A DNA stretch of 61,392 nt, the filler included, from Hausera hauseri (lineage: Eukaryota): the NCBI GenBank assembly GCA_046269625.1. It is 7 parts of 7 records of this genome, joined end to end, with 100 filler letters (N's around TTAATTAATTAA, not from the genome) between each part and the next. Parts side by side here need not be neighbours in the genome. Positions count along the whole stretch, not along the records: positions 12,450 to 33,660 come from JBJURY010066660.1; 6 more parts are not named here. One strand, given 5' to 3'. How positions within the stretch are numbered: position 1 is the stretch's first letter; the number at the start of each line of letters is the position of its first letter. This document shows positions 1-61,392 of the stretch, one piece after another. Below the pieces are notes generated by a model. The model saw only the letters and a program-made list of their open reading frames with translations. It made no database searches and was not told where the DNA came from. The position numbers and the translations under genes were made by a program.

Positions 1-3000
1 CTCCAAAGTGATTTATGTACTCATCTTCTTTAAACCAGTTGTAAATTGAATTTTCTTAATCATCAGTATTTATATTCTTAATTGGAATCCACGTTGTTTT
101 ATTTTGTCTCACTACTAGGAGTCTCGATAACGTATGAGCACTACTTTTCATCACGATATTAGTAATGGTCTGAGTAGGAATAACCAATTGACATCTGAAT
201 TCAATAGTAGTGGAAGTTCTTTCTGGATTCATCTCGATGTTGAGATCCAGAATGTCTAAGAACTTTCTGTAGGAGATGAGTAATTTTTTTCTCCTGCTAG
301 CTTCATATATTGTGCTTATATTAGCTTGTTTCCGATAGATTCCCAATCAGTTATTTGCTTGTGACGGATTCACATTCGTAATGAAGCACTTTTTTCGTCT
401 ATGATTTTGTCCAGAACTATGGGAATAATTAAGCCATGTCCCATAATTGCCAGAAGTAGTCCTTTAACTCGTACCTTGTCTGTCGTGGAGTCTGAGGGTA
501 TGCAGTAAATTTTTCATTAGGTCATTTTTATCGTATCAGTTTGAATGGAGACACTAGTGGAATTCAACATGTCCCATTTACGTTTATTTGTTTTAGAAGG
601 AATCTCATTCTCTTCGTCAAACATAGGTTCTAATATTTCACAATCCATTATTTCAAATTCTTCGGCGGCCATTTCTTTTGCAATTACCGATATGGTTTTT
701 TTACTTTTATTAATGTAGTCTGTGTATTGTATTTCCATTGTAGTCCAGCTAAATATTGTTTATCGCGATTTAAAATGTCTCCGAAGTCTATTATGTTATT
801 GTGAAGATCTGGAGGAATCCATTCATAAGTTTCAGTCAACTTTCTGTGAGCTGCCATCATAAGTTGTAATCATCCTCTGGTGGTACTGGTAAATCTAGTT
901 ATTTTTAAAAAGTCTATCAACTGACTTAACCTTTTAATTCTATTGTCCATAGTATTTTCCACATTTTTAATGGGTCAAAGATTGCGCAGGTCTTGTTTAC
1001 TGGGATGCACAAAGTCTTACAAAATTTGTTGGCCTCCAATGCCACTATTCTATATCCTAGAATATATTTCTCAATTTCATTCTGAACCACTCGAGAATCT
1101 ATGCCATTCTCAAGATATTTTATGTATTATGTTATTTAGGTTGTGAATGGTTCTTCTAGGAGCTATTATCTGGTTGAATATTATTTCAACGTCTCTTTCA
1201 GCAATAATTATATTAATTGGCAGTGGCACTTGCGATCCATTGGATTTGTGTCCGTAAGCGAAAGATACAGCCACATGTCGAGTACTATTTGATTTATTAG
1301 TGTATAAAATGTTTGGTTCTTCTAACATCTCCCTTTCCGTCGGTTTAACTTTGTATCTCAAAGGTAGTAATACTGGAAGTTCCTTTTCGGCTCTGAATAT
1401 TTCAATCATTCCGATATTCAATATTTCCTTGTCTATAAGTCGGGTCCGTGTCTGATCCATTGGGTAATTAATCTGGCAGGATTCCTGACAGGCAATCGTT
1501 TCTATAGAGTTCTTTCTTCCTTTCTGTTTTCTAAATACCACTATAATCTTTCTAATTGCAACATGTATAGTCATTTTTAAGTTATTGGTGGTCCACTGTG
1601 GTAATCTAAGTGTAGTACCGGAATTAAATATCTTGAATGAGAAAATTTCGCGATTCCTTTGTTCTCCGTATTTAAGAGTGTTGGGTATTTTCGTAACCAC
1701 AGCTATCCTTTCCGTTGAACTATCCAGATATTTTAGTATTCTGTCGTAGAATGAGTATGTCATATTTCTTTCGGCCGTGTAGAGTTTTCTTATCGACTTC
1801 TCATCCTTCATATTTATCGGGGTTTCTTCGGGTATCTTAAAAATTTCTTTTCCTCCGAATTTAGGGACTGTATTCATTAGTTGACTGCTTCCGGATTCCG
1901 GAGCCTGAGTATCACAAAAATTTGACATGATTTTCTTTTCGTCATTTTACAGTTGATTATCGTGTATATACTCCTTTAGACCGAGCATGATTGGTCGGCT
2001 AATCAAATTTCTAAAATTCTTAATCATTGTCCACTCATTGGCTAGTAATTTAAGAAGTGTGTAAACTAATATGATTAGTCCAACTGATATGCTTGGTATG
2101 AGTAAGTAAACCATTAAGTTCTCTTTGAGGTAATTACGAAAATCTTTATTAATTATTAGGATAGGCACAATAAGGAATTTAGTACGTGTTCTTTCATTTA
2201 TATGCTTTTCATTACTTGTTATCATGTTTGAAACTGTGTGCTTTCTTTTTCCATTTTGTTCCTCAATTCTACTTAACTGCTAGCAAGGCTGATTTCATCT
2301 AATTATAGAGTAGTGTGATTCGTAATGTATTTTCTTTTTACACCTGGGTTTTCTACCCAATACAGTAATCGTCATAAGAATTATTCCAATGCCTGCTATT
2401 AATACAAATATCCACCAATGCTTTAGAACATATGTCTCGGTAGTTCCAGCCGAAACAGTGGTTAATTTCTATTTTTCGTGGTCATCGTTATATTTTATGT
2501 GACGATATTGATCTATTGCTGGTTGTGTTTTTATGACCACAATTTTTTAGTTATCTGAGGTTTCTATCCTCGCCAAATAATTAGTATCTGGCGTTAGTTT
2601 TTTAAAGAAGTTTCGTTTATTTGTCTCGTATTTGATAATAACTTTTTCATGAGAACCTGTACATGTTATCATAATGTTTCGTTCATTCATTATGTTTTGC
2701 AATATTATCTCAATACGGTCTGTATATGGCATTAGTTTAAATTTGATAGGGAAGTTTTTCATCCATTTTCCATAAAATACATGTTTGTGCAATTTCTGCC
2801 TCTGATCTTGTATTTTAGGCTGAGACTGGTTTTTTGGCTTAAGCTGAACTTGTGATTTATCTCTATCTCCCTTACCCTTATAGGTAGGTGTGGTCCATAA
2901 TGTTGACGATATTGTCCTTTCCACAGATCGTGGTGAGGTTATACATTGCGTAGTAAAAGCCGGAATAAGTATGTTTGGTTTAACTGCAAAAAGGATAGAA

Positions 3001-4746
3001 ATACGGTAAGAATGCACTCTAATAGATTGTCTGTTTTATAGCGTTTTGGTATGCATATAAACGAATTCTGTACCAGACGTATGGATAGAGTGTTCCGCTT
3101 AAGAGAACATTAATGTGGTTGTTTTATGGATGTGGGGATAGGGTCGAGCCATATACTGATTTCGAATCCAATGGGTAATAACTGTGTGGTGCGGAAATTC
3201 ATGCAAGGTGGTTGTCTTGTGAGATCAATACTAGAAATTTCAATATAATGTTTTAGGAATTGAAAGATAAAAGGATTGCGCGAAAATACATCAGAAGTTT
3301 CCAATATGTTCATCACCTGATAGGTGGGAACATGAAGAATCATACTTGGCTTCCAAAGAATTGTATCGATATTATTTGCCTTCAACGTTACATGGTACGT
3401 ATACGTCGAATTGTAATTGACGGAGCAGAAGGTTTTATTACGTGTTTCAAGAATTGTGCAAACGGAAGAGACATTATATTGTGATGTAAAGATGAAGTCA
3501 ACTTTATGGTGCATTATTACTGGCAAGTAGGTTCGAAGACAAATACTGGGTTTATGTGTGTCAATATTGATAATAATGGCGCGTTCAATCAAATCAGTAA
3601 GTGGTATAGCTGTTGTATTAGTGTTTATAGCCGCTGTAGGTATTAAAAGTGCTAGAAAAATGAGGTAAAGGATAGCCAAATATCGGCTTAGAATAAAGAG
3701 GTTAGGGTAATGTTCTAAAGTATTTACCGAGTGAGTTTTGTACATTGCTGCTACTTTGGGCTCTTCTGTTTTTGGTAATTCTAGCTCTGCTTCGCGTATG
3801 AAGTCGTTATATGATGTAGGTTCTTGAGTTACTCGTTGAACAGACACAGCCTCATATTTATGAGGTCTTTTCTGAATAACAAGTGTTTGTGGGCGCACCT
3901 CAACAATTTTGTATGGTCCTTGGCCTGTACGTGTTAACTTTAATGATTTGCCTTTCTTCACCGCTGGGTAGTGAACCATTATGTAATCTCCAATCTTGTA
4001 AGTATGTGGTCGTGTTTTCTTGTTAAATTGCTTTTTATATCCGGCTCTGTACTTTCCTTCAAACTGCTTTGCTTCGCGTTGAAAGTATTCGAGTCGTTTT
4101 AGCAAGATCTGGTATTGGTCATCCATGTAATCACTATTTAATAAGGATGATGGTAGTAATTCCGTATCTAACGGTAGTAAAGGTAATCGTCCGAACATTA
4201 ACTCAAAAGGTGAGTGATTGGTGCTTTTAGTAGGCGTAGTATTAATTGCAAAAGCCATAGTTTTCAAATGGTTATGTCAAGCTTTTTTATCATTTGCTAC
4301 TTTTGTAGAGAGGATGCCTTGGATGGTACGGTTCATTCTTTCGACCATGCCATTACATTGGGGATGGTATGGTGTCGTTAGCAAATGTTTGCACTGGAAT
4401 ATTTTTGACAATTTTTCGAAGAATTCGTTAATAAAATATGGTGCACGGTCAGTTAACAGCTGTTTCGGGGTGCCCAGTACAGCAATAATTTTGTAGAAAA
4501 AGGTTTCAGCAACTGTGCTACTCGTCTTGTTTTTTAATGGTACCAATAAAACGTAGCGAGAAAAGTAGTCAACAAGTGACAGTATGTATTTGTATCCTGA
4601 GTCTGAAGCTGGAAGGGGTTCAGAAATATCCACTGAACACACGTCCATTGGCTTCCGTGCTTCTGGTATGCTTCCTAAAAACGGTTTAACACGAACGTAC
4701 CCATCCTTTAATATGCTTATTCATTTGAGGCCAATAATATTTTGCG
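1..4746 (-). mobile_element. Decayed 3' part of a divergent relative of the giant Gypsy element (IN, post-IN membrane protein, dead exonuclease)
   Basis: Fragmented ORFs. IN core 4277-4648 (VDISEP..LTDRAPYF..TTPYHPQCNGMVER). IN C-terminus 'HYPAVKKGKSLKLTRTGQGPY' nearly matches copy 1 'HYPVAKPGKSLKLTRTGKGPY'. It is followed by the signal-like 'LAILYLIFLALLIPTAA', the FN3-like 'KLTPDTNY' (2547-3017), TM segments (~2360-2420, 2050-2120) and 'RHVAVSFAYG..PLPINIII' (1110-1928). Stops and frameshifts throughout. Confidence 0.88.
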
Positions 4747-4846
4747 NNNNNNNNNNNNNNNNNNNNNNNNNNNNNNNNNNNNNNNNNNNNTTAATTAATT
4801 AANNNNNNNNNNNNNNNNNNNNNNNNNNNNNNNNNNNNNNNNNNNN
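4747..4846. other. Artificial contig spacer (N44-TTAATTAATTAA-N44); also at 12350-12449, 33661-33760, 42187-42286, 48079-48178, 55562-55661
   Basis: Identical 100-nt blocks carrying a six-frame-stop palindrome. Confidence 0.98.
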
Positions 4847-5224
4847 AGACTTATTACTTTGTAAAAATATTTTTACCGAAACGGTGTCTGTGTCAAACAT
4901 TTTAAGTAGTAGTGTTGTCTTCAAAGCATCTGGAAATTTTGTAAATTTTTTGATCGAATTAATAAGTCATGATGAGTATTTTCTTACACATGTTGTCGAA
5001 TTACATCCAATTGAAGAGATACGAAATTTCCAGCAGCTCGAGCTCTTGCTGACATATTTTAAGAGCCAAATAGAAAAGGAAACAGTTCCGATTAAAATCA
5101 TTCAAGAGTCTGCAATTCATACAGCAGTATTTTTTAGTGAGGGTTGTCGACCCCTAATATGTCAGTGCCACCGTGGTGCGGTTCCATTCCCGGTTCCTTG
5201 TCCCAGGGTCGTATGTGAGGATGT

Positions 5225-8200
5225 GTGGCGCTGGGGCCACCACATTATGTAGCTGGTACCCAAGTACACACTTTCATTTCCTTCGTCTACCAAAATAAAC
5301 ATCTATATAAATATTACACCTACGCATACACAACACCACAACACCTCTATTCATTCATCACAAAACATCTATCTTTTAGAAACTTCTACATCCATATCAA
5401 CGGTTTCCTTCTTCATTCAACAGACGATTCACCTATTCCCATGCCTTTTCGATCTGTCTCCCACATTATTCGCATTACACCCAGACATTTTGGTGGCTCT
5501 GATATTAATTCCAACACTTCCGAAACGAAAAAGACACACACAATTCCAGTCGTCCATCTTACCAAATCCACTACCAACACTACGTTCCAATGCGTAGATT
5601 TCTTCCTTGACAATCAAACCTCACCTCGTACTTGGTTAGATTTTCACGCCCGGTGGCTCAATGCACACAAACTCACTGACCCGTTTCTCAAAGCCAATAG
5701 CTTGCTCGTCTATTTGCCTTCCTCTTTAAAGTCGCTACATGCAAACCTATCTGAAATTTTCACGGAAGCTGACCCCTACAACTCCCTCTACTCTGCAATA
5801 CTCAAACTTACTGAACCTTCTATAGACCTAATAATCCAAAAATACTTCAATGACAACACCTTGGAAAATACCAAACCATCAGACTTTCTTCGAACTTCTT
5901 GATCTTAACTGAGCACGCTAGGCGTAACACAATCAACCAATTCCGATCTCTTAAGACGCTATTTTCTGCAATCATTGACCAAGGAAATTCGAGCCCTTCT
6001 AACAGTCGTTGAGGACAGTGAGTCAATGGAAAAATTGGCACAGTTGGCTGACAAAAGCTTTAATATATTACACAGTCAAAATCAACCCACAATTGCAGCA
6101 GCACTGATGACACCAACAATACAAAATTAAAACACAATAACAAACATTGATAATCAACATCAATCATTGAACATAGAGAATGTCGCACTACGACACGCAA
6201 TTACAGCCATAACGGATAAGCTCAGTCAAATGACAGTGCCACGCAAATATTTTCTGGGAATCAACAGCTCCCCACAAGATCGAGTTGTCCTTCGCGCAAC
6301 AGTTCTTCTGTGCGCGGTTCGACCTGTTTTTTTTCACTCCAAATATAAGCAGAACGTAAATATATGCTGCACAGGATGCAGATTTTACAATCAAAGCTTG
6401 ATATCAAATGACGCCGTCTGCATTTATCACAATAAATTTCGCGACAATGCTCGCAAGTGCATACAAGGCGGTAAATTTTACAATTCTTCGGCACAGTCAC
6501 ACTCAACAACGCCTTCAAAAAACTAACCACGCCACCAGAAGTAACGGCAACTTCTGGTTAAAGCTCAAACGCTTCATTAAACAGCCGTAATGCATTCTTT
6601 GCTGTCTTCACACTGCAAGCTACCATTACGTCTAAAAATTCTTCCATCTCTTTATTCATTGATACTGGAGCAGCAGTCTCACTTCTTCCTCTTTCTTATT
6701 AATCGCAAAAATCTTCTTCAATCAGTAAACCATTATTTACAGCCAATGATGAACCGTTGCGCACCATTGGCACAGCAAATCTTTCCTTTTCCCTATCAGG
6801 TTTCTCTGAACCTTTTTTTGGAAATTCACTATAGCCAATATGCAATGTCCAATCCTTGGATCAGACTTTCTTTCACATTACAATTTACTGGTCGATTGTA
6901 GACAGCGTCGTTTGATGGGAAACCCTTCCTCCAAAATTTTATCAGTTTCATCGGTTTTACATTCAATTCCACCAGCGTGCGATTCATTTGTAAGACCGAA
7001 TATCAAATCAATTGTAAAAAATAAAAATTTTGTAAATAATCTTGTACATTATGATACCTCAAATACCTATATTTCGAGCGTTGAGAGTAATGAGTCTTCC
7101 TCTTCCCGAATCATCATCTCAAAAACCACCGTACCCAATGATCAAGTGTTCACGTCATCATCATCCTTCATCCAACTCTCATCCGATTTTCAAGCATTTA
7201 TCATTACGTAATGCCAAAGAACTCCCAAAAGGATCCATTCTTTAAGCCTTGCTCCAACATATTTCACCATATTCTTACCTCTCATCAACGTCCAATTCGG
7301 CAGAAAGTGCGACCTCTTTTACCACGTCGCAGAAAAGCCATTGCTGAAGAATTTCAGACTTTAGAGAACGCTAGCATCATTAGACGTTCCAAATCACCAT
7401 GGGCATCATCATTACACGTCGTACCTAAGAAGGACGGCACCTTCAGACCTTGTGGTGACTATTGCCAAATTAACACCATTACAATCATGGAAGTATATCC
7501 ATTGCTTTTAATCAACGACATCTTGCACACACTGCATGGTAAAACAATATTTTGTCCATCGATCTCCATAAGGCAAATCACCAAATTCCTGTCACCAACG
7601 CTGACATACCGAAAACGACTGTAATAACACCATTCGTTCTTTTCGAGTATGCCTACGCATAATTTTCCAATGTTTGTACCAGAACAACCTTAAAGTAAAC
7701 TTTGCGAAATGCTGTTTTTTCAACATAAAACCAACTTTTTTGGACACGTTATCACCCAATCTGGCCATTCTCCCCAGCGAAATCGCATCACTCAACTCAA
7801 AAATGTCCATCTACCACGCACATCAACAGAAATGCGCCCCTTCCTAGGAACACTTCACTTCGTGCAAAAGTATGTGCCTCACTGCTCAACACTCACGGCA
7901 CCATTCGACGCACTCATCGCCGGTAAGAAGAAACAGCTTATTCACTGGACTGCTGATCCACATTCGGAACTTTTCTTAACAACTGACGCCTCCACCACAG
8001 CAGCAGGTGCAGTACTGCATTAACTGAAGAACGGTTCCTATGAACCCCTTGAATTTGTCTCATAAAAATTCTCGAAAGTCGAACAACGCTACTCGACGTA
8101 CGACAGGGAACGCCTCGCAATGGTCATAGCATTAAAGCATTTCAAACATATAATTTCATAAACATTCATCATTCAAACGGACCACAAGCCTCTCCTTTAT

Positions 8201-9340
8201 ATTCTCACTAGGAAATCTCCATCTCCACGTCAAGACAGACAGATTTCATATCTCTCAACGTTCGCGTTCGAAATAAAACAAATTTCAGGGGTTGACAAAT
8301 TAGTGGCTGATTTTTTGTCGCACTCCGTCGACTCTATCACGTTTGCACCCACTTTTGATAGTGAGTTACTCCTACGGAACCTACCAGACGAGTCTATTCT
8401 CTCCGCCTTAAAATATTACAAAATCATTGATGGCTCAGCTTTGGACACCTCTAATCCTGGGTTTACTAAAATTATTCTATCACCTTCTTTGCAAAAAACC
8501 GCTTTCACCATTATCCATTCTTTGCGTCATCTATAATCCAAAGCTACTTATCGCTTTATTAAACGCCAAGTGATGTGGCCATCAATGAGAACAGATGTGC
8601 AGGACTGGGTTAGGGAGCATGTGGCATGCCAGAAGTTTAAAGTAGCCAAACACCTCAATCCGCCACTCTATCATTTTCCCTGCACATCACGTTTCGACAC
8701 CATTTACATCGACATAGTCGGACCTCTTCCACCTGACAACGGCCATCAATTCATTCTCACAATGATGGATTGTGCTTCTAGATGGCCAAAAGCCATTCCA
8801 CTTCGCTCAACCAACACTGAGACTATTGCAGATGTTTTTATACGCACATGACTCAGCAGATTCGGCTCACCTAAGCACATAATCACTGATCAAGGCTCTC
8901 AATTTGAGTCGAATCTTTTCACATCATTAGTAAATCGACTGGGGATCAAGCATATTCACACAACACCTTATCATCCTCAGTCAAATGGGCTACCGAAGCG
9001 ATTATATCGTACTATAAAAATCTCCCTTAAAATTCTAGCCGACTCCAATCAACACTGGGTAAACCTTCTTCATTAAGTTCTACTGGGATGGCGGAACACC
9101 CCATCCACAACCACAGGCTTCTCTCTGTCCAAGGCACTCTTTGGTACACCAATGCTTGCACTGTTCGAGTTGACGGAGTGCGATGAAACACCCACTGACG
9201 AAACAATCCGAGCAGTGCAGGAGTACTTTGTTGCGCTGAATAACGATTCTTTCTGCAGAATACTAAATCACAACAAGGCATACATTCCCGACACTCTATA
9301 TACAGCCAAATTTGTCTGGCTGAAGAATCCAGTGTCGCAT
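5225..9340 (+). mobile_element. Decayed CsRn1/Kabuki-like Ty3/Gypsy LTR retrotransposon (UBL-gag, PR, RT, RH, IN), pseudogenised
   Basis: Gag fragments with CHCC-type knuckles (CIYHNKFRDNARKC), an AAAAAAC slippery site at the gag end (6517-6523), PR 'IDTGA' (~6658-6672), RT 'KSPWASSLHVVPKKDGTFRPCGDY', RH 'LTTDAS', IN 'IDIVGPLP' and 'TTPYHPQSNG'. Many stops and frameshifts, and the RT core appears deleted. Confidence 0.9.
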
Positions 9341-10589
9341 GGGTTCCAATGTGGTGCTCACAGCGGCCGATGCCCTCTAGCCCATTTGGTTGGACACGGC
9401 CGGGCGTCCGTCGCCGCCGCGTCGGACCCATAGTCGGGCCCGATCTTCCGCCTCGAAAGAGTTTCATACATATAATACATCTTACTAAATCCACCAGTGT
9501 ACTGCAAATGTGATGATTATGATCTAATGAATCTCTTTATGACTAGTGTTGTAAATTGGAAAAATCAGTTTTGAATTTTGTAGTCAAATTGAAAACGTTG
9601 CTGTTAATGGAACATGCGGTATGTTGTTGTTCAGTATTAAGAAATCACTTGATAAATTGACAGGTTTGCGATGTATGAGACCAAGAGTCTACTTTTAGCA
9701 CGCTACGTCCAATTGGGATTACTCGACGAGTTTGTTCGGAAGAACAAAGATTCCATTGAAAGTCTTTCATTAGTTGATCTTTCCAAAGGACCATTACCAG
9801 ACTTGGCAATTGTTTATTTTGTTAATCTGACAGTAACGGGTCTGAGTTTTGGGTGTGATTCTTACCATGAAAGACATTCTTTAAATGCCAGATTTTCTTT
9901 CATGCCTTATTTTGCAGGTCAAGACAAGAAATGTTCCATTTGTAATAAAAATTAATATGCAATGTCTCGGTGGAACAAACGAAAATTTTCTGATAAAAAT
10001 GATTTCCATGCAAACAAATTGTCATTTGGAAAATTAAAATCAACAAAATCAAATTAATAGTTTCAGCAAAATTGAAATTTCGGCCGATGTGGGTGCATCA
10101 GTGTCTTCGGTTTCCGGTGGTCGTGTTGATGGTGTTTGTGTGGCGGGTGGTTTCCTTTCAAAGGAGCATGTAACTCATCCACACACTGACACTAAGTTTC
10201 TAGGTCATAATGATAATAAAAGATACAATGGTTTGCTGAATGTAGTACGAAAGAGACGTCCAATGGGTTAATCAAGACACGCCGTAACATCTCTCGAAAC
10301 ACAATATTTAAGAACTTGAATAACAACAATGATTTTTTAGCTGACGAGTATAAAAGCAATAAATACCTTAAATTCGATAATTTCGATAACCCTAATCTGA
10401 AATATTTCAGTAATTTCAAGGATTTATTAGTAATCGTAAGAAACAACTTTTCTGTATAGTGAAACAAGAATCGCACAGTTATTACTACAATGAAATCGAT
10501 AACGGTACAAAAAAGTGATTGTTTCAGTATCAAATTGTCTTTACCAAATACTGCCCGTTCGCCCGTCGATTTACCAACTGGCCCAATGA

Positions 10590-10920
10590 CGCCTCATATC
10601 TGCAATGTTTATAAAAAGCAATTCTTTAAACGAGCATTCTTACAGAAGCACAAAATTGTCCACAAGGCACCTCGGCATCGTTGCGTTATTTGCAAAAAAG
10701 GCATTCGTTCGAGGCCACCAATTGAAGCGACATATTTTTAGTACTCATTCTTGACAGCGTCCTCACATGGATGATATTTGTACAAAGGCATTGACACGAA
10801 AGAACAAATTGAAAGAACATCCACGACAAGATTCAACAACCAGTGACAGTTTTCAATGTCGACAATGTCGAATACCTTTTGTACTAGAGTCCGATTTAAA
10901 TCGGTATTTTCGAACTGTTA
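10590..10920 (+). pseudogene. Degenerate C2H2 zinc-finger array (about 4 fingers)
   Basis: HICNVYKKQF..LQKHKIVH, RCVICKK, a frameshifted finger, FQCRQCRIPF..DLNRY. Several Zn ligands are lost. Confidence 0.65.
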
Positions 10921-11934
10921 ATGATGTGTTTATTCACAGTCTGTCGAAGCAGAATGGGTTGGATGAGTTTGACGTCAACTTAACATGCAAATCGATGTCT
11001 GAATTACAACCAAATGCGAAGTCTAAACCTGTAAATTCACTATCCATCGGTCGTTGGATGGAGTCATGATTTACAAGATTCGAACGTGTTTCTTGATTTG
11101 TCGAATTTAATTTTCAAACCAGTCTTTGCACTTTAGTCCACGTTTCCAGTTAAAGTATGAGTGAATAGTCCAGTCTCGTCTTTTCCTAATGTTAATACGA
11201 TGGCCCTAGCTAACTGTGACAAAATAAAAAGAATTCAACTCTTCATCGGAGGAAGACCTATCTGATTCAGCAGGACTGACTGACACTTCTATACGTGTAC
11301 ATGTATATGTCTACATAGTTCTTTTTTTTAGTCATGGGTTTTAAAAAAATTTTTTTGACAGTTGTTTAAAGAAGGTAAAAAAATAAAAGAAGGATAACTG
11401 TGCCGATAGCGTTTTTTTTATTTAAAAACTATTTCTGCCATATTGTTCTTAAATTCGCTTCGATTTCAATTTCTTCAACGATTTGAAGTAGTTTATGTCA
11501 AAGCAATGGTAAATATAGTCCAGTTTGTTATTTTTGATGGACTTAACATTACTGTTTTAATCGAAATTCCTCATCACTTAATCGATTGTCTCGGATGTCC
11601 TGTTGGTGTCGCGGATACTGCTAAAGAAAATTTTGACGGTTTAAAACAGTTGTTTAGATCATCACAAATTCCAGATGAATTGCCTTCAAAGAAACTGTTT
11701 AGTGATCTAGATGTTAAGATCGTGAACGAACGAAAGGTTCAGATAGAAGAGTCCACGAAAAACGTTTTATCCTTTCCTATTACTTCCAAATCGGTCCCAA
11801 TTGCAGCTTCTTTACAACAGAGTCATTCTGCGATGGCTCATTACTCCTAACGCGATCTACCGCATGCTTCACTGGATTTTCACTCCAAAGCTAACCGGCA
11901 TATTGGTGGAATTGTTCCAGAATCGCGTCGTTGC

Positions 11935-12192
11935 GTGAAGAAATGTATCAATATCCATCCTCAGTACGTTGGGCCCTTCAACTTAATTCGTCTGAACTCA
12001 CATACTGCTATAATCCTCAAGAACGGAAATGAATGCTCGGTGCACATCACTAACATCAAATCAGCATTCTTTATCGATGGCGACCCTGATTATTCTGTTC
12101 CGCTTCGCAGCAATTCCTTTCTTGATGTTTTCACCAAACCTTCTAATCCACCTCACAACAAACCTCTGACTTTTCGTCTCAGCCTTCGCTAA
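11935..12192 (+). mobile_element. Gypsy integrase C-terminal (GPF/Y) fragment
   Basis: 'HPQYVGPFNLIRLNSHTAIILKNGNECSVHITNIKSAF' is a typical GPF + VH.s.lK module. Confidence 0.7.
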
Positions 12193-12556
12193 GCCTTCAA
12201 TCCCGTCTTGATACTTCTTCTCAACCTTCGTCAAACTCACAGTGTTCTAATTCTTCTTCATTTCACAATGACAGATCACTTCATGCCTTTCCTCAATCTT
12301 CCTCAGACCTTCAATCTTACAAACCTACTTTACCTTCCTCCACTTAGTCNNNNNNNNNNNNNNNNNNNNNNNNNNNNNNNNNNNNNNNNNNNNTTAATTA
12401 ATTAANNNNNNNNNNNNNNNNNNNNNNNNNNNNNNNNNNNNNNNNNNNNCCAAGCATTTGAAAACATCCTGGAATAAGAAGAGAAACCTTAAAGTTGAGG
12501 TTTGGGAACTAAACTCTGGGGTTTGATTGATGCTGCGGGCATGTGTGCGTGGGTAC

Positions 12557-12875
12557 CTGGAGGGCGGCAGGATGTGTCGGTGCTGGGCCTCGAGGATCTG
12601 TTGCTGGAGGAGGTATTGCTGGTGTAATGCCTGAGGTAGGAAGGGCGGGCCGGGGATGTCCTGGAATTGCGGAGCAGGCAGCGGGTTGAGAGGTGGGTGG
12701 AGCGGAGGACCGTGCTGGTGGCCCGGAGGGGCCAGGTGGGGGTTCATGCCTGACTGCGGCTGCCCTGGATGGGGCATTGGGAAGTCCATGGGCAGCGGGG
12801 CCTGAGGACCTAACTGGAAGTGCCGGCAAGAGGTAGCATGGCTGTGCTGCTGCTGTTGCCGGTTAAACTGGGACC
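12557..12875 (-). CDS. RNF165: Internal coding exon of vertebrate (teleost-like) RNF165/ARK2C (Arkadia-like E3 ligase)
   Basis: Translation HSHATSCRHFQLGPQ...GPPFLPQALHQQYLLQQQILEAQHRH matches the remembered RNF165 N-terminus (HPHATSCRHFHLGPP...GPSFLPQALHQQYLLQQQLLEAQHRR). Flanked by acceptor ttctcctccacag and donor GTACCC. 319 nt, phase-consistent, much higher GC than the rest of the window. Confidence 0.85.
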
Positions 12876-13297
12876 CTGTGGAGGAGAAGCACAAGTCGTC
12901 AGGGGTCTGTTGTGGGGGGTGAAACAAGCTGGAATAAATTGTGGGTGAAATGTGGTGTCACTGTGTGTGTGACATAGCATGTTAATGAAAGCCCTGCCTC
13001 TTACCTAGGGTGAAAAATACTTCTGTGGGGGTGGAAAATGATGGTTACCACAAGTACCATGAAAATGACAACCACCTTTGGGTCCTTCACACAAAACGTG
13101 AGCTTTTCCTTTCTTTATCTGTACTTTCGACACCTGGATCGACTCCTTTTCTTCTGATCCAGAGGAACAGATGAACTTGACCAGCGTACGAATAACGCAG
13201 CTCAGTGCTCTCAGTCATAAAACATTATTTTTTTCTTTGCACATCATAAATTTAACTATTTCTTTTCTAATTTATCACTACAAAATGAATACGTGAA

Positions 13298-16200
13298 ATG
13301 TATTCGGAGGTCATAGAAAATGACTGTAGGCTAAATCAGGAAATCTTAAGAACCAAATTGGCTCTAATCACATCAAATCCAGATATGTTGGTTCCAGCAT
13401 TACCCTTAGCAGAAGGAATGTTTGGAAGAGTGATTGGCGAAACTCTGTTAACCTTCATGTGCCAAAAACTTGAAGTAAATCTAGCTACTGATAGATCAGA
13501 ATTAACAACATGCACATCCGAAATTCCAGTCAAGTTAAACAATGAAATAAGATTGGTAACACCAATAACACGAATTCTTCTACCAAGGGAAACCAAACCC
13601 ACTATTATTCAAAATTGTTCAGGACTAATAAAGCCTAGGATAAAATATAATGATCAAGGTCAATGGGTACAACTACCTGATAGTACTATAGTCCAAACAC
13701 CATTAAAAATAACGATGACATCCTTAAAATACGCTGTCGATATAAACTTATTCCAGGATACAGCGAACGTAGGATTATATGGACCAAACGAGTTAAATAC
13801 ATTCATAAAACAAATCATGTTCCCTATAATGAGGGAACAGGAATTCAATCGAGTAGGGCATGCAGTCCTAATGAGTGGAACATCATCCAGAGACTATAGC
13901 AAAGGATGGCAAAGTGTTCTAGATCCTGATCTACAAGAAAGAACCATAAAAAAGGTTTTTGGTATAATATTTGGACATTTTCAGTGGCTTGGTAATATAG
14001 CCTCCACTATATTAGTTTTTTACTATGGATTCGTAATACTTAAAAATGGATGTATGACATGTGTAGATGCATATTCCATATACGCCATAACTGGATGTAC
14101 CTGGAAAATATTGGCCGCTCTACTAAAACCAATAGCTAGAATTTTTATGGTGCGGCAAGAAAATAAATGGAAACAAGGAATTGAACAACACGTGAACTAC
14201 ATTCCACCTAATCGAAGACGTCATAATGGAAAACCTCCAAAACCACCTAAACGAACAACAAGCACCTTAAGAGGAAGTTTAAATGATTTAAGAAAGAGAG
14301 TCAAAAGTTTTATATCACAGAATCCAGAAAATGTTTACGACAAAGTACAACCAAAAGTGTACAATCCTAAATGGCCGAGTCCGTCACTGTCATATCGTGC
14401 AATGATAAAAGCTAAACAGGATATCTGTACAGCACCTCCCGAATACCAATCGGATATGTCAGGAAGAATGCTGTATTCTCCAAGAAGATCAACATCGCCC
14501 CTTCAGAATATACCATTAATGAATCCAGAATTAACACGAATGTTACAAGAAAAAAGAACCGTTGAGTTACAACAGTCTATATCAAGAAGTATTGATGATA
14601 TATCGATCCATGATCCATATGATCAGCGAGAGAAATACCTAAAGTTGTCGGTATTAAAAACATCGGGTCCTCAATATCCTATGGACCAACTAAAAGAAAT
14701 AAAAGAAATACAAGATGAAACCCATCATCCTAATGTTACTGTTTTTGGTACTAACAATTTTACAATATCAACATTAGATGACGAAGTTTTAGATCCTCGA
14801 TTAAATCAAACAATTCGTCGAAAGGTTGATAAAAGACCAAGAACATTAATTAAAGTAGGAAATATCATGTTAAAAGCTCTGATAGATACAGGAGCAGCAA
14901 TATCCGTAATAAAAGAAAATTTAATTCCAGAAGATAAGAAACATGAGTTAATAATTCCAGAAATCCCGACAATAGGTAGAAGCATATTTGGCACTACTCA
15001 ATCTCCAATAGCTTATTGGGAAACAGGTATAATCATATATGGTGAATACGTTAAAGTTAAATTCAGAGTAATGAAAGAATTAGCCGATGAAGTCGTCATT
15101 GGAATGGATGTATTGTCAGAATTGAAAGACATGGTTATCAATTTAGCAGATGGACAATGCAAACCATATAAAAGCGTAAAATTACCTGAAGGCTATAAAC
15201 CTAATACAGTATGGATGGATTGTGATGAAGATATCCCGGAATTTACAGAAGTAGTCTTGTTCGCAAGTACAGCGATAAATGATGAAGAATCAGACTTTTA
15301 TTTTAAACCCAAACTTCAGCACGAAACTAACTTGATAATGATGCCATCCGTTAGTAAAATAGTTGATAATAAAATTCCAGTTCGAATATTGAACACTACT
15401 GTCAAACCCCTATGGATAAGGAAGAACCAAAGACTTGGCGAAATAGTAGCTTCAGTTACTGAAGCAATAGAAGAAATCCATAAATCAAAGGAATATGTGC
15501 TATTACCCAAATTGAGCGATACATATTTAAATCTCCAACAGTATGCTGAATTAAGTATTAAAGTATTAAAATATGAAGATGTTTTTGCCAAAAATGAAGA
15601 CGAATTAGGAAAACTCAAAGATTATCATATGACTATCAAATTAAAGAAAGATCCAGAAACAGGATGTGAAATCGATCTTGCAGATCAACCACAACCTAAA
15701 TACTATCTACCACCAGAGTCAGTAAGACAGGATTTAGACGAGGAAATTAAAAGACTCCTAAAGTTAAAAATAATCGAAAAATGCAATGCGCCTTGGGTAT
15801 CACCTACCCTAATGGTACCAAAAAAGAACACAACCAAAAAACGATTGTGTATTGATTTTAGACACATTAATAAATACATCATAAGTGATACATATCCATT
15901 ACCCAAGATAAAGGAAATTATTGAAAAATTAAAGGAAAGTGAATTCTATGTTACTATCGATTTCCAATGTGGTTTTTGGCATGTTAAAGTTGCCAAAGAA
16001 GATAGATATAAAACTGCTTTTCGAGTACCACGAGGTATATACCAATTCAAACGAATGCCTTTTGGATTGAAGATAGCTCCATCAGTTTTCCAAAGACTGA
16101 TGACACAAATATTAATAGAGGAAAATAATCCAGGAGTAAAAATGCCTAACTTTGAAGGAGACATGGTTTATATCGATGACTTAGTTCTAACAGGAAAATC

Positions 16201-19200
16201 CTTTGAACAACTACTAGAAAAAGTAGTAGAAAAGCTAGAAAAGTGTAGGAAGACGGGATTAAAGATAAACCCTAAAAAATGTAAATGGTTCAAACAAACC
16301 ATAATTTATTTGGGTTTTAAAATATCTAAGAAAGGCATAGAGACTACAGAAGAAATAATCCAAAAGGTTATCGAATATCCTGAACCTAGAAATAAAAAAG
16401 AATTACAAGGATGGTTAGGATTAGTTGGTTTCTATGCAGACTTCATAGAGAACTATGCACAAGTAAACGAATCTTTATATCAATTACTAAAGAAAAAAGT
16501 AAATTGGGAATGGACTCAAGAAAGGCAAGATGCTTTTGATCATATGAAAAAACTGCTCACGTCAGCACCTATTTTGCAATATCCTGATTATGACTATCCC
16601 TTTATCATTAAAACAGACGCAAGTGGAAAGGGATTAGGATATATATTAGCACAACAATTTGTAAACGAACCTACTGAACATGTAGTAGTATACGGTGCTA
16701 GATCATTAAAACCCGCAGAAACGCGATATCAAGCTACCGAATTAGAACTATTGGCAGTGAAAGAAGCTTTGAGACATTTTTGTTACTATATCTATGGCCG
16801 GAAAGTCATCCTTTATACAGACCATCAGGCCTTATTAAATAAAAAATTCAGTCCAGAAATAACCAAGAGAATGAATAAATGGTTAGCCTATATAAAAGAT
16901 TTTAATATAGAATTCAGGTATAGGCCAGGAAAGCAGAATACTGATGTGGATGCATTATCAAGAATGCCCTTCAATGTATCATCAGTTGAAGAAGTTGATA
17001 ACGAATTCAATGTTATGTTACAGAAATATAGAGAGATAAACACAGCAGCTATTGCCGAAAAACAAGTAAAAGATGTTCAAACCAATTATATAGTAGAATA
17101 TGTAAAAACGAGAAAAATGCCACAACACGATCAAATAACTAAATATCTCAAAAAACATGGAATGCAATTTATATTAGACCAAGAGATATTAAAATATAAT
17201 CAGGATGGACGACTACTGGTAGTAGTACCAAAATGTTTAAGAAATGCAGTTATGTGGCAAGAACATGATGCTAATATGGCGGGTCACCCGTCTAGCAGAA
17301 AAACGAAAAAGAGGATAAAGTTGAAATATTATTGGCCAACCCTAGAAGTAGATGTACAAAACTGGGTAGACGAATGTAAAATGTGCGCTACCATAAAAAA
17401 TAAAGGAGAACGTTTTAAGCCACCATTGAAACTTATCCCTGAACCTAATAGCCCTATGGAATTCTGTGCTATGGATTTCTCGGGGCCATTTCCTCTCACA
17501 CATAATGGAAATAAGTTTATTTTGTTATGTACTGATTATCTCACAAGTTACTCTATCCTAATTCCAACTAAAGATTTACTAGCAATAACAGTGGCCAAAG
17601 AATTTATCAATAATATACTTTGTCAATTTGGAGCACCACGCTATCTACTAACAGATAGAGCCCCAAATTTTAGAAGCCAATTACTAAGAGAAATAACTGA
17701 CATATGTCAAACTAAGCGATTGCTAACCACAGCATATCATCCGCAATGTAATGGAAAAGTAGAACGATTAAATTATACCGTACAGTGTCTCCTGTCAACT
17801 ATGATAGATAAATCTCAGAAGGATTGGGATGAACATTTAAAAGTAGTTCAATTTGCAATAGCGACCACACCGACATCTAGTAAGTATACACCGTTTGAAT
17901 TACTTTATGGTAGAAAACCCCTTTTACCATTAGATATACAGCTCTTGCCAGAAAAGGATATTCCTATCAATACAGATGAAGAAGTTATCCATGCAGGTGT
18001 TGTGCATAGTCTTGCTAATTATTGGATAAGAGCTAAACATGCCATACGTGAATACAAAGCAAGTTATAAAGAACAATATGATAAGAAAAGTAATCCTCAT
18101 AATTTTCAACCGGGTGATAAAGTCATGATACACTATCCCGTTGCCAAACCAGGCAAGTCCTTAAAACTAACTAGAACTGGTAAAGGACCATATCTAGTTG
18201 TAAAAGCAACTCCAGAAAATGTCTTTATAGAAAAAGGTACTGGTAAGAAAACCAGAATAGAGTGTGTATCTGTACAGAGAGTGACTAAAGGACCGAAAGA
18301 ATCTACACCTCAACAAGAGCCTAAATATTCGCTGAGATCATACAAAAAGACTACTATTAAACCAGCTTGTAGCCTGGAAGAATTATTATTTTTAGTAGTA
18401 ATTTTCGGATTAATTTTATCAACAGCAAGTCAAACGTTGGTAACTGAACCAGTGAATGCAAACCTAGACTTAAAAATCAAAATCATTTGGAAATATGAAC
18501 CTTATCTGATAGATTGTCTACTCGAAGGAGAACCTGTATTTTCAAAAATAGGATACTTAATGATCCCACCTAGTAAACAGGATATATGGTTACTTACAAA
18601 AAGATGTAAGGTACCCCTTATGAATGAAGTATGCATACTACAACTTTATTACCTTCCAGTGAATGGTATATTGGCTAAAGAAAATGAATTTGAGCCGATA
18701 GCCAGACAAGTGCATGTAGAAAAGATAGGTCAATCTTTTTTCTTTACTCAAGATAAAGATATTGAACCTAGACTTATAGATAAAGTCGATCTAAAAAGAC
18801 CTACGTTAAATTCAGACGTTGATTTACAAATAACTTATTATTTTCCAAAATTTCTTATGCACACTTCAGGCAAAAAAGCCCTACACTATCATATTCAAAT
18901 GTCAGTTCCACAATTTTTCGAAATTTCAGTTCTAACAACCAGTCCAACCACTAGAATCAAAACTACAGTCGTAATAAATAGAAAAGTCTTGCGGATTAAA
19001 CCACAAGCTCTACAAAAAATACCATCAATTTCAAATGTAATTAAAGATACGTACATCGAGTTTAAAACCCTAAGTCCAGCTACTCAACCGATACAGATAT
19101 CATGCATAGGAAAATATCATATCATGTATTCGGTAATCAAGGAAAAAGAAAGAACTACAAGATGTTCTGAACTTCAACCTGATGAAGAGTATTTAGTAAT

Positions 19201-21844
19201 TTTTACACAAGAAGGTAAACAAACCATGCATAATAAAATTAGGACTCAAACTAAAATATACTCATCTAAAAACATACCATACCAACCAATATATCTAACA
19301 ACGACATATATTGACGATACAATATATGAACCAAATATGCTAAAAACTATAATACCGTTTATAGTAATATTGACATTTTTGCTAATTATCACAACACCAT
19401 TTACCATTCGACAGTTATTGGTATGGAAGAGAAAAAGAAATATAATAAGGAACCAGAGAAAACAATTACAGATCCTCACGAGAAAAATTAACACAAATAA
19501 AAGAACTGCAAGTCATGTGCAGTTAAACCTAATCAATACGAAAATGCAACCTTTAATAACGACAATGTTTGTTATGTGTTGTTTACAAGTAACAAATGTT
19601 TCTATGATGACTGTGGAATTGACAGAATTAAGCATAAGAGAACTAAAGCTAACTACGATCTCTAAAGATGTAGGACGCTTACATGTCCCAACTAGAAATC
19701 TCTTTAACCAACCAAAGATTGAAAGTTCATATGAACAACCAATAAAAATCTATCAACCTACACAAACCGATTTCGTACAAAAACGAAATCAAACATTAAT
19801 ATTTTCTTTTAGAATACAACTCGACCAAATGGCACACTTCCAAATCGATCTGGACGATTCCGACGCCGATTCAGATACCTCAGTACAAACTGTGGTCCCT
19901 AACCCTAAACGAAGGGTTATACCACCCAACCAAGAATTAAGATTTTCAAATCCAACATTTGGACCACCAATGGTACGTGGAATATTACAATATCCACCAC
20001 AATCAATTCCTTCAATTTTACCAAAACAACTAAAATCAGTTGTTGAAATAAGAAGACCACCACCAGATTTTTCAGAAATACCATCAGAAAAGAAGCAGAA
20101 ATACCAGGAATTAAAAACAAGTATGGATAAAAATCTGGTCGAAAGCCGAGAAGAAAAAATCAAGAACAAAACTTGGGAAGAATTATTACAAAAACATATA
20201 GTCCTACACGAAGGACCAAAAAATCGATTCTCTTCCAAGTTCTATAAAACTATTTTGCAACTCTCAGAGCAAAATTCAGATATATTTTTTCCAGAAGCCA
20301 AATTTTTGGATAATCAACTCAAAGAATCAACATATCACAATCGCAGTTTCCGAATAATATCAATGGAAAAACCACACTACAACATTAGCCTCCAACAGTT
20401 GCTAAAAATACAAGACAAATATGACTTCCTTTATATACATATTGCTCAAGGACAAATACAATTTATTTCTGGAAATGATAATTATTCTTCCAGTAACAAG
20501 GACAAATCAATCAAATCTGCCTATGCCACTATGGAAATCTCTCACTTAGCAATGAGAACTCCTATTCATTACAGAATAATTACTACACCGGCAGTATTAG
20601 CATTTGAGATAGTCTCTAAAGAAGATATGCTAATCGGACTGCAACCACCGTTGTTTTACGCGTCACCAGATTTCCAGAATACTAATAATTTTCAACTAAC
20701 AACAGTTGTTAATTATAGGTATTTGGCAGCCTCATTTGCCTATGGAGTAAATGGAAAGCCTATACCAATTGAAGTCACGATCGCAGATGAAAAGAAGTTG
20801 CTGATATATCATGCATTTAGTAATCCTAGAACAAGGATATCCAATACTAATGAGCATCATCATGGAATAACATTAACTCTCATGATGCAAGCAGAAGATG
20901 AAGAAGTCGTTCGTCAGGAAATAATCAAATACCTATTCGGATACACTGTAATATCAGTCAATACAGTGGCTTTATTAAAAGCATTACGGATTCCTATTGA
21001 ATTTCTGCATGGAATAATTGACTTATTGGCTTTATCCAATACAAAGGATCGGTTTCATGAGATAGGACTACAAAAAGTCAATCTCACTCAATTACCTCAA
21101 GCATATGGAATCAAAGAACACTTTCTGAAGCAGGCCGAATCAGTATTACAAATGATCATGCAAATTCATGGGCTGATCACTGAAAATTGTTCAAACGAAA
21201 AATTAGCATTACAATGGACATCGCTACCAAATAATTTAGTTCATAACGGTTCCTTTCAGAAAATTCCTGAAAAATATCATATTGATTATAAACAAGAAGC
21301 CATACAAAACGACACACCAAGTGTGTTTGATCAAATAAAAAAACAAACAGACATGATAATGAAAAAACTCGAGAAGGAACGACAAGAAATACAACATATT
21401 GGAAAAAAGTTATCAATTCTTTTATACGGAGGAAAAATTAGGACAGTGAATGTATTTTATATACAACAGCCAAAATCAAAGATTACAACTAAAAAACAGT
21501 TGTATCCACATCCTGATTTCGGAAAACTTGTGGCCATAATATATAAAAGCTCCGAATATCAAACCTTACATATGGCTGGTATTGGATACCAAGCAGAAAT
21601 CCTCAGGGAATTGGATGAAGAGACCATTACCACTATGCAACCTATTCCAATTCAGATGGACCTAACCCCCATCCCTAAACCAAGGGGGGGAAAACCCTTA
21701 ATGCTCAATAATACCAACAAAGCAAACCTTCGAATGATTCTGTATTCGTCGCCGAATGGATACATATTGGAAAATCTCTATGGTATCCAGACAACAGAAC
21801 AGTTACCAGAAATGCAATCCAGTGACATTGTGATCCAGCTATGA
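13298..21844 (+). CDS. Polyprotein C-terminal 2848 aa: glycoprotein C-half + TM, PR, RT, RNase H, IN, second signal/ectodomain/TM, unknown domain, dead DEDDh exonuclease
   Basis: TM ~13955-14045; PR LIDTGA (DTG 14885); RT YIDD (16169); RH TDAS..ELELLA..YTDH..DALSR; IN HHCC (17264-17386) and D-D35-E core (MDFSGP, LTDRA, KVER); GPY 18185; hydrophobic segments 18374-18433 and 19346-19408. Confidence 0.95.
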   Translation: MYSEVIENDCRLNQEILRTKLALITSNPDMLVPALPLAEGMFGRVIGETLLTFMCQKLEVNLATDRSELTTCTSEIPVKLNNEIRLVTPITRILLPRETKPTIIQNCSGLIKPRIKYNDQGQWVQLPDSTIVQTPLKITMTSLKYAVDINLFQDTANVGLYGPNELNTFIKQIMFPIMREQEFNRVGHAVLMSGTSSRDYSKGWQSVLDPDLQERTIKKVFGIIFGHFQWLGNIASTILVFYYGFVILKNGCMTCVDAYSIYAITGCTWKILAALLKPIARIFMVRQENKWKQGIEQHVNYIPPNRRRHNGKPPKPPKRTTSTLRGSLNDLRKRVKSFISQNPENVYDKVQPKVYNPKWPSPSLSYRAMIKAKQDICTAPPEYQSDMSGRMLYSPRRSTSPLQNIPLMNPELTRMLQEKRTVELQQSISRSIDDISIHDPYDQREKYLKLSVLKTSGPQYPMDQLKEIKEIQDETHHPNVTVFGTNNFTISTLDDEVLDPRLNQTIRRKVDKRPRTLIKVGNIMLKALIDTGAAISVIKENLIPEDKKHELIIPEIPTIGRSIFGTTQSPIAYWETGIIIYGEYVKVKFRVMKELADEVVIGMDVLSELKDMVINLADGQCKPYKSVKLPEGYKPNTVWMDCDEDIPEFTEVVLFASTAINDEESDFYFKPKLQHETNLIMMPSVSKIVDNKIPVRILNTTVKPLWIRKNQRLGEIVASVTEAIEEIHKSKEYVLLPKLSDTYLNLQQYAELSIKVLKYEDVFAKNEDELGKLKDYHMTIKLKKDPETGCEIDLADQPQPKYYLPPESVRQDLDEEIKRLLKLKIIEKCNAPWVSPTLMVPKKNTTKKRLCIDFRHINKYIISDTYPLPKIKEIIEKLKESEFYVTIDFQCGFWHVKVAKEDRYKTAFRVPRGIYQFKRMPFGLKIAPSVFQRLMTQILIEENNPGVKMPNFEGDMVYIDDLVLTGKSFEQLLEKVVEKLEKCRKTGLKINPKKCKWFKQTIIYLGFKISKKGIETTEEIIQKVIEYPEPRNKKELQGWLGLVGFYADFIENYAQVNESLYQLLKKKVNWEWTQERQDAFDHMKKLLTSAPILQYPDYDYPFIIKTDASGKGLGYILAQQFVNEPTEHVVVYGARSLKPAETRYQATELELLAVKEALRHFCYYIYGRKVILYTDHQALLNKKFSPEITKRMNKWLAYIKDFNIEFRYRPGKQNTDVDALSRMPFNVSSVEEVDNEFNVMLQKYREINTAAIAEKQVKDVQTNYIVEYVKTRKMPQHDQITKYLKKHGMQFILDQEILKYNQDGRLLVVVPKCLRNAVMWQEHDANMAGHPSSRKTKKRIKLKYYWPTLEVDVQNWVDECKMCATIKNKGERFKPPLKLIPEPNSPMEFCAMDFSGPFPLTHNGNKFILLCTDYLTSYSILIPTKDLLAITVAKEFINNILCQFGAPRYLLTDRAPNFRSQLLREITDICQTKRLLTTAYHPQCNGKVERLNYTVQCLLSTMIDKSQKDWDEHLKVVQFAIATTPTSSKYTPFELLYGRKPLLPLDIQLLPEKDIPINTDEEVIHAGVVHSLANYWIRAKHAIREYKASYKEQYDKKSNPHNFQPGDKVMIHYPVAKPGKSLKLTRTGKGPYLVVKATPENVFIEKGTGKKTRIECVSVQRVTKGPKESTPQQEPKYSLRSYKKTTIKPACSLEELLFLVVIFGLILSTASQTLVTEPVNANLDLKIKIIWKYEPYLIDCLLEGEPVFSKIGYLMIPPSKQDIWLLTKRCKVPLMNEVCILQLYYLPVNGILAKENEFEPIARQVHVEKIGQSFFFTQDKDIEPRLIDKVDLKRPTLNSDVDLQITYYFPKFLMHTSGKKALHYHIQMSVPQFFEISVLTTSPTTRIKTTVVINRKVLRIKPQALQKIPSISNVIKDTYIEFKTLSPATQPIQISCIGKYHIMYSVIKEKERTTRCSELQPDEEYLVIFTQEGKQTMHNKIRTQTKIYSSKNIPYQPIYLTTTYIDDTIYEPNMLKTIIPFIVILTFLLIITTPFTIRQLLVWKRKRNIIRNQRKQLQILTRKINTNKRTASHVQLNLINTKMQPLITTMFVMCCLQVTNVSMMTVELTELSIRELKLTTISKDVGRLHVPTRNLFNQPKIESSYEQPIKIYQPTQTDFVQKRNQTLIFSFRIQLDQMAHFQIDLDDSDADSDTSVQTVVPNPKRRVIPPNQELRFSNPTFGPPMVRGILQYPPQSIPSILPKQLKSVVEIRRPPPDFSEIPSEKKQKYQELKTSMDKNLVESREEKIKNKTWEELLQKHIVLHEGPKNRFSSKFYKTILQLSEQNSDIFFPEAKFLDNQLKESTYHNRSFRIISMEKPHYNISLQQLLKIQDKYDFLYIHIAQGQIQFISGNDNYSSSNKDKSIKSAYATMEISHLAMRTPIHYRIITTPAVLAFEIVSKEDMLIGLQPPLFYASPDFQNTNNFQLTTVVNYRYLAASFAYGVNGKPIPIEVTIADEKKLLIYHAFSNPRTRISNTNEHHHGITLTLMMQAEDEEVVRQEIIKYLFGYTVISVNTVALLKALRIPIEFLHGIIDLLALSNTKDRFHEIGLQKVNLTQLPQAYGIKEHFLKQAESVLQMIMQIHGLITENCSNEKLALQWTSLPNNLVHNGSFQKIPEKYHIDYKQEAIQNDTPSVFDQIKKQTDMIMKKLEKERQEIQHIGKKLSILLYGGKIRTVNVFYIQQPKSKITTKKQLYPHPDFGKLVAIIYKSSEYQTLHMAGIGYQAEILRELDEETITTMQPIPIQMDLTPIPKPRGGKPLMLNNTNKANLRMILYSSPNGYILENLYGIQTTEQLPEMQSSDIVIQL

Positions 21845-22130
21845 ACTTTGACTCGCTTAATCCTTTTTATTTTTGTGATACCACTTGCTTTTATATTATT
21901 AGTTTTCTCTGTCTTGTGTATTACATTAAACTTTACTCATCCTTACTAACTGAAAATTCTTAAGTGATTACTTTATTCATTTTATCACTTATGCTTCATT
22001 TTATTCAGTATATCATTTTCTTTTTGTATATCAATGTTTATCTTTTACCGTTTTTTGTTCTTTTTAGTAATGATTTGATCCGAAGATTGAATTTTGATTG
22101 ATAAATTTTTCTGAGGGAAAAATTTCTTTC

Positions 22131-22143
22131 GAGGAGGGAGAGA
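22131..22143 (+). promoter_or_regulatory. Polypurine tract
   Basis: GAGGAGGGAGAGA immediately before the TG at the LTR start. Confidence 0.85.
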
Positions 22144-22934
22144 TGTTGTGGAGATGTTAAGTAATTTAGAAGAATTTAAATATTAGAATGTTAAATATTT
22201 AAAATAATACAAAAACAAACTTAAAGATTACACAAAATTATTGATTTTAACAAGACATGATTTTAACAAACACAAATTAACCACGCATTTTATAGTAGAC
22301 CAACAAAGATCTAACATTAGGCTACTCACAGCCTTAATGCAAATTTTATGTTTTTATTTAATATTTTACATTTTTTACAATTACATAAAAGATTAAATTT
22401 AAAAGTTTAAAAGTACCATAACAGGTACTTGAGTTTTAGACTCATATTTGAGTCATTGATACCAAATTCTGTCAAAGGCCCCCAGAAAGTTACTAAACAA
22501 AGTAACTTCTGCGTGATGGTCATTCTAAACTTGGCAAAAACTATAGAAAAGGTCACTAAAACATCATGACCATAATACGTGATCAGCGTGATCACGCCAA
22601 CAAGCATTTTTAGACTATATAAACGAACGATTAGTTACAAACTCGCCATAATTTTTTAAGCCATTAAAAGTTTTCTAAACTATGCAGTGGATGCGTTAGT
22701 TTGGTTGACCAATATTAGGTCTCACTTCAAATCAATATTTTTGATTTTCTTTACCCTCGAAAGGTTTGTAAACCTTTGTGTTTATTCGAGGTAATTAAAT
22801 TCAAAGTTTGGTTCTAGGATCAAATCATTTAATTGGTAATTTTCTTTATTGTTTTTAATTGTTATATTTTAGAACTTTTACTATTTTGTTGTATTTTGAT
22901 AAATACAAAATTTGTTGTATCCGACCTGTTTTTG

Positions 22935-23204
22935 ATGCTTGGATTTTTTAAAGAAATTTTACAGAGATTTCGAAATCGGTTTCGTTCTAGGCATTATCAT
23001 CCGATAAGTTTTGGGCATTATCATCAGATAGATTCTGGGCGTTATCATCAGATAAATTCTGGGAATTATACATTATATTTTGACTCCGACCAAGACTTTT
23101 TGAAGATATTGGAAGCCTTCTGGGGAGAAACTAAATTGGATTTAGAAATTCATAAAGTGGAAAAAACAAAGGAGAAAATTTATATTTGGTGTAGACTTAA
23201 GTAA
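22935..23204 (+). CDS. Putative small LTR-encoded ORF (89 aa from ATG 22935) containing an 8-aa repeat
   Basis: Open frame 22833-23204 with an in-frame 24-bp repeat (RHYHPISF/GHYHQIDS/GRYHQINS). No recognisable homology. Confidence 0.35.
   Translation: MLGFFKEILQRFRNRFRSRHYHPISFGHYHQIDSGRYHQINSGNYTLYFDSDQDFLKILEAFWGETKLDLEIHKVEKTKEKIYIWCRLK
22985..23070 (+). repeat. 24-bp tandem repeat, 3.5 copies, inside the LTR
   Basis: ttctaggcattatcatccgataag / ttttgggcattatcatcagataga / ttctgggcgttatcatcagataaa / ttctgggaattata. Confidence 0.9.
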
Positions 23205-23463
23205 CTCGTCTTATTTATTTCTTCTTTGTAATTAAATTAAACTTATCCCAAAAAGTAACGCGCTTGGCAGTCTAGAGCAATTAGACTACGCCATTTCACA
23301 CAAAACTAATTAAAATCAAGTTTAGGAATAATTAATTTCTTTCTTGATTGTGGTAATTTTTCATCTAAACCTTACCAAAACACAAACAGTCATAAAGACA
23401 CTGGTGAAAGGATTTTTAATAATTTTGAAATTCTTTTTTAACCAATACCGAATCCGTAACATT

Positions 23464-23481
23464 TGGCGCCCGAACAGGGAC
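23464..23481 (+). promoter_or_regulatory. Primer binding site complementary to tRNA-Lys(UUU)
   Basis: TGGCGCCCGAACAGGGAC is an 18/18 match to the canonical tRNA-Lys3 PBS, 2 nt after the LTR-terminal CA. Confidence 0.95.
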
Positions 23482-23644
23482 TGTTTGTGTACTGATAGGT
23501 AAGAATTCAACAAGGGTAAAATAAATAAAATATTTTGCTCAGAACAGCTTAAAAATTCCTCCGAGACAGTCTCGTAAATCTAAACAAGAAGCTTTAAAAC
23601 GCTTATCTGTCAATTCCACACAGTCGTTAGATAGACAAAAATCT

Positions 23645-26600
23645 GTGAAAAATCCAAAACCAAAGTTAAAAGATCTAACCATAGACATTGAACCATTAAA
23701 TCTTAATCTTCTAGAAGATAATAATTTACCTAACATGGCACAACAACAACAACAACAACCCCAAATTAATGTAACTGTTTTTGAGTCTTTGAACATACCC
23801 AAATACGACGGAGATCCTGCTGGATTATTAAAATTTTTAAAAACGTATCAACTTTTAAGTGAAGGTCTGGGCATGGATACTCAAGCCTATATCAGACGTA
23901 TGCCGTTATATCTAGACAACGTAGCATTAGATGTTTTCCAGGAACTAACAAGAGATGAAAAGGCTGATTGGGAAAAACTAACAGCTGCGCTTATCAAAAA
24001 GCTAATGCCTACAGTAACCCCCACAGCCCAGTTAGCTATCTTACAGAAACGTTTTCAGTTACCCGGAGAAACAGTAACACAATATTCATACGCGCTTTCT
24101 GAATTGGTAAAAAACTATGCCAACACAGTAAAAACCCAAATTTTAATAAAAAATCCTGAAGCTAATGAAGATCAACTAAGAGTCGAAACTGATATTCATC
24201 TGTTGACCCAATTCCAAAGAGGAATAAGGAAAGATATTCGTAACGATGTCTTAAAAAAGAATTGTTTTACTTTTAGAGAGGCAGTAAGAGAGGCCCAAAA
24301 CCTTGAGGCATATGTTGGAACATTTACAGGTGATCCTAAAAATAATAATAAAAAATTTCCACAAAATAACAATGGAAACCAACAAAATTCTCAACAACAA
24401 AAGCCACAAAATGCTAATAATCAGCAACAATCTGATGCCTCAAAGTCTCAAAGTAATGCTACTTTTCCACAAAGTAAAGGTAATAACACCAATAAAAACC
24501 CCTGGAGTAGCAATAATAATAGTAATAAGAGTTCATGGAATAAAAATAATTCGAACCAATACCAACAGAAAGGTAGAGTGGACTTAAATAGAAATGGAAC
24601 TCCAGTAATATGCAAAAGATGTGGCCAAAACGGTCATACTTCGGTCAATTGTATGACCCCAGTAGAACAGTTACCGGCTGTAAAGCAAGAAAAAGTGTTG
24701 AATCTATCGTCATTACACGAAACACTGGATGACGTAAAAATCAAATTGGACAGATTGCCTCCACAAATAAAGGAGCAGTTTCTTAGTCAAGCCGCTAAAG
24801 AAAGCACCGATGTCGATGATATGCTTAAAAGATATCAAGCAGGAAAGTATAAAAACCCCATATCATCAATGATCGACGAAGAAGATTATACGGACGAATT
24901 TGTCACTAACAGTATAATCCTTACAACCAGAAAAAGAGCTTTAGACAAATTATTTAAAGGGGAAACCTTAACACCAGCGGAAGATTATTTGTTAAAGGCT
25001 ATGCCTGTAGGACCTGAAGTTGAACCTTCACAAATGCAACAAAATGCACCTGCACAATTCAACTCCGATGAAGAAATAGAAATAAATCCATTAGCCTCGC
25101 TAGAGAAAGATGAGGAGAAAGGTGAACAAGTGCAGAAAGAACTTAATACAGATTTAGATGACTCTTCGAGCGATAGTTCCGAAAAACCTCTAGTAATTGC
25201 AGATACAGTTGATAAAGTTTTAAATAAACTGGAAATCGAAACACAAGAAACTGGTCCACCATTAACCGCTTATCAATGGATACCGATACAACAGGCACCT
25301 GAAACTGAAGAGTTTCTCACCCAGGTAGTTCCAAAAGTTATTAAAAAGTCGAAGCAAAAACCACATGCTAAACCAATCGAAACAATGTTGGAAAATGATA
25401 ACGAAGAAAAATATGTTAATAAGAGAATAAAACAAGATGTCAAAAATATACTAAGTGGAGAAATACCAGAGTATGCAAAAGATTTGCCAGAGATGCAGTT
25501 GGTAATTTTATCGAAACATCTGAATGATCCAAAAAAGTTGAAACAATCCAAAGTATTTGATGATCTCTTACAGACATTAAAACAAATACATAAAAATCGT
25601 TACAGTAAAGAATGTACTGAAATTGATGAATTAATAGACGAGGTTTTAGGTAGAAAAAGAGATACTTCAATCTCACAAATACTAACCAAATCACCTTCAG
25701 TAGAAGCAATAGATTTAACTGAGGATTCTCCACAGACAGAAGATACTTTGCCACAATTGCTACAAAAAGCTAGAGATGTGGACATGGAAAAGATTTCCAC
25801 TTTATCCCAACTTGAAAAAATTTCGCAAGGATTGGAAAATCAATTATTCCTTAAGAAACTAAACTATCAAGATAGACAAAATGTTCAAAGCAGCATCCGA
25901 GATTTACAACAAAAGATAGCCGATTTTCAACAAAGGTTACAGCTCATCGAAGAGATATATTTTGATATTGATAGAATAAACCAAATGAAGCTTTCAAGGC
26001 AAGAAAAGATGAAATGGATTCACAGAAAGAATGAAATAGCTCTGGTGTCAGAATATCCTTTTCAAAAAGAGAATGAAAAATGTATTTTTGAAGTTCGACA
26101 AGAGATTGACAAATTCACCAAACCAACTATACAAAAGGTTAACGAACTAAAACTTAGGATCGAAAAATTGAGTCAACTCAACTTACCTAATTTGTCGCAG
26201 GAAAAATTAAATAAACAAATTCTAAAACTAAATAAATTCAAAAATACGTTTTCAGAAGTAGATCGCGCTAAAATAAACGCTATAGAAAGTTTTATTGATA
26301 GAATAGATGATACACCGAAAATCATGAACAAAATTGAGGAGTTAAAGCTAAAACTGAAAGATAAAAGAATTAAATCAGTAGATAAACCCAAAGCCAAAAA
26401 ACATTTCAAAATGATATCAGCCCTTAAACCATTCTTTACAGAATTAGATAAAAAGAAAATTCAAAGGATAGCTGAATGGTATGAAGATGCGACAAGTAGT
26501 CAAAATCAAGATATTGACGACATACCATTAGAAGAACTAGATGACTCAGAAGAAGCCGACACGGCCGAAGAGTTAAATCTAACGGAAGAAGATGTAGAAA

Positions 26601-29600
26601 AAACTCTACAGCAGTATGAAGAGGTGATAACACAACCTCACCAAGATCCTGTGTATCAAGTACAGTATTCACCCGAAAAATTAAGATCCGACATTTCTTT
26701 AACTCAGGTTTGGCCTGAAGTCTTAGATGAGCACCTATTGAATCTCTTTGAGCCAAAGTTTGATTTACAAGAATTAAAGGAAAAAATACCAGAATTAATT
26801 ATATTAGCAGCCGATAATAACAGATATAATGCATTACCAAGAATGTTACTGAAACAATACGGGACTACATTCCGACAAAATCCTCCTTTAGTACTTCCAT
26901 TAAGGGTAATAACTTTAAAGACTAAAGAGATGAAAATAATTATGTCTACTCATGACAATGTATTAGCTACAAAACAAGCTATAGCGGAAAAGATCAAAAT
27001 AAACATAAATTATATGCGAATTATTTTTGCAAATCGAATACTAGATAACGCTTCTTACCTAACAGAAGTAGGTATCCTACCAGGAGAAAATAACGAGATC
27101 CATGTCATAGAAACTAAACAATTACTTAAAGAAGATATAATCAGGCGAATTTCTGATGGACAAGAAATCAAAATAGACGAAGAAATTCTTGGAATAAACG
27201 ATAAAAAATTGTTTGTAAACAAACTCAAACATAATATTCAAACTCAACAAATAACTCCTATAGCTGAATATGATAAGGAAATACATCAGGATATACCTCA
27301 GCAGCTACTACAAGCTCAACAGAAAAAATTAAAAACTAAACAAACAAATGAAGATTTTATAATAAATTCTTTTGTTCAAAAAATGACAACAACTGAAGTC
27401 ATAAAAACGAATAAGAATTACAAGATAATTCGTGATTTAGTAAAGGAGCTATATGACATCATCACTGGTGTGACAACTATTAGTAAAGAAACACCAAATT
27501 GGATAAAAGGCGTAAAAGAATTGGCATTGCAATATCAAAGAGATCAAGTACCTAAACATTTCCGTGAACAAATAGTCAAGAAATTATTACAAACTCCAAC
27601 AAAAAGACGTATCGAAAAAACGTTAGTCTATCTAGTAACGACAATAGAAAGTAAATCTGAAATTAAGGAAATTATTCCAATCATAATCGACTTGATAGAC
27701 TCGGATGTTTACAAGTTCGGAGGATGGATGTCAATATTTGATAAAAACGTATCAACACAAGTGCAGCCGGCAGTACCAAAAATGACGTTAGAAACGTTGC
27801 CTGAGGTTGTAACCCAACTTACAGAATCAATAAAAGAGCAACAAATACAAGAAGAAAAAGAAGGAAAACCAGCATCGTATAATACTAAAAACATAATAAA
27901 TGCAATATTAGCTGTCTTGTTGCTTTTAACAACTATCCTACCAAAAGGAGCCGGTATTACAATATATGATTGCAACAATAATATTAAGCACGGAAAGTAC
28001 TATTCCCTAATGGATTTAGATAAATGCCCAGATGCATCACCTCACCGCCTAACTACTCAAAAGGAACATATGTACGTCTACCAACAAAAACAGAAGTTAC
28101 ACATATCTGGTTATGAATGCTCCTTGCAAATGTCGGAAAAGTTGCAATATTGCGGGATGCATAGTCACATATCAGAAATTAAACCTTTTACTCCATTCAT
28201 GCAGTTAAAAATTACACCGCAGCAATGCTTAGAAGCCATACAATATGGGAGAATTAATTGGGATGGATTTACTATAGATATCCAACCAGGTGAAGTACGA
28301 ACAGTATTACGTTATAAAGAAGGAACAATTGACGCTGCAGGAAATTGTGCAGCTAATGGTGGAGGTAAAGGAAATATACATACACAAAGGTATATTGCCG
28401 AATTAAAAACAGCAAAATTTATTTTTGACACCACCACAGGTACTATGGTAGATGCACCATTTTGCAAATATACAGCAGAATCATGTCGAGTAAGAACCGG
28501 GTTATTAACTTGGACAAATGATAAAAAATCAAGCTGTCATTTGGCACTTCTAAAAGAAGGAATATTTAACGTGACAACCGGTTATCGTTATAGTGATGAA
28601 ATGAATAGAAATCTACCGGATTCAACCGTTAAAGTAATTCCGGAGGTAAATACCCCAACCATATATTGGTCAAGCAATATAACAGAAGGAATGAAATTTA
28701 TCAGGCAGGAAGCCACGGTGATATGTGACACCACTTTATGGAAAACGAATTATGATAATTTTTTCATATCCTCAATGAAAGTTAGAGGAGCAGATAACGA
28801 ATTCTTTGACAAAACTCAACACTTGGATTTACAATCATACATCAGAAATCGCGATGACTATTTATATTTTATCACTACAAAAAGAATACATGAAATGTAT
28901 TCAGAGGTCATAGAAAATGACTGTAGGTTAAATCAGGAGATTTTAAGAACCAAATTGGCTCTAATCACATCAAATCCAGATATGCTGGTCCCAGCATTAC
29001 CCCTAGCTGAAGGAATGTTTGGCAGAGTGATCGGCGAAACTCTGTTAACCTTCATGTGCCAAAAACTTGAAGTAAATTTAGCTACTGATAGATCAGAATT
29101 AACAACATGCACATCTGAAATTCCGGTCAAATTAAATAATGAAATAAGATTGGTAACACCAATAACACGAATTCTTCTACCCAGGGAAACCAAACCCACT
29201 ATTATTCATAATTGTTCAGGACTAATAAAGCCTAGGATAAAATATAATGATCAAGGACAATGGGTACAACTACCCGATAGCACTATAGTCCAAACACCAT
29301 TAAAAATAACGATGACATCCTTAAAATACGCTGTTGATATAAACTTATTCCAGGACACAGCAAACGTAGGACTATATGGACCAAACGAGCTAAATACATT
29401 CATAAAACAAATTATGTTCCCTATAATGAGAGAACAAGAATTCAATCGAGTAGGCCATGCAGTCCTAATGGGTGGAACATCAACCAGAGACTATAGTAAA
29501 GGATGGCAAAGTGTTCTAGATCCTGATCTCCAAGAGAGAACCATAAAAAAGGTTTTTGGTATAATATTTGGACATTTTCAGTGGCTTGGCAATATAGCCT

Positions 29601-32600
29601 CCACTATATTAGTTTTTTATTATGGGTTCGTAATACTTAAAAATGGATGCATGACCTGCGTAGATGCATACTCCATATACGCCATAACTGGGTGTACTTG
29701 GAAAATATTAGCTGCTCTACTAAAACCGATAGCTAGAATTTTTATGGTACGGCAGGAAAATAAATGGAAACAAGGAATTGAACAACATGTGAACTACATT
29801 CCACCAAATCGAAGACGTCATAGTGGAAAATCTCCAAAACCACCTAAACGAACAACAAGTACCCTAAGAGGAAGTTTAAATGATTTAAGAAAGAGAGTCA
29901 AAAGTTTCGTATCACAGAATCCAGAGAATGTCTACGATAAGGTACAACCAAATATGTATAATCCTAAATGGCCGAGTCCATCACTATCATATCGTGCAAT
30001 GATAAAAGCTAAACAGGATATCTGTACTGCACCTCCCGAATACCAATCGGATATGTCAGGAAGAATGTTGTATTCTCCAAGAAGATCAACGTCGCCCCTG
30101 CAGAATATACCACTAATGAATCCAGAATTAACACGGATGATACAGGAAAAAAGAAACGTTGAGTTGCAACAGTCTACATCAAGAGGTATTGATGATATAT
30201 CAATTCATGATCCATATGATCAGCGAGAGAAATACCTAAAGTTATCGGTATTAAAAACCACCGGCCCACAATATCCTACGGATCAACTAAAAGAAATAAA
30301 AGAAATACAAGATGAAACCCATCATCCTAATGTTACTGTTTTTGGTACTAACAACTTTACAATATCAGCATTAGATGACGAAGTTTTAGACCCTCGATTA
30401 AATCAAACAATTCGTCGTAAAATCGATAAAAGGCCAAGAACATTAATTAAAGTAGGAAATATTATGTTGAAAGCTCTGATCGATACGGGAGCAGCAATAT
30501 CCGTTATAAAAGAAAATTTAATTCCAGAAGATAAGAAACATGAGCTAATAATTCCAGAAGTCCCGACAATAGGTAGAAGTATATTTGGCACTACCCAATC
30601 TCCAATAGCTTACTGGGAAACAGGTATAATTATATATGACGAATATGTTAAAGTCAAATTTAGAATAATGAAAGAATTAGCCGATGAAGTCGTCATTGGA
30701 ATGGATGTATTGTCAGAATTGAAGGACATGGTTATCAATTTAGCAGATGGACAATGCAAACCATACAAAAGTGTAAAATTACCCGAAGGTTATAAACCTA
30801 ATACAGTATGGATGGATTGTGATGAAGATATTCCAGAATTTACAGAAGTCGTCTTGTTTGCAAGCACAGCAATAAATGATGAAGAATCGGACTTTTATTT
30901 TGAACCTAAACTTCTACATGAAACTAACTTGATAATGATACCATCCGTTAGTAAAATAGTTGATAATAAAATTCCAATCCGAATGTTGAACACTTCTGTC
31001 AAATCCTTATGGTTAAGAAAGAACCAAAGACTCGGTGAAATAGTAGCTTCAGTCACTGAAGCAATAGAAGAGATTCCTAAATCAAAGGAATATGTGCTAT
31101 TACCTAAACTGAGTGATACGGATTTAAATCTCCAACAGTATGCTGAATTAAGCATTAAATTACTAAAATATGAAGATGTTTTCGCCAAAAATGAAGATGA
31201 TTTAGGGAAACTCAAAGATTATCACATGACTATTAAACTAAAGAAAGATCCAGAAACAGGATGTGAAATCGATCTTGCAGATCAACCACAGCCTAAATAC
31301 TATCTACCACCAGAGTCAGTAAGACAGGATTTAGACGAAGAGATTAAAAGACTTCTAAAGTTAAAAATAATAGAAAAATGTAATGCGCCTTGGGTATCAC
31401 CTACCCTAATGGTACCTAAAAAGAACACAACCAAAAAACGATTGTGTATTGATTTTAGGCACATTAATAAATACATCATAAGTGATACATATCCATTACC
31501 CAAGATAAAGGAAATTATCGAAAAATTAAAGGAAAGTGAATTTTATGTTACTATTGATTTCCAATGTGGTTTCTGGCATGTTAAAGTTGCCAAAGAAGAT
31601 AGATATAAAACTGCTTTTCGAGTACCAAGAGGTATATACCAATTTAAAAGAATGCCATTTGGACTAAAGATAGCTCCATCGGTTTTCCAAAGATTGATGA
31701 CACAAATATTAATAGAAGAAAATAATCCAGGTGTGAAACTGCCCAACTTTGAAGGAGACATGGTTTATATCGATGATTTAGTTTTAACAGGAAAATCTTT
31801 TGAACAGCTACTAGAAAAAGTAGTAGAAAAGCTAGAAAAATGTAGAAAGACAGGATTAAAAATAAACCCTAAAAAATGCAAATGGTTCAAACAAACCATA
31901 ATTTATTTGGGTTTTAAAATATCTAAGAAAGGTATAGAGACCACGGAAGAAATAATTCAAAAAGTTATCGAATATCCTGAACCTAGAAATAAAAAAGAAT
32001 TACAAGGTTGGTTAGGATTAGTTGGTTTCTATGCAGACTTCATAGAGAATTATGCGCAAACAAATGAATCTTTGTATCAATTATTAAAAAAGAATGTAAA
32101 TTGGGAATGGACTCAAGAAAGGCAAGATGCTTTCGATCATATGAAAAAATTGCTCACATCAGCACCCATTTTACAATATCCCGATTATGACTACCCCTTT
32201 ATCATAAAAACAGATGCAAGCGGAAAAGGGCTAGGATATATATTAGCACAACAATTTGTAAACGAACCTACTGAACACGTAGTAGTATACGGCGCTAGAT
32301 CATTAAAGCCTGCTGAAACCCGATATCAAGCTACTGAATTGGAACTGTTGGCAGTAAAAGAAGCTCTAAGACATTTTTATTACTATATCTACGGCCGGAA
32401 AGTCATCCTTTATACAGATCACCAAGCTTTGTTAAATAAAAAATTCAGTCCAGAAATAACCAAGAGAATGAACAAATGGTTAGCCTATATAAAAGACTTT
32501 AATATAGAGTTCAGGTATAGGCCAGGAAAGCAGAATACTGATGTGGATGCATTATCTAGAATGCCCTATAATGTGTCATCGATTGAAGAAGTTGATAACG

Positions 32601-32692
32601 AGTTCAATGTTATGTTACAGAAATATAGAGAGATAAACACAGCAGCTATTGCTGAAAAAGACGTAAAGGATTTTCAAACAAATTTCAAATAA
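23645..32692 (+). CDS. Polyprotein N-terminal 3015 aa: Gag, linker, ubiquitin-like domain, chuvirus-like glycoprotein, PR, RT, RNase H (first ATG at 23735)
   Basis: Capsid-like 'IPKYDGDPAGLLKFL..' (~23795-24320); N/Q-rich tract; CCHC CKRCGQNGHTSVNC (24611-24652); UBL 26900-27112; signal 'IINAILAVLLLLTTILPKGAG' then 'ITIYDC..SLMDLDKCP..YCGMHSH' (27956 onward); TM ~29550-29640; DTGA; YIDD; RNase H. Confidence 0.95.
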   Translation: MKNPKPKLKDLTIDIEPLNLNLLEDNNLPNMAQQQQQQPQINVTVFESLNIPKYDGDPAGLLKFLKTYQLLSEGLGMDTQAYIRRMPLYLDNVALDVFQELTRDEKADWEKLTAALIKKLMPTVTPTAQLAILQKRFQLPGETVTQYSYALSELVKNYANTVKTQILIKNPEANEDQLRVETDIHLLTQFQRGIRKDIRNDVLKKNCFTFREAVREAQNLEAYVGTFTGDPKNNNKKFPQNNNGNQQNSQQQKPQNANNQQQSDASKSQSNATFPQSKGNNTNKNPWSSNNNSNKSSWNKNNSNQYQQKGRVDLNRNGTPVICKRCGQNGHTSVNCMTPVEQLPAVKQEKVLNLSSLHETLDDVKIKLDRLPPQIKEQFLSQAAKESTDVDDMLKRYQAGKYKNPISSMIDEEDYTDEFVTNSIILTTRKRALDKLFKGETLTPAEDYLLKAMPVGPEVEPSQMQQNAPAQFNSDEEIEINPLASLEKDEEKGEQVQKELNTDLDDSSSDSSEKPLVIADTVDKVLNKLEIETQETGPPLTAYQWIPIQQAPETEEFLTQVVPKVIKKSKQKPHAKPIETMLENDNEEKYVNKRIKQDVKNILSGEIPEYAKDLPEMQLVILSKHLNDPKKLKQSKVFDDLLQTLKQIHKNRYSKECTEIDELIDEVLGRKRDTSISQILTKSPSVEAIDLTEDSPQTEDTLPQLLQKARDVDMEKISTLSQLEKISQGLENQLFLKKLNYQDRQNVQSSIRDLQQKIADFQQRLQLIEEIYFDIDRINQMKLSRQEKMKWIHRKNEIALVSEYPFQKENEKCIFEVRQEIDKFTKPTIQKVNELKLRIEKLSQLNLPNLSQEKLNKQILKLNKFKNTFSEVDRAKINAIESFIDRIDDTPKIMNKIEELKLKLKDKRIKSVDKPKAKKHFKMISALKPFFTELDKKKIQRIAEWYEDATSSQNQDIDDIPLEELDDSEEADTAEELNLTEEDVEKTLQQYEEVITQPHQDPVYQVQYSPEKLRSDISLTQVWPEVLDEHLLNLFEPKFDLQELKEKIPELIILAADNNRYNALPRMLLKQYGTTFRQNPPLVLPLRVITLKTKEMKIIMSTHDNVLATKQAIAEKIKININYMRIIFANRILDNASYLTEVGILPGENNEIHVIETKQLLKEDIIRRISDGQEIKIDEEILGINDKKLFVNKLKHNIQTQQITPIAEYDKEIHQDIPQQLLQAQQKKLKTKQTNEDFIINSFVQKMTTTEVIKTNKNYKIIRDLVKELYDIITGVTTISKETPNWIKGVKELALQYQRDQVPKHFREQIVKKLLQTPTKRRIEKTLVYLVTTIESKSEIKEIIPIIIDLIDSDVYKFGGWMSIFDKNVSTQVQPAVPKMTLETLPEVVTQLTESIKEQQIQEEKEGKPASYNTKNIINAILAVLLLLTTILPKGAGITIYDCNNNIKHGKYYSLMDLDKCPDASPHRLTTQKEHMYVYQQKQKLHISGYECSLQMSEKLQYCGMHSHISEIKPFTPFMQLKITPQQCLEAIQYGRINWDGFTIDIQPGEVRTVLRYKEGTIDAAGNCAANGGGKGNIHTQRYIAELKTAKFIFDTTTGTMVDAPFCKYTAESCRVRTGLLTWTNDKKSSCHLALLKEGIFNVTTGYRYSDEMNRNLPDSTVKVIPEVNTPTIYWSSNITEGMKFIRQEATVICDTTLWKTNYDNFFISSMKVRGADNEFFDKTQHLDLQSYIRNRDDYLYFITTKRIHEMYSEVIENDCRLNQEILRTKLALITSNPDMLVPALPLAEGMFGRVIGETLLTFMCQKLEVNLATDRSELTTCTSEIPVKLNNEIRLVTPITRILLPRETKPTIIHNCSGLIKPRIKYNDQGQWVQLPDSTIVQTPLKITMTSLKYAVDINLFQDTANVGLYGPNELNTFIKQIMFPIMREQEFNRVGHAVLMGGTSTRDYSKGWQSVLDPDLQERTIKKVFGIIFGHFQWLGNIASTILVFYYGFVILKNGCMTCVDAYSIYAITGCTWKILAALLKPIARIFMVRQENKWKQGIEQHVNYIPPNRRRHSGKSPKPPKRTTSTLRGSLNDLRKRVKSFVSQNPENVYDKVQPNMYNPKWPSPSLSYRAMIKAKQDICTAPPEYQSDMSGRMLYSPRRSTSPLQNIPLMNPELTRMIQEKRNVELQQSTSRGIDDISIHDPYDQREKYLKLSVLKTTGPQYPTDQLKEIKEIQDETHHPNVTVFGTNNFTISALDDEVLDPRLNQTIRRKIDKRPRTLIKVGNIMLKALIDTGAAISVIKENLIPEDKKHELIIPEVPTIGRSIFGTTQSPIAYWETGIIIYDEYVKVKFRIMKELADEVVIGMDVLSELKDMVINLADGQCKPYKSVKLPEGYKPNTVWMDCDEDIPEFTEVVLFASTAINDEESDFYFEPKLLHETNLIMIPSVSKIVDNKIPIRMLNTSVKSLWLRKNQRLGEIVASVTEAIEEIPKSKEYVLLPKLSDTDLNLQQYAELSIKLLKYEDVFAKNEDDLGKLKDYHMTIKLKKDPETGCEIDLADQPQPKYYLPPESVRQDLDEEIKRLLKLKIIEKCNAPWVSPTLMVPKKNTTKKRLCIDFRHINKYIISDTYPLPKIKEIIEKLKESEFYVTIDFQCGFWHVKVAKEDRYKTAFRVPRGIYQFKRMPFGLKIAPSVFQRLMTQILIEENNPGVKLPNFEGDMVYIDDLVLTGKSFEQLLEKVVEKLEKCRKTGLKINPKKCKWFKQTIIYLGFKISKKGIETTEEIIQKVIEYPEPRNKKELQGWLGLVGFYADFIENYAQTNESLYQLLKKNVNWEWTQERQDAFDHMKKLLTSAPILQYPDYDYPFIIKTDASGKGLGYILAQQFVNEPTEHVVVYGARSLKPAETRYQATELELLAVKEALRHFYYYIYGRKVILYTDHQALLNKKFSPEITKRMNKWLAYIKDFNIEFRYRPGKQNTDVDALSRMPYNVSSIEEVDNEFNVMLQKYREINTAAIAEKDVKDFQTNFK

Positions 32693-34683
32693 CTTTTTGC
32701 AGAAGTTCGATGATTCAAGCCGAGCTCGGTTCGAACTCGAACTTTTTTCTAGTTTTCGAGTTTGTCATAATATACATAACAGAATATGTAATTGTGAAAA
32801 ATTACACAAAAGGCGTGTCCGTATATTTCGTATATTCATTATTGGAATAAAAAACGCCTAACTGATTGGACAGATTAGTATGAGCCATTATAAACTTTTG
32901 ACCTTAATGCTAAAAGATATTTTTATACGCTTAATGAATTTTGGATGATTAATTTGACATTAATGTCATTTCAAATTTTGACTACAAACTATTCAGTGGA
33001 AACTAATTTGTTTTTATGGGCAAATTAATATTTTTCAAATGGCACTCGGCAATGATTTCAGTTATTACGTAAACTCTCTTAAAAGTTTCCTATTTGACTT
33101 ATAACCAAACTGAGATATCCACCAAACCGCCCGTTCCTGAGTTTTCAGTTAATCTCCAGAACCATACTGTGTATCATTAGATATTCGGCAGTCGGTCAAA
33201 TTCCGATAAACGAACAATCGATTCTTTTGACTCATCAATCAGTCATTAAACATCTACACGATAATAAACTGAAAACTGCACATGTAAATACACTGTTGAA
33301 CTTAACACAAACAGTACAGTCTAATTGAGAAAAGAAAATAATACCAATAATAAACTTACTTAATTATGTGATTGATCTTATTTATTGCAACAACTTAAAC
33401 TGTTATGACACTTTGAATTGCACAAGAGTCCCTTGCTTTTACAACTGCATTTATTTGTGGAACGCTTCCTTTTGTAATGTATATCCTTGCTCCCCACTTC
33501 TCGAATTAGCTGCAGCTTCTTCTCTCAGCGACATTTCTTGAGAAGAAATCTCATCTATGGAAAGTAACTTTTCTTTACAAATTATGAACTGATTACGAGT
33601 ATAAAGCTGCTTGAGGATAAGTTTTTGTTTGCTAATTTATAAAATTCGGAGTCTTTTATTNNNNNNNNNNNNNNNNNNNNNNNNNNNNNNNNNNNNNNNN
33701 NNNNTTAATTAATTAANNNNNNNNNNNNNNNNNNNNNNNNNNNNNNNNNNNNNNNNNNNNTCCTAGACACCACTGGAACAACAGGATTGCTCAACGCCAC
33801 TACTCCAGAGTCCTTATTAGGACTACAGCCCTTATCAGGGCTCACCCAGAAGAGCTTTCGCTCTGTGATGTGGAGATCAAACAAGAACAAGACCAAGTAA
33901 AATATTGAGAAAATGACATCAACTTGATACTGTATCAATGAAATTTTATGGGTAATTTCCTCGTAAAGTGGCAGTTGCATTGTCTTGACCGGAGTTAGAG
34001 ATGCCGTGTGGAAGCCCGCGACTAATGGCAGGCCTATTTACTGATAATTCATGATCAATTAAGATCTTTGCACAAGTACAGGTCATGATTCTAGGGAGAC
34101 GAAAGCGAAATCTACAGATCAGCAGGTGAAGGATCTGAATGATCCACAGCGGAGTGGTGACTCATTTTTGGGAGACCGAAAATTGCACTAGCAACCAGAT
34201 GCACTTAGTCCTTCATCGTAGATAATCACCGGCACAGCCGGAAAGCGTTGCTTCCTACCTCCAAATAGTCCTTTTCAGCATTTAAACATCCTTTTTCTCG
34301 GTGGTCATTTGGAAAACCTAATCACCTGGTAATGCTGAGATCAGAACAAATACCTTGGCATACAATGGAAATGTCGACGGTTTCAGTATGAAACAGTGTT
34401 GTCAAAATGTTTCACTAATATGCCTTTCAAAACGTATTTGACTGTAATTTCAGACTGTTTCAGAATGTCATTAGATGGTAAGTGCACAAAGAATGCTTCC
34501 ATTTGACAGATTGAATCCATGGAATCTGGTCTAATTAAAACTAATTATGTAAACGATCAGGTGTTACTTCAAACAATGTATAAAGTAGGAAAGACACAGG
34601 ACATTCATAAAATAGTAAAACTTTAGTATTTTTAATGGACGAATTAAACATTGATAAAAACATCAAAGGGAAAAAGTAAACAT

Positions 34684-34850
34684 NNNNNNNNNNNNNNNNN
34701 NNNNNNNNNNNNNNNNNNNNNNNNNNNNNNNNNNNNNNNNNNNNNNNNNNNNNNNNNNNNNNNNNNNNNNNNNNNNNNNNNNNNNNNNNNNNNNNNNNNN
34801 NNNNNNNNNNNNNNNNNNNNNNNNNNNNNNNNNNNNNNNNNNNNNNNNNN
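34684..34850. other. Scaffold gap
   Basis: Run of N without the spacer motif. Confidence 0.95.
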
Positions 34851-35219
34851 NATACGGAGCTTCTATTGAAAAGCACCTTTACAACAGTGAATCCTATTTC
34901 TTAACTTCTTATCCCAAGACAAATTCACAGCTGACAGCATCTTTTTGTTGCAGTGCTCCTCCATATCTCGCCACGCCGTTTGCGTACTCCTGTGGGGTCC
35001 ATTGTAATACTATTCTAATATATCCCTCCTAACACCTCCTTCAATTTTTTTTTGCCAGCAGACTATAAAACTTCACTTCATTTGAGTATGGTCTCGAATA
35101 TTTATATGCGCGATGCTGTTCATAAAAATAATAAACAATGTTCACGAAATGTATATCATGAGTTTGTGTTGTGTTGCAGTGTCGCTTTATTCTCTTGGCA
35201 TTTTTTTTAACGACAACTG

Positions 35220-36700
35220 CTAAAAGTTCCTTGATGACCACATTCTCGCAGGTGGCACGATTTGTAAGTCTGAGAAATTGAAGTCTTCAAATGTTGGGGT
35301 AAAGTGTTTTACATCATTAAAACTCCTCATTCTTTCCACCGTAACATTGTTCAAATCCTTCACTGCTGTTATTCTGAAACATTCACCTTGATTCACACTC
35401 TGAATTTCATTTTCACTAGAGTATTCATTACCTGTTTCAGGACATTGCTGGGAATGATTATCGTGTTCTTCCTGGTTTTTACTGTACCTGGAATTCTCGT
35501 CCCAAACGGTTGTTCCAACCCACTCCTTAAAATCAGAGAAAATAGATTTCTTCGTGGTGCCAGTCACTTTAGAACTACAAGTTTGGGTGTTTGTCAAAGG
35601 CAGTGTGCGAACAGACTGAGTTAGTTCTAATTCAGCAAAACTGTTATCATCAAGAAGAGGTGAAGCCTGAATTATATTCAAGCTGGGCTGTGATGTACTG
35701 GAATAATGATCTTGATGCACATTTCTTGCTAAACGGCCATCGTTATTTGATGATGTGAATGAAAGGACATGCGGATTACGATTTTTTTCATTCCATAAAT
35801 CTGGTGATGTCTCTTCTGCAGTCGATTGCTTATTTGACGTGTCTGTATTTTGCTGAAAGAAAGAGGACTGTGCATGTGAAAAAACATCTGGAACATTTGT
35901 CTCATTAAACATGTACGCCTGTCTCGAATTTTCTTTCTCCGTATTTATGTTTACATTTTCATGATTCTTGTTAGTATGAAAGAGAGGCCATATATTTTCT
36001 TCATTTCCTCCAGTCTTTTCTGGGCTTTGTTGAGTGAAGCCGTTATCATCTATGGAGCATGCCTCTGTTACTCCCGAGAACTCTGTACCTTTCACTGAAT
36101 GTACATTATGAAAGTTATACAAGAATGGAAAATCATATTCATTTTTACTGTCATGTATTTCAGCGTAAAAACAACAGTCTTCGTGTGATACTGCATCGTC
36201 GTTTGAGCTTTCAGGTAAAATTTCCATACCCGAATTCGAAGTTATGTTGTTTTGAAACTGAGAATAAAAACCGTGGTGTGAGTCGGAAATTATGCAACCG
36301 GAATTTGAATACCTTTGGAAACTCTTTAGTTTGTGAGAATCATCATTGCCGCTTGTTGATCTAGACCATGTTATAAAGTCTTGTGACGGTGAAAGTGTGT
36401 GAACTGTTTCGAACTGCTGACGGCAGACATACCCACATCCTTGTTCATGTATCATGCTAATATAATTACTTTCACAGTTCGGAGAACTATCTGACAGTCT
36501 ATGAAGTGATGTATGATTGATCTTATCTCCAAATGCACCACTTGTATTAACGAAGGTATTATTGGTCACTGGTCCTAGAAAATCTTCATTCCTGTCTTTT
36601 AACAGTGAAGAAGCATAGATTTGCCAGCGTGGAATAAATTCTTTTGCATTTGGGTTCAGTTTGAATCTGCTTAGACGTGTCTCAGCTAACCTCGGATTTT
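35220..36700 (-). CDS. Large, probably terminal exon of a host gene encoding a PAM2-motif, low-complexity Ser/Asn-rich protein
   Basis: About 490 open codons after the acceptor ctctttcttttttctccag (36701-36719). 'SRFKLNPNAKEFIPR' fits the PAM2 (PABP-interacting) consensus. Confidence 0.6.
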
Positions 36701-39199
36701 CTGGAGAAAAAAGAAAGAGAGTAAAAAATCTTTTATTAATGTTTATAATTTTGTGATAATAAAGAATAGCATGTAAATATACACAAAGAAGTCGATAGTA
36801 TTTTGATATTCTCTGTTTGCAAAAGAAGGGCAATAAGACCTAATTTAGTTTTCTTAAAGGACCATGTCATCAATGCACAACGAATGTTTTCCATCAAAAG
36901 CCTGATGACCATGCAAAGATCTAAATCTCCGTTCAGTGTACGAATTCCGTAAAGTTTAAATTTCACTTTCGACTATTCTACCTTGCGGTTAAAGGCTGGT
37001 TTTGGAATACTATTTATTGCCTTTAAAAAGCACAACAGCATTACCCATGTCTCGAACACCTTTAACAATTCGGGACATTTAGTTGATGTAGCTTAATGAT
37101 GATATTTTATTGTAATCAAATGGCACACAAAATGGTGATGTGGTTTATATCACGCCTGATCGCATTTAGTAGAATGATTATGAACTAAAATTTTCTGCCT
37201 TGCAGACAAAATATACTTAAAACAATTACTAAAAATATATTTTTCAATATCGTCATTTCTATCATTTTTATAACTAACATACAAAATAAATATAACAGCA
37301 ATAATACACATGAGCTAATTATTTGTCTCAGAAAAAACAATGTTTGGAGTTATAATAACATCCATATTTATTTGTATTTTGTCGTTTCTACGTTGTTCTT
37401 TTCAGAGTCGTGACTTAAATTTCCTTCTGCCATTGGCTTCCAGGAATTTCTTTGTAAGGGATTTAGATTGTTTTTTATTCTTCTGTCAAGCCTCTTTCAC
37501 TCAGTCTACCAAGCCTTCTCTTAGTCCACCTTTTGTTCCAAACTCGTATGTTCTTCTGTAGAAATTAGGATGTGGTATTTAGTCTGGAAGCATTCTATCA
37601 AGATGGTCAATCAACTGTATCTTTTATTTTTTCCCACTATTCTCCAAATATGATCTTCTCCCAACCTTATCTCTGTACAGTTATTTAGTATACTAAAACG
37701 TGCTTTTGCTATATTTCTTATAGTCTAGTATCCATGTTTGATTGGATACATGTGATACGAAAGTCTGTCAATATCAAAAGAGAAAGATGCCTGAAAATGA
37801 ATGCAGGCCGTTGGGCCTCGTACAAGGATATTTTTTCAATATGAGACCTCTTGCCTTATGATGCCCAGTATGTATAAGCTCTATTCACTGTCTTCTCGGA
37901 AAAAAAAAAACAGCAATGAAATTAAGGAAGGAAGGAATTTATACTTAGAACAATTGCATTAAAAATGTTCATGTTATACTGTGCTTACCAAAGTGGGGAC
38001 AACAGTTTTCACACAGCAAGCCATTTATATTTGAAAACAAGTCAATGTGTAAGGCAGCCTCAGTTGACAGTGCCATCATATCCTGCTTTTTTTTTACCCC
38101 AATACAGAGTTCACTAAAAGATAGAAATGAAACTTGTTACAATAATACAATCTAAATACTAAAACAGTATTTTAAAAAATAAGTGAATATCTCTTTTCCA
38201 AGCCCAACAAAAATGTCAAAAAACAGCTTGATATTATGGTAAAATTATGATCGTAACAGTGCCATTTGTTTGTTCTTGTAAACAATGCAACCGAGTGATG
38301 AATTCTTATGAAAACGTCCCAAAAGGAATATTCTGGTTCAGACATGAGATTATGGAAAATGTACAGAATTACCTTAAAGGGCAGACTGAGAATCTCCATT
38401 CAGTAGTGTAATGCGTGAAGTGATCCATCACTCTGCTTTGGAACATCTCCATACACTTCCCAATTGACCGGAAGGTTTATCTAAATGTGCCGATTTTTCG
38501 AAAATGAAAAATACTTAAACATGACAGTAGCTATTCACTTTCTTCCTTGTACTTCGTGAAAACGCGCCTACGAAATGGTTTTCTTTCTTGTTTACTGCCA
38601 TTTATGTTGAAGCCGTAGACATGATATGCATATTAATTATGTGTGACACTTTTTTAATTTTGGAAATGGCGTGGATAGTTTATTAAAAGGCTTTTCTCGT
38701 GCGAAGTTTGAAACATAATAATTTCTTGTATCATTATCATCAGGTGCCACGCTGTGAAGCGTATGTCGTCATAGATCACCATTTCTCACGATTCCTGGTG
38801 TCCCCAATCATCTCTGACTTCCTTCCGAGACAATTACGCAATACATTCAGAAACGTTACCCTCTGTGGTTCACTACTTCTATTTAGTGTTGTTTTGTATG
38901 TGGTAGCTACAGAAGGGACACTAAAACCTTGTTGCAAGCAGTACATTTTTAACATAACCCCATACATCCGATGAGAGCAAAATTTGGAGACCTGGCCAGT
39001 GGACGACTGAAACGAAGTAGTTTTATTCATCGATCTAAAAGGTTAATAAGAATGTACAGCAATGAACTACCAAGTACATCCACACCATAAATGCAAAAAC
39101 CAAAAGCATAGTAGCAACCTCTTAATATCAGTGTTAACAACACTACTATAAAAGATTACCATACCAGGGAACATATAAATGGCTGCAGAAATTAACTAC

Positions 39200-39985
39200 T
39201 GCCTACAGCATGATTAATGAGAAGTTCCCATCCGAGTCTTTGATTCATGTCTATACAGATGGCTCAGGCGAATACTAAGGTACACGGAGTAATTGAAACC
39301 TCTCAGTCTCCTACTGGAGCATACAGTTCTAACAACGCTGCTGAGGTACACACCCTTCAGAAAGCAGCCTGAAATAATTAACCGATCAAATAACACGTGT
39401 CATCAGGTAGTGTTCTTCAGTTACGCACTTTCAGTCCTGCAAGCACTTGAAAATGATAAACAGCTAGAGCTCTGTAAGAACTTACTCAAAGTCAGTGACA
39501 GCAGAAGAACCGTACTCCAAACGATTCTATCACACTGTGACATCCCCGGAAAGGAGAAGTCGGGTAGTCCAGCGAGAGGGCGGCGAAATCGGAGCAAACA
39601 GAATCTACAGTCAGTTACAGTGAAATGAGACGCCTCGTGAAAGCAATGAGGAAAACATCTCAGCCAAAATTAAACATGCATCTTCTTGACCGAGCATACC
39701 AGTGACAATGCTTTGATTCAGAACTGGTCACAGCCGCCTAATTAACCACACGCACAAATTAAAACTGGCACCACATACCAAATGTCCATGTGGTCCGAGA
39801 GACCAAACAACTGAACACGGTCAGCAGCAATGCCCTCTGTTCAACCAAGAGCGTAATGAGCACTGGACGACAGTGACTCAATCACATACAAAACTGTATA
39901 TGAATATTAAGGATCATTCAAACCTCATATCATATAAAAAGGACAAGACTATTGGTGCTGACATCACTGCGTTCGAAAGAAATAA
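39200..39985 (+). mobile_element. Decayed non-LTR retrotransposon 3' end (RNase H + C-terminal Zn motif; I/Nimb/ingi-like)
   Basis: Frameshifted motifs 'HVYTDGS', 'AEVH', 'VVFFSYALSVLQAL', 'SHCDIPGKE', then 'RTGHSRL..H..KCPCGPRDQTTEH...CP'. Confidence 0.75.
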
Positions 39986-42286
39986 AGTAGTATTTTGCCT
40001 GTGGTGATCAAGTTCTCTAGACCTTCTCTTCTTAAAATATGACCAATCATAGAAGTTTGTCTTTTTCTGATCTTACTGATAAGCGTCCTTTCTGTGTCTA
40101 CTTCGTGTAAAACATCTTCATGTGTTCTCTTTGCTGACCATTGGATATTTTTCTGAGTAACAACGAATGTTTTTTTTTTAAAGAATTTCCATTTTTTTTT
40201 TCATGTTAGGCCGTGCAAAGCAGCGCGCCACTGGACCAGACTCCTCCGCACTGGTATCTACTGTTGCGCCCCTCGCTCGCCACGGGCCCGCGATATACTT
40301 TTCTGTCAACATCGACACACTTATTTTACTATGCCGATTATTAAAATTGTAAACATCTGAATAACGATTCACTTTCTTCCTACTATTTCCATGAAAACGG
40401 TACTACCAAATGATTTTTTTCTTCGTTATTTACAATTATTCGTGACACATTTGTTGTAAATTCCTTTTAAGCTTGAGATGTCAGAAAGCCTCTAAAGGAT
40501 AGATGTCGTGAGTAAATGAACTTTTGATCATTTGAATTAACACTTCATTTGATCGTTGTTATTAGTTCTGTAACTATTTGCAAGGGCGTCATAAAACCGA
40601 CTTCTTTTCGACGTTAGAATGTTTGCTAGCGGTATGAGAAGGAGCTTGTTATCAGTGAAATTTACTTGTTATGTTAATCTTGGACTTCAGACAATTAATT
40701 TTTCCTGTAAAATTATCATTGCTGTTGTTGTTGACAATCATCGTATTTCGCTGCACCCGTTTTTTGACTGCACGAAGCCAGTAGTGTTCCAATGCATAAC
40801 ATGATTGGACAACATTCTCTAGCAGTTTGAACAGGCCTACTCCCATTAGGATTATGCGAATCGGGCCCTTTGGTAAAGAAAGTACCTAATGTACAGTTTT
40901 CCATTTGTTCAAAGCCCAAGACAAGCTTCGCATAGCGAGGTTGTTACTTAAAGGAATCATGTACAAATATTCCTCGTAAGCTATAACATAGATATTAGTT
41001 AAGTGTGTAAGGGATATTTTAGTCTCATTGTTCTTTCCTTTTTTTTTTTTGTTACAAAATTTATATTCCTGCAATATCGGCTCAACATTTTCTCTGGTCT
41101 GAGAATGGTAATAAACAGAGGTAGTCGATGATGCGACTGCGAAAATCAAATGTTCCCTATTCAGAATGTTCCCCTTGTAACTCAAAATTACTGTAGATTG
41201 TATAGAGTCATGTGTGAAATGATTATTCAGACAGTAATAAATTGTATACTTACGTTCCCAAGTATTGCTCACTGAAACAACTTCTTTAGAAGGCCATTTA
41301 AAGTCTCCATTGCCAACATTAATTGACACAGTTACAATAATTAAATAACCAACCGAAAATTCTGAGTAAAGAATATTCTTAAATTTTATACTTTCGCTTT
41401 ACAGCAAATTGTGACTTCTTCATAAAAAATAATGATTCCATACGGAAGGCGAATATGGAGTGGGTGAAGTTAGTGTCCGCATTTTGTCCTTGATCTCCAA
41501 CACATATTTTAGTTAGATTGTCAATATGAAGTCATGTGGACTTAATTTTGCAGAGAATTTATCCGTGTTCCATTTTTTTATGGCTGACTTGGGTCGAGGA
41601 GCCATTTGTTTAAAACAAATAATGAATCTGCTGGGAGTCGAACCCACGAAATTGGCATCGTCAAACGAGGGAAACATTCATAGATCGTATTATTTTTCAA
41701 AATATGAGCAGTTTGAATACCTCTTCTTCAATACAAACAAGTAGTTAACTTGAAAGTAGAATTAATATTAGTTTACTACATGTTTAACATGCTATTAACA
41801 TTTTCAAAGTTTATCATACTTACAGTAATCTGAGAAACTGTTGACGAAGACTTGAGCTCGTTTCCAGAATCGGTGAAAACACGAACAAAATATCTGTATT
41901 CCGATGCTGTCCAATTACACAACACAAGTTACGGATCCCTCAATGCCTCAAGAACAAATGAAAACTGTACTACACGTCGTACTATTTAACCTGAATCTTT
42001 GGACAACTGGAAACAAATGAGAGGGTATTAATACTAACTTTCAATATGGTCATCTTGTTACGTCATAGGGGTAGCCACATTGAGGTAACCATATTGAACT
42101 AACACCTCCCACGTAAAATATTCTAGAAGCTTATCGAAGAAGTTCCCTTATTGAAAGACAGGTACACCCAATTAAATTGCAACATTNNNNNNNNNNNNNN
42201 NNNNNNNNNNNNNNNNNNNNNNNNNNNNNNTTAATTAATTAANNNNNNNNNNNNNNNNNNNNNNNNNNNNNNNNNNNNNNNNNNNN

Positions 42287-44620
42287 TGCAAAGGCGAAGC
42301 CCATGGTGATTTGGATCGTCGAATAATGCCCGCCTTTTCGAGTTCATTGAACTCTGATTCAACAGCTTTTCGTCTGCAAGGTGAAAGTGGCCTTACCTTT
42401 TGTCTAATAGGTCTTTGGTGTTCGGTGACTATGTGGTGATATGTTGCAGAGTGCGGTTTAAAATTGATATCCTTATTAATAATACGGGAACAAGAAGTCT
42501 TAATGTAGGATCTGAGATCAGAACCCAACGATAAGAATGACGATGGCATATCATTATAAGAGTCAGTTGCTGTAACCGATGCAGAAGGACTAAATGCTTC
42601 ATTAACGACATTTGGTTCAGCCGATTGTTTCAGGATTGATCTATTCCCACTTGACGAGATTGAAAATATTGATGAAACGTTAAACATGTTGTTGTCCACC
42701 GATGAACAGTATGTCACTTTGACATTTGAATGATCTTAGGAAGACAAAGTGTCTGACTGGTCGCTTGGTGAGTATTTTTTAGAATTTGCAGTGAAGTTTC
42801 TGCGCAGGAGGCATTTATGCTTGTAATCGACTAAGAAGTCGTATGCAGCCAAGAAATCGGAGACTATTATGGGCGATCTGATGTTGGCTATGTGAATGTT
42901 CCAGAAAAATTTCCCTGGTAGGTTGGAGAATGTGAAGGTCAATTTTGTGGTACCTACAATGTTTAAAGTTTGACCACAGGCAGTAAAGAGTGGAGAAGAG
43001 AAAACTGTTAGATGTAGGAGCGCAAGACAAAGGAAGAAATAAAAAAGCAGCTCCTGAATCGATAAGTAAATCTGTGTGATGTCTCTCCAAATAAGAGACG
43101 AGCTTTCAACAGAAATACTGCAGAGGCGGTGTTGAAACGGCCAGAAGATTAAATGATATTGCCTGTACCAGAATGTGCCGTGGCATCTTGTTGCATTATT
43201 GGTTTTTTGAGACTTGTTGGTAGAAAGAGGAGGAATGGTGAGTGCGCGGAGGCGAAGAAGATGGAGAACTAGAATTCCTTTTATAATGTTTACACCCTGG
43301 CACGCATGACCTAGCCTTGGACTGGTACTTTGCGTGATAAATGCAGATTGGATTGTCTACGGCATATCGTGCATCGTAGAATCGACAGCCTAAAACACAT
43401 TTCCTTGCATCTCTTCGGAATTTGTTGTGATAAAAGCACGTCATTTTACCATCTCTAGATTTAGAACGAGAAGAGTGCGTAGAAAAACTGCGATTGCGAG
43501 AAATACGATTTTCGCCTCCTCGAGGCACGGATAAGTCATTGAGTTGGGCTGTGATCGCAGAAATTGCTTGTTGGAGGGTATAGAATTGTTTCTGCATCAT
43601 GTTCAATTGTTGTGCAAATAAAGTGTTGCCTGGCAGTGTGTGAGCAGTTGCTGCGGCTACTGGCTGCGAGTTATTGGATAGCAGAATATCAAAGCTTCTG
43701 TCTGCCAGTAAGGCGAGATTTTCGAGGGCAATAGGGTCATCTACTACAGTAAGCAAAGCTCGAATGGAGGTTGGCAGAGACGAAAGAAAATACCGACGAA
43801 GAAGATCGGCATTGTTTATAGGAATCACGCCTAAAGAGCTCAGCTGTGAGATGGCAGTTTTAAGGAAATTTGATGGTTTTTGATTTCCAATGGCGTGGTC
43901 GTTGAAATACTTCTGGATTATGCTGTCGATGGAAGGGTCGGTGATATGTAGAACCGATTCGTACAGCATATCATACGGGCTTGAAGAGGAGAGTATGTCA
44001 GCCAAATTACTTATCTGTTGTTTAATGTTGGCTGGGAGTAAAAGCAGCAAACTGTTAGCGCGCAGAAAAAAATCCGTAATATGATTAGCTTTAAGCCACT
44101 GCAAATGAACCTGCAGCCAGGTACGACTGGAATTCGTCTTGTCTAGAAAGAAATCCGTGCATAGGAGATTGGGACATGTGCTTGGTGTAGGGTCGACAGG
44201 ACGACGAACAGAACTGGTCTTTGTGGTGCTTTCAATATAAGAAGGATCGGGGTCCGATCCACTCCGTAAACGAAAATGAAGCACTATACAGGTGTATGAG
44301 CGTTCGTGGCGTACGAAAGACAAAAGGGAGTCTGAAGGATGTACTATAAACCCATTATATGTTAAATAAAAATCAGGAAAGCTATGTGATAAGGACAAAG
44401 CTTCATATAAGACCTGTGCTATCTCGTTGAGTGGTGCTTGTAGGGTTGTAATGTGCTGATTGTGACAGGAGATAATAAAAGGTAATTGTGATGAGGTTAT
44501 CTCAAAAGAACGGTGTAATGCACGAGGGCTTTGTGATGTTTGTGATGAAGAAGTATACAAAGATGTTAAATTTGGAAATCCCTTAAAATGAAAAGTGGTC
44601 TGGGCCAAGGAGGTATGCAA
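42287..44620 (-). mobile_element. CsRn1/Kabuki-like Gypsy element 5' part (intact UBL-gag ORF, decayed PR and RT start)
   Basis: Gag ORF 43196-44620 homologous to the contig-2 gag; AAAAAAC at 43202-43208; PR 'LLIDSGAA'; RT start 'IRRSKSPWASPL'. Confidence 0.88.
43196..44620 (-). CDS. Gag with N-terminal ubiquitin-like domain and two CHCC knuckles
   Basis: 474 aa; 'IVLHFRLRSG'; 'KPSNFL..LLRRYFLSSLPTSIRALL..LALLAD'; CFYH-x9-C-x3-C and CIYH-x9-C-x3-C. Confidence 0.85.
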   Translation of the reverse strand: MHTSLAQTTFHFKGFPNLTSLYTSSSQTSQSPRALHRSFEITSSQLPFIISCHNQHITTLQAPLNEIAQVLYEALSLSHSFPDFYLTYNGFIVHPSDSLLSFVRHERSYTCIVLHFRLRSGSDPDPSYIESTTKTSSVRRPVDPTPSTCPNLLCTDFFLDKTNSSRTWLQVHLQWLKANHITDFFLRANSLLLLLPANIKQQISNLADILSSSSPYDMLYESVLHITDPSIDSIIQKYFNDHAIGNQKPSNFLKTAISQLSSLGVIPINNADLLRRYFLSSLPTSIRALLTVVDDPIALENLALLADRSFDILLSNNSQPVAAATAHTLPGNTLFAQQLNMMQKQFYTLQQAISAITAQLNDLSVPRGGENRISRNRSFSTHSSRSKSRDGKMTCFYHNKFRRDARKCVLGCRFYDARYAVDNPICIYHAKYQSKARSCVPGCKHYKRNSSSPSSSPPRTHHSSSFYQQVSKNQ

Positions 44621-44669
44621 ATGCGGGGAAAATGGTCACACTGGTGGGCCCGAATCAATGAGAGAAATC

Positions 44670-47017
44670 TCACCCACTTACGTTTGAATATCGCAATCCC
44701 GAATGTCGAAATAGGCCATTGAGGTGTTTTCCCCACTGGATTGTCCTTATTGACGCCGGTCTCGTCGACTCCTCTCGAATGTTTGTTACCGAGAGACTGA
44801 AAGAAGATATTGTGAAGAATCGTTCCTTCATTTTCCATTTCATCAACGGATTCCAGATTGTCACACCGTTATCAGTGTTTATCTTTAAATCCAACGGTAA
44901 TGAAAACGGATTCTGAACAACAATCATTTTGTGTTTATTGGCATGATATTTATAATAAAGAAAAGAATTTTCCCTTTTTACGCATGATTGTCGAATTGAA
45001 AAGGTAAATGTTTCTAATACAACCCATGAACATTCTTGCTTTAAGCCCGTTTCCAAGTATGAAGCTTATTATTGAAAATAAAATTACGGATGATAAACTA
45101 ACAGTTTCCGTGGACAGTTTGAACTTTCCGAATAGTTCGTTTTCGGCCTTACATTCTTCAAGGCATTTATCACCGAAACAGCCGAATTTATAGAGACGTT
45201 TAAAACCACATAAAAAGGGAATACACTGCAATTGACCGTGCGGACAGCAAAGATTGGAATTGAAATGATTGAGGGGTATTGAACAGAGCGGTCCGCCAAT
45301 CCAATCGAGGTTACATTCACATTTGAAACCGCATAAGATATTAATGCATTTTTCATAGGATAGACAAGGAGTATGTACGTCACACTCGATCACGTCTTGA
45401 TCAAAGGACGTACCGGAAAATCCCGTGGAACATTCGCAAACGCTCATGTCAGTGTTTGTCGTGCCACACAGACCGCCATTATGGCACATATGATTATAAC
45501 AATGAGTTTTGAGATGAAAATTTTTGCCTTTGAAACCCGAAAAACATTCGCAATAGATTGTCATTTGAATTGGGGAATAGGTATAAATGAAACAATCAAA
45601 ATCAGTATGAATAACTGTTCGACATATTCCTTGATCGGAACAGGAATCTTTATTGCATAAGTCGCATGTAATCCTGAAAATTTTGGATCCCAAAACCAGT
45701 GACGTTTTGTGATTATTTAAAAGATCGAAAAGAAATTCATTTTCACGCCACAATGATATATATCCATTCTCCGAATTTATTCCCACAGACAATATACCAA
45801 TATTTTTATCTTTGAGATTTTTCAAGTACGTATAAATTTTGGGCTCTCTTTTTAAACTCTTTTCAAACAATTCGCCATCTATAATAGACGAATTGAGATA
45901 AAAAGTCGAACTAACAATTTCGCATTGTTCATCATGATGTGCTACTCGTGAGACGGCAAACTAATTTCTGTCGTTTCGTTTTGTTGATTCTAAGATGAAA
46001 CTGATTGGATCAACGGCCAATTTTGTTTTACTAAGGGGCAGTAACAAATAATATCGAATGCATGAAAAAGGAGAAGGCATGATTGTAATGGTTCCAGCTG
46101 AAATTTCTAGCGGATACGAACATTTAATATAATATCGGGAATACTTATCAATAATGATCATAATGTGATTGATAAAATCTTTCAGGCAATTTTGTAATTG
46201 GATAGGTGACACCTTTTGCCTTGCGTATAATCAATGTAAATTTGATAGCCGATGAACCAGGACGATTGCTGTCAAATACAGCCCACGAGTGAGTGTCATT
46301 CCACAATAAATTAACGAATCCTAAATTCTTCGGACGCATAGTGAAATATGCAGTTTGATAAATGCGACTAGAATCATGATCTATGTACTTTGGTAAAAGA
46401 ATCCGAGTTTCGAAAGATGATATTTTTATGATGTAGTTCGGATGCAAAAAATACGGGTCATTATCGTCGACATCATCAATGTTAATAATGATTTTAACAT
46501 TATCCGATCGACTGGGTGAATCTGAATCGCATACCACAATCGTCAAGTGATGAATTTTCTTCAATTCATAATCAAGTCTCGACTTTAATTTTAAAGCGTA
46601 TTCGTTGAAATTAATTAAAAAATTCAGAGAGAACTTTGATTCGGACAATGGCATCAAAATCGTTATGACAAATCTGGAGATTCCCGCATCTTCATCCGTT
46701 GCTTTACAACGAAAAATTACGGTGTCAACCGATGTATTTTCAGTTGGATTGGTGCACTGAATAAATGTATTCAATTGTTTTGTTTCACAGGCTTTGACGG
46801 TTAGAGTATGACAGAAATTGATAGATCCAGACGGTATGGTTGAGGTAGTCGTTATTAGACCTGTGCTGTCGTTCATAGCGAGAACAGATGTATCATTTCC
46901 TTGAATTATAGAGAATGAAACGTCATGATAAACACATTTTTTATATAATTCCAATGTTAAAACGACAGTCTTAACAGAACTCAATAGATGGGGAATTTTT
47001 GTAAATGTGAATGTCAT
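44670..47017 (-). pseudogene. Frameshifted cadherin/EGF-repeat transmembrane protein (Fat- or classical-cadherin-like, C-terminal part)
   Basis: Cadherin motifs ATDEDAG, LDYE, IDDVDDNDPYF; EGF repeats (CHNGGLC..CECSTGFSG, CECNLDWIGGPLC); TM-like 'SSVILFSIISFILG'. Split over several frames with no visible introns. Confidence 0.75.
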
Positions 47018-47156
47018 TTCTTCTTGATTACTTCTGACACCAGTTTATGGGTTGTTTGGTTAGCGGATCGAATAGACAGAATGAAGTAAATCAACAATTA
47101 CGTTAAACAACAATAGAGAACGATTTATTTTTTTTTAATTTCAAGAAATCAATTTT

Positions 47157-47693
47157 TTAATATTTACACAAATCATATATAACACAATTCGTTTTTGCAT
47201 TGCCTGCCTTAGTATCCGAAACCCATTGAACAAGTTTGAATGCGGTTTTGCCGGAATATGATATCAAACTGCTGCCCAAATTCCAAAAATACGGTTTTAC
47301 CAGTGGGGGTGAGGACCAGCTGCGTAACGTAAAACATGTATGATTCGTGATTAGGTTTTTTATAATTCGATTCAAGGAACTTCAAAAGTTCGTCCAGTTT
47401 TTAGTATTAGCCCGAGGACTTGGAATTATCCAGCCGGGCCACACAAAATTCCTTTGGGCTTTGCTATGATAAAATACAAATACTCGTTGATTCGTCTCCC
47501 ATAAGTCACGTAACGATGGTAGATATTCATCTTTATATAAGACAAGAAGTGAACCGAATATCTTCTCGATAGACTCCAACAACAGCAAATGTATTTCATC
47601 AGTAAATCCGTGGAAATTATTTAAATCCAACAAGATAACTTCATTGGTATTTCGTATTTCGACCATTTGGCAACGAAATGTTTGGCACAACAT
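47157..47693 (-). pseudogene. PI-PLC X-domain-containing protein (PLCXD-like) C-terminal fragment, frameshifted
   Basis: 'NEVILLDLNNFHG..H..L...FGSLL..SLRDLW..NQRVFVFY..VWP..IPSP.ANT' resembles PLCXD2/3. Confidence 0.7.
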
Positions 47694-47869
47694 CCGAACG
47701 ATCTAACGAGTCTTGTGACGCACTGTTCGGCATCGGGTGCGAGTTTGGATGAGGGGGAAATGATGATGATTTCATTTCATCTAGCAAAATAAATATGGAA
47801 CGTTGAAATGTTCACAAGTCAAATGGCGGGGAAAATCCCGTCCATCGAAACGCAAATGCCCCGGCGCGA

Positions 47870-48078
47870 CCACACTCCAAGCACTACGACAGCCGTTTTC
47901 GGAATGTCTGCTGGGGCCACCGGAATTTGGTCGTATGCTTTTTGCAAATCAATGCAGGAAAAAATGGTCGAACCATGGAGCCTGTGAAGGATACTGTTGA
48001 TAAATGGTACAGGGTAGGCATCCATTGTTGTTATTATGTTGAGTTGGCTGTAATCACTGAATGGGCAATTTCGTTTCA
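47870..48078 (-). mobile_element. Gypsy RT fragment
   Basis: 'DYSQLNIITTMDAYPVPFINSILHRLHGSTIFSCIDLQKAYDQIPVAPADIPKTAV'. Confidence 0.85.
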
Positions 48079-51000
48079 NNNNNNNNNNNNNNNNNNNNNN
48101 NNNNNNNNNNNNNNNNNNNNNNTTAATTAATTAANNNNNNNNNNNNNNNNNNNNNNNNNNNNNNNNNNNNNNNNNNNNTACCATAAAAGAGGGATTTTAC
48201 TGAAAATATGGGTCATTTTTATAACAAATAATCAGAGAAATGTACAAATATAATGACGATTAATAATATGAAAATTCCCATGAATATCAAATAATACATT
48301 TTGAGACTTTATTTATTACAGTGTTTAGACTTATTCAATTTGGTTAATTACATTTGGAAAGTTCGAATTTCGAGAAAATTCATTAATGTAAACATTAACG
48401 TAAATTTCAAATTGTTATGTCAACACAAAACATCTTTGCGTTGGAAAACAAACAACTTGATTTTAAACACAACGTCGTTTTTTCATCAGATTGACTTGAT
48501 TATGATTTGTAACGTTTCTTAATTTTACCCAACGTTGTCCTGTATTAGGACACAATGTGCAAATAAATCATTTATATAAATTAGAAAATTTATCATTTAA
48601 ACATTTCGTTTATCCATGGAACAAACAAATGTAAGTTTTTTTTATAATTTTTTATCATTTATATAATTTTTTCTGAAAATATATTCGAGGAATATTTCAC
48701 ATACACTGTCTTTTCCATCAGTTAGAGGTTAACTTAATTTATTTATAAATTTAAAAAATCGGTTATGTAAACTAAGTTATTAATCAGCATAAGTTCTGTA
48801 CCTGTAGAACTTCTAGTATCTTTTTAATTCAGACTATCAGTAAGGTGATGTTGCTTGTTAAAATCAAATAATTTTCAAAGACAAATGTAGCCTTTTCATT
48901 TAAAAACCTAACGTGATTTTTACCTAATATAACATAAATTGCTATACCGAAAGTTCGATGATCTACATTCAATGTCATTCAATACAGTAACGTTATTAAT
49001 ATTAATAATTGGCGGAAAAATCAGGTAATAAAACGACATTAAATTGTCATTAGTCACAAATTTCATATGTCAAACAGGTGATGCGGATACTGTAACATTA
49101 GAAGTGCCTCAGTCGAAACAAATATGAAATACTAACTGCGGTTCAACACAACATTGTTCAGTTCAAAAGTTGGGCCAACTAAATCAAAGAAACTTGTTAC
49201 TACTACGTTGATTGTCTTGATTAGGTGTTTGAAATATTCGCTGATACTCCGCTCTGATTACAACGTACAAACCTAATTTGTTACTCACATATCAACGTGT
49301 CTGTATATAATATGCATTAGTCCAGACATTCGGTTTAATGCTTTTATTCTGTATCAGTATAATATGATTGATTTGCATGCAACTAGCAGTGATGAATATC
49401 AAGCCACTGTTATGTAGAATGTTATTTCGAATGTTCGGAGTCTTTATATTTATTAATATCGATCTCTAACGAGGAAATTAATGTTGTTGATGTTGTTGCT
49501 TCTGCAGCTGTTGAATCTGGTTCTAATGAAAGTTGTCTTATTTCCAGTTGCATACCCAACCTATTCTTTTCTTTTGATCTGCAGACGATACAACCTCCTA
49601 GGCTCACTGCACAACCATTCACCATTTTCTTTCGTGATGTCAAATGGTTTATATGTTCCTTGTGTACAAACTCATTGTATATGTTCAGTAAGTGATCCAG
49701 TTTTGCTTATACGGTTTGAAATGATACATTTGGGAAATGTCATTTCTGCTACCATAAACTTGTTACTTCTTTCGCAATCTCCTTTACACGTTCTTTCATT
49801 CCTTTGGCGGAAGCTGCAAGTAACAAATAGCAAACAACAATTTGATATTCAGTTGTATCTTACTATAGTTTTCCAGTGATTATGCATCTAGTTGAACACT
49901 CCTTCTTTCATATATGATTCTTGAAATCGTACGAGATTCTTTCTTAGTCAAGATTTCTTTCTTCCTTTCAATGGTGAAAGCAGTTTTTATGAGACAATAT
50001 GATTTAAAAACAAGCATCTATATCGGTAAGAAAAGCAATTATACTGATTTAATCATATACTTAATTGAATTATTCAAATTAATTAATCAATATACTTTTT
50101 CTACGATTTAGCATATCTTGTCGGGCGTGCGTTTTTAGAAAACTAAAGAATTAAATTCCTTTTCAATAGTTTTTGTGTTTATTACATATATAAATATCAC
50201 TTCTATTTCTCAGTATACATATTTTGCTCCTACGTATTTTGCTAACTTTTCCTCATTTCATAATCACGTGGTTTTGAAAAACTTCTAACAAGGAACAACG
50301 CCTTAATACTATTCAGAGTTTACAAGTTTAACAGGCTCTGCAAGTAAACATGATGATTAATACATTTTATCGCGAACCAAGAGTATATCTGTGGTACAAT
50401 CTGCTTTTTATGCAACGCTGTGGTGAATGTGTTAATAATGAGACCAAACTTGTTCAAAAGGTTAAAATTGTGTTATATGGACCACTATATGCTACACAAT
50501 TTCGCATAATTAACAGTAGCATATTCCTTTTGGTTATGGACTCGACTGACAATATTTTTTATTTCGTAGATAATCGAAGACTTTATAAATCAAATATAAA
50601 AATATTACGTCGAGTAAGTAAAGGAAGTTACCTAGGTTCAAAATCCCAAAACATGGTGGAAGATATAAACAAGTGAAATATGTTATATTTAATTTCAGTT
50701 GTGTTATTTTGGAAAACGTTTTCATATTATTAACCATCATTATATTTTATTTATCATTGACTAATTGTTATAAAACTCAGATTTATGATACAATTCATAT
50801 TCGCGAAGATTGATTGCTTTCTATATTATTGTTGTAATATAATATTGTTGTAGTTCCATTGTCAAATACAAGTAAACAACCGCATTTCACACTTGTTCAA
50901 ATCTCCATATTCAAATGTTTCTAAACTTTTACAACATGTACCTTATTTTCTCGAACTACTATTCATTTACTATTCGATTTATACTATTTCATTTTCGATC

Positions 51001-51237
51001 CATCAATTAAATATGTATTAGTTAATTCGCAATAGTATTGGTTACACAAATTGCTTTCAACAAGATAATATAATTATAACATTGTAAAAAATCTAAGTAT
51101 AAAAGTACAAAGTAAGTTGAACTGTGCATATAAATGCGCCACCAGGTCCTATAAATTATATTCGATATTCAGAAGACTTATTATGTTTTCATGATATACT
51201 GTTATTCTTAAATGAACTTGTTTAATTAACCTTTATA

Positions 51238-51535
51238 TATTCATGGTATATAAATTTGGCTATGCATATGATGGACCACAAATTATATTCAATGGATAAT
51301 TTATAACAACAACATATTCCATCGTGTATAATTTGACTATGCACATGACGGACCACGAATTATATTCGATGAATAGTTTACAACAACAACAACATATTCC
51401 ATCGTATATAAATTTTGGCTATGCATATGACGGACCATAAATTATAATCAATGGATAATTTATAACAACACATTCCATCGTGCATAATTATTTGGCTATG
51501 CACATGATGGACCACAAATTATACGCTATGGAATA
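51238..51535 (+). repeat. ~77-82-bp minisatellite, about 4 copies
   Basis: Recurring ctatgca(c/t)atga(c/t)ggacca..aattata; ggacca at 51273, 51350, 51432, 51509. Confidence 0.85.
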
Positions 51536-52627
51536 TATGAACGTTAATTAAACAAATATTTTTCAGATTGATAGAATATCAAGAAATGGAAAATAAATGA
51601 AAGGAAATACTAGAACGAGAAAAAAACATTTTAGTATTTGTTGTAAAAACCCTAAATTTAAAGTAAAAAAAATTCTTTTCTACAGTTTGAAAAATAATTT
51701 ATAAATATGGTTTATCATGTGTCGCTCACTACTTGATTTTCGTACAAAACTGCAATATCAGTCACGTTTTTAACAACGACTTTCAAATTGATACTAAATA
51801 GTCATAGAGACTTAATAAGCCGCAACATTCTGTATAGTTTTCCATGCAGTCTTTTCACACGGTATCATTCATATGGACGATAAATGCATTGACTGGGACT
51901 TTCTAGGACTTCTTTTAATGAATATCACAGGTAACCTGAAACTATTAATTTGTCTGATTGGCTTTCGTATTTATTACAGTTGTTCATAAAACGTTACGGT
52001 ACGCGAGTTATAATTTCATTTTGAAATTGACGTACATCGTATGTCTAAGTGACGAAAAAAATGTAAACATATGAATATGCTCTTTCGAATTAAACCAATA
52101 CTTATCCGGACATTATTTGTACTTTTATAATTCTACTGTTTTTGCGAGTACGTTGTTTGTCATCATCATTGTCGTCATAATCATCATTAAAAATCTATCA
52201 ATAGATTAATCATTTCCATACAAATAATTTTACATAGGAACATTCCATAACTAAAGAGAAGAGGGCATCATGGTGTTTGTATGAAGTTGAACTGCTTTTC
52301 AGATGATGATGATAATGACAATGGTGATATGTGGTGACTTTTCATGATTGTTAGTGACTTACCTACATTCATATAAACTGTAGTAGTATTATTCATCTAT
52401 TAGACTGATGTTAATTTTCTTTATTAAAACTTTACAATTTACTGTCTTTATTTCATATTGCTTTTACACATTACATTTGTGTGGAGACATGTTTGCATGT
52501 ACGGTTTTTGATTCAGAATTGGAATTTTCATGAGGAGTACGAATCTGATGAGGAAGATTTTTTTTTAATTTTACAAGAAATATTGTCGATCGAATATTAT
52601 GACGAACACTCCAACAACAATATAAAC

Positions 52628-52720
52628 AATGACGATGATGATGAAAATGACGATGCTGATGATGAAGATGATGGTGATCATGATAATGATGATGATGATG
52701 ATGATGATGATGTTGACGAT
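52628..52720 (+). repeat. Imperfect (GAT)n microsatellite within an acidic ORF (52481-52804)
   Basis: gatgatgatgaaaatgacgatgctgatgat...gatgatgatgatgatgatgatgat. Confidence 0.8.
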
Positions 52721-55698
52721 TTTTCTGACTCTATACATTTAAATGATTCCGATATGGACATTATTAATGAATTATTAAACATAGATTCTGGCTATGAATC
52801 CTAATATATATTTCGTATCTTTACCATCTTTTTCTATAGATTGACACAATTACATTTATATTTACAGATTTATTTAATTATAGATCTATTAACTTTTTAT
52901 TTTTTTCTTAATGTTGTTAATTCGACCATACAAGCCCTACGCGATAGGACATATGCAAAACCTTTCATTAGTGTTTGTATGTAGAGTATGTAGTATTGTG
53001 TTACGTGTAAAAAAATTTAAGTGATTTGACATATGATTTACATAGGGTAAATAGATCATGCTTTATTAACTGAAATTTCATAAATAAGAAGCCTTGAAGT
53101 ATCTGTCGAAATACATTGATTTCATTTATGCGATACTGGACAACAGCGACGCGTTGTATTTGTCTGAAATATATTAAAGCACATTTCTAATTTTTTTTAA
53201 TTACAAAGTCTTTTTTTCTAACACATCATGACTGCTTAGAATAATAATTTATACATGTTATATCGCGTGTGGGGCATGGATGATCGAAATAACAACCAAT
53301 GCGGAACTAACTCCTCGCCGCGCCCTACGGGGCAAAAAGAGGGCACCGGCAGGACCATTGGGGGCAGTTCCCATGGTGCTCAACGGTGATTTTTTTCACC
53401 ACAACGTTTTTTGAAATAAATTTTATATTTAGATCATTGCTATTCTACCACGTAAGTTCCTTTCATTTTCATTATATCTTTTACTATTACTTTCTTTTAT
53501 TAAATTTTATTATTATTTAACTTTATTTATAAATCTTTTTTTTCTTCATGTTACTTAATTTTACATTAAGCTCATCTGGAAAGGATTAGGAAGTCTAACG
53601 TGTAAGAGTACTTTTTTATATTAATTACTTTACCTTTTATTACTTCTTATTTATTATTCTTTAACTTTGTACAATATTGTATTTTGCGTAACGCGCTACC
53701 GTCGGAAAAATCATGATTTTTTTCCCACGGTCCATACGGGATATGTTCCTCTGGCGGGACACTAGGCTGCCCCGTACGGTGTGCGGTAGTGTGTACATCA
53801 AAATAATCGACCGCTATTCGTCGATTTTGCCAAAAGCGTGGTTCCAAAGTCCAAAAGTGGGCTGGACCCAACATACCCTTCTACTCTTGTCATTTGCTTT
53901 TTCAGCTGTAGAATATTTTAATACTCTTTCTGCAAAATTGTAAATGGCGATAAAACATACTTACCTAATTCACTATTCAACGCAAAATTCGTTTGGTTAA
54001 AAAAACTCTTCACTTGCAGTATTCCAACCAAACTATTTAGGACAATTTAAAGTTCTCAACCTAAGTTCACAAACGGTTACAATAATCAAAAACGATAAAG
54101 AACAAAACGTTTACATAACTAATGTGAAACCTACATTCTTCGTTAATGATACACTGGAATTTTCAGCTGAATCCACACAAAACTTTCTTGAGTCCTTCAA
54201 TTCTTCTTCCATTCTACCTGCACGACAACCTGCTACTCTAAAATCTGCAGTAACTTAATCAGCTACACTAAGTGACATACCGACCAGTTCTCAACCTGTT
54301 GAAATCTCAAATCAAAAATTAACATCACCAAAATATCTTCAACAGACATTAAAACAGCACGTCAAACGAAGCAAGACAGTAACTTTAAGCAAATACAACA
54401 GAGAACAAAATACCGATAAAATTCAACGTCTTGTCCATACAGAGAACTATTAGTTTGCTTACACCGTTCTGCTTTGTCTCTTTACTTTCCACTTTTTACC
54501 TTTTGTCTTTTTACAGCGTCGTTTTCGTAACGGGGGTAGTGTGCTGCCGCGGGCTTCGGCGCCACCATATTCCAACTGAACCGAATTCAGCAGTCATTAA
54601 GGATTTGAACTTTACAGATTTTGACACAAACGTGGAATTATCTTCCGGAATGGTTGATTCCTGGTTTGCCAACGTTATTCAGAATAATTGGAGACCTTTA
54701 ATCATCAACGTCGGTATTTGGTAATGATCACTGTACAATACCTACTCCATTCCCTTGAACATTTTGGCTCAACAAGATCCAGGAAAATATGCCAATCAAA
54801 CAATAACAATAGGTATAATATTTGTTAAGCATGTCAGTCTCAGCCGTCACTTAAATTTATCTCAAGGAAACCGGAACCAAGCCAACTAAATCTAATGCTC
54901 GAAACATCCGGCACGTCCCCCAAATTGTTAATCAAAGAAAAGAATAAGATCTCATTTGAAAATTGACAATTACTGTGTGATAGTCTCTCTCTAACTTAAT
55001 CGACAACCACCTTAATGTCACATAATTCTATGAAACGTCTTCTAGGATATTTCCGTCACATACAATATAGACTCCTCAACTATAATCAGGTTAATATCAA
55101 AAGCATAAAACGCCTATTTCGCAACATGGTTCCAAATGTTTCACGGTCGATCTTACGAAAATTGTGTTTGTGAAATTTGTGTTTGCAAACTATTCTGCCT
55201 CTTGTTTGATCATACGAATTGTTTGATTGTTGATCTGGTTGAGCGTTGCTCAAATAATTCCTCAAACGCCAACCTCACAGAACTTTAGTCATTAATTCCA
55301 AAATCACAAAACAGAGAACTTGATCATTATCAGAATCCCCGCCATAACACCTGATTGTCACATTTAATAAAAATCGGTACACTACCAAGATCTTGACTCA
55401 ACGAGAACTCCTTTGATCTCTGAAACTGTGCTACAAATTTTGTAAGCATTTTATTTTATTTTTTGAGTTTTCTCATTTTATCAATCAGCATTATATTTTG
55501 AATAGAATTATCTAAAGGTAGGTTCGATGGTGGTTCGGTAAACTTTTGTGTTTACCTGCACNNNNNNNNNNNNNNNNNNNNNNNNNNNNNNNNNNNNNNN
55601 NNNNNTTAATTAATTAANNNNNNNNNNNNNNNNNNNNNNNNNNNNNNNNNNNNNNNNNNNNAATGAAATAACAATGATTTCTCGTTCAAATTGTCTAA

Positions 55699-56358
55699 TC
55701 AAGTTAGCTGACTACTTTCTCGCATTTCTCCTCCATGAGCGGCATCCTCGGTGGAGCCTATTGCGTCAGAAGAGGTGGCGCCTAATGGTCTAGGTTGTCT
55801 CAATCGATTCATTCTTTCTTGTAAATCCGTCTGGGAATCTGGTTGGGCGTGACTCATTGACGAGCTCATCTCTAGATTGTAACTATGGTAGGGTTTATTT
55901 CGAACAACTCGAGTATAGCTTCCGTCTGAGTAATATTTTAATTCAGTGGCCTTCGGCCGACACACTGGATATGTCGTCTTCCCGCTGTCAAGTGTCCACT
56001 TTTCTAGACAATCCCGACAGTACTTGTGGCGGAAAACTTTGTTATCTAATACCACATAGCCTTGTTTCAAACTGGCGTCACATACAGGGCATTCTTTATC
56101 CTCCTTATCCCAATCGTCTCTATCCAAATCTACTTTGATTGTTAACTCGATTGGTTCAAATACAAGACCGTCTCCATCTTGGTATAGATATCCGTGAATT
56201 TCTTTCTCCTTAGGATTAATGGAACTTTTCCGTGGGTCGCAGTTTACTTGGATTAACCTCCAGTTCGCCATAAGATCTCGATCTAAATCGGGAATCTTGC
56301 CTTCCATTCGATATTTTTGATATTGTTTCTTAAGTAGTATTCGGATTTGTTTATCCAC
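55699..56358 (-). pseudogene. C-terminal RING-finger (C3HC4-like, two ligands substituted) ORF of the element
   Basis: CPVC-x14-H-KYCRDCLEKW-x8-YPVCR at 55957-56091. Confidence 0.65.
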
Positions 56359-59300
56359 TAGGACTATTATTTTTCCTGTCCTCTTCGAGCGGAAGATTGA
56401 GGTGAGTTAATTACCTAACTTAGGGTTTTCCCAGATATACGTATTTTCAAAAACTTCTTTGGCTGGGGCCATCTTGATGAAGAACGTGGCTTCTTTAATC
56501 ATTTTTTACTACAGTATTCGGTGGTTATCAGCATTGTTGGATAATCTTGAGTTGTTTTGTGGTGAACATTTTCTTCGGTCCTTCTTCCTAATAGAACATT
56601 GATTACGGTTATCATAGATTTTTTTACAGATGTGTCCTTCTGGGAGGTGCTTGGTTGGTTATCGCTCTTTTGTTTTTCTTCTTTTCTTTTTTGAATAAAT
56701 AGTTATAAATAGATGGGGTTTTCTTTGGTTGATGTTCCTCTAATTTTTGTCTTTTCACTACTATTTCTGGCCTGGATTCTAAGAGTTTTGGCGTTCTGTT
56801 GGGTATTTTGTCTTTCTTTTTGATTGCTGGCAATTTCGTCTTATCTTTTTCCTGTTGTTGCACTGTGATTGTAAAACTATGGTCGCCTGTGGGTTGAACG
56901 CTTCTGACTGGGCAACAGGGTTTGATATTCTTTCTAAATTTGTCGTTTATTTGTTCAGGTTTTAAGGGACTACGTAAATTGTGTGTGGGGTCCTTCGGGG
57001 CCCATTCATGTTCCTATTTTAATGACTTGTAAATTTCTTGCAGGCATTTAGAACGTTGACTGGCCGTTAGGAGCCTTGGAATTCTATTTGGGTCATTGCT
57101 CATAGCCTCGACCATTAGTTTAAAGAAAGCTTCTTGCGCGGTTGGACGATTTCTTCCTTGAACGGTCTGCTCCATTCGTTCTTGGACTATTGGGTGAGTA
57201 GCTATTTCCCTAAGTCAGGCAATATTTGCATCGGATATCCCTAATAGCTTCATCTTTCGTCGTACATTATACCCTGCTAACATACATCCGCAAAGACAAT
57301 GGCCTAGCTCTGAACAGACTTGCTGAATGTCTTTTCCTCTTATGAGCTGGTCTCTTTTCAACCCTGTCATTTCTGCATATGACTCCTGGACACGTTTTTG
57401 GGGGTTTATTACTGTATAATATATTTCAGTCCCATCTCTATCTTTAATAGATTTTTCGATGGGTATTCCTTATCCATTTTCTCCTCTGCCACAATTTGTT
57501 GCTATAATTCTTATGTTGCTACCATCTTTGACTAATCTATATGACTGACGGTGTTCGTCCTTTTCTGCTTCGGTTGGGATTTGTTTGAATTCTAGAACTG
57601 GCAAGTCTAAGTTGCAGTTTTCTCTGTATGTCACTTCGAACATAAGTTCAACAGGAAGGGCTGCTACTCTAAATTCTAAACCATAGTCCATGCTTTCCAA
57701 GCCCCGTCCACTTATTCTAAATGTACTAAATCGATATTGATGCCCTTCATCGGAATTCCATGGCTGGCCTTCTATTCTGTAGTATAGTTCTCCACCGGCT
57801 AGGTGTATATATACATCTTGAGTTCTATTAGTCTGTTTTGGAATCAGCTCCTTAAGTGAATATGCTTTTGCTTGATTATTTTCACGCATTGCATAAAGGT
57901 AAACGGTTCGGTTTTCTTCTATTATCCCTTTTAGGTCATTGGGAATCTCAGCCGCTTTTGAAAATTCCATTGAAGTTTTTGCTTGGAGGGCTTCAGTTAT
58001 ACGTCGGTAGATGGATTTCGATTTTGGTATGAATACTGTTGCATATTCCTTTAGGAATTTGTCGACACTAATTCGGCTGACCATACTTACCATTCTGAAA
58101 GGGAATACAATATAAGGGTCAATTCTAAAACAAAGTATTGTTCTAAATTTGAACTAATGCTTTGTTTGATGGTGGAATTACCCGATCTGTAGTTGTCAGG
58201 TTATTCCATCATTGATTTCATTCTGTGGTACAATCACCCTTAATTTCCTCTCGGTGATTTTATGACGCTTATTACAACAGTTTTGGTAATCAATTGACAA
58301 AACGCAATAAGAATTATGAGAGCAAATACTGAAGTTCCAATAATTTATATTAATGACAAGAATGTCCATTTAGTCAAATTTTTCGTTTTAACTGTAGTCG
58401 TAATTTCATCTCCCGTCTCCTTATGAGTCGGTGGTTCCGTTAGGAAAATCTCATTTAAGGTTTGCACCGTAAATGTCCAACTTTGTTTTCTGCACCGATT
58501 TGTATTGTATAATTTGTTTTCGGTTTTAAATAGATACATTTGCTTCGATGGTTTCCTTTAATTAATGTTACTCTGATTATGGTATACTGTTCGGCAGCTT
58601 ATTTCTACGTTGTAATTAAGTGCTTCTACAACGAATAGTATTTCAAGCTGTTGTGTCCAGTATCTTATAGGGATCATTTCTAGATCCTTTTGAGACAATC
58701 CACTCGTTAGAATGATTTTGGTGGATATAGGAGTGGTAGTCTTTGTTTTTATAATTTTACTCGTCATCTTCCGCGGAACTTGCCCGATTGGATTTCCAAA
58801 CTGGTAACTTTTTAAATAAATACTCGACTGGTTTAGTCGAACTTCATATAAGTCTAATCGAATCCTATATTTATATTTCTGGAGTAACGTGCAACATCTT
58901 TTTGGTCGTTCGACGTCAATTTGACAGTACTGTTGGTCCGGAGCTGATTTGTTCTCTCTTATGAATTGAACTGTGATTACTTGTCCCTTAATTAATCGTT
59001 CTTTTGTGTTTATTTGAACACAGTTGTCTTCCGGATTTCCCGTTATACTGGCTATATTTTCTAGCATTCGCTTAAATGGGTCATTGGATTGGAGCATGTC
59101 TTCCAGCTCTATATCAAGGTATTCTCCATAAGTCCGTGGTATAACTAAACGTGAATTCAGTTTTATTTCAGCGTATACATGATTACAATTTAGCAAATAC
59201 GAACGATAGCTGAGGGCGTAATAGTGCCCGTATTCTACGTTGCAGCAACTAGTATCATGTTCTGGTTCGAAATTACACTCTTATTCGGCTCGGTTTAGTA

Positions 59301-61392
59301 AGTCCTGGAGTAATATTTGAATTCGCCTTTTATATGGTCCTAGTTACCTAAATCCGACACATGGTGCCTCTGGCGAAAAGTAATCTAATTCTATTGCCCG
59401 TAAAAAATTTTCGTCTTTTTTGTTCGACTTATGTTCGGAACTTCCTTCCTTTTGTGACAAGGGTTTTAATCCGTTTTTCCTGATTCCATATACATTGTTC
59501 AACGAAGTTTCATCTACCCACCATTGGGCATTAGATCTGGGCGTTAGGACAGCAATCAACGATAAGGCTATTATTATCTGTGCATAAGATACTGGTCTTG
59601 TAACAATCGACGAGGTCTTGTTTTCTCGTGGTCTTAGATTGTAGTGTTTAGCTGGCCTTATATCTGTTTTAACTATTCTTTGAATCGATACGACTTCCTC
59701 TTTACCATTTTTATTAACATAGACCGTGGTTGGCTTGGTGCGGATGATTTCATATGGTCCTCTTCCGGTACGTGTTAATTTCAAGGATGTACCTTTCTTC
59801 GCTACTGGGTAATGTATATAAACCCAATTTCCATTTTTTAGATCATGCAGTTTTGTCTTTTTATCATATTGTTTTTTAAATTGGTCCTGGTATTCGAGTG
59901 ATAATATTTTTGCAACCTCCCAACACTTTTGTAATCGTGTCTATAAGACTTCGGCAAAATTCTGCTCTAGATCCTTCAGGTTCCTTTCATATGGTGTCAT
60001 ACATAGATCTGTGGGTAAGATTGCCTCTCCTCCATACATCATAAAGAACGGTGTAAACCCTGTTGCTGGATGTGGAGTCATATTGATTGGAAACTGTGTC
60101 TCTTCTAAGAATTCGTCCCAATCTTTTTGGCCTTTGGCTACTACAGTTGATAGTATACAAATGACTGTTGCGTTCATTTGTTCTACCATTCCATTACATT
60201 GGGGGTGGTATGCAGTGGTGGTTAAGCGTTCGGTTTCAAATATCTTAGTGATTTTCTCGAATAATTCACTTGTAAAGTTCCTTCCTCTATCTGTTAATAT
60301 TTGTTCTGGTGGTCCGTATCTGCAGATGATTTTCCTTACCATTGTGTGGGCTAAAGTTTCTGCTTTTTATCTAATAGTGCCACGAGTTCGACAAAACGCG
60401 TTAATCAATTTACACAGGTTAGAATATATCTGTTATTTTTGAGAGTTGTAAGCAAGGGTCCCACTATATCCATAGACATATCTTGCATGGGCCTATCTGG
60501 TACGCTTATAGATTTTAACTCAGCTACGTAACTTTTCGTTTTCTTTTGTTTTGTCGCGCAAACTTTGCAAGCGCCTACCCAATTCTTTACATCAATATAG
60601 ATGCTCGGCCAATAATATTTATTTAATATTCTTTCCCATGTCTTCTTCAAGGACATGTGTCCAGCTAAATATGAATCATGTTCAGCCATAAGTACTTCGA
60701 TTCGTAATCCTTTTGGAATAACTATTAGTCTTCTTCCTTTTCGTTCGTAAAATAGTACGTAATCTTGTTTTAATGCTCGATATTTATGTCCGTGTCTCTG
60801 TAGATATTTCTTAAGTTGTCGCCCTTTTGGCATTTTGTCGTTTTGTACGAACTCGATGATTTGCTGAATAACTTTGTCTTTAGCTTGCTCAACTGTAATT
60901 CTAATCGTCTTATCTCGTATTAGAGTTCTTTGTTGTTCAATCAGTTGTTCGAGTTGCGGTTTTTTTATTGTTGTGATTACACTCGATTTTGTCTTTAATC
61001 GTGACAGTGCGTCGGCGTCGACATGTTTGTTGCCCGGTTTATATCGGAATTCAATGTTATATCGAGAAATTTCTTCGATCAAACGATTCAGTCTACATGT
61101 TGGGTTAATAGCTCGTCTCTTCAATGTCGTAACTGCTTTGTGGTCGGTTACTATTATAATCTTTTGTCCATATACATAGATATTAAAGTGTCATAGTGCT
61201 TCCTAATTCGGTAACTGAATAATTCTTTTCTGCTTTCTTTAATGAGTGTCCCCCATAGGCTATTGGGTGCTCTAAGTTTTTATCTTCTCGTTTCTAAGCT
61301 AATTCATATCCTATACCTTCTTTACTTGCATCTGTTTTAATGATGAATGGTAAGTTAAAATTAGGGTATCTTAGAACTGGTTCGCTTGTCAA
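55699..61392 (-). mobile_element. Decayed third subfamily of the giant Gypsy element (RH, IN, post-IN membrane protein, dead exonuclease, RING)
   Basis: RH 'FIIKTDAS..TDH..DADALSR'; IN 'EHDSYLAGH..CKVC', 'MDIVGP', 'LTDRG', 'YPVAKKGTSLKLTRTGRGPY'; signal 'IIIALSLIAVLTPRSNA'; 'VYIHLAGG'; exonuclease-like region ~57060-57510; RING ORF. Confidence 0.88.

Follow-up and report, generated by a model that had tools for sequence, protein, structure and literature searches.

A post-integrase cassette shared by three divergent Ty3/gypsy subfamilies of Hausera hauseri, with a second membrane protein and a candidate RNA-binding pseudo-enzyme

The window, a stretch of 61,392 nucleotides of Hausera hauseri DNA (assembly GCA_046269625.1) along which all positions are counted, consists of seven contigs joined by N-TTAATTAATTAA-N spacers. 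No tRNA genes were found in it. Contigs 1, 3, and 7 carry a Ty3/gypsy integrase (IN) followed by a cassette of further coding regions. The three integrases are 43-45% identical in pairs, compared to at most 35% identity to outside integrases, and all of them end in the invariant tail H-Y-P-x2-K-x-G-x-S-L-K-L-T-R-T-G-x-G-P-Y, located at 18131-18193 on the plus strand of contig 3 and, on the minus strand, at 3911..3973 in contig 1 and 59814-59752 in contig 7. SLKLTRTG is present in none of 20 database integrases matched by the tail profile. With all 20 taken as the outgroup, the window integrases form one clade (support 99/95 against 21 other rows), in which contigs 3 and 1 are grouped (99/94) and contig 7 is separate. 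The first-pass annotation had read this tail as diagnostic for the three contigs, and its claim of a conserved cassette depended on their integrases forming a clade; both the tail, in three of three, and the clade were recovered.

The element in contig 3, previously regarded as intact, proved instead to be two partial tandem copies, 93% identical over 3824 nt, with one common LTR. Copy A (13289..21844, plus strand) is a 5′-truncated single ORF of 2851 aa containing the C-terminal half of env, pol in the order PR-RT-RH-IN, and the entire post-IN cassette. Copy B (23525..32692, plus strand) is a 3′-truncated single ORF of 3055 aa that contains gag with CCHC, a ubiquitin-like domain (26903-27106, plus strand; Pfam PF00240, E 1e-5), a Monjiviricetes-type fusion glycoprotein (27905-29836, plus strand; Pfam PF24664, E 4e-61), PR, RT, and RH. 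About 1270 aa are common to the two partial ORFs. The LTR (TG...CA, plus strand) was read from the sequence at 22144..23461, its limits being set by the polypurine tract before it (22131-22143, plus strand) and the primer-binding site after it (23464-23481, plus strand), with a single LTR copy at hand and both outer element ends truncated. The primer-binding site is presumably of the tRNA-Lys type. In layout, contig 3 is Burro-like: it is a GAG-ENV-POL element in which the class III-type fusion glycoprotein comes after gag and ahead of pol. A PDB sequence search with env gave no matches.

Contigs 1 and 7 break off within IN or RH, and no LTR, polypurine tract, or primer-binding site was seen in either. 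Contig 1 retains IN only (3821..4746, minus strand; Pfam rve, E 1.8e-13), with the zinc-finger end, the DDE core with D, D, and E all present, and the GPY tail; it is 45% identical to contig 3 by tblastn, has a single stop at 4279-4277, and changes frame near 4690, upstream of which the contig ends. Contig 7 retains decayed RH and IN including the tail (59662..61392, minus strand). Stops and frame changes occur in contig 1 and frame changes in contig 7, in line with the earlier description of both as decayed. They had also been described as having no obvious nucleotide similarity to the contig 3 element, which is true of the cargo, where comparison of the DNA of contigs 1, 3, and 7 gave no significant similarity, but not of RH/IN, to which the short matches between contigs are confined (for example, 68 nt at 78% identity between contigs 1 and 7, and 189 nt at 69% identity between contigs 7 and 3).

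The order 3′ of IN is identical in all three contigs, as first proposed: a signal-like segment comes first, then an ectodomain and a TM helix, and finally an IHxA domain and an exonuclease fold. The spacings in contigs 3, 1, and 7, respectively, are 60, 74, and 55 codons from GPY to the signal, 324, 429, and 414 from the signal to the TM helix, 325, 243, and 138 from the TM helix to NxLK, 41, 38, and 44 from NxLK to IHxA, and 96, 98, and 101 from IHxA to the ExoI position. The cassette is fused into a single ORF in contig 3 only; the IHxA-exonuclease module comes after a stop in contig 1 and after a frame change in contig 7. The cassette is not uniform: the RING finger occurs only in the contig 7 type, ORF fusion only in contig 3, and most of the ectodomain is unalignable.

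The first part of the cassette is a second type-I membrane protein, whose signal peptides and TM helices were assigned throughout from hydropathy. In contig 3 (18365..19393, plus strand) it comprises a signal-like segment (18365-18421), a conserved beta domain (18986-19285), and a TM helix (19337-19393). N-glycosylation sequons are absent from the copy A ectodomain. Copy A also has a third, weak hydrophobic stretch (1.59), which could alter the topology. In contig 1, all on the minus strand, a putative internal signal-peptide-like segment in the IN frame (3625..3697, hydropathy 2.42) is followed by an ectodomain (2430..3622) with stops, one frame change near 3040, and five N-glycosylation sequons, by a TM helix (2355..2411, hydropathy 2.67), and by an extra hydrophobic helix (2061..2117, hydropathy 2.38) whose frame stops at 1949-1947. 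The corresponding protein of contig 7 (58297..59595, minus strand) has a signal-like segment, an ectodomain, and a TM helix (58353-58297), and frame changes near 58575 and 58480 break up its conserved beta domain (58734-58482). Demonstrable ectodomain homology, judged by sequence, is limited to the membrane-proximal ~100 residues, for which the true score was reached by none of 2000 shuffles in all three leave-one-out profile tests; in contig 1 this beta domain (I.C ... L.P.T.Y; 2487..2786, minus strand) gave a leave-one-out E of 0.0025 with 0/2000 shuffles. The N-terminal two-thirds was significant in none of the three tests, and its gap-penalised score was reached by 7 of 120 shuffles; nor was the ectodomain alone significant between contigs 3 and 1 (87/300 shuffles). 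The proposed shared ectodomain is upheld for its membrane-proximal part and not demonstrated for the remainder. The motif of the membrane-proximal domain is weakly FN3-like, with 1wk0 at E 1.7 as the only PDB profile match and no FN3 match in Pfam, and an ESM Atlas search with the ectodomain was uninformative (best score 0.84, unnamed clusters).

The second part is the IHxA-exonuclease module. An HMM built from eight outside proteins only (P0001-P0008) was run on the window in all 42 reading frames and matched exactly three loci, in contigs 1, 3, and 7 (E 2e-61, 2e-42, and 3e-11, the first being contig 7). After removal of two contig-7-like proteins, the three loci were still matched at E 7.5e-23, 1.5e-36, and 1.2e-7. 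Profile similarity of the post-IN regions, on which the original claim hinged, is thus significant for both the module and the membrane-proximal domain. Module identity is 20-25% among the window copies and 17-23% to the outside homologues, with 44% between contig 7 and P0001. In the module tree, the window copies group with P0001, P0005, and P0007 with support of only 92/93, and contig 1 is a long branch. All eight outside homologues begin no more than ~90 residues before the IHxA domain and none shows pol or the second membrane protein; they resemble stand-alone ORFs.

Both fold identifications, and the lack of canonical catalytic residues in both domains, are new here. In an AF2 model of contig 3 (pLDDT 75), the IHxA domain (20216..20629, plus strand) is predicted to be a double-stranded beta-helix (DSBH) of AlkB/2OG-Fe(II)/cupin-like type, matching ALKBH6 (Z 10.1, rmsd 3.6, 131 aligned), Ofd2 (Z 9.5), and prolyl-4-hydroxylase (Z 9.4) over model residues 1-139, where the matches span 124-133 residues and the DSBH was modelled jointly with the exonuclease. 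Foldseek also matched cupins and vaccinia C16; oxygenases and cupins are thus both among the matches, and Pfam gives none. A single-sequence fold model (pLDDT 34) was discarded. The contig 3 nuclease (20711..21208, plus strand) has an RNase H-like DEDD fold by both profile and structure comparison and would be an ISG20/REX4-like DEDDh pseudo-exonuclease: ISG20 matches with Z 20.1, rmsd 2.1, and 160 aligned residues, ISG20L2 by profile with E 1.3e-17, and the EXO-like pseudo-nuclease of Exuperantia with Z 11.7. Exuperantia is an RNA-binding dead exonuclease. A second PDB-based search returned exonucleases only, and in PHROGs an exonuclease was the sole match, for two of 11 module members. In contig 1, the DSBH (1326..1760, minus strand; IHVA at 1568; outside-only HMM E 9e-5), whose fold assignment is taken over from the contig 3 model, is followed by an ISG20/REX4-like fold without catalytic D/E (800..1289, minus strand) with frame changes near 1110 and 950. 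The contig 7 module, with IHLA at 57808, lies at 56996..58039 on the minus strand.

The exonuclease fold suggested earlier is accordingly confirmed as ISG20/REX4-like DEDDh, but the canonical catalytic residues (D-x-E, D, and H..D) are missing from all three window copies. ExoI is lost in eight of the 11 aligned sequences, these copies among them, and ExoI D-x-E, ExoII D, and ExoIII H..D are retained in three (P0003, P0004, and P0006). Judged by these residues, the DSBH stands beside both live and dead exonucleases. In the DSBH, with the iron-triad columns placed by analogy to the AlkB layout, HxD is at the expected place in 0/11 sequences, and the alignment holds no HxD/E...H triad, conserved distal His, or 2OG-binding Arg. 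Instead, at an overall identity of ~20%, the invariant or near-invariant residues are non-catalytic: a Y, P-N-L-K with Asn and Lys in 11/11, the His of IHxA in 10/11, and P-R. By the alignment, the module lost its canonical catalytic residues before the subfamilies split, and it would probably be inactive as a result.

Additional domains follow the module. A C-terminal domain in contig 3 (21452..21790, plus strand) is probably the counterpart of the pre-RING domain that precedes a C3HC4 RING finger in contig 7 (55960..56520 for both, minus strand); by sequence, the identification is suggestive only, since chance scores reached it in 1/2000 shuffles by profile and 184/2000 pairwise. No matching domain was found in contig 1. 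The RING finger is also present in P0001 and was not found in contigs 1 or 3. Searching ten cargo pieces against Pfam at E up to 10 gave nothing above the curated cut-offs except the ubiquitin domain, near its cut-off; weak matches to Tox-PL-2 and ZapG were rejected as chance. Two database searches gave weak negatives: the module profile found no polyprotein with the module among 2169 proteins of 1524-4350 aa, and a word-based search with copy A residues 1690-2851 found no candidate among 4079 proteins of 1568-4990 aa.

The cassette has very probably been inherited vertically with pol since before the three subfamilies split. The module tree pairs contig 3 with contig 1 (99/97) and leaves contig 7 separate, which is the IN topology, a match that for three taxa has about a 1-in-3 chance by itself. 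The post-IN frame of copy A holds 1162 open codons where about 85 stops would be expected, and the pol genes of the tandem copies differ by 206 synonymous and 39 non-synonymous codon changes. Because the protein is conserved where DNA similarity is gone and these codons are open, the cassette appears to be under selection. Its presence in three subfamilies, the HMM matches, and the IN-like topology bear out the idea of an old cassette rather than a recent passenger. As for a selected part of a whole lineage, selection is upheld, and the breadth comes to three subfamilies in one window and homologues free of context.

The best overall explanation, which we put forward as plausible and nearly evenly balanced, is an inherited cassette consisting of a second membrane protein and an RNA-binding pseudo-enzyme, carried after IN by a lineage of animal Ty3/gypsy (Metaviridae-type) elements. 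In this membrane protein, a conserved membrane-proximal beta domain is joined to a fast-diverging outer part. As contig 3 encodes a single polyprotein, Pol would form a cytosolic loop between the env TM helix and the internal signal of the second protein, and might be released by signal peptidase together with the protease of the element. The DSBH joined to the DEDDh fold, its catalytic residues lost, may bind nucleic acid, capping or shielding the ends of element RNA or cDNA, and may act as a decoy against the nucleases, RNA-modification, or small-RNA surveillance of the host. The second membrane protein could assist the class III fusogen, as its partner in attachment or as its chaperone, or could be a surface modulator, and the RING of the contig 7 type might add targeted degradation of host factors. 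This mechanism, pseudo-enzyme and membrane role together, is offered tentatively. We consider doubtful the more ambitious proposal of a "complex" retrovirus-like lineage of invertebrates that has two envelope proteins, a counter-defence protein built from two dead nucleic-acid enzymes, one of AlkB fold and one of ISG20 fold, and a RING ligase in one branch. A two-envelope reading would have the class III fusogen encoded ahead of Pol and an attachment protein encoded separately behind it, with DSBH-DEDDh as an undescribed family of mobile-element proteins that has live as well as dead branches.

An old cassette whose module is still an enzyme or ligand sensor is rather unlikely. The IHxA His and N-L-K could form a non-canonical metal or nucleotide site, in keeping with their conservation and with a DSBH kept beside live and dead exonucleases alike; the missing triad, distal His, and Arg argue against it. 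In such a scheme, the exonuclease fold would merely deliver substrate. A role in particle assembly instead of counter-defence, tethering Pol and genomic RNA to the Env-bearing membrane, is also unlikely: the single ORF of contig 3 would flank Pol with a membrane anchor on each side and leave the module in the cytosol beyond the second TM helix, but in contigs 1 and 7 and in all eight outside proteins the module looks like an ORF of its own, and the RING and ubiquitin-like domains point to host interaction. It is improbable that the module came from an exchanged pool of accessory ORFs and repeatedly took up its position after IN, the order being partly convergent. The DEDDy ORFs of rotifer retroelements, as the accessible part of their description presents them, are a precedent (PMC5408684), and the stand-alone appearance of the homologues, the stop or frame change before the module in contigs 1 and 7, and pairwise identities near 20% are consistent with exchange; the same position and order, the second shared domain, the shared loss of catalytic residues, and the topology shared with IN in three taxa argue for common descent. 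A recent neutral passenger from a host gene in one copy, with the lost catalytic residues read as decay, is refuted by its presence in three subfamilies that can no longer be aligned in their cargo DNA, by the open frame against 85 expected stops, and by the conserved non-catalytic motifs.

Captured env, exonuclease, or AlkB genes have so far been known in LTR elements one at a time. Under the inherited-cassette reading, a second membrane protein and a double pseudo-enzyme kept down to 20% identity would indicate that env-bearing retroelements have a need in their life cycle that has gone unrecognised, either to enter cells by means of two glycoproteins or to protect their nucleic acid from surveillance by the host. 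The live and dead DSBH-DEDDh versions, as classed by residues, provide a direct comparison of what remains once catalysis goes. The module copies are invisible to Pfam, and therefore such cargo is probably missed in repeat annotation.

In a literature search with thin coverage of subscription sources, no paper was found that describes an LTR element with a DSBH-DEDDh module or with a second membrane protein after IN. The Troyka definition specifies CG...CG termini with no GPF/Y motif and no env (PMC12440569), and Troyka identity for contig 3 is ruled out by TG...CA, GPY, and env. Closer are Burro/GYPSM1, giant gypsy-like elements of planarians, described in the accessible part of the source as having a single very long ORF with gag, a ubiquitin/SUMO-like domain, an in-frame mononegavirus-like env, PR-RT-RH-IN, and extra host-interaction domains (PMC6431247). 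Contig 3 likewise has env in frame between gag and PR, a ubiquitin-like domain, and a ~5000-aa ORF, but its element is smaller, the comparison being one of description and not of sequence. BCL2, BIR, MATH, and ankyrin gave no Pfam match in ORFs A and B at E up to 0.1 or in the gag-env spacer at E up to 10, and that part of the Burro description names no post-IN membrane protein, DSBH, or exonuclease (PMC6431247). GAG-ENV-POL errantiviruses with HSV/gB-type env, reported from Nematoda, Bryozoa, and Platyhelminthes in the portion of the source at hand (PMC13524379), share the gene order and class III-type fusion glycoprotein (PF24664) of contig 3. That portion describes no second membrane protein after IN; exonuclease, AlkB, fibronectin, and accessory occur nowhere in the main text, and an IN-tail motif search of supplement cells of up to 400 characters came back empty (PMC13524379). 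Orchid Ty3/gypsy elements carry an AlkB m6A demethylase and thus, like contig 3, an AlkB-fold domain in a large gypsy element; their AlkB, in the available part of the account, is a plant gene, recent, catalytically active, and recognisable by sequence (PMC9289625), whereas the likeness of the window DSBH is at fold level only, with no iron triad and an exonuclease fold joined to it. The Juno and Vesta LTR elements of bdelloid rotifers also have a DnaQ-like exonuclease downstream of pol, which the accessible text describes as an RNase D-like DEDDy ORF3 with intact catalytic residues, a separate ORF that replaces env (PMC5408684). The window nuclease, in contrast, is predicted to be of the DEDDh type, has lost its catalytic residues, is fused to the DSBH, and is additional to env. 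In fold it resembles the ISG20, ISG20L2, and REX4 exonucleases, and it differs from them in its missing catalytic residues and its N-terminal DSBH partner.

Decayed relatives of the contig 3 element are present on the minus strands of contigs 1 and 7 (tblastn E 2e-70 and 3e-120, respectively), and the integrase (IN) tail motif HYP..K.G.SLKLTRTG.GPY is invariant in all three copies. The first-pass annotation, written on contig 1 (positions 1-4746), had seen no obvious nucleotide similarity between the decayed copies and the contig 3 element, which holds for the cargo, where nothing is significant, but not for RH/IN, within which short DNA matches occur. A profile from the three tails, with 7996 candidates scored, retrieved 20 database integrases, none of which (0/20) contains SLKLTRTG. 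In an IN tree whose outgroup was these 20 proteins and an unrelated contig 2 gypsy, supplied by the database without designed sampling of gypsy clades, the three integrases lie on one side of a branch with support of 99/95, and those of contigs 3 and 1 are sisters (99/94). The three loci share 43-45% IN identity with one another, and none exceeds 35% with any of the 21 other integrases. The branch support recovers the clade that the annotation had anticipated. The contig 2 element (7331-9208, plus strand) is a decayed gypsy RT-RH-IN of a different lineage, outside the clade and without the tail motif.

The post-IN regions share a module composed of the IHxA domain and an exonuclease fold. A phmmer search with residues 1690-2851 of copy A on contig 3 against 1.84 billion representatives gave eight matches, all at residues ~2312-2626 and none in the ectodomain. 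An HMM built from these eight outside homologues (P0001-P0008) alone matches contigs 7, 3, and 1 with E values of 2e-61, 2e-42, and 3e-11, and also finds the IHxA and exonuclease domains separately in each, confirming the expected profile similarity. AlphaFold, run on an alignment of 11 rows, gave a model (pLDDT 75) in which residues 166-331 match ISG20 (Z 20.1, rmsd 2.1, 160 aligned), and residues 1-139 match ALKBH6 (Z 10.1, rmsd 3.6, 131 aligned), Ofd2 (Z 9.5), and a prolyl hydroxylase (Z 9.4). Further matches, from Foldseek, are to cupins, to vaccinia C16, and to viral entries for replicases and cupins. Because of these matches, the IHxA domain is a double-stranded beta-helix (DSBH), which may descend from AlkB or from another cupin-fold family. 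The HxD..H triad is found in none of the 11 sequences, and ExoI is lost in eight, including contigs 1, 3, and 7. The other three (P0003, P0004, and P0006) keep the DEDDh residues behind the same DSBH and are, by their sequences, the live members of a two-domain family that seems not to have been described before. Ancestry, domain order, folds, and the loss of canonical catalytic residues are established; a non-canonical active site within the DSBH is a rival reading.

By hydropathy, all three loci have a signal-like segment downstream of GPY, at a distance of 55-74 codons, followed 324-429 codons farther on by a TM helix. With leave-one-out profiles of the last ~100 ectodomain residues, the left-out locus tops the non-training matches in the six-frame window, and its true score is reached by 0/2000 shuffles in each of the three tests. 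The three-way alignment of the membrane-proximal ectodomain scores above 200/200 shuffles. Frame paths of the broken copies were picked with the motif in view; a frameshift-aware search free of this choice also gave 2/500 and 6/500 shuffles. Judging by sequence, these last ~100 residues are homologous across contigs 1, 3, and 7. The domain is FN3-like by motif only (PDB profile match E 1.7), and neither FN3 nor any other Pfam match was found. Homology of the outer ectodomain could not be demonstrated (significant in 0/3 leave-one-out tests), and copy A against contig 1 over the entire ectodomain is not significant (87/300 shuffles). Contig 3 (19553-19609, plus) and contig 1 (2117-2061, minus), unlike contig 7, have an extra hydrophobic segment after the TM helix, which could change how the downstream part is oriented in the membrane.

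The post-IN frame of copy A is open for 1162 codons, against ~85 stops expected. Both the observation and the proposal of an old, selected cassette are supported; the ectodomain is conserved only in part, and three subfamilies sample the lineage. As to membrane topology, processing, and function, we infer that the non-catalytic module would bind nucleic acid and shield, or act as a decoy for, the element's RNA or cDNA, accompanied by a second surface protein that would change fast in its outer part, as host-facing proteins do. Alternatively, the cassette might act in particle assembly.

Repeated capture of the module from a common ORF pool would be a further explanation. In the module tree, rooted on the three sequences with intact DEDDh, contigs 3 and 1 pair (99/97), contig 7 groups with P0001 and P0005 (99/96), and the wider group has support of only 92/93; the topology matches that of IN, within the limits of three taxa, long branches, and pairwise identity of 20-25%. 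A RING finger ends the contig 7 type and P0001. Copy A may share the preceding domain with contig 7, as sequence profiles suggest (1/2000 shuffles by profile, 184/2000 pairwise); neither was seen in contig 1. The module is in frame with pol in copy A only. Since a stop (contig 1) or frame change (contig 7) precedes it and all eight outside proteins start shortly upstream of the DSBH, a separate ORF may be its usual state, but decay and gene calling could account for this appearance. No polyprotein with the module was found among long proteins, a weak negative.

The supposedly intact element of contig 3 (12450-33660) proved to be a composite of two partial tandem copies, neither whole, with 93% identity across 3824 nt and 206 synonymous and 39 non-synonymous differences in 1260 codons compared. 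Both are long plus-strand ORFs. By Pfam, ORF A (13289-21844, 2851 aa) contains the C-half of a Monjiviricetes-type fusion glycoprotein, then PR, RT, RH, and IN, with no Pfam match in the following 1160 residues; ORF B (23525-32692, 3055 aa) contains a gag knuckle, a ubiquitin-like domain, the same glycoprotein type (E 4e-61), PR, RT, and RH. About 1000 acidic, coiled-coil-like residues separate gag knuckle and env (23525-27900, plus), the ubiquitin-like domain (26903-27106, plus) being their sole annotated part. The PR-RT interval (15180-15480, plus) and its ORF B counterpart resemble the dUTPase-like insert of such elements; the interval gave no dUTPase or other Pfam match. One LTR separates the copies, with TG...CA ends, a 5' polypurine tract, and a 3' primer-binding site that we take to be of tRNA-Lys type; about four imperfect ~24-nt tandem repeats are visible by eye within the LTR at 22990-23075. 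On its truncated 5' side, copy A borders GC-rich, element-unrelated DNA with a 187-codon minus-strand frame (12450-13264).

Elsewhere, contig 5 carries parts of another LTR element (42292-44635, minus): a gag-like ORF of 479 aa, which bears Cys/His knuckles, and an RT fragment. An additional RT fragment lies at 48076-47882. Contig 5 also has host-like frames (44950-47044, minus) with a cadherin domain (Pfam E 2e-12) and, by eye, EGF-like cysteine repeats, indicating an animal genome. Contig 4 has a 539-codon frame with a PAM2 motif (35220-36839, minus; Pfam E 6e-6) and a gap of 168 N (34684-34851). In contig 6 (51187-51586), four ~77-82-nt repeats lie between 56-nt inverted arms, MITE-like or minisatellite.

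Contig 3 has the layout described for Burro (PMC6431247) and for GAG-ENV-POL errantiviruses (PMC13524379). Burro's BCL2, BIR, MATH, and ankyrin domains were not found in the element, which we therefore call Burro-like without assigning it to Burro. Troyka (PMC12440569) does not fit. Neither a DSBH-DEDDh fusion nor a second post-IN membrane protein was found described in the largely open-access literature covered. The exonuclease cargo of rotifer elements consists of active DEDDy ORFs (PMC5408684; also PMC6338049), and the AlkB cargo of orchid gypsy elements is an active enzyme (PMC9289625).

Follow-up and report, generated by a model that had tools for sequence, protein, structure and literature searches.

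The analysed window, a stretch of 61,392 nucleotides (filler included) joined from seven parts of the Hausera hauseri genome assembly, contains one N-bounded piece (12450-33660) that holds two related copies of a large retroelement. All coordinates refer to this window, those of the element's parts being derived from Pfam and hydropathy residue numbers, and all features lie on the plus strand. Two very long open frames were found in the piece, one of 2,851 amino acids (frame A, 13289-21844) and one of 3,055 amino acids (frame B, 23525-32692). At a GC content of approximately 33%, frames of this length lie far outside what chance would produce. Self-BLAST revealed a gapless repeat of 3,824 bp with 93.2% identity between 13264-17087 and 28861-32684, at an offset of 15,597. 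Judged from this repeat and its flanks, copy A (13264..22143) is a 5'-truncated internal region that starts inside the glycoprotein (G); along the piece it is followed by one LTR and a 3'-truncated internal region, copy B. Frame A encodes the C-terminal half of G, the protease (PR), RT, RNase H (RH), the integrase (IN) and additional cargo. Frame B, with its first ATG at 23735, encodes Gag, a CCHC knuckle, a charged spacer, a ubiquitin-like domain (Ubl), G, PR, RT and RNase H, and ends before IN. The order gag-G-pol was seen directly in copy B and the order pol-cargo in copy A, the whole unit being a composite. The element of ~16.9 kb postulated by the first-pass annotation holds as arithmetic, since 15,597 plus the LTR of 1,318 gives 16,915 bp, summed over two truncated copies and not observed in a single one. 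Counted over the two copies in the same way, the composite frame has the postulated 4,568 codons from the first ATG, while the full length of 4,598 codons was not reproduced and became 4,638 from stop to stop. By their sequences (dS 0.34), copies A and B are different variants.

Gag (23735..24655) consists of a capsid-like region (Ty3_capsid, E=0.0029) and one CCHC knuckle (zf-CCHC, E=0.0045), and it matched the Gag of G-bearing relatives at E~1e-19. A long charged spacer without any Pfam family (24722..26824) separates it from the ubiquitin-like domain in front of G (26903..27106; PF00240, E=1.9e-6). A predicted first internal signal sequence (27884..27961; KD19 2.01) leads into a complete Monjiviricetes-type glycoprotein (27905..29836; PF24664, E=4.2e-61), which is gB-like and class III by literature, with three sequons in the ectodomain, a TM at ~29582-29638 and a second, moderately hydrophobic segment in its tail. 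The C-terminal half with the TM is present in copy A as well (13289..14197; PF24664, E=5.8e-33). Searching PDB sequences with G gave 0 matches; weak Glycoprotein_B matches were observed in two relatives. PR, a PR-RT spacer, RT and RNase H follow at 30425..32500 in copy B and at 14828..16903 in copy A (Pfam RVP, RVT_1 and RT_RNaseH). For the PR-RT spacer, homology to the corresponding slot of relatives was detected (E=3.5e-12), and no Pfam match at E<=1 identified it as a dUTPase. Copy A continues with the integrase (17225..18298), composed of an H2C2 zinc domain, the core and a C-terminal part (Integrase_H2C2, E=5.7e-17; rve, E=0.0015) and 34-38% identical to relatives.

Using Pfam for each copy alone, the order zf-CCHC, ubiquitin, Monjiviricetes_fusion, RVP, RVT_1 and RNase H was obtained for copy B, and G C-half, PR, RT, RH and IN, followed by ~1,170 further in-frame amino acids, for copy A. 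The latter has the PR-RT-RH-IN order of Ty3/gypsy elements (Metaviridae) with gypsy-type domains, and the best pol matches were gypsy-type. The description of the locus as a Gypsy element with a glycoprotein in frame between gag and pol was confirmed by this domain order in natural frames: Gag, glycoprotein and PR-RT-RH are uninterrupted in frame B, pol and cargo likewise in frame A. The gene order gag-G-pol in one frame, with a gB-type, chuvirus-like ENV between gag and a gypsy pol, is an observation. An assignment to the Belpaoviridae with a chuvirus-like G was considered too and ruled out by the gypsy-type RT_RNaseH and Integrase_H2C2 domains and by the position of G before PR. The further Ty3/gypsy attributes are located between the two frames. 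A polypurine tract (PPT; 22131..22143, from the sequence) and a primer-binding site (PBS; 23464..23481, likewise), which we take to be of the tRNA-Lys type, enclose one LTR-like stretch of 1,318 bp common to both copies (22144..23461). Its TG...CA ends were deduced from their position between PPT and PBS, there being no second LTR for comparison. An Rfam search of the LTR gave no match, and a tRNA gene search found none.

Comparing the 1,258 codons shared by copies A and B, 214 synonymous and 39 non-synonymous differences were counted, corresponding to a dS of 0.338, a dN of 0.013 and a dN/dS of 0.039. The first 300 shared codons, which belong to G, showed 45 synonymous versus 4 non-synonymous changes, and this low non-synonymous count indicates that G was selected in frame with pol. 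By this substitution pattern, the overlap of the two copies, the G half included, is under purifying selection. The stretch was also found in two public data sets from two studies (X1 and X2), either of which may be related to the window's own source, with shares of 0.85 and 0.41; no RNA data set is listed among those that contain it. Their contigs cover 30 of 30 bins, and an X2 contig (23112-23535) bridges the join of LTR, PBS and gag.

These data bear on the question whether the long frame is an artefact, produced either by misassembly or by the nested insertion of G. In favour of an artefact, the two copies break off sharply, the stretch is not spanned by any listed contig, and 32684 is not connected to the window's flank by any X1 or X2 piece, a contig gap that in itself proves nothing. 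Moreover, 23 of the 456 letters of copy A at 17170-17625 are different in a deep X1 contig, whereas the listed X1 contigs from 18815 onward show 0 differences, which gives copy A the look of a variant mosaic. Against an artefact, the order is contained in natural frames and was encountered again in proteins from other data sets that are 31-38% identical. In addition, contigs from X1 and X2 alike agree with copy B as far as 32684, and their letters beyond that point resemble, by eye, those following 17087 in copy A. An artefactual frame is consequently regarded as highly improbable. In agreement with the earlier reading, G is no recent nested insertion, given the selection acting on it and the finding of this order in distant relatives as well. 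A weaker form of the objection concerns only the tandem of copy A, LTR and copy B, which may be an assembler's path through a collapsed repeat. We give this version somewhat less than even weight, and it leaves the gene order untouched.

Behind the integrase, copy A encodes a second predicted membrane protein. A predicted second internal signal sequence (18356..18433; KD19 2.16) is followed by a predicted ectodomain of ~300 amino acids (18428..19330), proposed from the profile of relatives, AF2 and FN3 matches, and by a predicted TM anchor with an adjoining basic stretch (19337..19423; KD19 2.44; one K/R before and eight after). A third hydrophobic stretch lies at 19553..19609 (KD19 1.59, 0 charged residues). 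Of 14 relatives examined, 11 likewise have two hydrophobic segments downstream of IN, and of the remaining three, two have chains that stop a short way past IN. Using a profile of 10 relatives, built with no window sequence, the post-IN regions of three window elements ranked as the top three of 596 six-frame pieces (iE 0.0004, 0.001 and 0.02); the match to the second ectodomain has iE 0.00096. The FN3 profile match is weak and biased (bias 15.7). The AF2 model of this ectodomain was confident for residues 200-262 only, with 252 of 318 residues at pLDDT <50. The confident part, at ~19025-19213 and with pLDDT 80-91 for this module only, is FN3-like: Foldseek returned FN3 domains in its top rows (E 0.0035 and weaker, none <=0.001), VIA gave Z 9.8, rmsd 2.2 and 79 aligned, and weak profile matches to contactin-1 and PTPRF were obtained. 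The cassette of signal peptide and TM after IN is therefore predicted, from this model, to hold an FN3 module. A common fold alone says nothing on function. Pfam found nothing in the second ectodomain or the tail, and the ESM Atlas gave no match to the second ectodomain. A viral fold library gave no match at E<=0.001. The second ectodomain has no N-sequon.

The tail of frame A contains two further regions. A domain at 20162..20710 was recognised by sequence comparison as common to two decayed relatives in the window; a PDB profile search with it returned 11 unrelated weak rows and no convincing match. Compared with these two decayed relatives, the tail region is 24% identical (E=2e-13). The adjacent part (20702..21250) resembles a DEDDh exonuclease of the ISG20/REXO type, as four of the seven matches of the tail profile to the PDB, and the top ones, were ISG20, ISG20L2, the PolC exonuclease and SDN1 (E 0.004-0.05), all DEDDh nucleases. 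In a short and weak profile alignment to SDN1, the acidic residues of the first motif are lost in all three window elements. An active DEDDh exonuclease was accordingly rejected, with the caution due to such an alignment, and the exonuclease-like domain is likely dead. The AF2 model of the tail (mean pLDDT 35) was left unused. The tail profile had no match among 174 long proteins, so the nuclease-like tail was seen in the three window elements only; with phmmer, only Gag among 12 window pieces was linked to these 174 proteins at E<=0.01. A neighbouring element carries RING cargo at its end.

The first-pass annotation did not recognise the architecture as a described one. Its novelty did not survive comparison with the literature, as both Burro/GYPSM1 (PMC6431247) and gag-ENV-pol errantiviruses (PMC13524379) already show it in the available text of the two papers. 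Burro/GYPSM1 from planarians, described in 2019, has a single ORF of 4,873-5,140 amino acids that carries env in frame, gag before it and pol after it, and a ubiquitin/SUMO-like domain between Gag and env (PMC6431247), so that the architecture matches that of a described family. In common with it, the window element has a CCHC Gag, the Ubl between Gag and env, an extra domain in the PR-RT interval and, as seen in frame B, an env akin to mononegavirus-type glycoproteins that separates gag from pol without leaving the frame; its composite frame would likewise be one giant ORF (PMC6431247). Differences became visible, too. The window unit measures ~17 kb versus >30 kb for Burro with its internal region of up to 25 kb, and has one CCHC knuckle versus two or three; Bcl-2, BIR, MATH and ankyrin domains gave no Pfam match in the window element, whereas the Burro assignments are partly HHpred-based (PMC6431247). 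Burro in the strict sense was thus rejected for size, the unit being 15,597 plus an LTR of 1,318. Neither an FN3 membrane protein after IN nor an exonuclease-like tail is named in the Burro text available (PMC6431247).

Elements with gag-ENV-pol order and a gB-type envelope were catalogued in 2026 from Nematoda, Bryozoa and Platyhelminthes and are not monophyletic; supplementary file 1 lists 9 flatworm elements, 6 of them from Schmidtea mediterranea (PMC13524379). They resemble the window element in the Ty3/gypsy pol and the gB-type, chuvirus-like ENV between gag and pol, and differ, compared by description only, in having three ORFs in the text instead of one frame (PMC13524379). The words 'polyprotein', 'fibronectin', 'exonuclease' and 'ubiquitin' have 0 occurrences in the text of that paper. 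Atlas virus of hookworm (Belpaoviridae) likewise joins Gag, Pol and Env in one polyprotein, of 2,828 amino acids, and makes two envelope proteins from one precursor, where our element has a predicted second membrane protein; in contrast, it is a BEL/Pao element with env last and class II Gn-Gc (PMC9094657, as far as available). Juno and Vesta, LTR elements of bdelloid rotifers, carry a DEDD-family 3'-5' exonuclease 3' of pol (PMC5408684). In the accessible part of that source it is a separate ORF3 of the DEDDy type with catalytic residues kept, whereas the window domain is in frame, DEDDh/ISG20-like and has lost the first-motif acids. The window element is therefore a divergent variant of an already published design and no new kind of retroelement. 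What appears to be new is the recurrent FN3-bearing membrane cassette predicted after IN and the nuclease-like tail, both fused in frame. Searching the openly readable text of the literature, we found no published description of an FN3 membrane protein or of signal-peptidase processing in such elements, nor of a DEDDh-like tail fused in frame behind the integrase.

Searching 1.84 billion representatives with G by HMMER yielded 826 proteins. A word-index search found 0 of 2,435 candidates when G was queried as part of the long protein, and 1 of 7,898 when it was queried alone. The best G matches were long chains with 30-35% identity, and stand-alone glycoproteins of ~650 amino acids ranked lower (20-27%). 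Among 14 long G matches, picked by length from the top 22 and scanned for domains, 11 have an aspartic protease behind G on one and the same chain, and 5 extend further to RT. One of the long chains, P0012, has Bcl-2 before G, and another long G match a weak ubiquitin match between CCHC and G. The top rows of the pol search were multi-pol gene models of a pseudoscorpion; among 11 hand-picked other pol matches, 9 had G before PR-RT. Two of these 11 have the layout in one chain: P0209 (4,057 aa), with CCHC, a ubiquitin/SUMO-like domain, G, ankyrin, PR, RT, RH, IN and a tail, and P0217 (3,700 aa), with CCHC, a ubiquitin-like domain, G, PR, RT, RH, IN and a tail. The domains of P0209 and the Bcl-2 of P0012 are marks given for Burro (PMC6431247). 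Another chain, P0157 (4,844 aa), extends from G through IN into a long tail. A protein of a Flavobacteriaceae MAG is the label of one relative, which we infer to reflect contamination.

For phylogenetic placement, a FastTree of G was calculated from 41 rows, including all 18 polyprotein rows and 22 of 92 stand-alone rows. The window G was found inside the polyprotein clade (96), in a 13-row subclade (95) together with P0209. In a FastTree of RT-RH-IN with 33 rows, from which P0222 was left out and in which P0208 was labelled as G-group though its chain is without G, the window element was placed in a set of 13 G-group rows (98), though not within the core clade. An IQ-TREE quick tree confined to RT-RH (55 rows, after 69 of 124 had been removed because of several RT matches, and with P0236 wrongly unlabelled) left the fork of the window element open, with a branch of 2.47. 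The window pol is at most 38% identical to relatives, in accordance with its long branch. From these sequence comparisons, the window element is likely a divergent branch of the Burro/GYPSM1-like clade, its relatives being Burro-like by layout only.

Taken together, the order in natural frames, the dN/dS of 0.039, the layout of relatives, the trees, the post-IN cassette and the FN3 fold make it probable, in our judgement, that the locus carries a Ty3/gypsy element, likely of a divergent Burro/GYPSM1-like branch, with a polyprotein that would be threaded through the ER and yield a fusogen and an FN3-like attachment protein. Translation would begin in the cytosol with Gag, the spacer and Ubl. 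The internal signal sequence would then direct G into the lumen, Gag staying tethered to the membrane until cut, and the anchor of G would return the chain to the cytosol, where PR could free RT-RH and IN. After IN, the second signal sequence would export the FN3-like ectodomain, anchored by the second TM. With four crossings of the ER membrane, the polyprotein would hence expose Gag and Pol to the cytosol and G and the FN3-like protein to the lumen, and be cut by signal peptidase and by the element's own protease; the nuclease-like domain of the tail may bind RNA rather than cut it. Budding of particles would take place at secretory membranes, with spread from cell to cell in the host. Pol has to end up cytosolic to work. 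The threading suggested in the first-pass annotation agrees with hydropathy insofar as the alternation of cytosol and lumen fits; the cytosolic side of the tail is uncertain, given the third uncharged hydrophobic stretch. This stretch in the cargo and the second hydrophobic segment in the G tail leave the exact topology not fixed. Furthermore, a single frame implies a 1:1 ratio of Gag, Env and Pol, an unusual proportion for a particle with an envelope if neither splicing nor degradation corrects it.

The same stoichiometry would suit an element of identical structure that forms no free infectious particle and uses G and the FN3 protein for cell-to-cell transfer, by contact or fusion of soma and germ line, or only tethers its replication complex to membranes. 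The transmission mechanism of gB-type elements, and their entry without herpes-like partner proteins, are stated as open (PMC13524379), which leaves room for this alternative. Nevertheless, G has its full length, signal, sequons and TM, and purifying selection acts on it; transfer by contact would require most of these parts as well. We consider a life without particles unlikely. The main reading also has its weak points, namely the long branch, the 1.3-kb LTR, the second ectodomain devoid of N-sequons and the fork left open by IQ-TREE, both supporting trees being FastTree ones. The branch and the fork, together with an odd composition and an LTR size and cargo unlike Burro, would also be compatible with a separate gag-ENV-pol lineage that arrived at the Burro layout by convergence, the more so as gag-ENV-pol elements are not monophyletic in the catalogue available (PMC13524379). 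However, Gag, G and pol all score best with or group with one protein set, and this same set shares the Ubl slot and the post-IN FN3 cassette. Convergence is thus held to be quite improbable.

Returning to the Burro-like, ER-threaded reading, a wider and clearly more tentative proposal regards Burro-like elements as invertebrate retroviruses with an envelope, which would enter cells by means of two proteins cut from one polyprotein, the gB-like fusogen encoded before pol and a host-like FN3 attachment protein encoded after integrase. This lineage may have added an inactive ISG20-like nuclease that would bind RNA and thereby act as a shield against RNA defences of the host. The best remaining lead, though a doubtful one as yet, is the FN3 protein as attachment partner of the gB-type fusogen. 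If true, it would provide the partner for receptor binding that gB-type envelopes of retroelements lack. Being conserved and part of the same polyprotein, this FN3-like membrane protein is a concrete, testable candidate for the entry question left open in PMC13524379. The design spans elements whose pol is only 38% identical, and their end keeps gaining cargo, a probably dead nuclease in this element and RING in its neighbour.

Two decayed relatives of the main element were found in the window, both on the minus strand. The first one (55662-61392), with an integrase 40-54% identical to that of the main element, carries past the integrase a signal sequence, an ectodomain, the shared domain (20162-20710 in the cargo of copy A) together with the nuclease-like region and, as its terminal domain, a RING finger (Pfam, E=6e-4). 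In the second one (1-4746; integrase 45% identical) a signal sequence, an FN3-like piece, a transmembrane segment and the nuclease-like region were identified, split over several broken frames.

The LTR common to copies A and B contains an open stretch of 123 codons (22833-23204, plus strand), which includes an in-frame 24-bp repeat of 3.5 copies and gave no match in Pfam. In frame B, the long open frame of copy B, 70 codons rich in basic residues precede the first ATG without a stop (23525-23734). Translation of frame B could possibly start at a non-AUG codon.

Among the public relatives, several aspartic protease copies per chain were observed in P0157, P0009, P0010, P0226 and P0228, with up to 7 Pfam stretches in the single chain of P0157, and some of the copies in this set are located past the integrase. 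The G-pol polyprotein P0008 (HBK71150.1) is labeled in the database as a Flavobacteriaceae MAG protein; its source is likely animal DNA within a bacterial bin.

Elsewhere in the window, a cadherin match (E=2e-12) and cysteine-rich, EGF-like-looking pieces (43196-47044, minus strand) lie directly upstream of a gag-like frame, and this region looks as if a host gene fragment had been captured beside another retroelement. An intron-free frame of 539 amino acids (35220-36839, minus strand) contains a PAM2 motif (E=6e-6), and a tandem repeat of period 77 with 3.7 copies is present at 51237-51523.

Follow-up and report, generated by a model that had tools for sequence, protein, structure and literature searches.

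Background

Ty3/gypsy retroelements with the order gag-env-pol and an envelope protein of the HSV/gB type have been described as 'errantiviruses' from Platyhelminthes, Nematoda and Bryozoa (Chary and Hayashi, eLife, PMC13524379). Herpesvirus gB needs gD, gH and gL, and entry by the gB-type errantiviruses is left unexplained in that paper. Its survey did not search other ORF arrangements, and its sequences may carry tails of the kind described below unannotated. In the Burro/GYPSM1 elements of planarians, env is likewise in-frame between gag and pol within one huge polyprotein, which also has ubiquitin/SUMO-like and RING-type accessory domains (PMC6431247). The LTR retrotransposons of bdelloid rotifers have an ORF3 that encodes a DEDDy exonuclease, a GDSL esterase or small transmembrane (TM) proteins (PMC5408684). 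The gag-env-pol gB elements, the in-frame env of Burro and the post-pol exonuclease or TM cargo of rotifers are therefore already known from published work. A literature search covering mainly freely accessible papers, without Repbase entries, found no paper on a second membrane protein after the integrase in such elements.

The element analysed here, from Hausera hauseri, shares with the gB-type errantiviruses the order gag - gB-type env - pol, the LTRs and the presence of multiple copies, and its fusogen, G, resembles the Smed_errantivirus_1 row in supplement file 3 of PMC13524379 when compared by eye and unaligned. It is different in what follows the integrase, since no post-integrase membrane protein or exonuclease was found described in that paper, the words 'fibronectin' and 'exonuclease' each occurring 0 times in its main text. 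The in-frame env, the huge polyprotein and the ubiquitin-like and RING-type domains are shared with Burro (PMC6431247). Unlike Burro, neither copy of the element has BIR, BCL2, MATH, ankyrin or dUTPase domains detectable with Pfam; the element is also smaller than Burro, which has an internal region of >25 kb, and falls outside Burro/GYPSM1. The part of the Burro review consulted (PMC6431247) mentions no membrane protein after the integrase. With the rotifer elements there is a likeness in the exonuclease-family cargo and the TM proteins downstream of pol (PMC5408684). The rotifer ORF3 types are separate alternatives, however, and their nuclease is of the DEDDy type, keeps its catalytic residues and has no TM (PMC5408684), whereas here a DEDDh-type pseudo-enzyme is in-frame after a predicted type I membrane protein, with a fusogen in the same element. 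The element is real and under selection, and the predicted membrane protein after its integrase is the addition to the known gB gag-env-pol elements.

Architecture of the element

The analysis was conducted on a stretch of 61,392 nucleotides (GenBank assembly GCA_046269625.1), referred to here as the window. Its contigs, animal-like in sequence, are separated by N-TTAATTAATTAA-N linkers, at 12394-12405 and at six junctions of the same kind, across which adjacency is meaningless. Two tandem copies of the element lie with one inferred LTR between them; the truncation points are 13264 in copy 1, which is of subfamily A, and 32684 in copy 2. The copies are 93% identical in nucleotide sequence across 3824 bp.

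Copy 1 has one stop-free frame of 2851 codons (13289-21844, +), 5'-truncated inside G. The order in this frame is the C-terminal part of G, protease (PR), reverse transcriptase (RT), RNase H, integrase (IN), GPY module, second membrane protein, linker and DEDDh pseudo-exonuclease module. The part of G that is present (13289-14197, +) is a gB/class III-type fusogen by its match to Pfam PF24664, Monjiviricetes_fusion (aa 1-303, E 5.8e-33). The assignment of this family to the class III/gB fusogens draws in part on PMC13524379, and G is placed there by family membership. The pol region (14828-18295, +) comprises an aspartic protease, RT and RNase H, then the zinc finger and core of the integrase and the GPY module, with GPY at 18185; the PR-RT-RNase H-IN order that Pfam gives in its product P0001 is that of Ty3/gypsy (Metaviridae).

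Downstream are a polypurine tract (22131-22143, +), the inferred LTR, which runs from TG (22144) to CA (23461) on the + strand and is common to both tandem copies, and a primer-binding site (23464-23481, +), presumably of the tRNA-Lys type. The TG...CA ends, primer-binding site and polypurine tract are those of a Ty3/gypsy LTR, with a single LTR copy in the window, inferred from its ends. The polypurine tract and LTR come after the post-integrase region, which therefore belongs inside the element.

Copy 2 (23525-32692, +) ends before the integrase and supplies what copy 1 lacks: a gag region with a zinc knuckle, a ubiquitin-like domain, a signal segment (27902-27958), the whole of G and PR-RT-RNase H. 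Its PF24664 match (aa 1461-2104, E 4.2e-61) is located by Pfam between the zinc knuckle and PR, which is the gag-env-pol order of PMC13524379. With a PF24664 G before PR-RT-RNase H-IN, and a polypurine tract, LTR and primer-binding site downstream, the element is a gag-env-pol Ty3/gypsy retroelement. The ubiquitin-like domain between Gag and G (26903-27106, +) matches PF00240 at the cut-off, and the stretch of about 1000 aa from the zinc knuckle to G is otherwise without annotation.

Other features were seen in the window. Just upstream of the truncated copy 1 is a Pro/Gln-rich, GC-rich reading frame (12450-12957, -) that is probably a host exon. Ordinary decayed gag-pol gypsy elements, in which an envelope was not detected, are present at 5219-9430 (+) and 42238-44635 (-). 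There is also a cadherin/EGF-like, host-like gene (PF00028; 44953-47044, -) and a host-like long exon with a PAM2 motif (PF07145; 35223-36839, -). Separately, a database search that returned mostly arachnid gypsy gene models also gave P0050, a polyprotein of 2928 aa with PF24664 and a chromodomain, the C-terminus of which has a second protease-like stretch and then a hydrophobic segment.

A predicted type I membrane protein after the integrase

The original prediction placed a second membrane protein, unrelated to G, after the GPY module of copy 1, with a signal-like stretch, a beta-rich ectodomain of about 300 aa with a Thr-rich hinge, an FN3-like segment, a TM, a basic stop-transfer and a further hydrophobic stretch. 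Much of this anatomy was recovered, with all named parts in one stop-free frame with the integrase. An internal signal-peptide-like segment (18365-18433, +) lies 66 aa after GPY. It includes the signal-like sequence LLFLVVIFGLILSTASQ at 18383-18433, and its best 19-aa Kyte-Doolittle (KD) window, 18365-18421, has a mean of 2.16. By eye, small residues at -3/-1 mark a likely signal-peptidase site. There follows a predicted lumenal or extracellular domain of about 300 aa (18434-19336, +) with 5 Cys and 0 N-glycosylation sequons against 1.5 expected. Along it lie the Thr-rich hinge (18935-18967, +), a membrane-proximal domain (approximately 19010-19255, +) containing the motif SELQPDEEY (19166-19192, +), and a Thr-rich stalk (19295-19318, +). 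The length of the ectodomain is as had been proposed; its description as beta-rich rests on composition and on models with a pLDDT of 31.

The predicted TM anchor (19337-19402, +) is where it had been claimed to be, its best window, 19337-19393, having a KD mean of 2.44. The basic stop-transfer WKRKR is at 19424-19438 (+) and is followed by more basic residues. The 15 residues on the N-terminal side of the TM carry a net charge of -2 and the 15 on its C-terminal side one of +5, which is the type I expectation. By hydropathy and charge alone, the sequence has the signal segment, ectodomain, single TM and positive-inside tail of a type I protein. The third hydrophobic stretch (19544-19609, +) is weak, with a KD of 1.59, and a membrane-spanning role for it is doubtful: the corresponding peak is strong in subfamily B (2.38), and in subfamily C the stretches that were translated contain none. 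A real third TM is unsupported. The stretch is also unlikely to serve as a translocating signal, because a nuclease fold lies behind it and 7 out of 8 database relatives have no hydrophobic segment.

Similarity to G is at chance level, with a best BLASTP E of 4.0. The evidence supports a predicted type I membrane protein that shows no relation to G and is in-frame after the integrase of an element with its fusogen before pol. This call is based upon hydropathy, the charge difference across the TM, the return of the layout in all three subfamilies and the signs of purifying selection. A lone KD peak of 2.4 is weak evidence, because 110 of 2000 random draws of equal composition reach it; it is the repeated layout that is the evidence.

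Recurrence in three subfamilies

Two further subfamilies are represented in the window, with integrase cores that are 46% and 54% identical to that of copy A, the subfamily A version. Subfamily B, on contig 1 (962-4276, -), is decayed, with stops and frame changes. It has GPY at 3925, a signal at 3682-3629, a TM at 2411-2355, a second strong hydrophobic segment at 2117-2061 (-) and the pseudo-exonuclease near 1280. Subfamily C, on the last contig (55702-59940, -), is also decayed and has GPY at 59766, a signal at 59586-59527, a TM at 58353-58297, the pseudo-exonuclease near 57511 and a RING finger near 56091 (-). Its ectodomain, of about 380 aa, is richer in Cys, with 11.

The order GPY - signal - 300 to 400 aa - TM is thus found in all three subfamilies of the window, as had been anticipated for the signal and TM. 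The controls were 71 gypsy polyproteins with 81 integrase copies, for the most part gene models from a single arachnid. A signal-like segment and TM after the integrase occur in 0 of these 81 copies, and 1 of the 81 has a hydrophobic segment alone. A metagenome scan returned 3 ordinary gypsy loci, in which the frames stop soon after GPY. The contigs of subfamilies B and C do not reach G, so the presence of both membrane proteins in one element is established for subfamily A only.

Selection on the post-integrase region

Contigs of three public runs were aligned to 18240-19660. Run X1 gave 241 contigs with a likeness of 80-95% for most of them, which points to a diverse, multicopy family. Substitutions were assessed at the 40 best-supported of 408 variable sites, a choice that favours old, fixed differences. 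Third positions make up 28 of the 40, and 27 of the 40 are synonymous against 9.9 expected under random placement of the same base changes; the observed 27 is reached in 0 of 10000 simulations. For the ectodomain, 19 of 30 sites are synonymous against 7.2 expected. The ectodomain is under purifying selection. This constraint is looser than that on G or RT-RNase H, where the codon differences between copy 1 and copy 2 are 46 synonymous to 4 nonsynonymous and 71 synonymous to 4 nonsynonymous, respectively, the two kinds of count having been made differently. Small indels number 11, and each occurs in no more than two contigs of low depth, which is what decayed copies would show.

The ectodomain and the FN3 question

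Between subfamilies, likeness of the ectodomains is borderline, with z of 2.7, 0.8, 2.3, 2.0 and 2.3 in five pairs; that of the membrane-proximal part gives z of 2.5, 3.0 and 0.4. An I-[ST]-C pattern is common to the membrane-proximal part of all three copies, but aligning almost the same region again gave a different result. With borderline homology and unstable alignments, the three ectodomains may be independent captures. By module, the ectodomain has z of approximately 0.8-3.0, as against 19-29 for IN/GPY and 8-28 for the cytosolic module. The ectodomain is thus by far the fastest-diverging module, a pattern that a host-facing surface protein would be expected to show.

Relatives of the ectodomain were sought widely. 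None was found among 1.84 billion representatives, where all 8 matches fall on the C-terminal module, and word-indexed searches of two protein length classes, 1568-4990 aa and 30-1567 aa, gave none either. Searches of viral contigs with three queries also found none, and the ESM Atlas gave no usable match. Comparison with PHROGs, NCBIfam, PDB sequences and phage and plasmid sets returned chance-level rows only. Nothing resembling a host receptor came up with Pfam, in the database searches or among the 1.84 billion representatives. Both AlphaFold2 models of the ectodomain have a pLDDT of 31, too low for use, and fold searches with them are uninformative.

The segment ending in SELQPDEEY had been called FN3-like. 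The motif is present, and there is no Pfam fn3 match at E<=10. An FN3 HMM was built from 124 bacterial FN3-motif domains, of which 10 were checked in Pfam (10 out of 10 were fn3 at E<0.001, and 8 of them reached or passed the cut-off). Copy A scores -0.8 bits with this HMM, and 619 of 1000 shuffles score as high; copy C scores -0.4 bits, equalled by 325 of 1000. Copy B reaches 2.7 bits, matched by 1 shuffle in 1000, only across the 8-residue motif used to pick the training set. Picking the training set by the motif noted in the original prediction favours a match. Profile-profile comparison (hhalign) gave a probability of 0.6%. The resemblance to FN3 is the L-x-P-x-x-x-Y motif of copies A and B, and the FN3 label for this predicted domain is unsupported, although very divergent, AT-biased domains can escape such profiles.

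The C-terminal pseudo-exonuclease module

The region of interest had been taken to end at 19620. The frame runs on for about 800 codons past the TM, some 740-750 of them past 19620, and includes a two-domain module found in all three subfamilies, at 20231-21250 (+), 1691-962 (-) and 58075-56969 (-). The first domain (20231-20716, +) is conserved and stands before the exonuclease domain in 8 out of 8 database relatives as well as in subfamilies B and C. A cupin identity for it, suggested by motifs seen by eye, was set aside, a PDB profile search having given no match. The second domain (20717-21250, +, the end being approximate) has a DEDDh exonuclease fold of the ISG20L2/SDN1/REX type without the acidic catalytic residues.

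Homology of the module among the three subfamilies is clear, with z of 27.9, 9.1 and 8.4. A profile of the three window copies matched four DEDDh enzymes in PDB and nothing else, and a 10-sequence profile matched ISG20L2 (E 6.8e-18), SDN1 (1.7e-12) and ISG20 (2.2e-10). The relatives P0084 and P0086 are above the PF00929 (RNase_T) cut-off. These profile matches place the module, at the level of predicted fold, among homologues of the DEDDh enzymes. The acidic catalytic residues of ExoI, II and III are missing in copies A and C, and those of ExoI in copy B. They are kept in three of the eight relatives (P0083, P0084 and P0086) and not in the other five.

In 7 of the 8 relatives the exonuclease module is called as a stand-alone, soluble protein without a hydrophobic segment. 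This suggests that the module is cytosolic, being separate in some relatives and fused in this element. The subfamily C tail ends in a RING finger (56499-55723, -). P0081 (870 aa) matches the whole of this tail with 42-44% identity and also has a RING finger; its N-terminus is a hydrophobic segment with a KD of 2.07.

Possible roles of the second protein

It is possible that the second protein is an attachment or helper partner of the gB-type fusogen, standing in the same membrane after likely release by signal peptidase; this is the favoured reading, at somewhat less than an even chance. It is favoured because the protein would be made together with G, on the same side of the membrane, because it is the fastest-evolving part and because gB-type entry is unexplained. 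The presence of the PF24664 fusogen and the second protein in one ORF is a further point for it. Against it count the lack of sequons and the mere 5 Cys of the copy A ectodomain, and the fact that rhabdovirus G binds receptors without a partner, the fusogen here matching a mononegavirus-type family. A fusogen with a separate membrane protein is found in the paramyxoviruses, as F with HN, H or G. Herpesvirus gB with gD, gH and gL offers the same architectural analogy (PMC13524379). No likeness of the second protein to these herpesvirus or paramyxovirus partners was found in sequence or structure, the AlphaFold2 models being at pLDDT 31.

In its full form, the partner reading is a two-component entry machine evolved by one lineage of animal LTR retroelements: a gB-type fusogen would precede pol, a fast-evolving protein for attachment or triggering would follow the integrase, and both would come from one multi-spanning polyprotein ending in an anti-silencing pseudo-nuclease. 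This wider proposal is more tentative than that of a partner alone. The polyprotein would cross the ER membrane at least four times by means of two internal signals and two anchors, with Gag in the cytosol, a signal, G in the lumen, a TM, Pol in the cytosol, a signal, the second protein in the lumen, a TM and the tail in the cytosol. The flavivirus-type polyprotein is an analogy for such a multi-spanning layout. In the absence of spliced RNAs, Gag, G, Pol and the second protein would be produced in a 1:1 ratio. The parts would be separated by signal peptidase and by the protease of the element, which would have to free the integrase from the second signal and probably also the pseudo-nuclease from the tail.

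The fusion of the pseudo-exonuclease behind the TM makes a host-modulating role a serious rival, if a rather unlikely one taken by itself. The protein would then be no part of the particle. Its ectodomain would be a decoy or signalling mimic, and the TM would anchor a cytosolic pseudo-nuclease, accompanied in subfamily C by a RING ligase, for binding RNA or factors of silencing and immunity. Consistent with such an accessory membrane protein are the DEDDh-fold domain that follows the TM in-frame and lacks catalytic residues, the RING finger of subfamily C and of the relative P0081, and the ubiquitin-like domain of copy 2. Apoptosis and ubiquitin domains are numerous in Burro elements (PMC6431247), and the inactive DEDD proteins Maelstrom and EXD1 work in piRNA biology (PMC5408684). 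The lack of any likeness to a host receptor argues against it, as does the separate module of 7 of the 8 relatives, in which there is no hydrophobic segment; tethering is therefore not required and the module may be an independent passenger.

It is improbable, though less so than a functionless capture, that these segments mainly serve topology and assembly, the second signal tethering Pol and integrase at the membrane where Gag and G assemble, with the lumenal domain as a poorly constrained spacer or chaperone. Gag too has an internal signal after it, before G, so that both cytosolic blocks end in a membrane anchor, and the ectodomain is the least conserved module. Its purifying selection, the maintained length of 300-400 aa and the shared I-[ST]-C pattern go beyond what a spacer would require, and gag-pol elements package Pol without a membrane anchor of this kind. 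That the region is a functionless captured fragment of a host receptor gene is very improbable. The weak homology among the three ectodomains would fit a capture of this sort, but the in-frame fusion of 1160 codons has stayed open, the same position and layout recur in three old subfamilies, there is no host homolog among the 1.84 billion representatives, and the synonymous excess largely refutes it. Both the tether or spacer and the functionless capture fit less well than the partner or host-modulator roles, the host modulator coming close behind the partner.

Implications for gB-type errantiviruses

The second membrane protein, conserved and part of one polyprotein with G, is a concrete candidate partner for the attachment and entry of gB-type errantiviruses, a question that is open in PMC13524379. 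Should the two-component reading be true, the missing partner for this entry would be supplied. If the protein is instead a host modulator with a tethered pseudo-nuclease, invertebrate retroelements would reach the level of complex viruses in the complexity of their accessory genes. On both readings, the label 'gag-env-pol' omits approximately 1160 selected codons.

Follow-up and report, generated by a model that had tools for sequence, protein, structure and literature searches.

What is a chuvirus-like fusion glycoprotein doing inside a Ty3/gypsy retroelement? A first-pass annotation of a 61,392-nt stretch of Hausera hauseri DNA (here called the window) had seen it as an independent capture in a new position upstream of the protease. 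Our analysis leads to a different reading: the region is very probably the envelope gene of a large Burro-like GAG-ENV-POL Ty3/gypsy LTR retrotransposon, and encodes, in frame with its neighbours, a predicted class III fusogen that is strongly constrained and likely serves as the particle fusion protein. All features of this element described below lie on the plus strand.

The glycoprotein (G) itself is as first described: the quoted motifs share one frame, with ITIYDC starting at 27956, YSLMDLDKCP at 28001, GYECS at 28109, YCGMHSH at 28148 and YSEVIENDCRLNQEILRTKL at 28898. The ectodomain (27956-29581) comprises 544 aa with 14 Cys and three N-glycosylation sequons; a furin-type site (R-x-x-R) was not found there. 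The ectodomain is followed by a TM anchor (about 29582-29644, hydropathy 1.65) and a weaker, likely amphipathic hydrophobic segment (about 1.1), which together span 29582-29746. The proposed signal peptide needs qualification. A hydrophobic signal/anchor segment (27890-27955, hydropathy 2.01) is present here and in relatives, with predicted cleavage before ITIYDC; however, it lies at residue ~1456 of a 3,055-aa ORF and is thus internal, not N-terminal. G matches Pfam Monjiviricetes_fusion (PF24664) over profile positions 4-629 of 653 with E 4.2e-61, a likeness therefore far past chance. A search of viral_contigs gave no match.

Structure prediction agrees with the family assignment. Folding from the single sequence reached a pLDDT of 30 and an alignment-based model was used instead (pLDDT 80 overall, mostly >90 in the ectodomain). 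The predicted model has a gB-like multi-domain fold with a long central helix, and the best Foldseek rows are herpesvirus gB (E 3.9e-13) and glycoproteins of chu-like and other negative-strand viruses (E 3e-38); the VIA comparison gave Z 11.1 with 402 aligned and an rmsd of 8.1. Sequence identity is low, at about 10% with gB and 17-20% with the viral G models that ranked highest. A PDB search with the single sequence returned nothing useful; with a profile of 137 G sequences, gB accounted for 34 of the 36 matches, all weak (best E 0.012). By family and predicted fold, G is a class III/gB-type, chuvirus-like glycoprotein, as first proposed, and like chuvirus/Monjiviricetes G and herpesvirus gB in both respects, but it differs from them in being embedded in a retroelement polyprotein.

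The window holds two incomplete copies of this element, so the full domain order was deduced from their overlap. Copy A (13264-22143) lacks the 5' part and carries the C-terminal half of G, a protease (PR), a reverse transcriptase (RT), an RNase H (RH), an integrase (IN) and post-integrase cargo in a single stop-free frame (13289-21844, 2,851 aa). Its partial G, from 13264 onward, is a second copy of the gene that the first-pass annotation did not mention. Copy B (23462-32684) lacks the 3' part: its stop-free ORF (23525-32692, 3,055 aa) opens with Gag and continues through to PR-RT-RH, in the order Gag, ubiquitin-like, likely Bcl-2-like, G, PR, RT, RH. Likeness to copy A ceases at 32684, just past RNase H, where unrelated DNA begins. 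The copies are 93.2% identical across 3,824 nt, and overlap arithmetic gives a full polyprotein of ~4,570 aa and an internal part of ~14.3 kb. Between them lies an inferred LTR of ~1.3 kb (22144-23461, TG...CA), bounded by a polypurine tract directly before TG (22131-22143) and by a primer-binding site two bases past CA (23464-23481), both read from the sequence; the latter we take to be of tRNA-Lys type. No second LTR copy was found within the window, so the LTR is called from these signals, not from a repeat pair.

Could the joining of G and pol be an assembly artefact, or has chance placed a transposon next to a viral insertion? The copies are partial and head to tail, their outer ends carry no target-site duplication, and none of the listed contigs reaches across the entire stretch; the tandem arrangement itself may be a misassembly. 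Against this, G and pol are read in a single frame free of stops in each copy, the differences between the copies (7%) fall mainly at silent positions, and the same fusion occurs in unrelated assemblies. As an account of the G-pol fusion the artefact is refuted, and this explanation of the locus as a whole is extremely unlikely. In one run (X1, possibly the window's own source), 3,871 contigs fall on the element with a broad spread of identities, showing that many diverged copies exist in that run. Two further runs (X2 and X3) gave smaller shares than X1 and are not counted as support.

The pol domains identify the host element. PR has a DTG motif (30425-30724; PF00077, E 1.4e-7) and is followed by RT with YIDD plus RNase H of Ty3/gypsy type (31412-32500; PF00078, PF17919, PF17917), for which the best PDB match is Ty3 Gag-Pol (E 1e-68). 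The IN of copy A (17225-18298) has an H2C2 zinc finger (PF17921, E 5.7e-17), a core (PF00665, E 0.0015) and a C-terminal GPY-type part (PF18697, E 0.027). The order PR-RT-RH-IN, with RT/RH of Ty3/gypsy type, is that of Ty3/gypsy elements (Metaviridae). All 63 pol matches carry RVT_1, nearly all carry PF17917/PF17919 and none carries BEL/Pao families. A Pfam search found no Peptidase_A17, DUF1759 or DUF5641 in the element; the BEL/Pao polyprotein P0002 has them, and its RT is barely alignable with ours (E 0.007). Judged by its domains, pol is therefore Ty3/gypsy and not BEL/Pao, in agreement with the initial assignment. The PR-RT spacer is homologous to those of P0004, P0006, P0014 and P0153. 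RT and IN occur together in copy A, which lacks gag, and gag occurs in copy B, which lacks IN. Gag, which opens the polyprotein of copy B (23735-24724), has a single CCHC zinc knuckle (24608-24655) and matches Retrotrans_gag (E 8e-4), Ty3_capsid (E 0.002) and zf-CCHC (E 0.038), every one of them below the curated cut-offs.

Two accessory modules separate Gag from G. A ubiquitin-like domain (26903-27106) matches PF00240 above the cut-off (E 1.2e-7). Just before G, a stretch with a BH2-like GGW motif (27557-27739) is likely a degenerate Bcl-2-like domain, an assignment made through relatives: four of the five aligned stretches match PF00452, the window's own does not, and their joint profile matches Bcl-xL (E 8e-4). 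Pairwise scores were equalled in 5, 8, 86 and 240 of 1,000 shuffles, with relatives that had been picked by the GGW motif. The region is modelled as helical with a pLDDT of 40-60, and structural searches returned no match to this low-pLDDT part, their lists being filled by gB.

This layout has precedents. In both copies G stands upstream of PR, as first noted, but the position is not new: env between gag and pol has been published for planarian Burro (PMC6431247) and for gB-type elements (PMC13524379). Burro/GYPSM1, in which env matches mononegavirus fusion glycoproteins, is by description closely similar (Arkhipova & Yushenova 2019, PMC6431247). It has one huge ORF (4,873 aa, against ~4,570 here) with Gag first, then Ubi/SUMO, BCL2 and env in frame ahead of PR, and the order PR-RT-RH-IN; of the two modules before env, the ubiquitin-like one is matched directly here and the Bcl-2-like one via relatives only. 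Burro differs in its size (>30 kb, against ~14.3 kb for the internal part and 1.3 kb for an LTR here) and in its two or three CCHC knuckles against one. For Burro's BIR, ankyrin and MATH domains and the dUTPase-like region between its PR and RT, Pfam gives no match here. GAG-ENV-POL gB-type Ty3/gypsy elements are described from nematodes, bryozoans and flatworms (Chary & Hayashi, PMC13524379, which cites Sacco et al. 2022). They share with our element a Ty3/gypsy pol, a gB-type env ahead of pol and multiple copies, and the operational marks of a gB-type errantivirus, an HSV/gB-type env by family and predicted fold and the order gag, env, pol, are found here. By eye, motifs and cysteine spacing of the G clade resemble the six Schmidtea C1a rows of the PMC13524379 supplement; to judge by the rows given there, window G looks different from nematode C1 and bryozoan C2b. 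The in-frame fusion present here is not discussed in the passages of that paper on these elements. Anakin, a mosquito BEL/Pao element (Dezordi et al. 2020, PMC7642597), carries the same glycoprotein family but on a BEL/Pao pol; in P0002, G is 24% identical to the window G and lies at the C-terminus, downstream of IN. Troyka (PMC12440569) was considered and rejected, its termini being CG where ours are TG...CA. The element is a divergent addition to the known Burro-like/gB-type GAG-ENV-POL kind. Since capture into Gypsy upstream of PR has been published since 2019, it will not surprise specialists; what is added is a divergent, selection-tested example of little-studied retroelements whose Gag-Pol polyprotein contains a class III fusogen.

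Whether this lineage nevertheless made a recent capture of its own from a chuvirus depends on the relatives of G. The closest viral folds are indeed chu-like and related negative-strand virus glycoproteins, window G and pol each sit on long branches, and the grouping of pol with other env-first elements is inconsistent: one tree left it unplaced, another paired it with a long branch, and it took the removal of three long rows and a simpler model for it to join five env-first pols (SH-aLRT 97). However, env-first Gypsy polyproteins (identity 29-34%, E to 2e-90) lie nearer to G than stand-alone G proteins of ~650 aa do (mostly 20-26%). In a midpoint-rooted tree it joins 16 others with FastTree support 1.0, as the deepest and longest branch of its clade, and 12 of these 16 partners have a protease after G. 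Two BEL/Pao-type G proteins fall outside this Gypsy-polyprotein clade, which bears out the proposed distinctness from Anakin-type G. The same G-protease fusion recurs in 11 of 16 long or top homologues scanned, and the likely Bcl-2-like neighbour of G is shared with four env-first polyproteins. A fresh, independent capture is thus very unlikely, and PMC13524379 argues for an ancient association. A chuvirus is at most a candidate donor of G; the G tree is midpoint-rooted.

Comparison of the two copies reveals how G has been maintained. Between copies A and B, dN/dS is 0.033 over 221 G codons and 0.019 for RT (dS 0.24-0.34), and the 70 codons of the TM region have 14 silent and no amino-acid changes. 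G is under purifying selection of a strength comparable to that on RT, which argues that the envelope is required and not a passenger. It might be required for something other than infection, such as intracellular particle assembly or trafficking, or host-useful cell-cell fusion or receptor blocking. Expression from a single ORF would yield as much G as Gag and Pol, in contrast to env genes that are spliced, and how gB-type elements enter cells is stated as open in PMC13524379. Nonetheless, a constraint on G equal to that on RT in a many-copy family is expected if spread needs G, and the entire gB-like fold appears, in the model, to be retained; we consider a non-infectious role unlikely.

An envelope acting in particle fusion suggests the following scheme. 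The ~4,570-aa polyprotein would be threaded four times through the ER membrane, placing Gag and the ubiquitin-like and Bcl-2-like modules in the cytosol, G in the lumen, PR-RT-RH-IN in the cytosol, a second ectodomain in the lumen and the tail in the cytosol. Exactly four segments exceed a hydropathy of 1.6, at the sites that this topology requires. Signal peptidase would release the N-terminus of G, and the cytosolic parts would be processed by the element's own protease; trimers of G would be taken up by Gag particles as they bud and would mediate the fusion of these with germ-line or neighbouring cells, while the ubiquitin-like, Bcl-2-like and dead-nuclease modules may dampen host responses.

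The second ectodomain belongs to a predicted type-I membrane protein past IN (18377-19414), consisting of a signal-like segment, ~320 aa of ectodomain and a TM segment (hydropathy peaks 2.16 and 2.44); P0004 and P0006 have similar paired peaks past IN. It matches no Pfam family, and fibronectin-III, suggested by a motif, was dropped after Pfam found no FN3. Its ectodomain had no match in the PDB (the query being a poor 4-row alignment) or in the Atlas at 0.9, and neither ectodomain nor tail had a blastp match at E 1e-3 among the proteins searched. This protein is a candidate partner for gB-type entry without herpesvirus partner proteins, a receptor-binding role for which gD or gH/gL, the partners of herpesvirus gB, offer an analogy. 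A compact Burro-like lineage may even act as a true enveloped virus, combining a gB-type fusogen, a receptor-binding post-integrase membrane protein and accessories directed against the host (Bcl-2-like and ubiquitin-like modules and a dead DEDD nuclease), with a host that might lie outside the triclad flatworms, an extension that we rate as unlikely. The post-integrase cargo, this protein and the nuclease-like domain below, is unmentioned for Burro in the relevant section of PMC6431247 and for gB-type errantiviruses in the corresponding passages of PMC13524379.

The C-terminal tail gave no usable Atlas match and a weak PDB match to GPI16 (E 0.01). Part of it (20696-21238) is likely a catalytically dead DEDD/DnaQ-like exonuclease domain, an assignment that runs through a homologue: the copy A segment itself matches no exonuclease or other domain model, but it has a homologue in a related element at 57-58 kb (tblastn E 3e-11), and that element's copy of the domain matches DnaQ-family models (E 2e-4).

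The glycoprotein (G) motifs quoted in the first-pass annotation share one frame and all lie between 27890 and about 29750. G is not a separate gene but corresponds to residues ~1456–2076 of a stop-free 3,055-aa ORF (23525–32692) in copy B, a partial element on the plus strand (23462–32684). The Pfam matches in this ORF are, in order, zf-CCHC, ubiquitin, Monjiviricetes_fusion, retroviral protease (PR), reverse transcriptase (RT), and RNase H (RH); weak Gag matches are located at its N-terminus. The G ectodomain comprises 544 aa with 14 cysteines and 3 sequons.

HMM and structure searches recovered Monjiviricetes_fusion (Pfam, E 4.2e-61), gB, and chu-like glycoproteins. The best-matching viral models are glycoproteins of chu-like and related negative-strand viruses (E 2.8e-38). 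A search of 1.84 billion representatives yielded 823 relatives of G at E 0.001 or better, of which the best 150 were listed. The model of G, built from 110 sequences, has a mean pLDDT of 80.4, with most of the ectodomain above 90, and contains a central helix of 48 residues. All PDB matches listed by Foldseek for this model are herpesvirus gB (best E 3.9e-13; TM-scores 0.2–0.4), VIA-align gives Z 11.1 over 402 residues at an rmsd of 8.1, and the G sequence profile retrieves gB, weakly, in 34 of 36 PDB matches. Because family, Foldseek, VIA-align, viral-model, and profile matches agree on gB/chu-like G, assignment to class III is sound as a prediction; the original typing of G was correct, with a chuvirus-like family match and a predicted gB-type fold.

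The Gypsy-type pol was also recognized correctly. Among solved structures, Ty3 is the closest relative of RT-RH (E 1e-68), and the RT barely aligns with that of P0002, a BEL/Pao polyprotein that carries G at its C-terminus, which argues against grouping the RT with Anakin, the mosquito BEL/Pao elements defined in PMC7642597.

In 11 of the 16 long or top matches scanned, PR follows G in one chain; four of these 11 (P0004, P0006, P0016, and P0018) contain a full Gypsy-type RT-RH-integrase (IN), and one more contains RT-RH. P0153 is another protein with PR behind G. Several aspartic-protease domains are present in P0005, P0006, P0007, P0013, and P0153, with P0153 showing as many as 7 matched stretches. 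P0004 bears a bacterial name at its source, which most probably reflects a binning error.

A FastTree was built from 55 G sequences, comprising the full set of 8 flagged as G-before-pol, 2 of BEL/Pao type, and, from 112 others with long matches, the first 45. In this tree, the window's G sits on a long branch as the deepest member of a clade with 16 proteins (support 1.0). PR follows G in 12 of these 16, and in the other four the chain terminates close to G; neither BEL/Pao-type protein is in the clade. Since the tree is midpoint-rooted and includes no named virus, it shows no donor. The placement of pol is unstable: it is unplaced in one tree and paired with a long branch in another. With three long rows dropped, LG+G4 groups it with five pols of env-first elements, which have G ahead of pol (SH-aLRT 97). 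When 27 pols were compared across RT-RH-IN, env-first elements took the top three blastp scores. The pol trees are weaker than the G tree.

The arrangement, initially considered new, is not. PMC13524379 reports gB-type GAG-ENV-POL Ty3/gypsy elements, with env ahead of pol, in nematodes, bryozoans, and flatworms; its elements number 9 in flatworms and 10 in bryozoans, and it adds 114 Gypsy elements of arthropods whose G is Anakin-like, superseding PMC10084718, in which arthropods yielded no clear Gypsy capture. Compared by eye, the window's G clade matches the six Schmidtea C1a rows of PMC13524379. The layout resembles that of Burro, the giant planarian Ty3/gypsy elements, but the element is about half their size, carries different cargo, and is not Burro itself. 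G is real and well conserved, and we would place the element, as a divergent member, in the gB-type GAG-ENV-POL Ty3/gypsy group. Our literature search for the post-integrase cargo was narrow, and this cargo may already be in print.

Copy A (13264–22143, plus strand) contains a 2,851-aa ORF (13289–21844) that starts within G and continues through PR-RT-RH-IN and about 1,150 more residues. The copies are 93.2% identical across 3,824 nt. They are separated by a 1,318-nt TG...CA stretch with a polypurine tract on its 5' side and, on its 3' side, a primer-binding site, presumably of the tRNA-Lys type; thus, the 5' part is missing from copy A and the 3' part from copy B. As the TG...CA stretch occurs once in the window, we infer an LTR from the flanking signals. 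From the overlap of the two copies, we calculate a whole element with ~4,570 aa and an internal region of about 14.3 kb. The partial copies lie head to tail around one LTR with a 3.8 kb overlap in content, and no target-site duplication is present at the abrupt outer ends (13264 and 32684); recombination, deletion, or misassembly may have produced this arrangement. From sequencing run X1, 3,871 contigs map to 17000–33600; every one of the 30 bins is covered and identities range from <90 to >99%, which shows a many-copy family, although X1 may itself be the source of the window and depth is no copy number.

Counted as silent and replacement differences between the copies, 221 codons from the C-terminal part of G show 31 and 4 (dN/dS 0.033), 70 codons of the G TM region 14 and 0, and 260 RT codons 45 and 4 (dN/dS 0.019). 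Constraint on G is like that on the polymerase.

The ubiquitin-like domain is clear in the copy B ORF. Just upstream of G, a GGW motif is common to the window, P0003, P0008, P0015, and P0017. Pfam detects Bcl-2 at this region in the four stored proteins and no Bcl-2 match in the window's own; a joint profile of the GGW regions matches Bcl-xL (E 8e-4), and the region is likely a degenerate Bcl-2-like domain. Downstream of IN, copy A encodes a signal-like segment followed by ~320 residues and then a TM. P0004 and P0006 have a C-terminal signal-ectodomain-TM module behind IN, identical in layout to that of copy A and without detectable sequence similarity. The post-IN membrane protein is a possible second entry protein, the remaining upside of the element.

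Two decayed elements on the minus strand carry homologues of the copy A tail. One (55662–61392) has in-frame stops and RH and IN 40–54% identical to copy A; its IN is followed by a signal-like segment, by a DnaQ/DEDD-like tail domain matching DnaQ-family exonuclease models (E 2e-4), and by a weak RING-finger ORF at 55699–56406. The other, broken relative (1–4746; IN 45% identical) has a hydrophobic segment and the homologous tail after IN. By eye, all three tail copies (20696–21238, 57017–57541, and 1113–1298) have non-acidic residues at the first acidic DEDD motif position, suggesting a pseudo-nuclease kept across diverged elements.

Four hydrophobic segments would make the chain cross the ER membrane alternately, with Gag and Pol remaining in the cytosol and the two ectodomains facing the lumen. 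The parts could then be released by signal peptidase together with the protease of the element, and G would act as the putative fusogen of enveloped particles.

An unrelated, ordinary Gypsy-like element is present as decayed copies at 5219–9536 (plus strand; pol 25% identical to copy A at 7715–9208) and 42238–44635 (minus strand). Three host-type coding stretches on the minus strand point to an animal host: a cadherin domain followed by Cys-rich EGF-like sequence (44950–47044; PF00028, E 2e-12), a 539-aa ORF with a PAM2 motif (35220–36839), and a Pro/Gln/His-rich exon adjoining copy A (12518–12880). Four ~77–82-nt tandem repeats within a 56-nt inverted repeat pair (51237–51547) are possibly a small non-autonomous DNA transposon.
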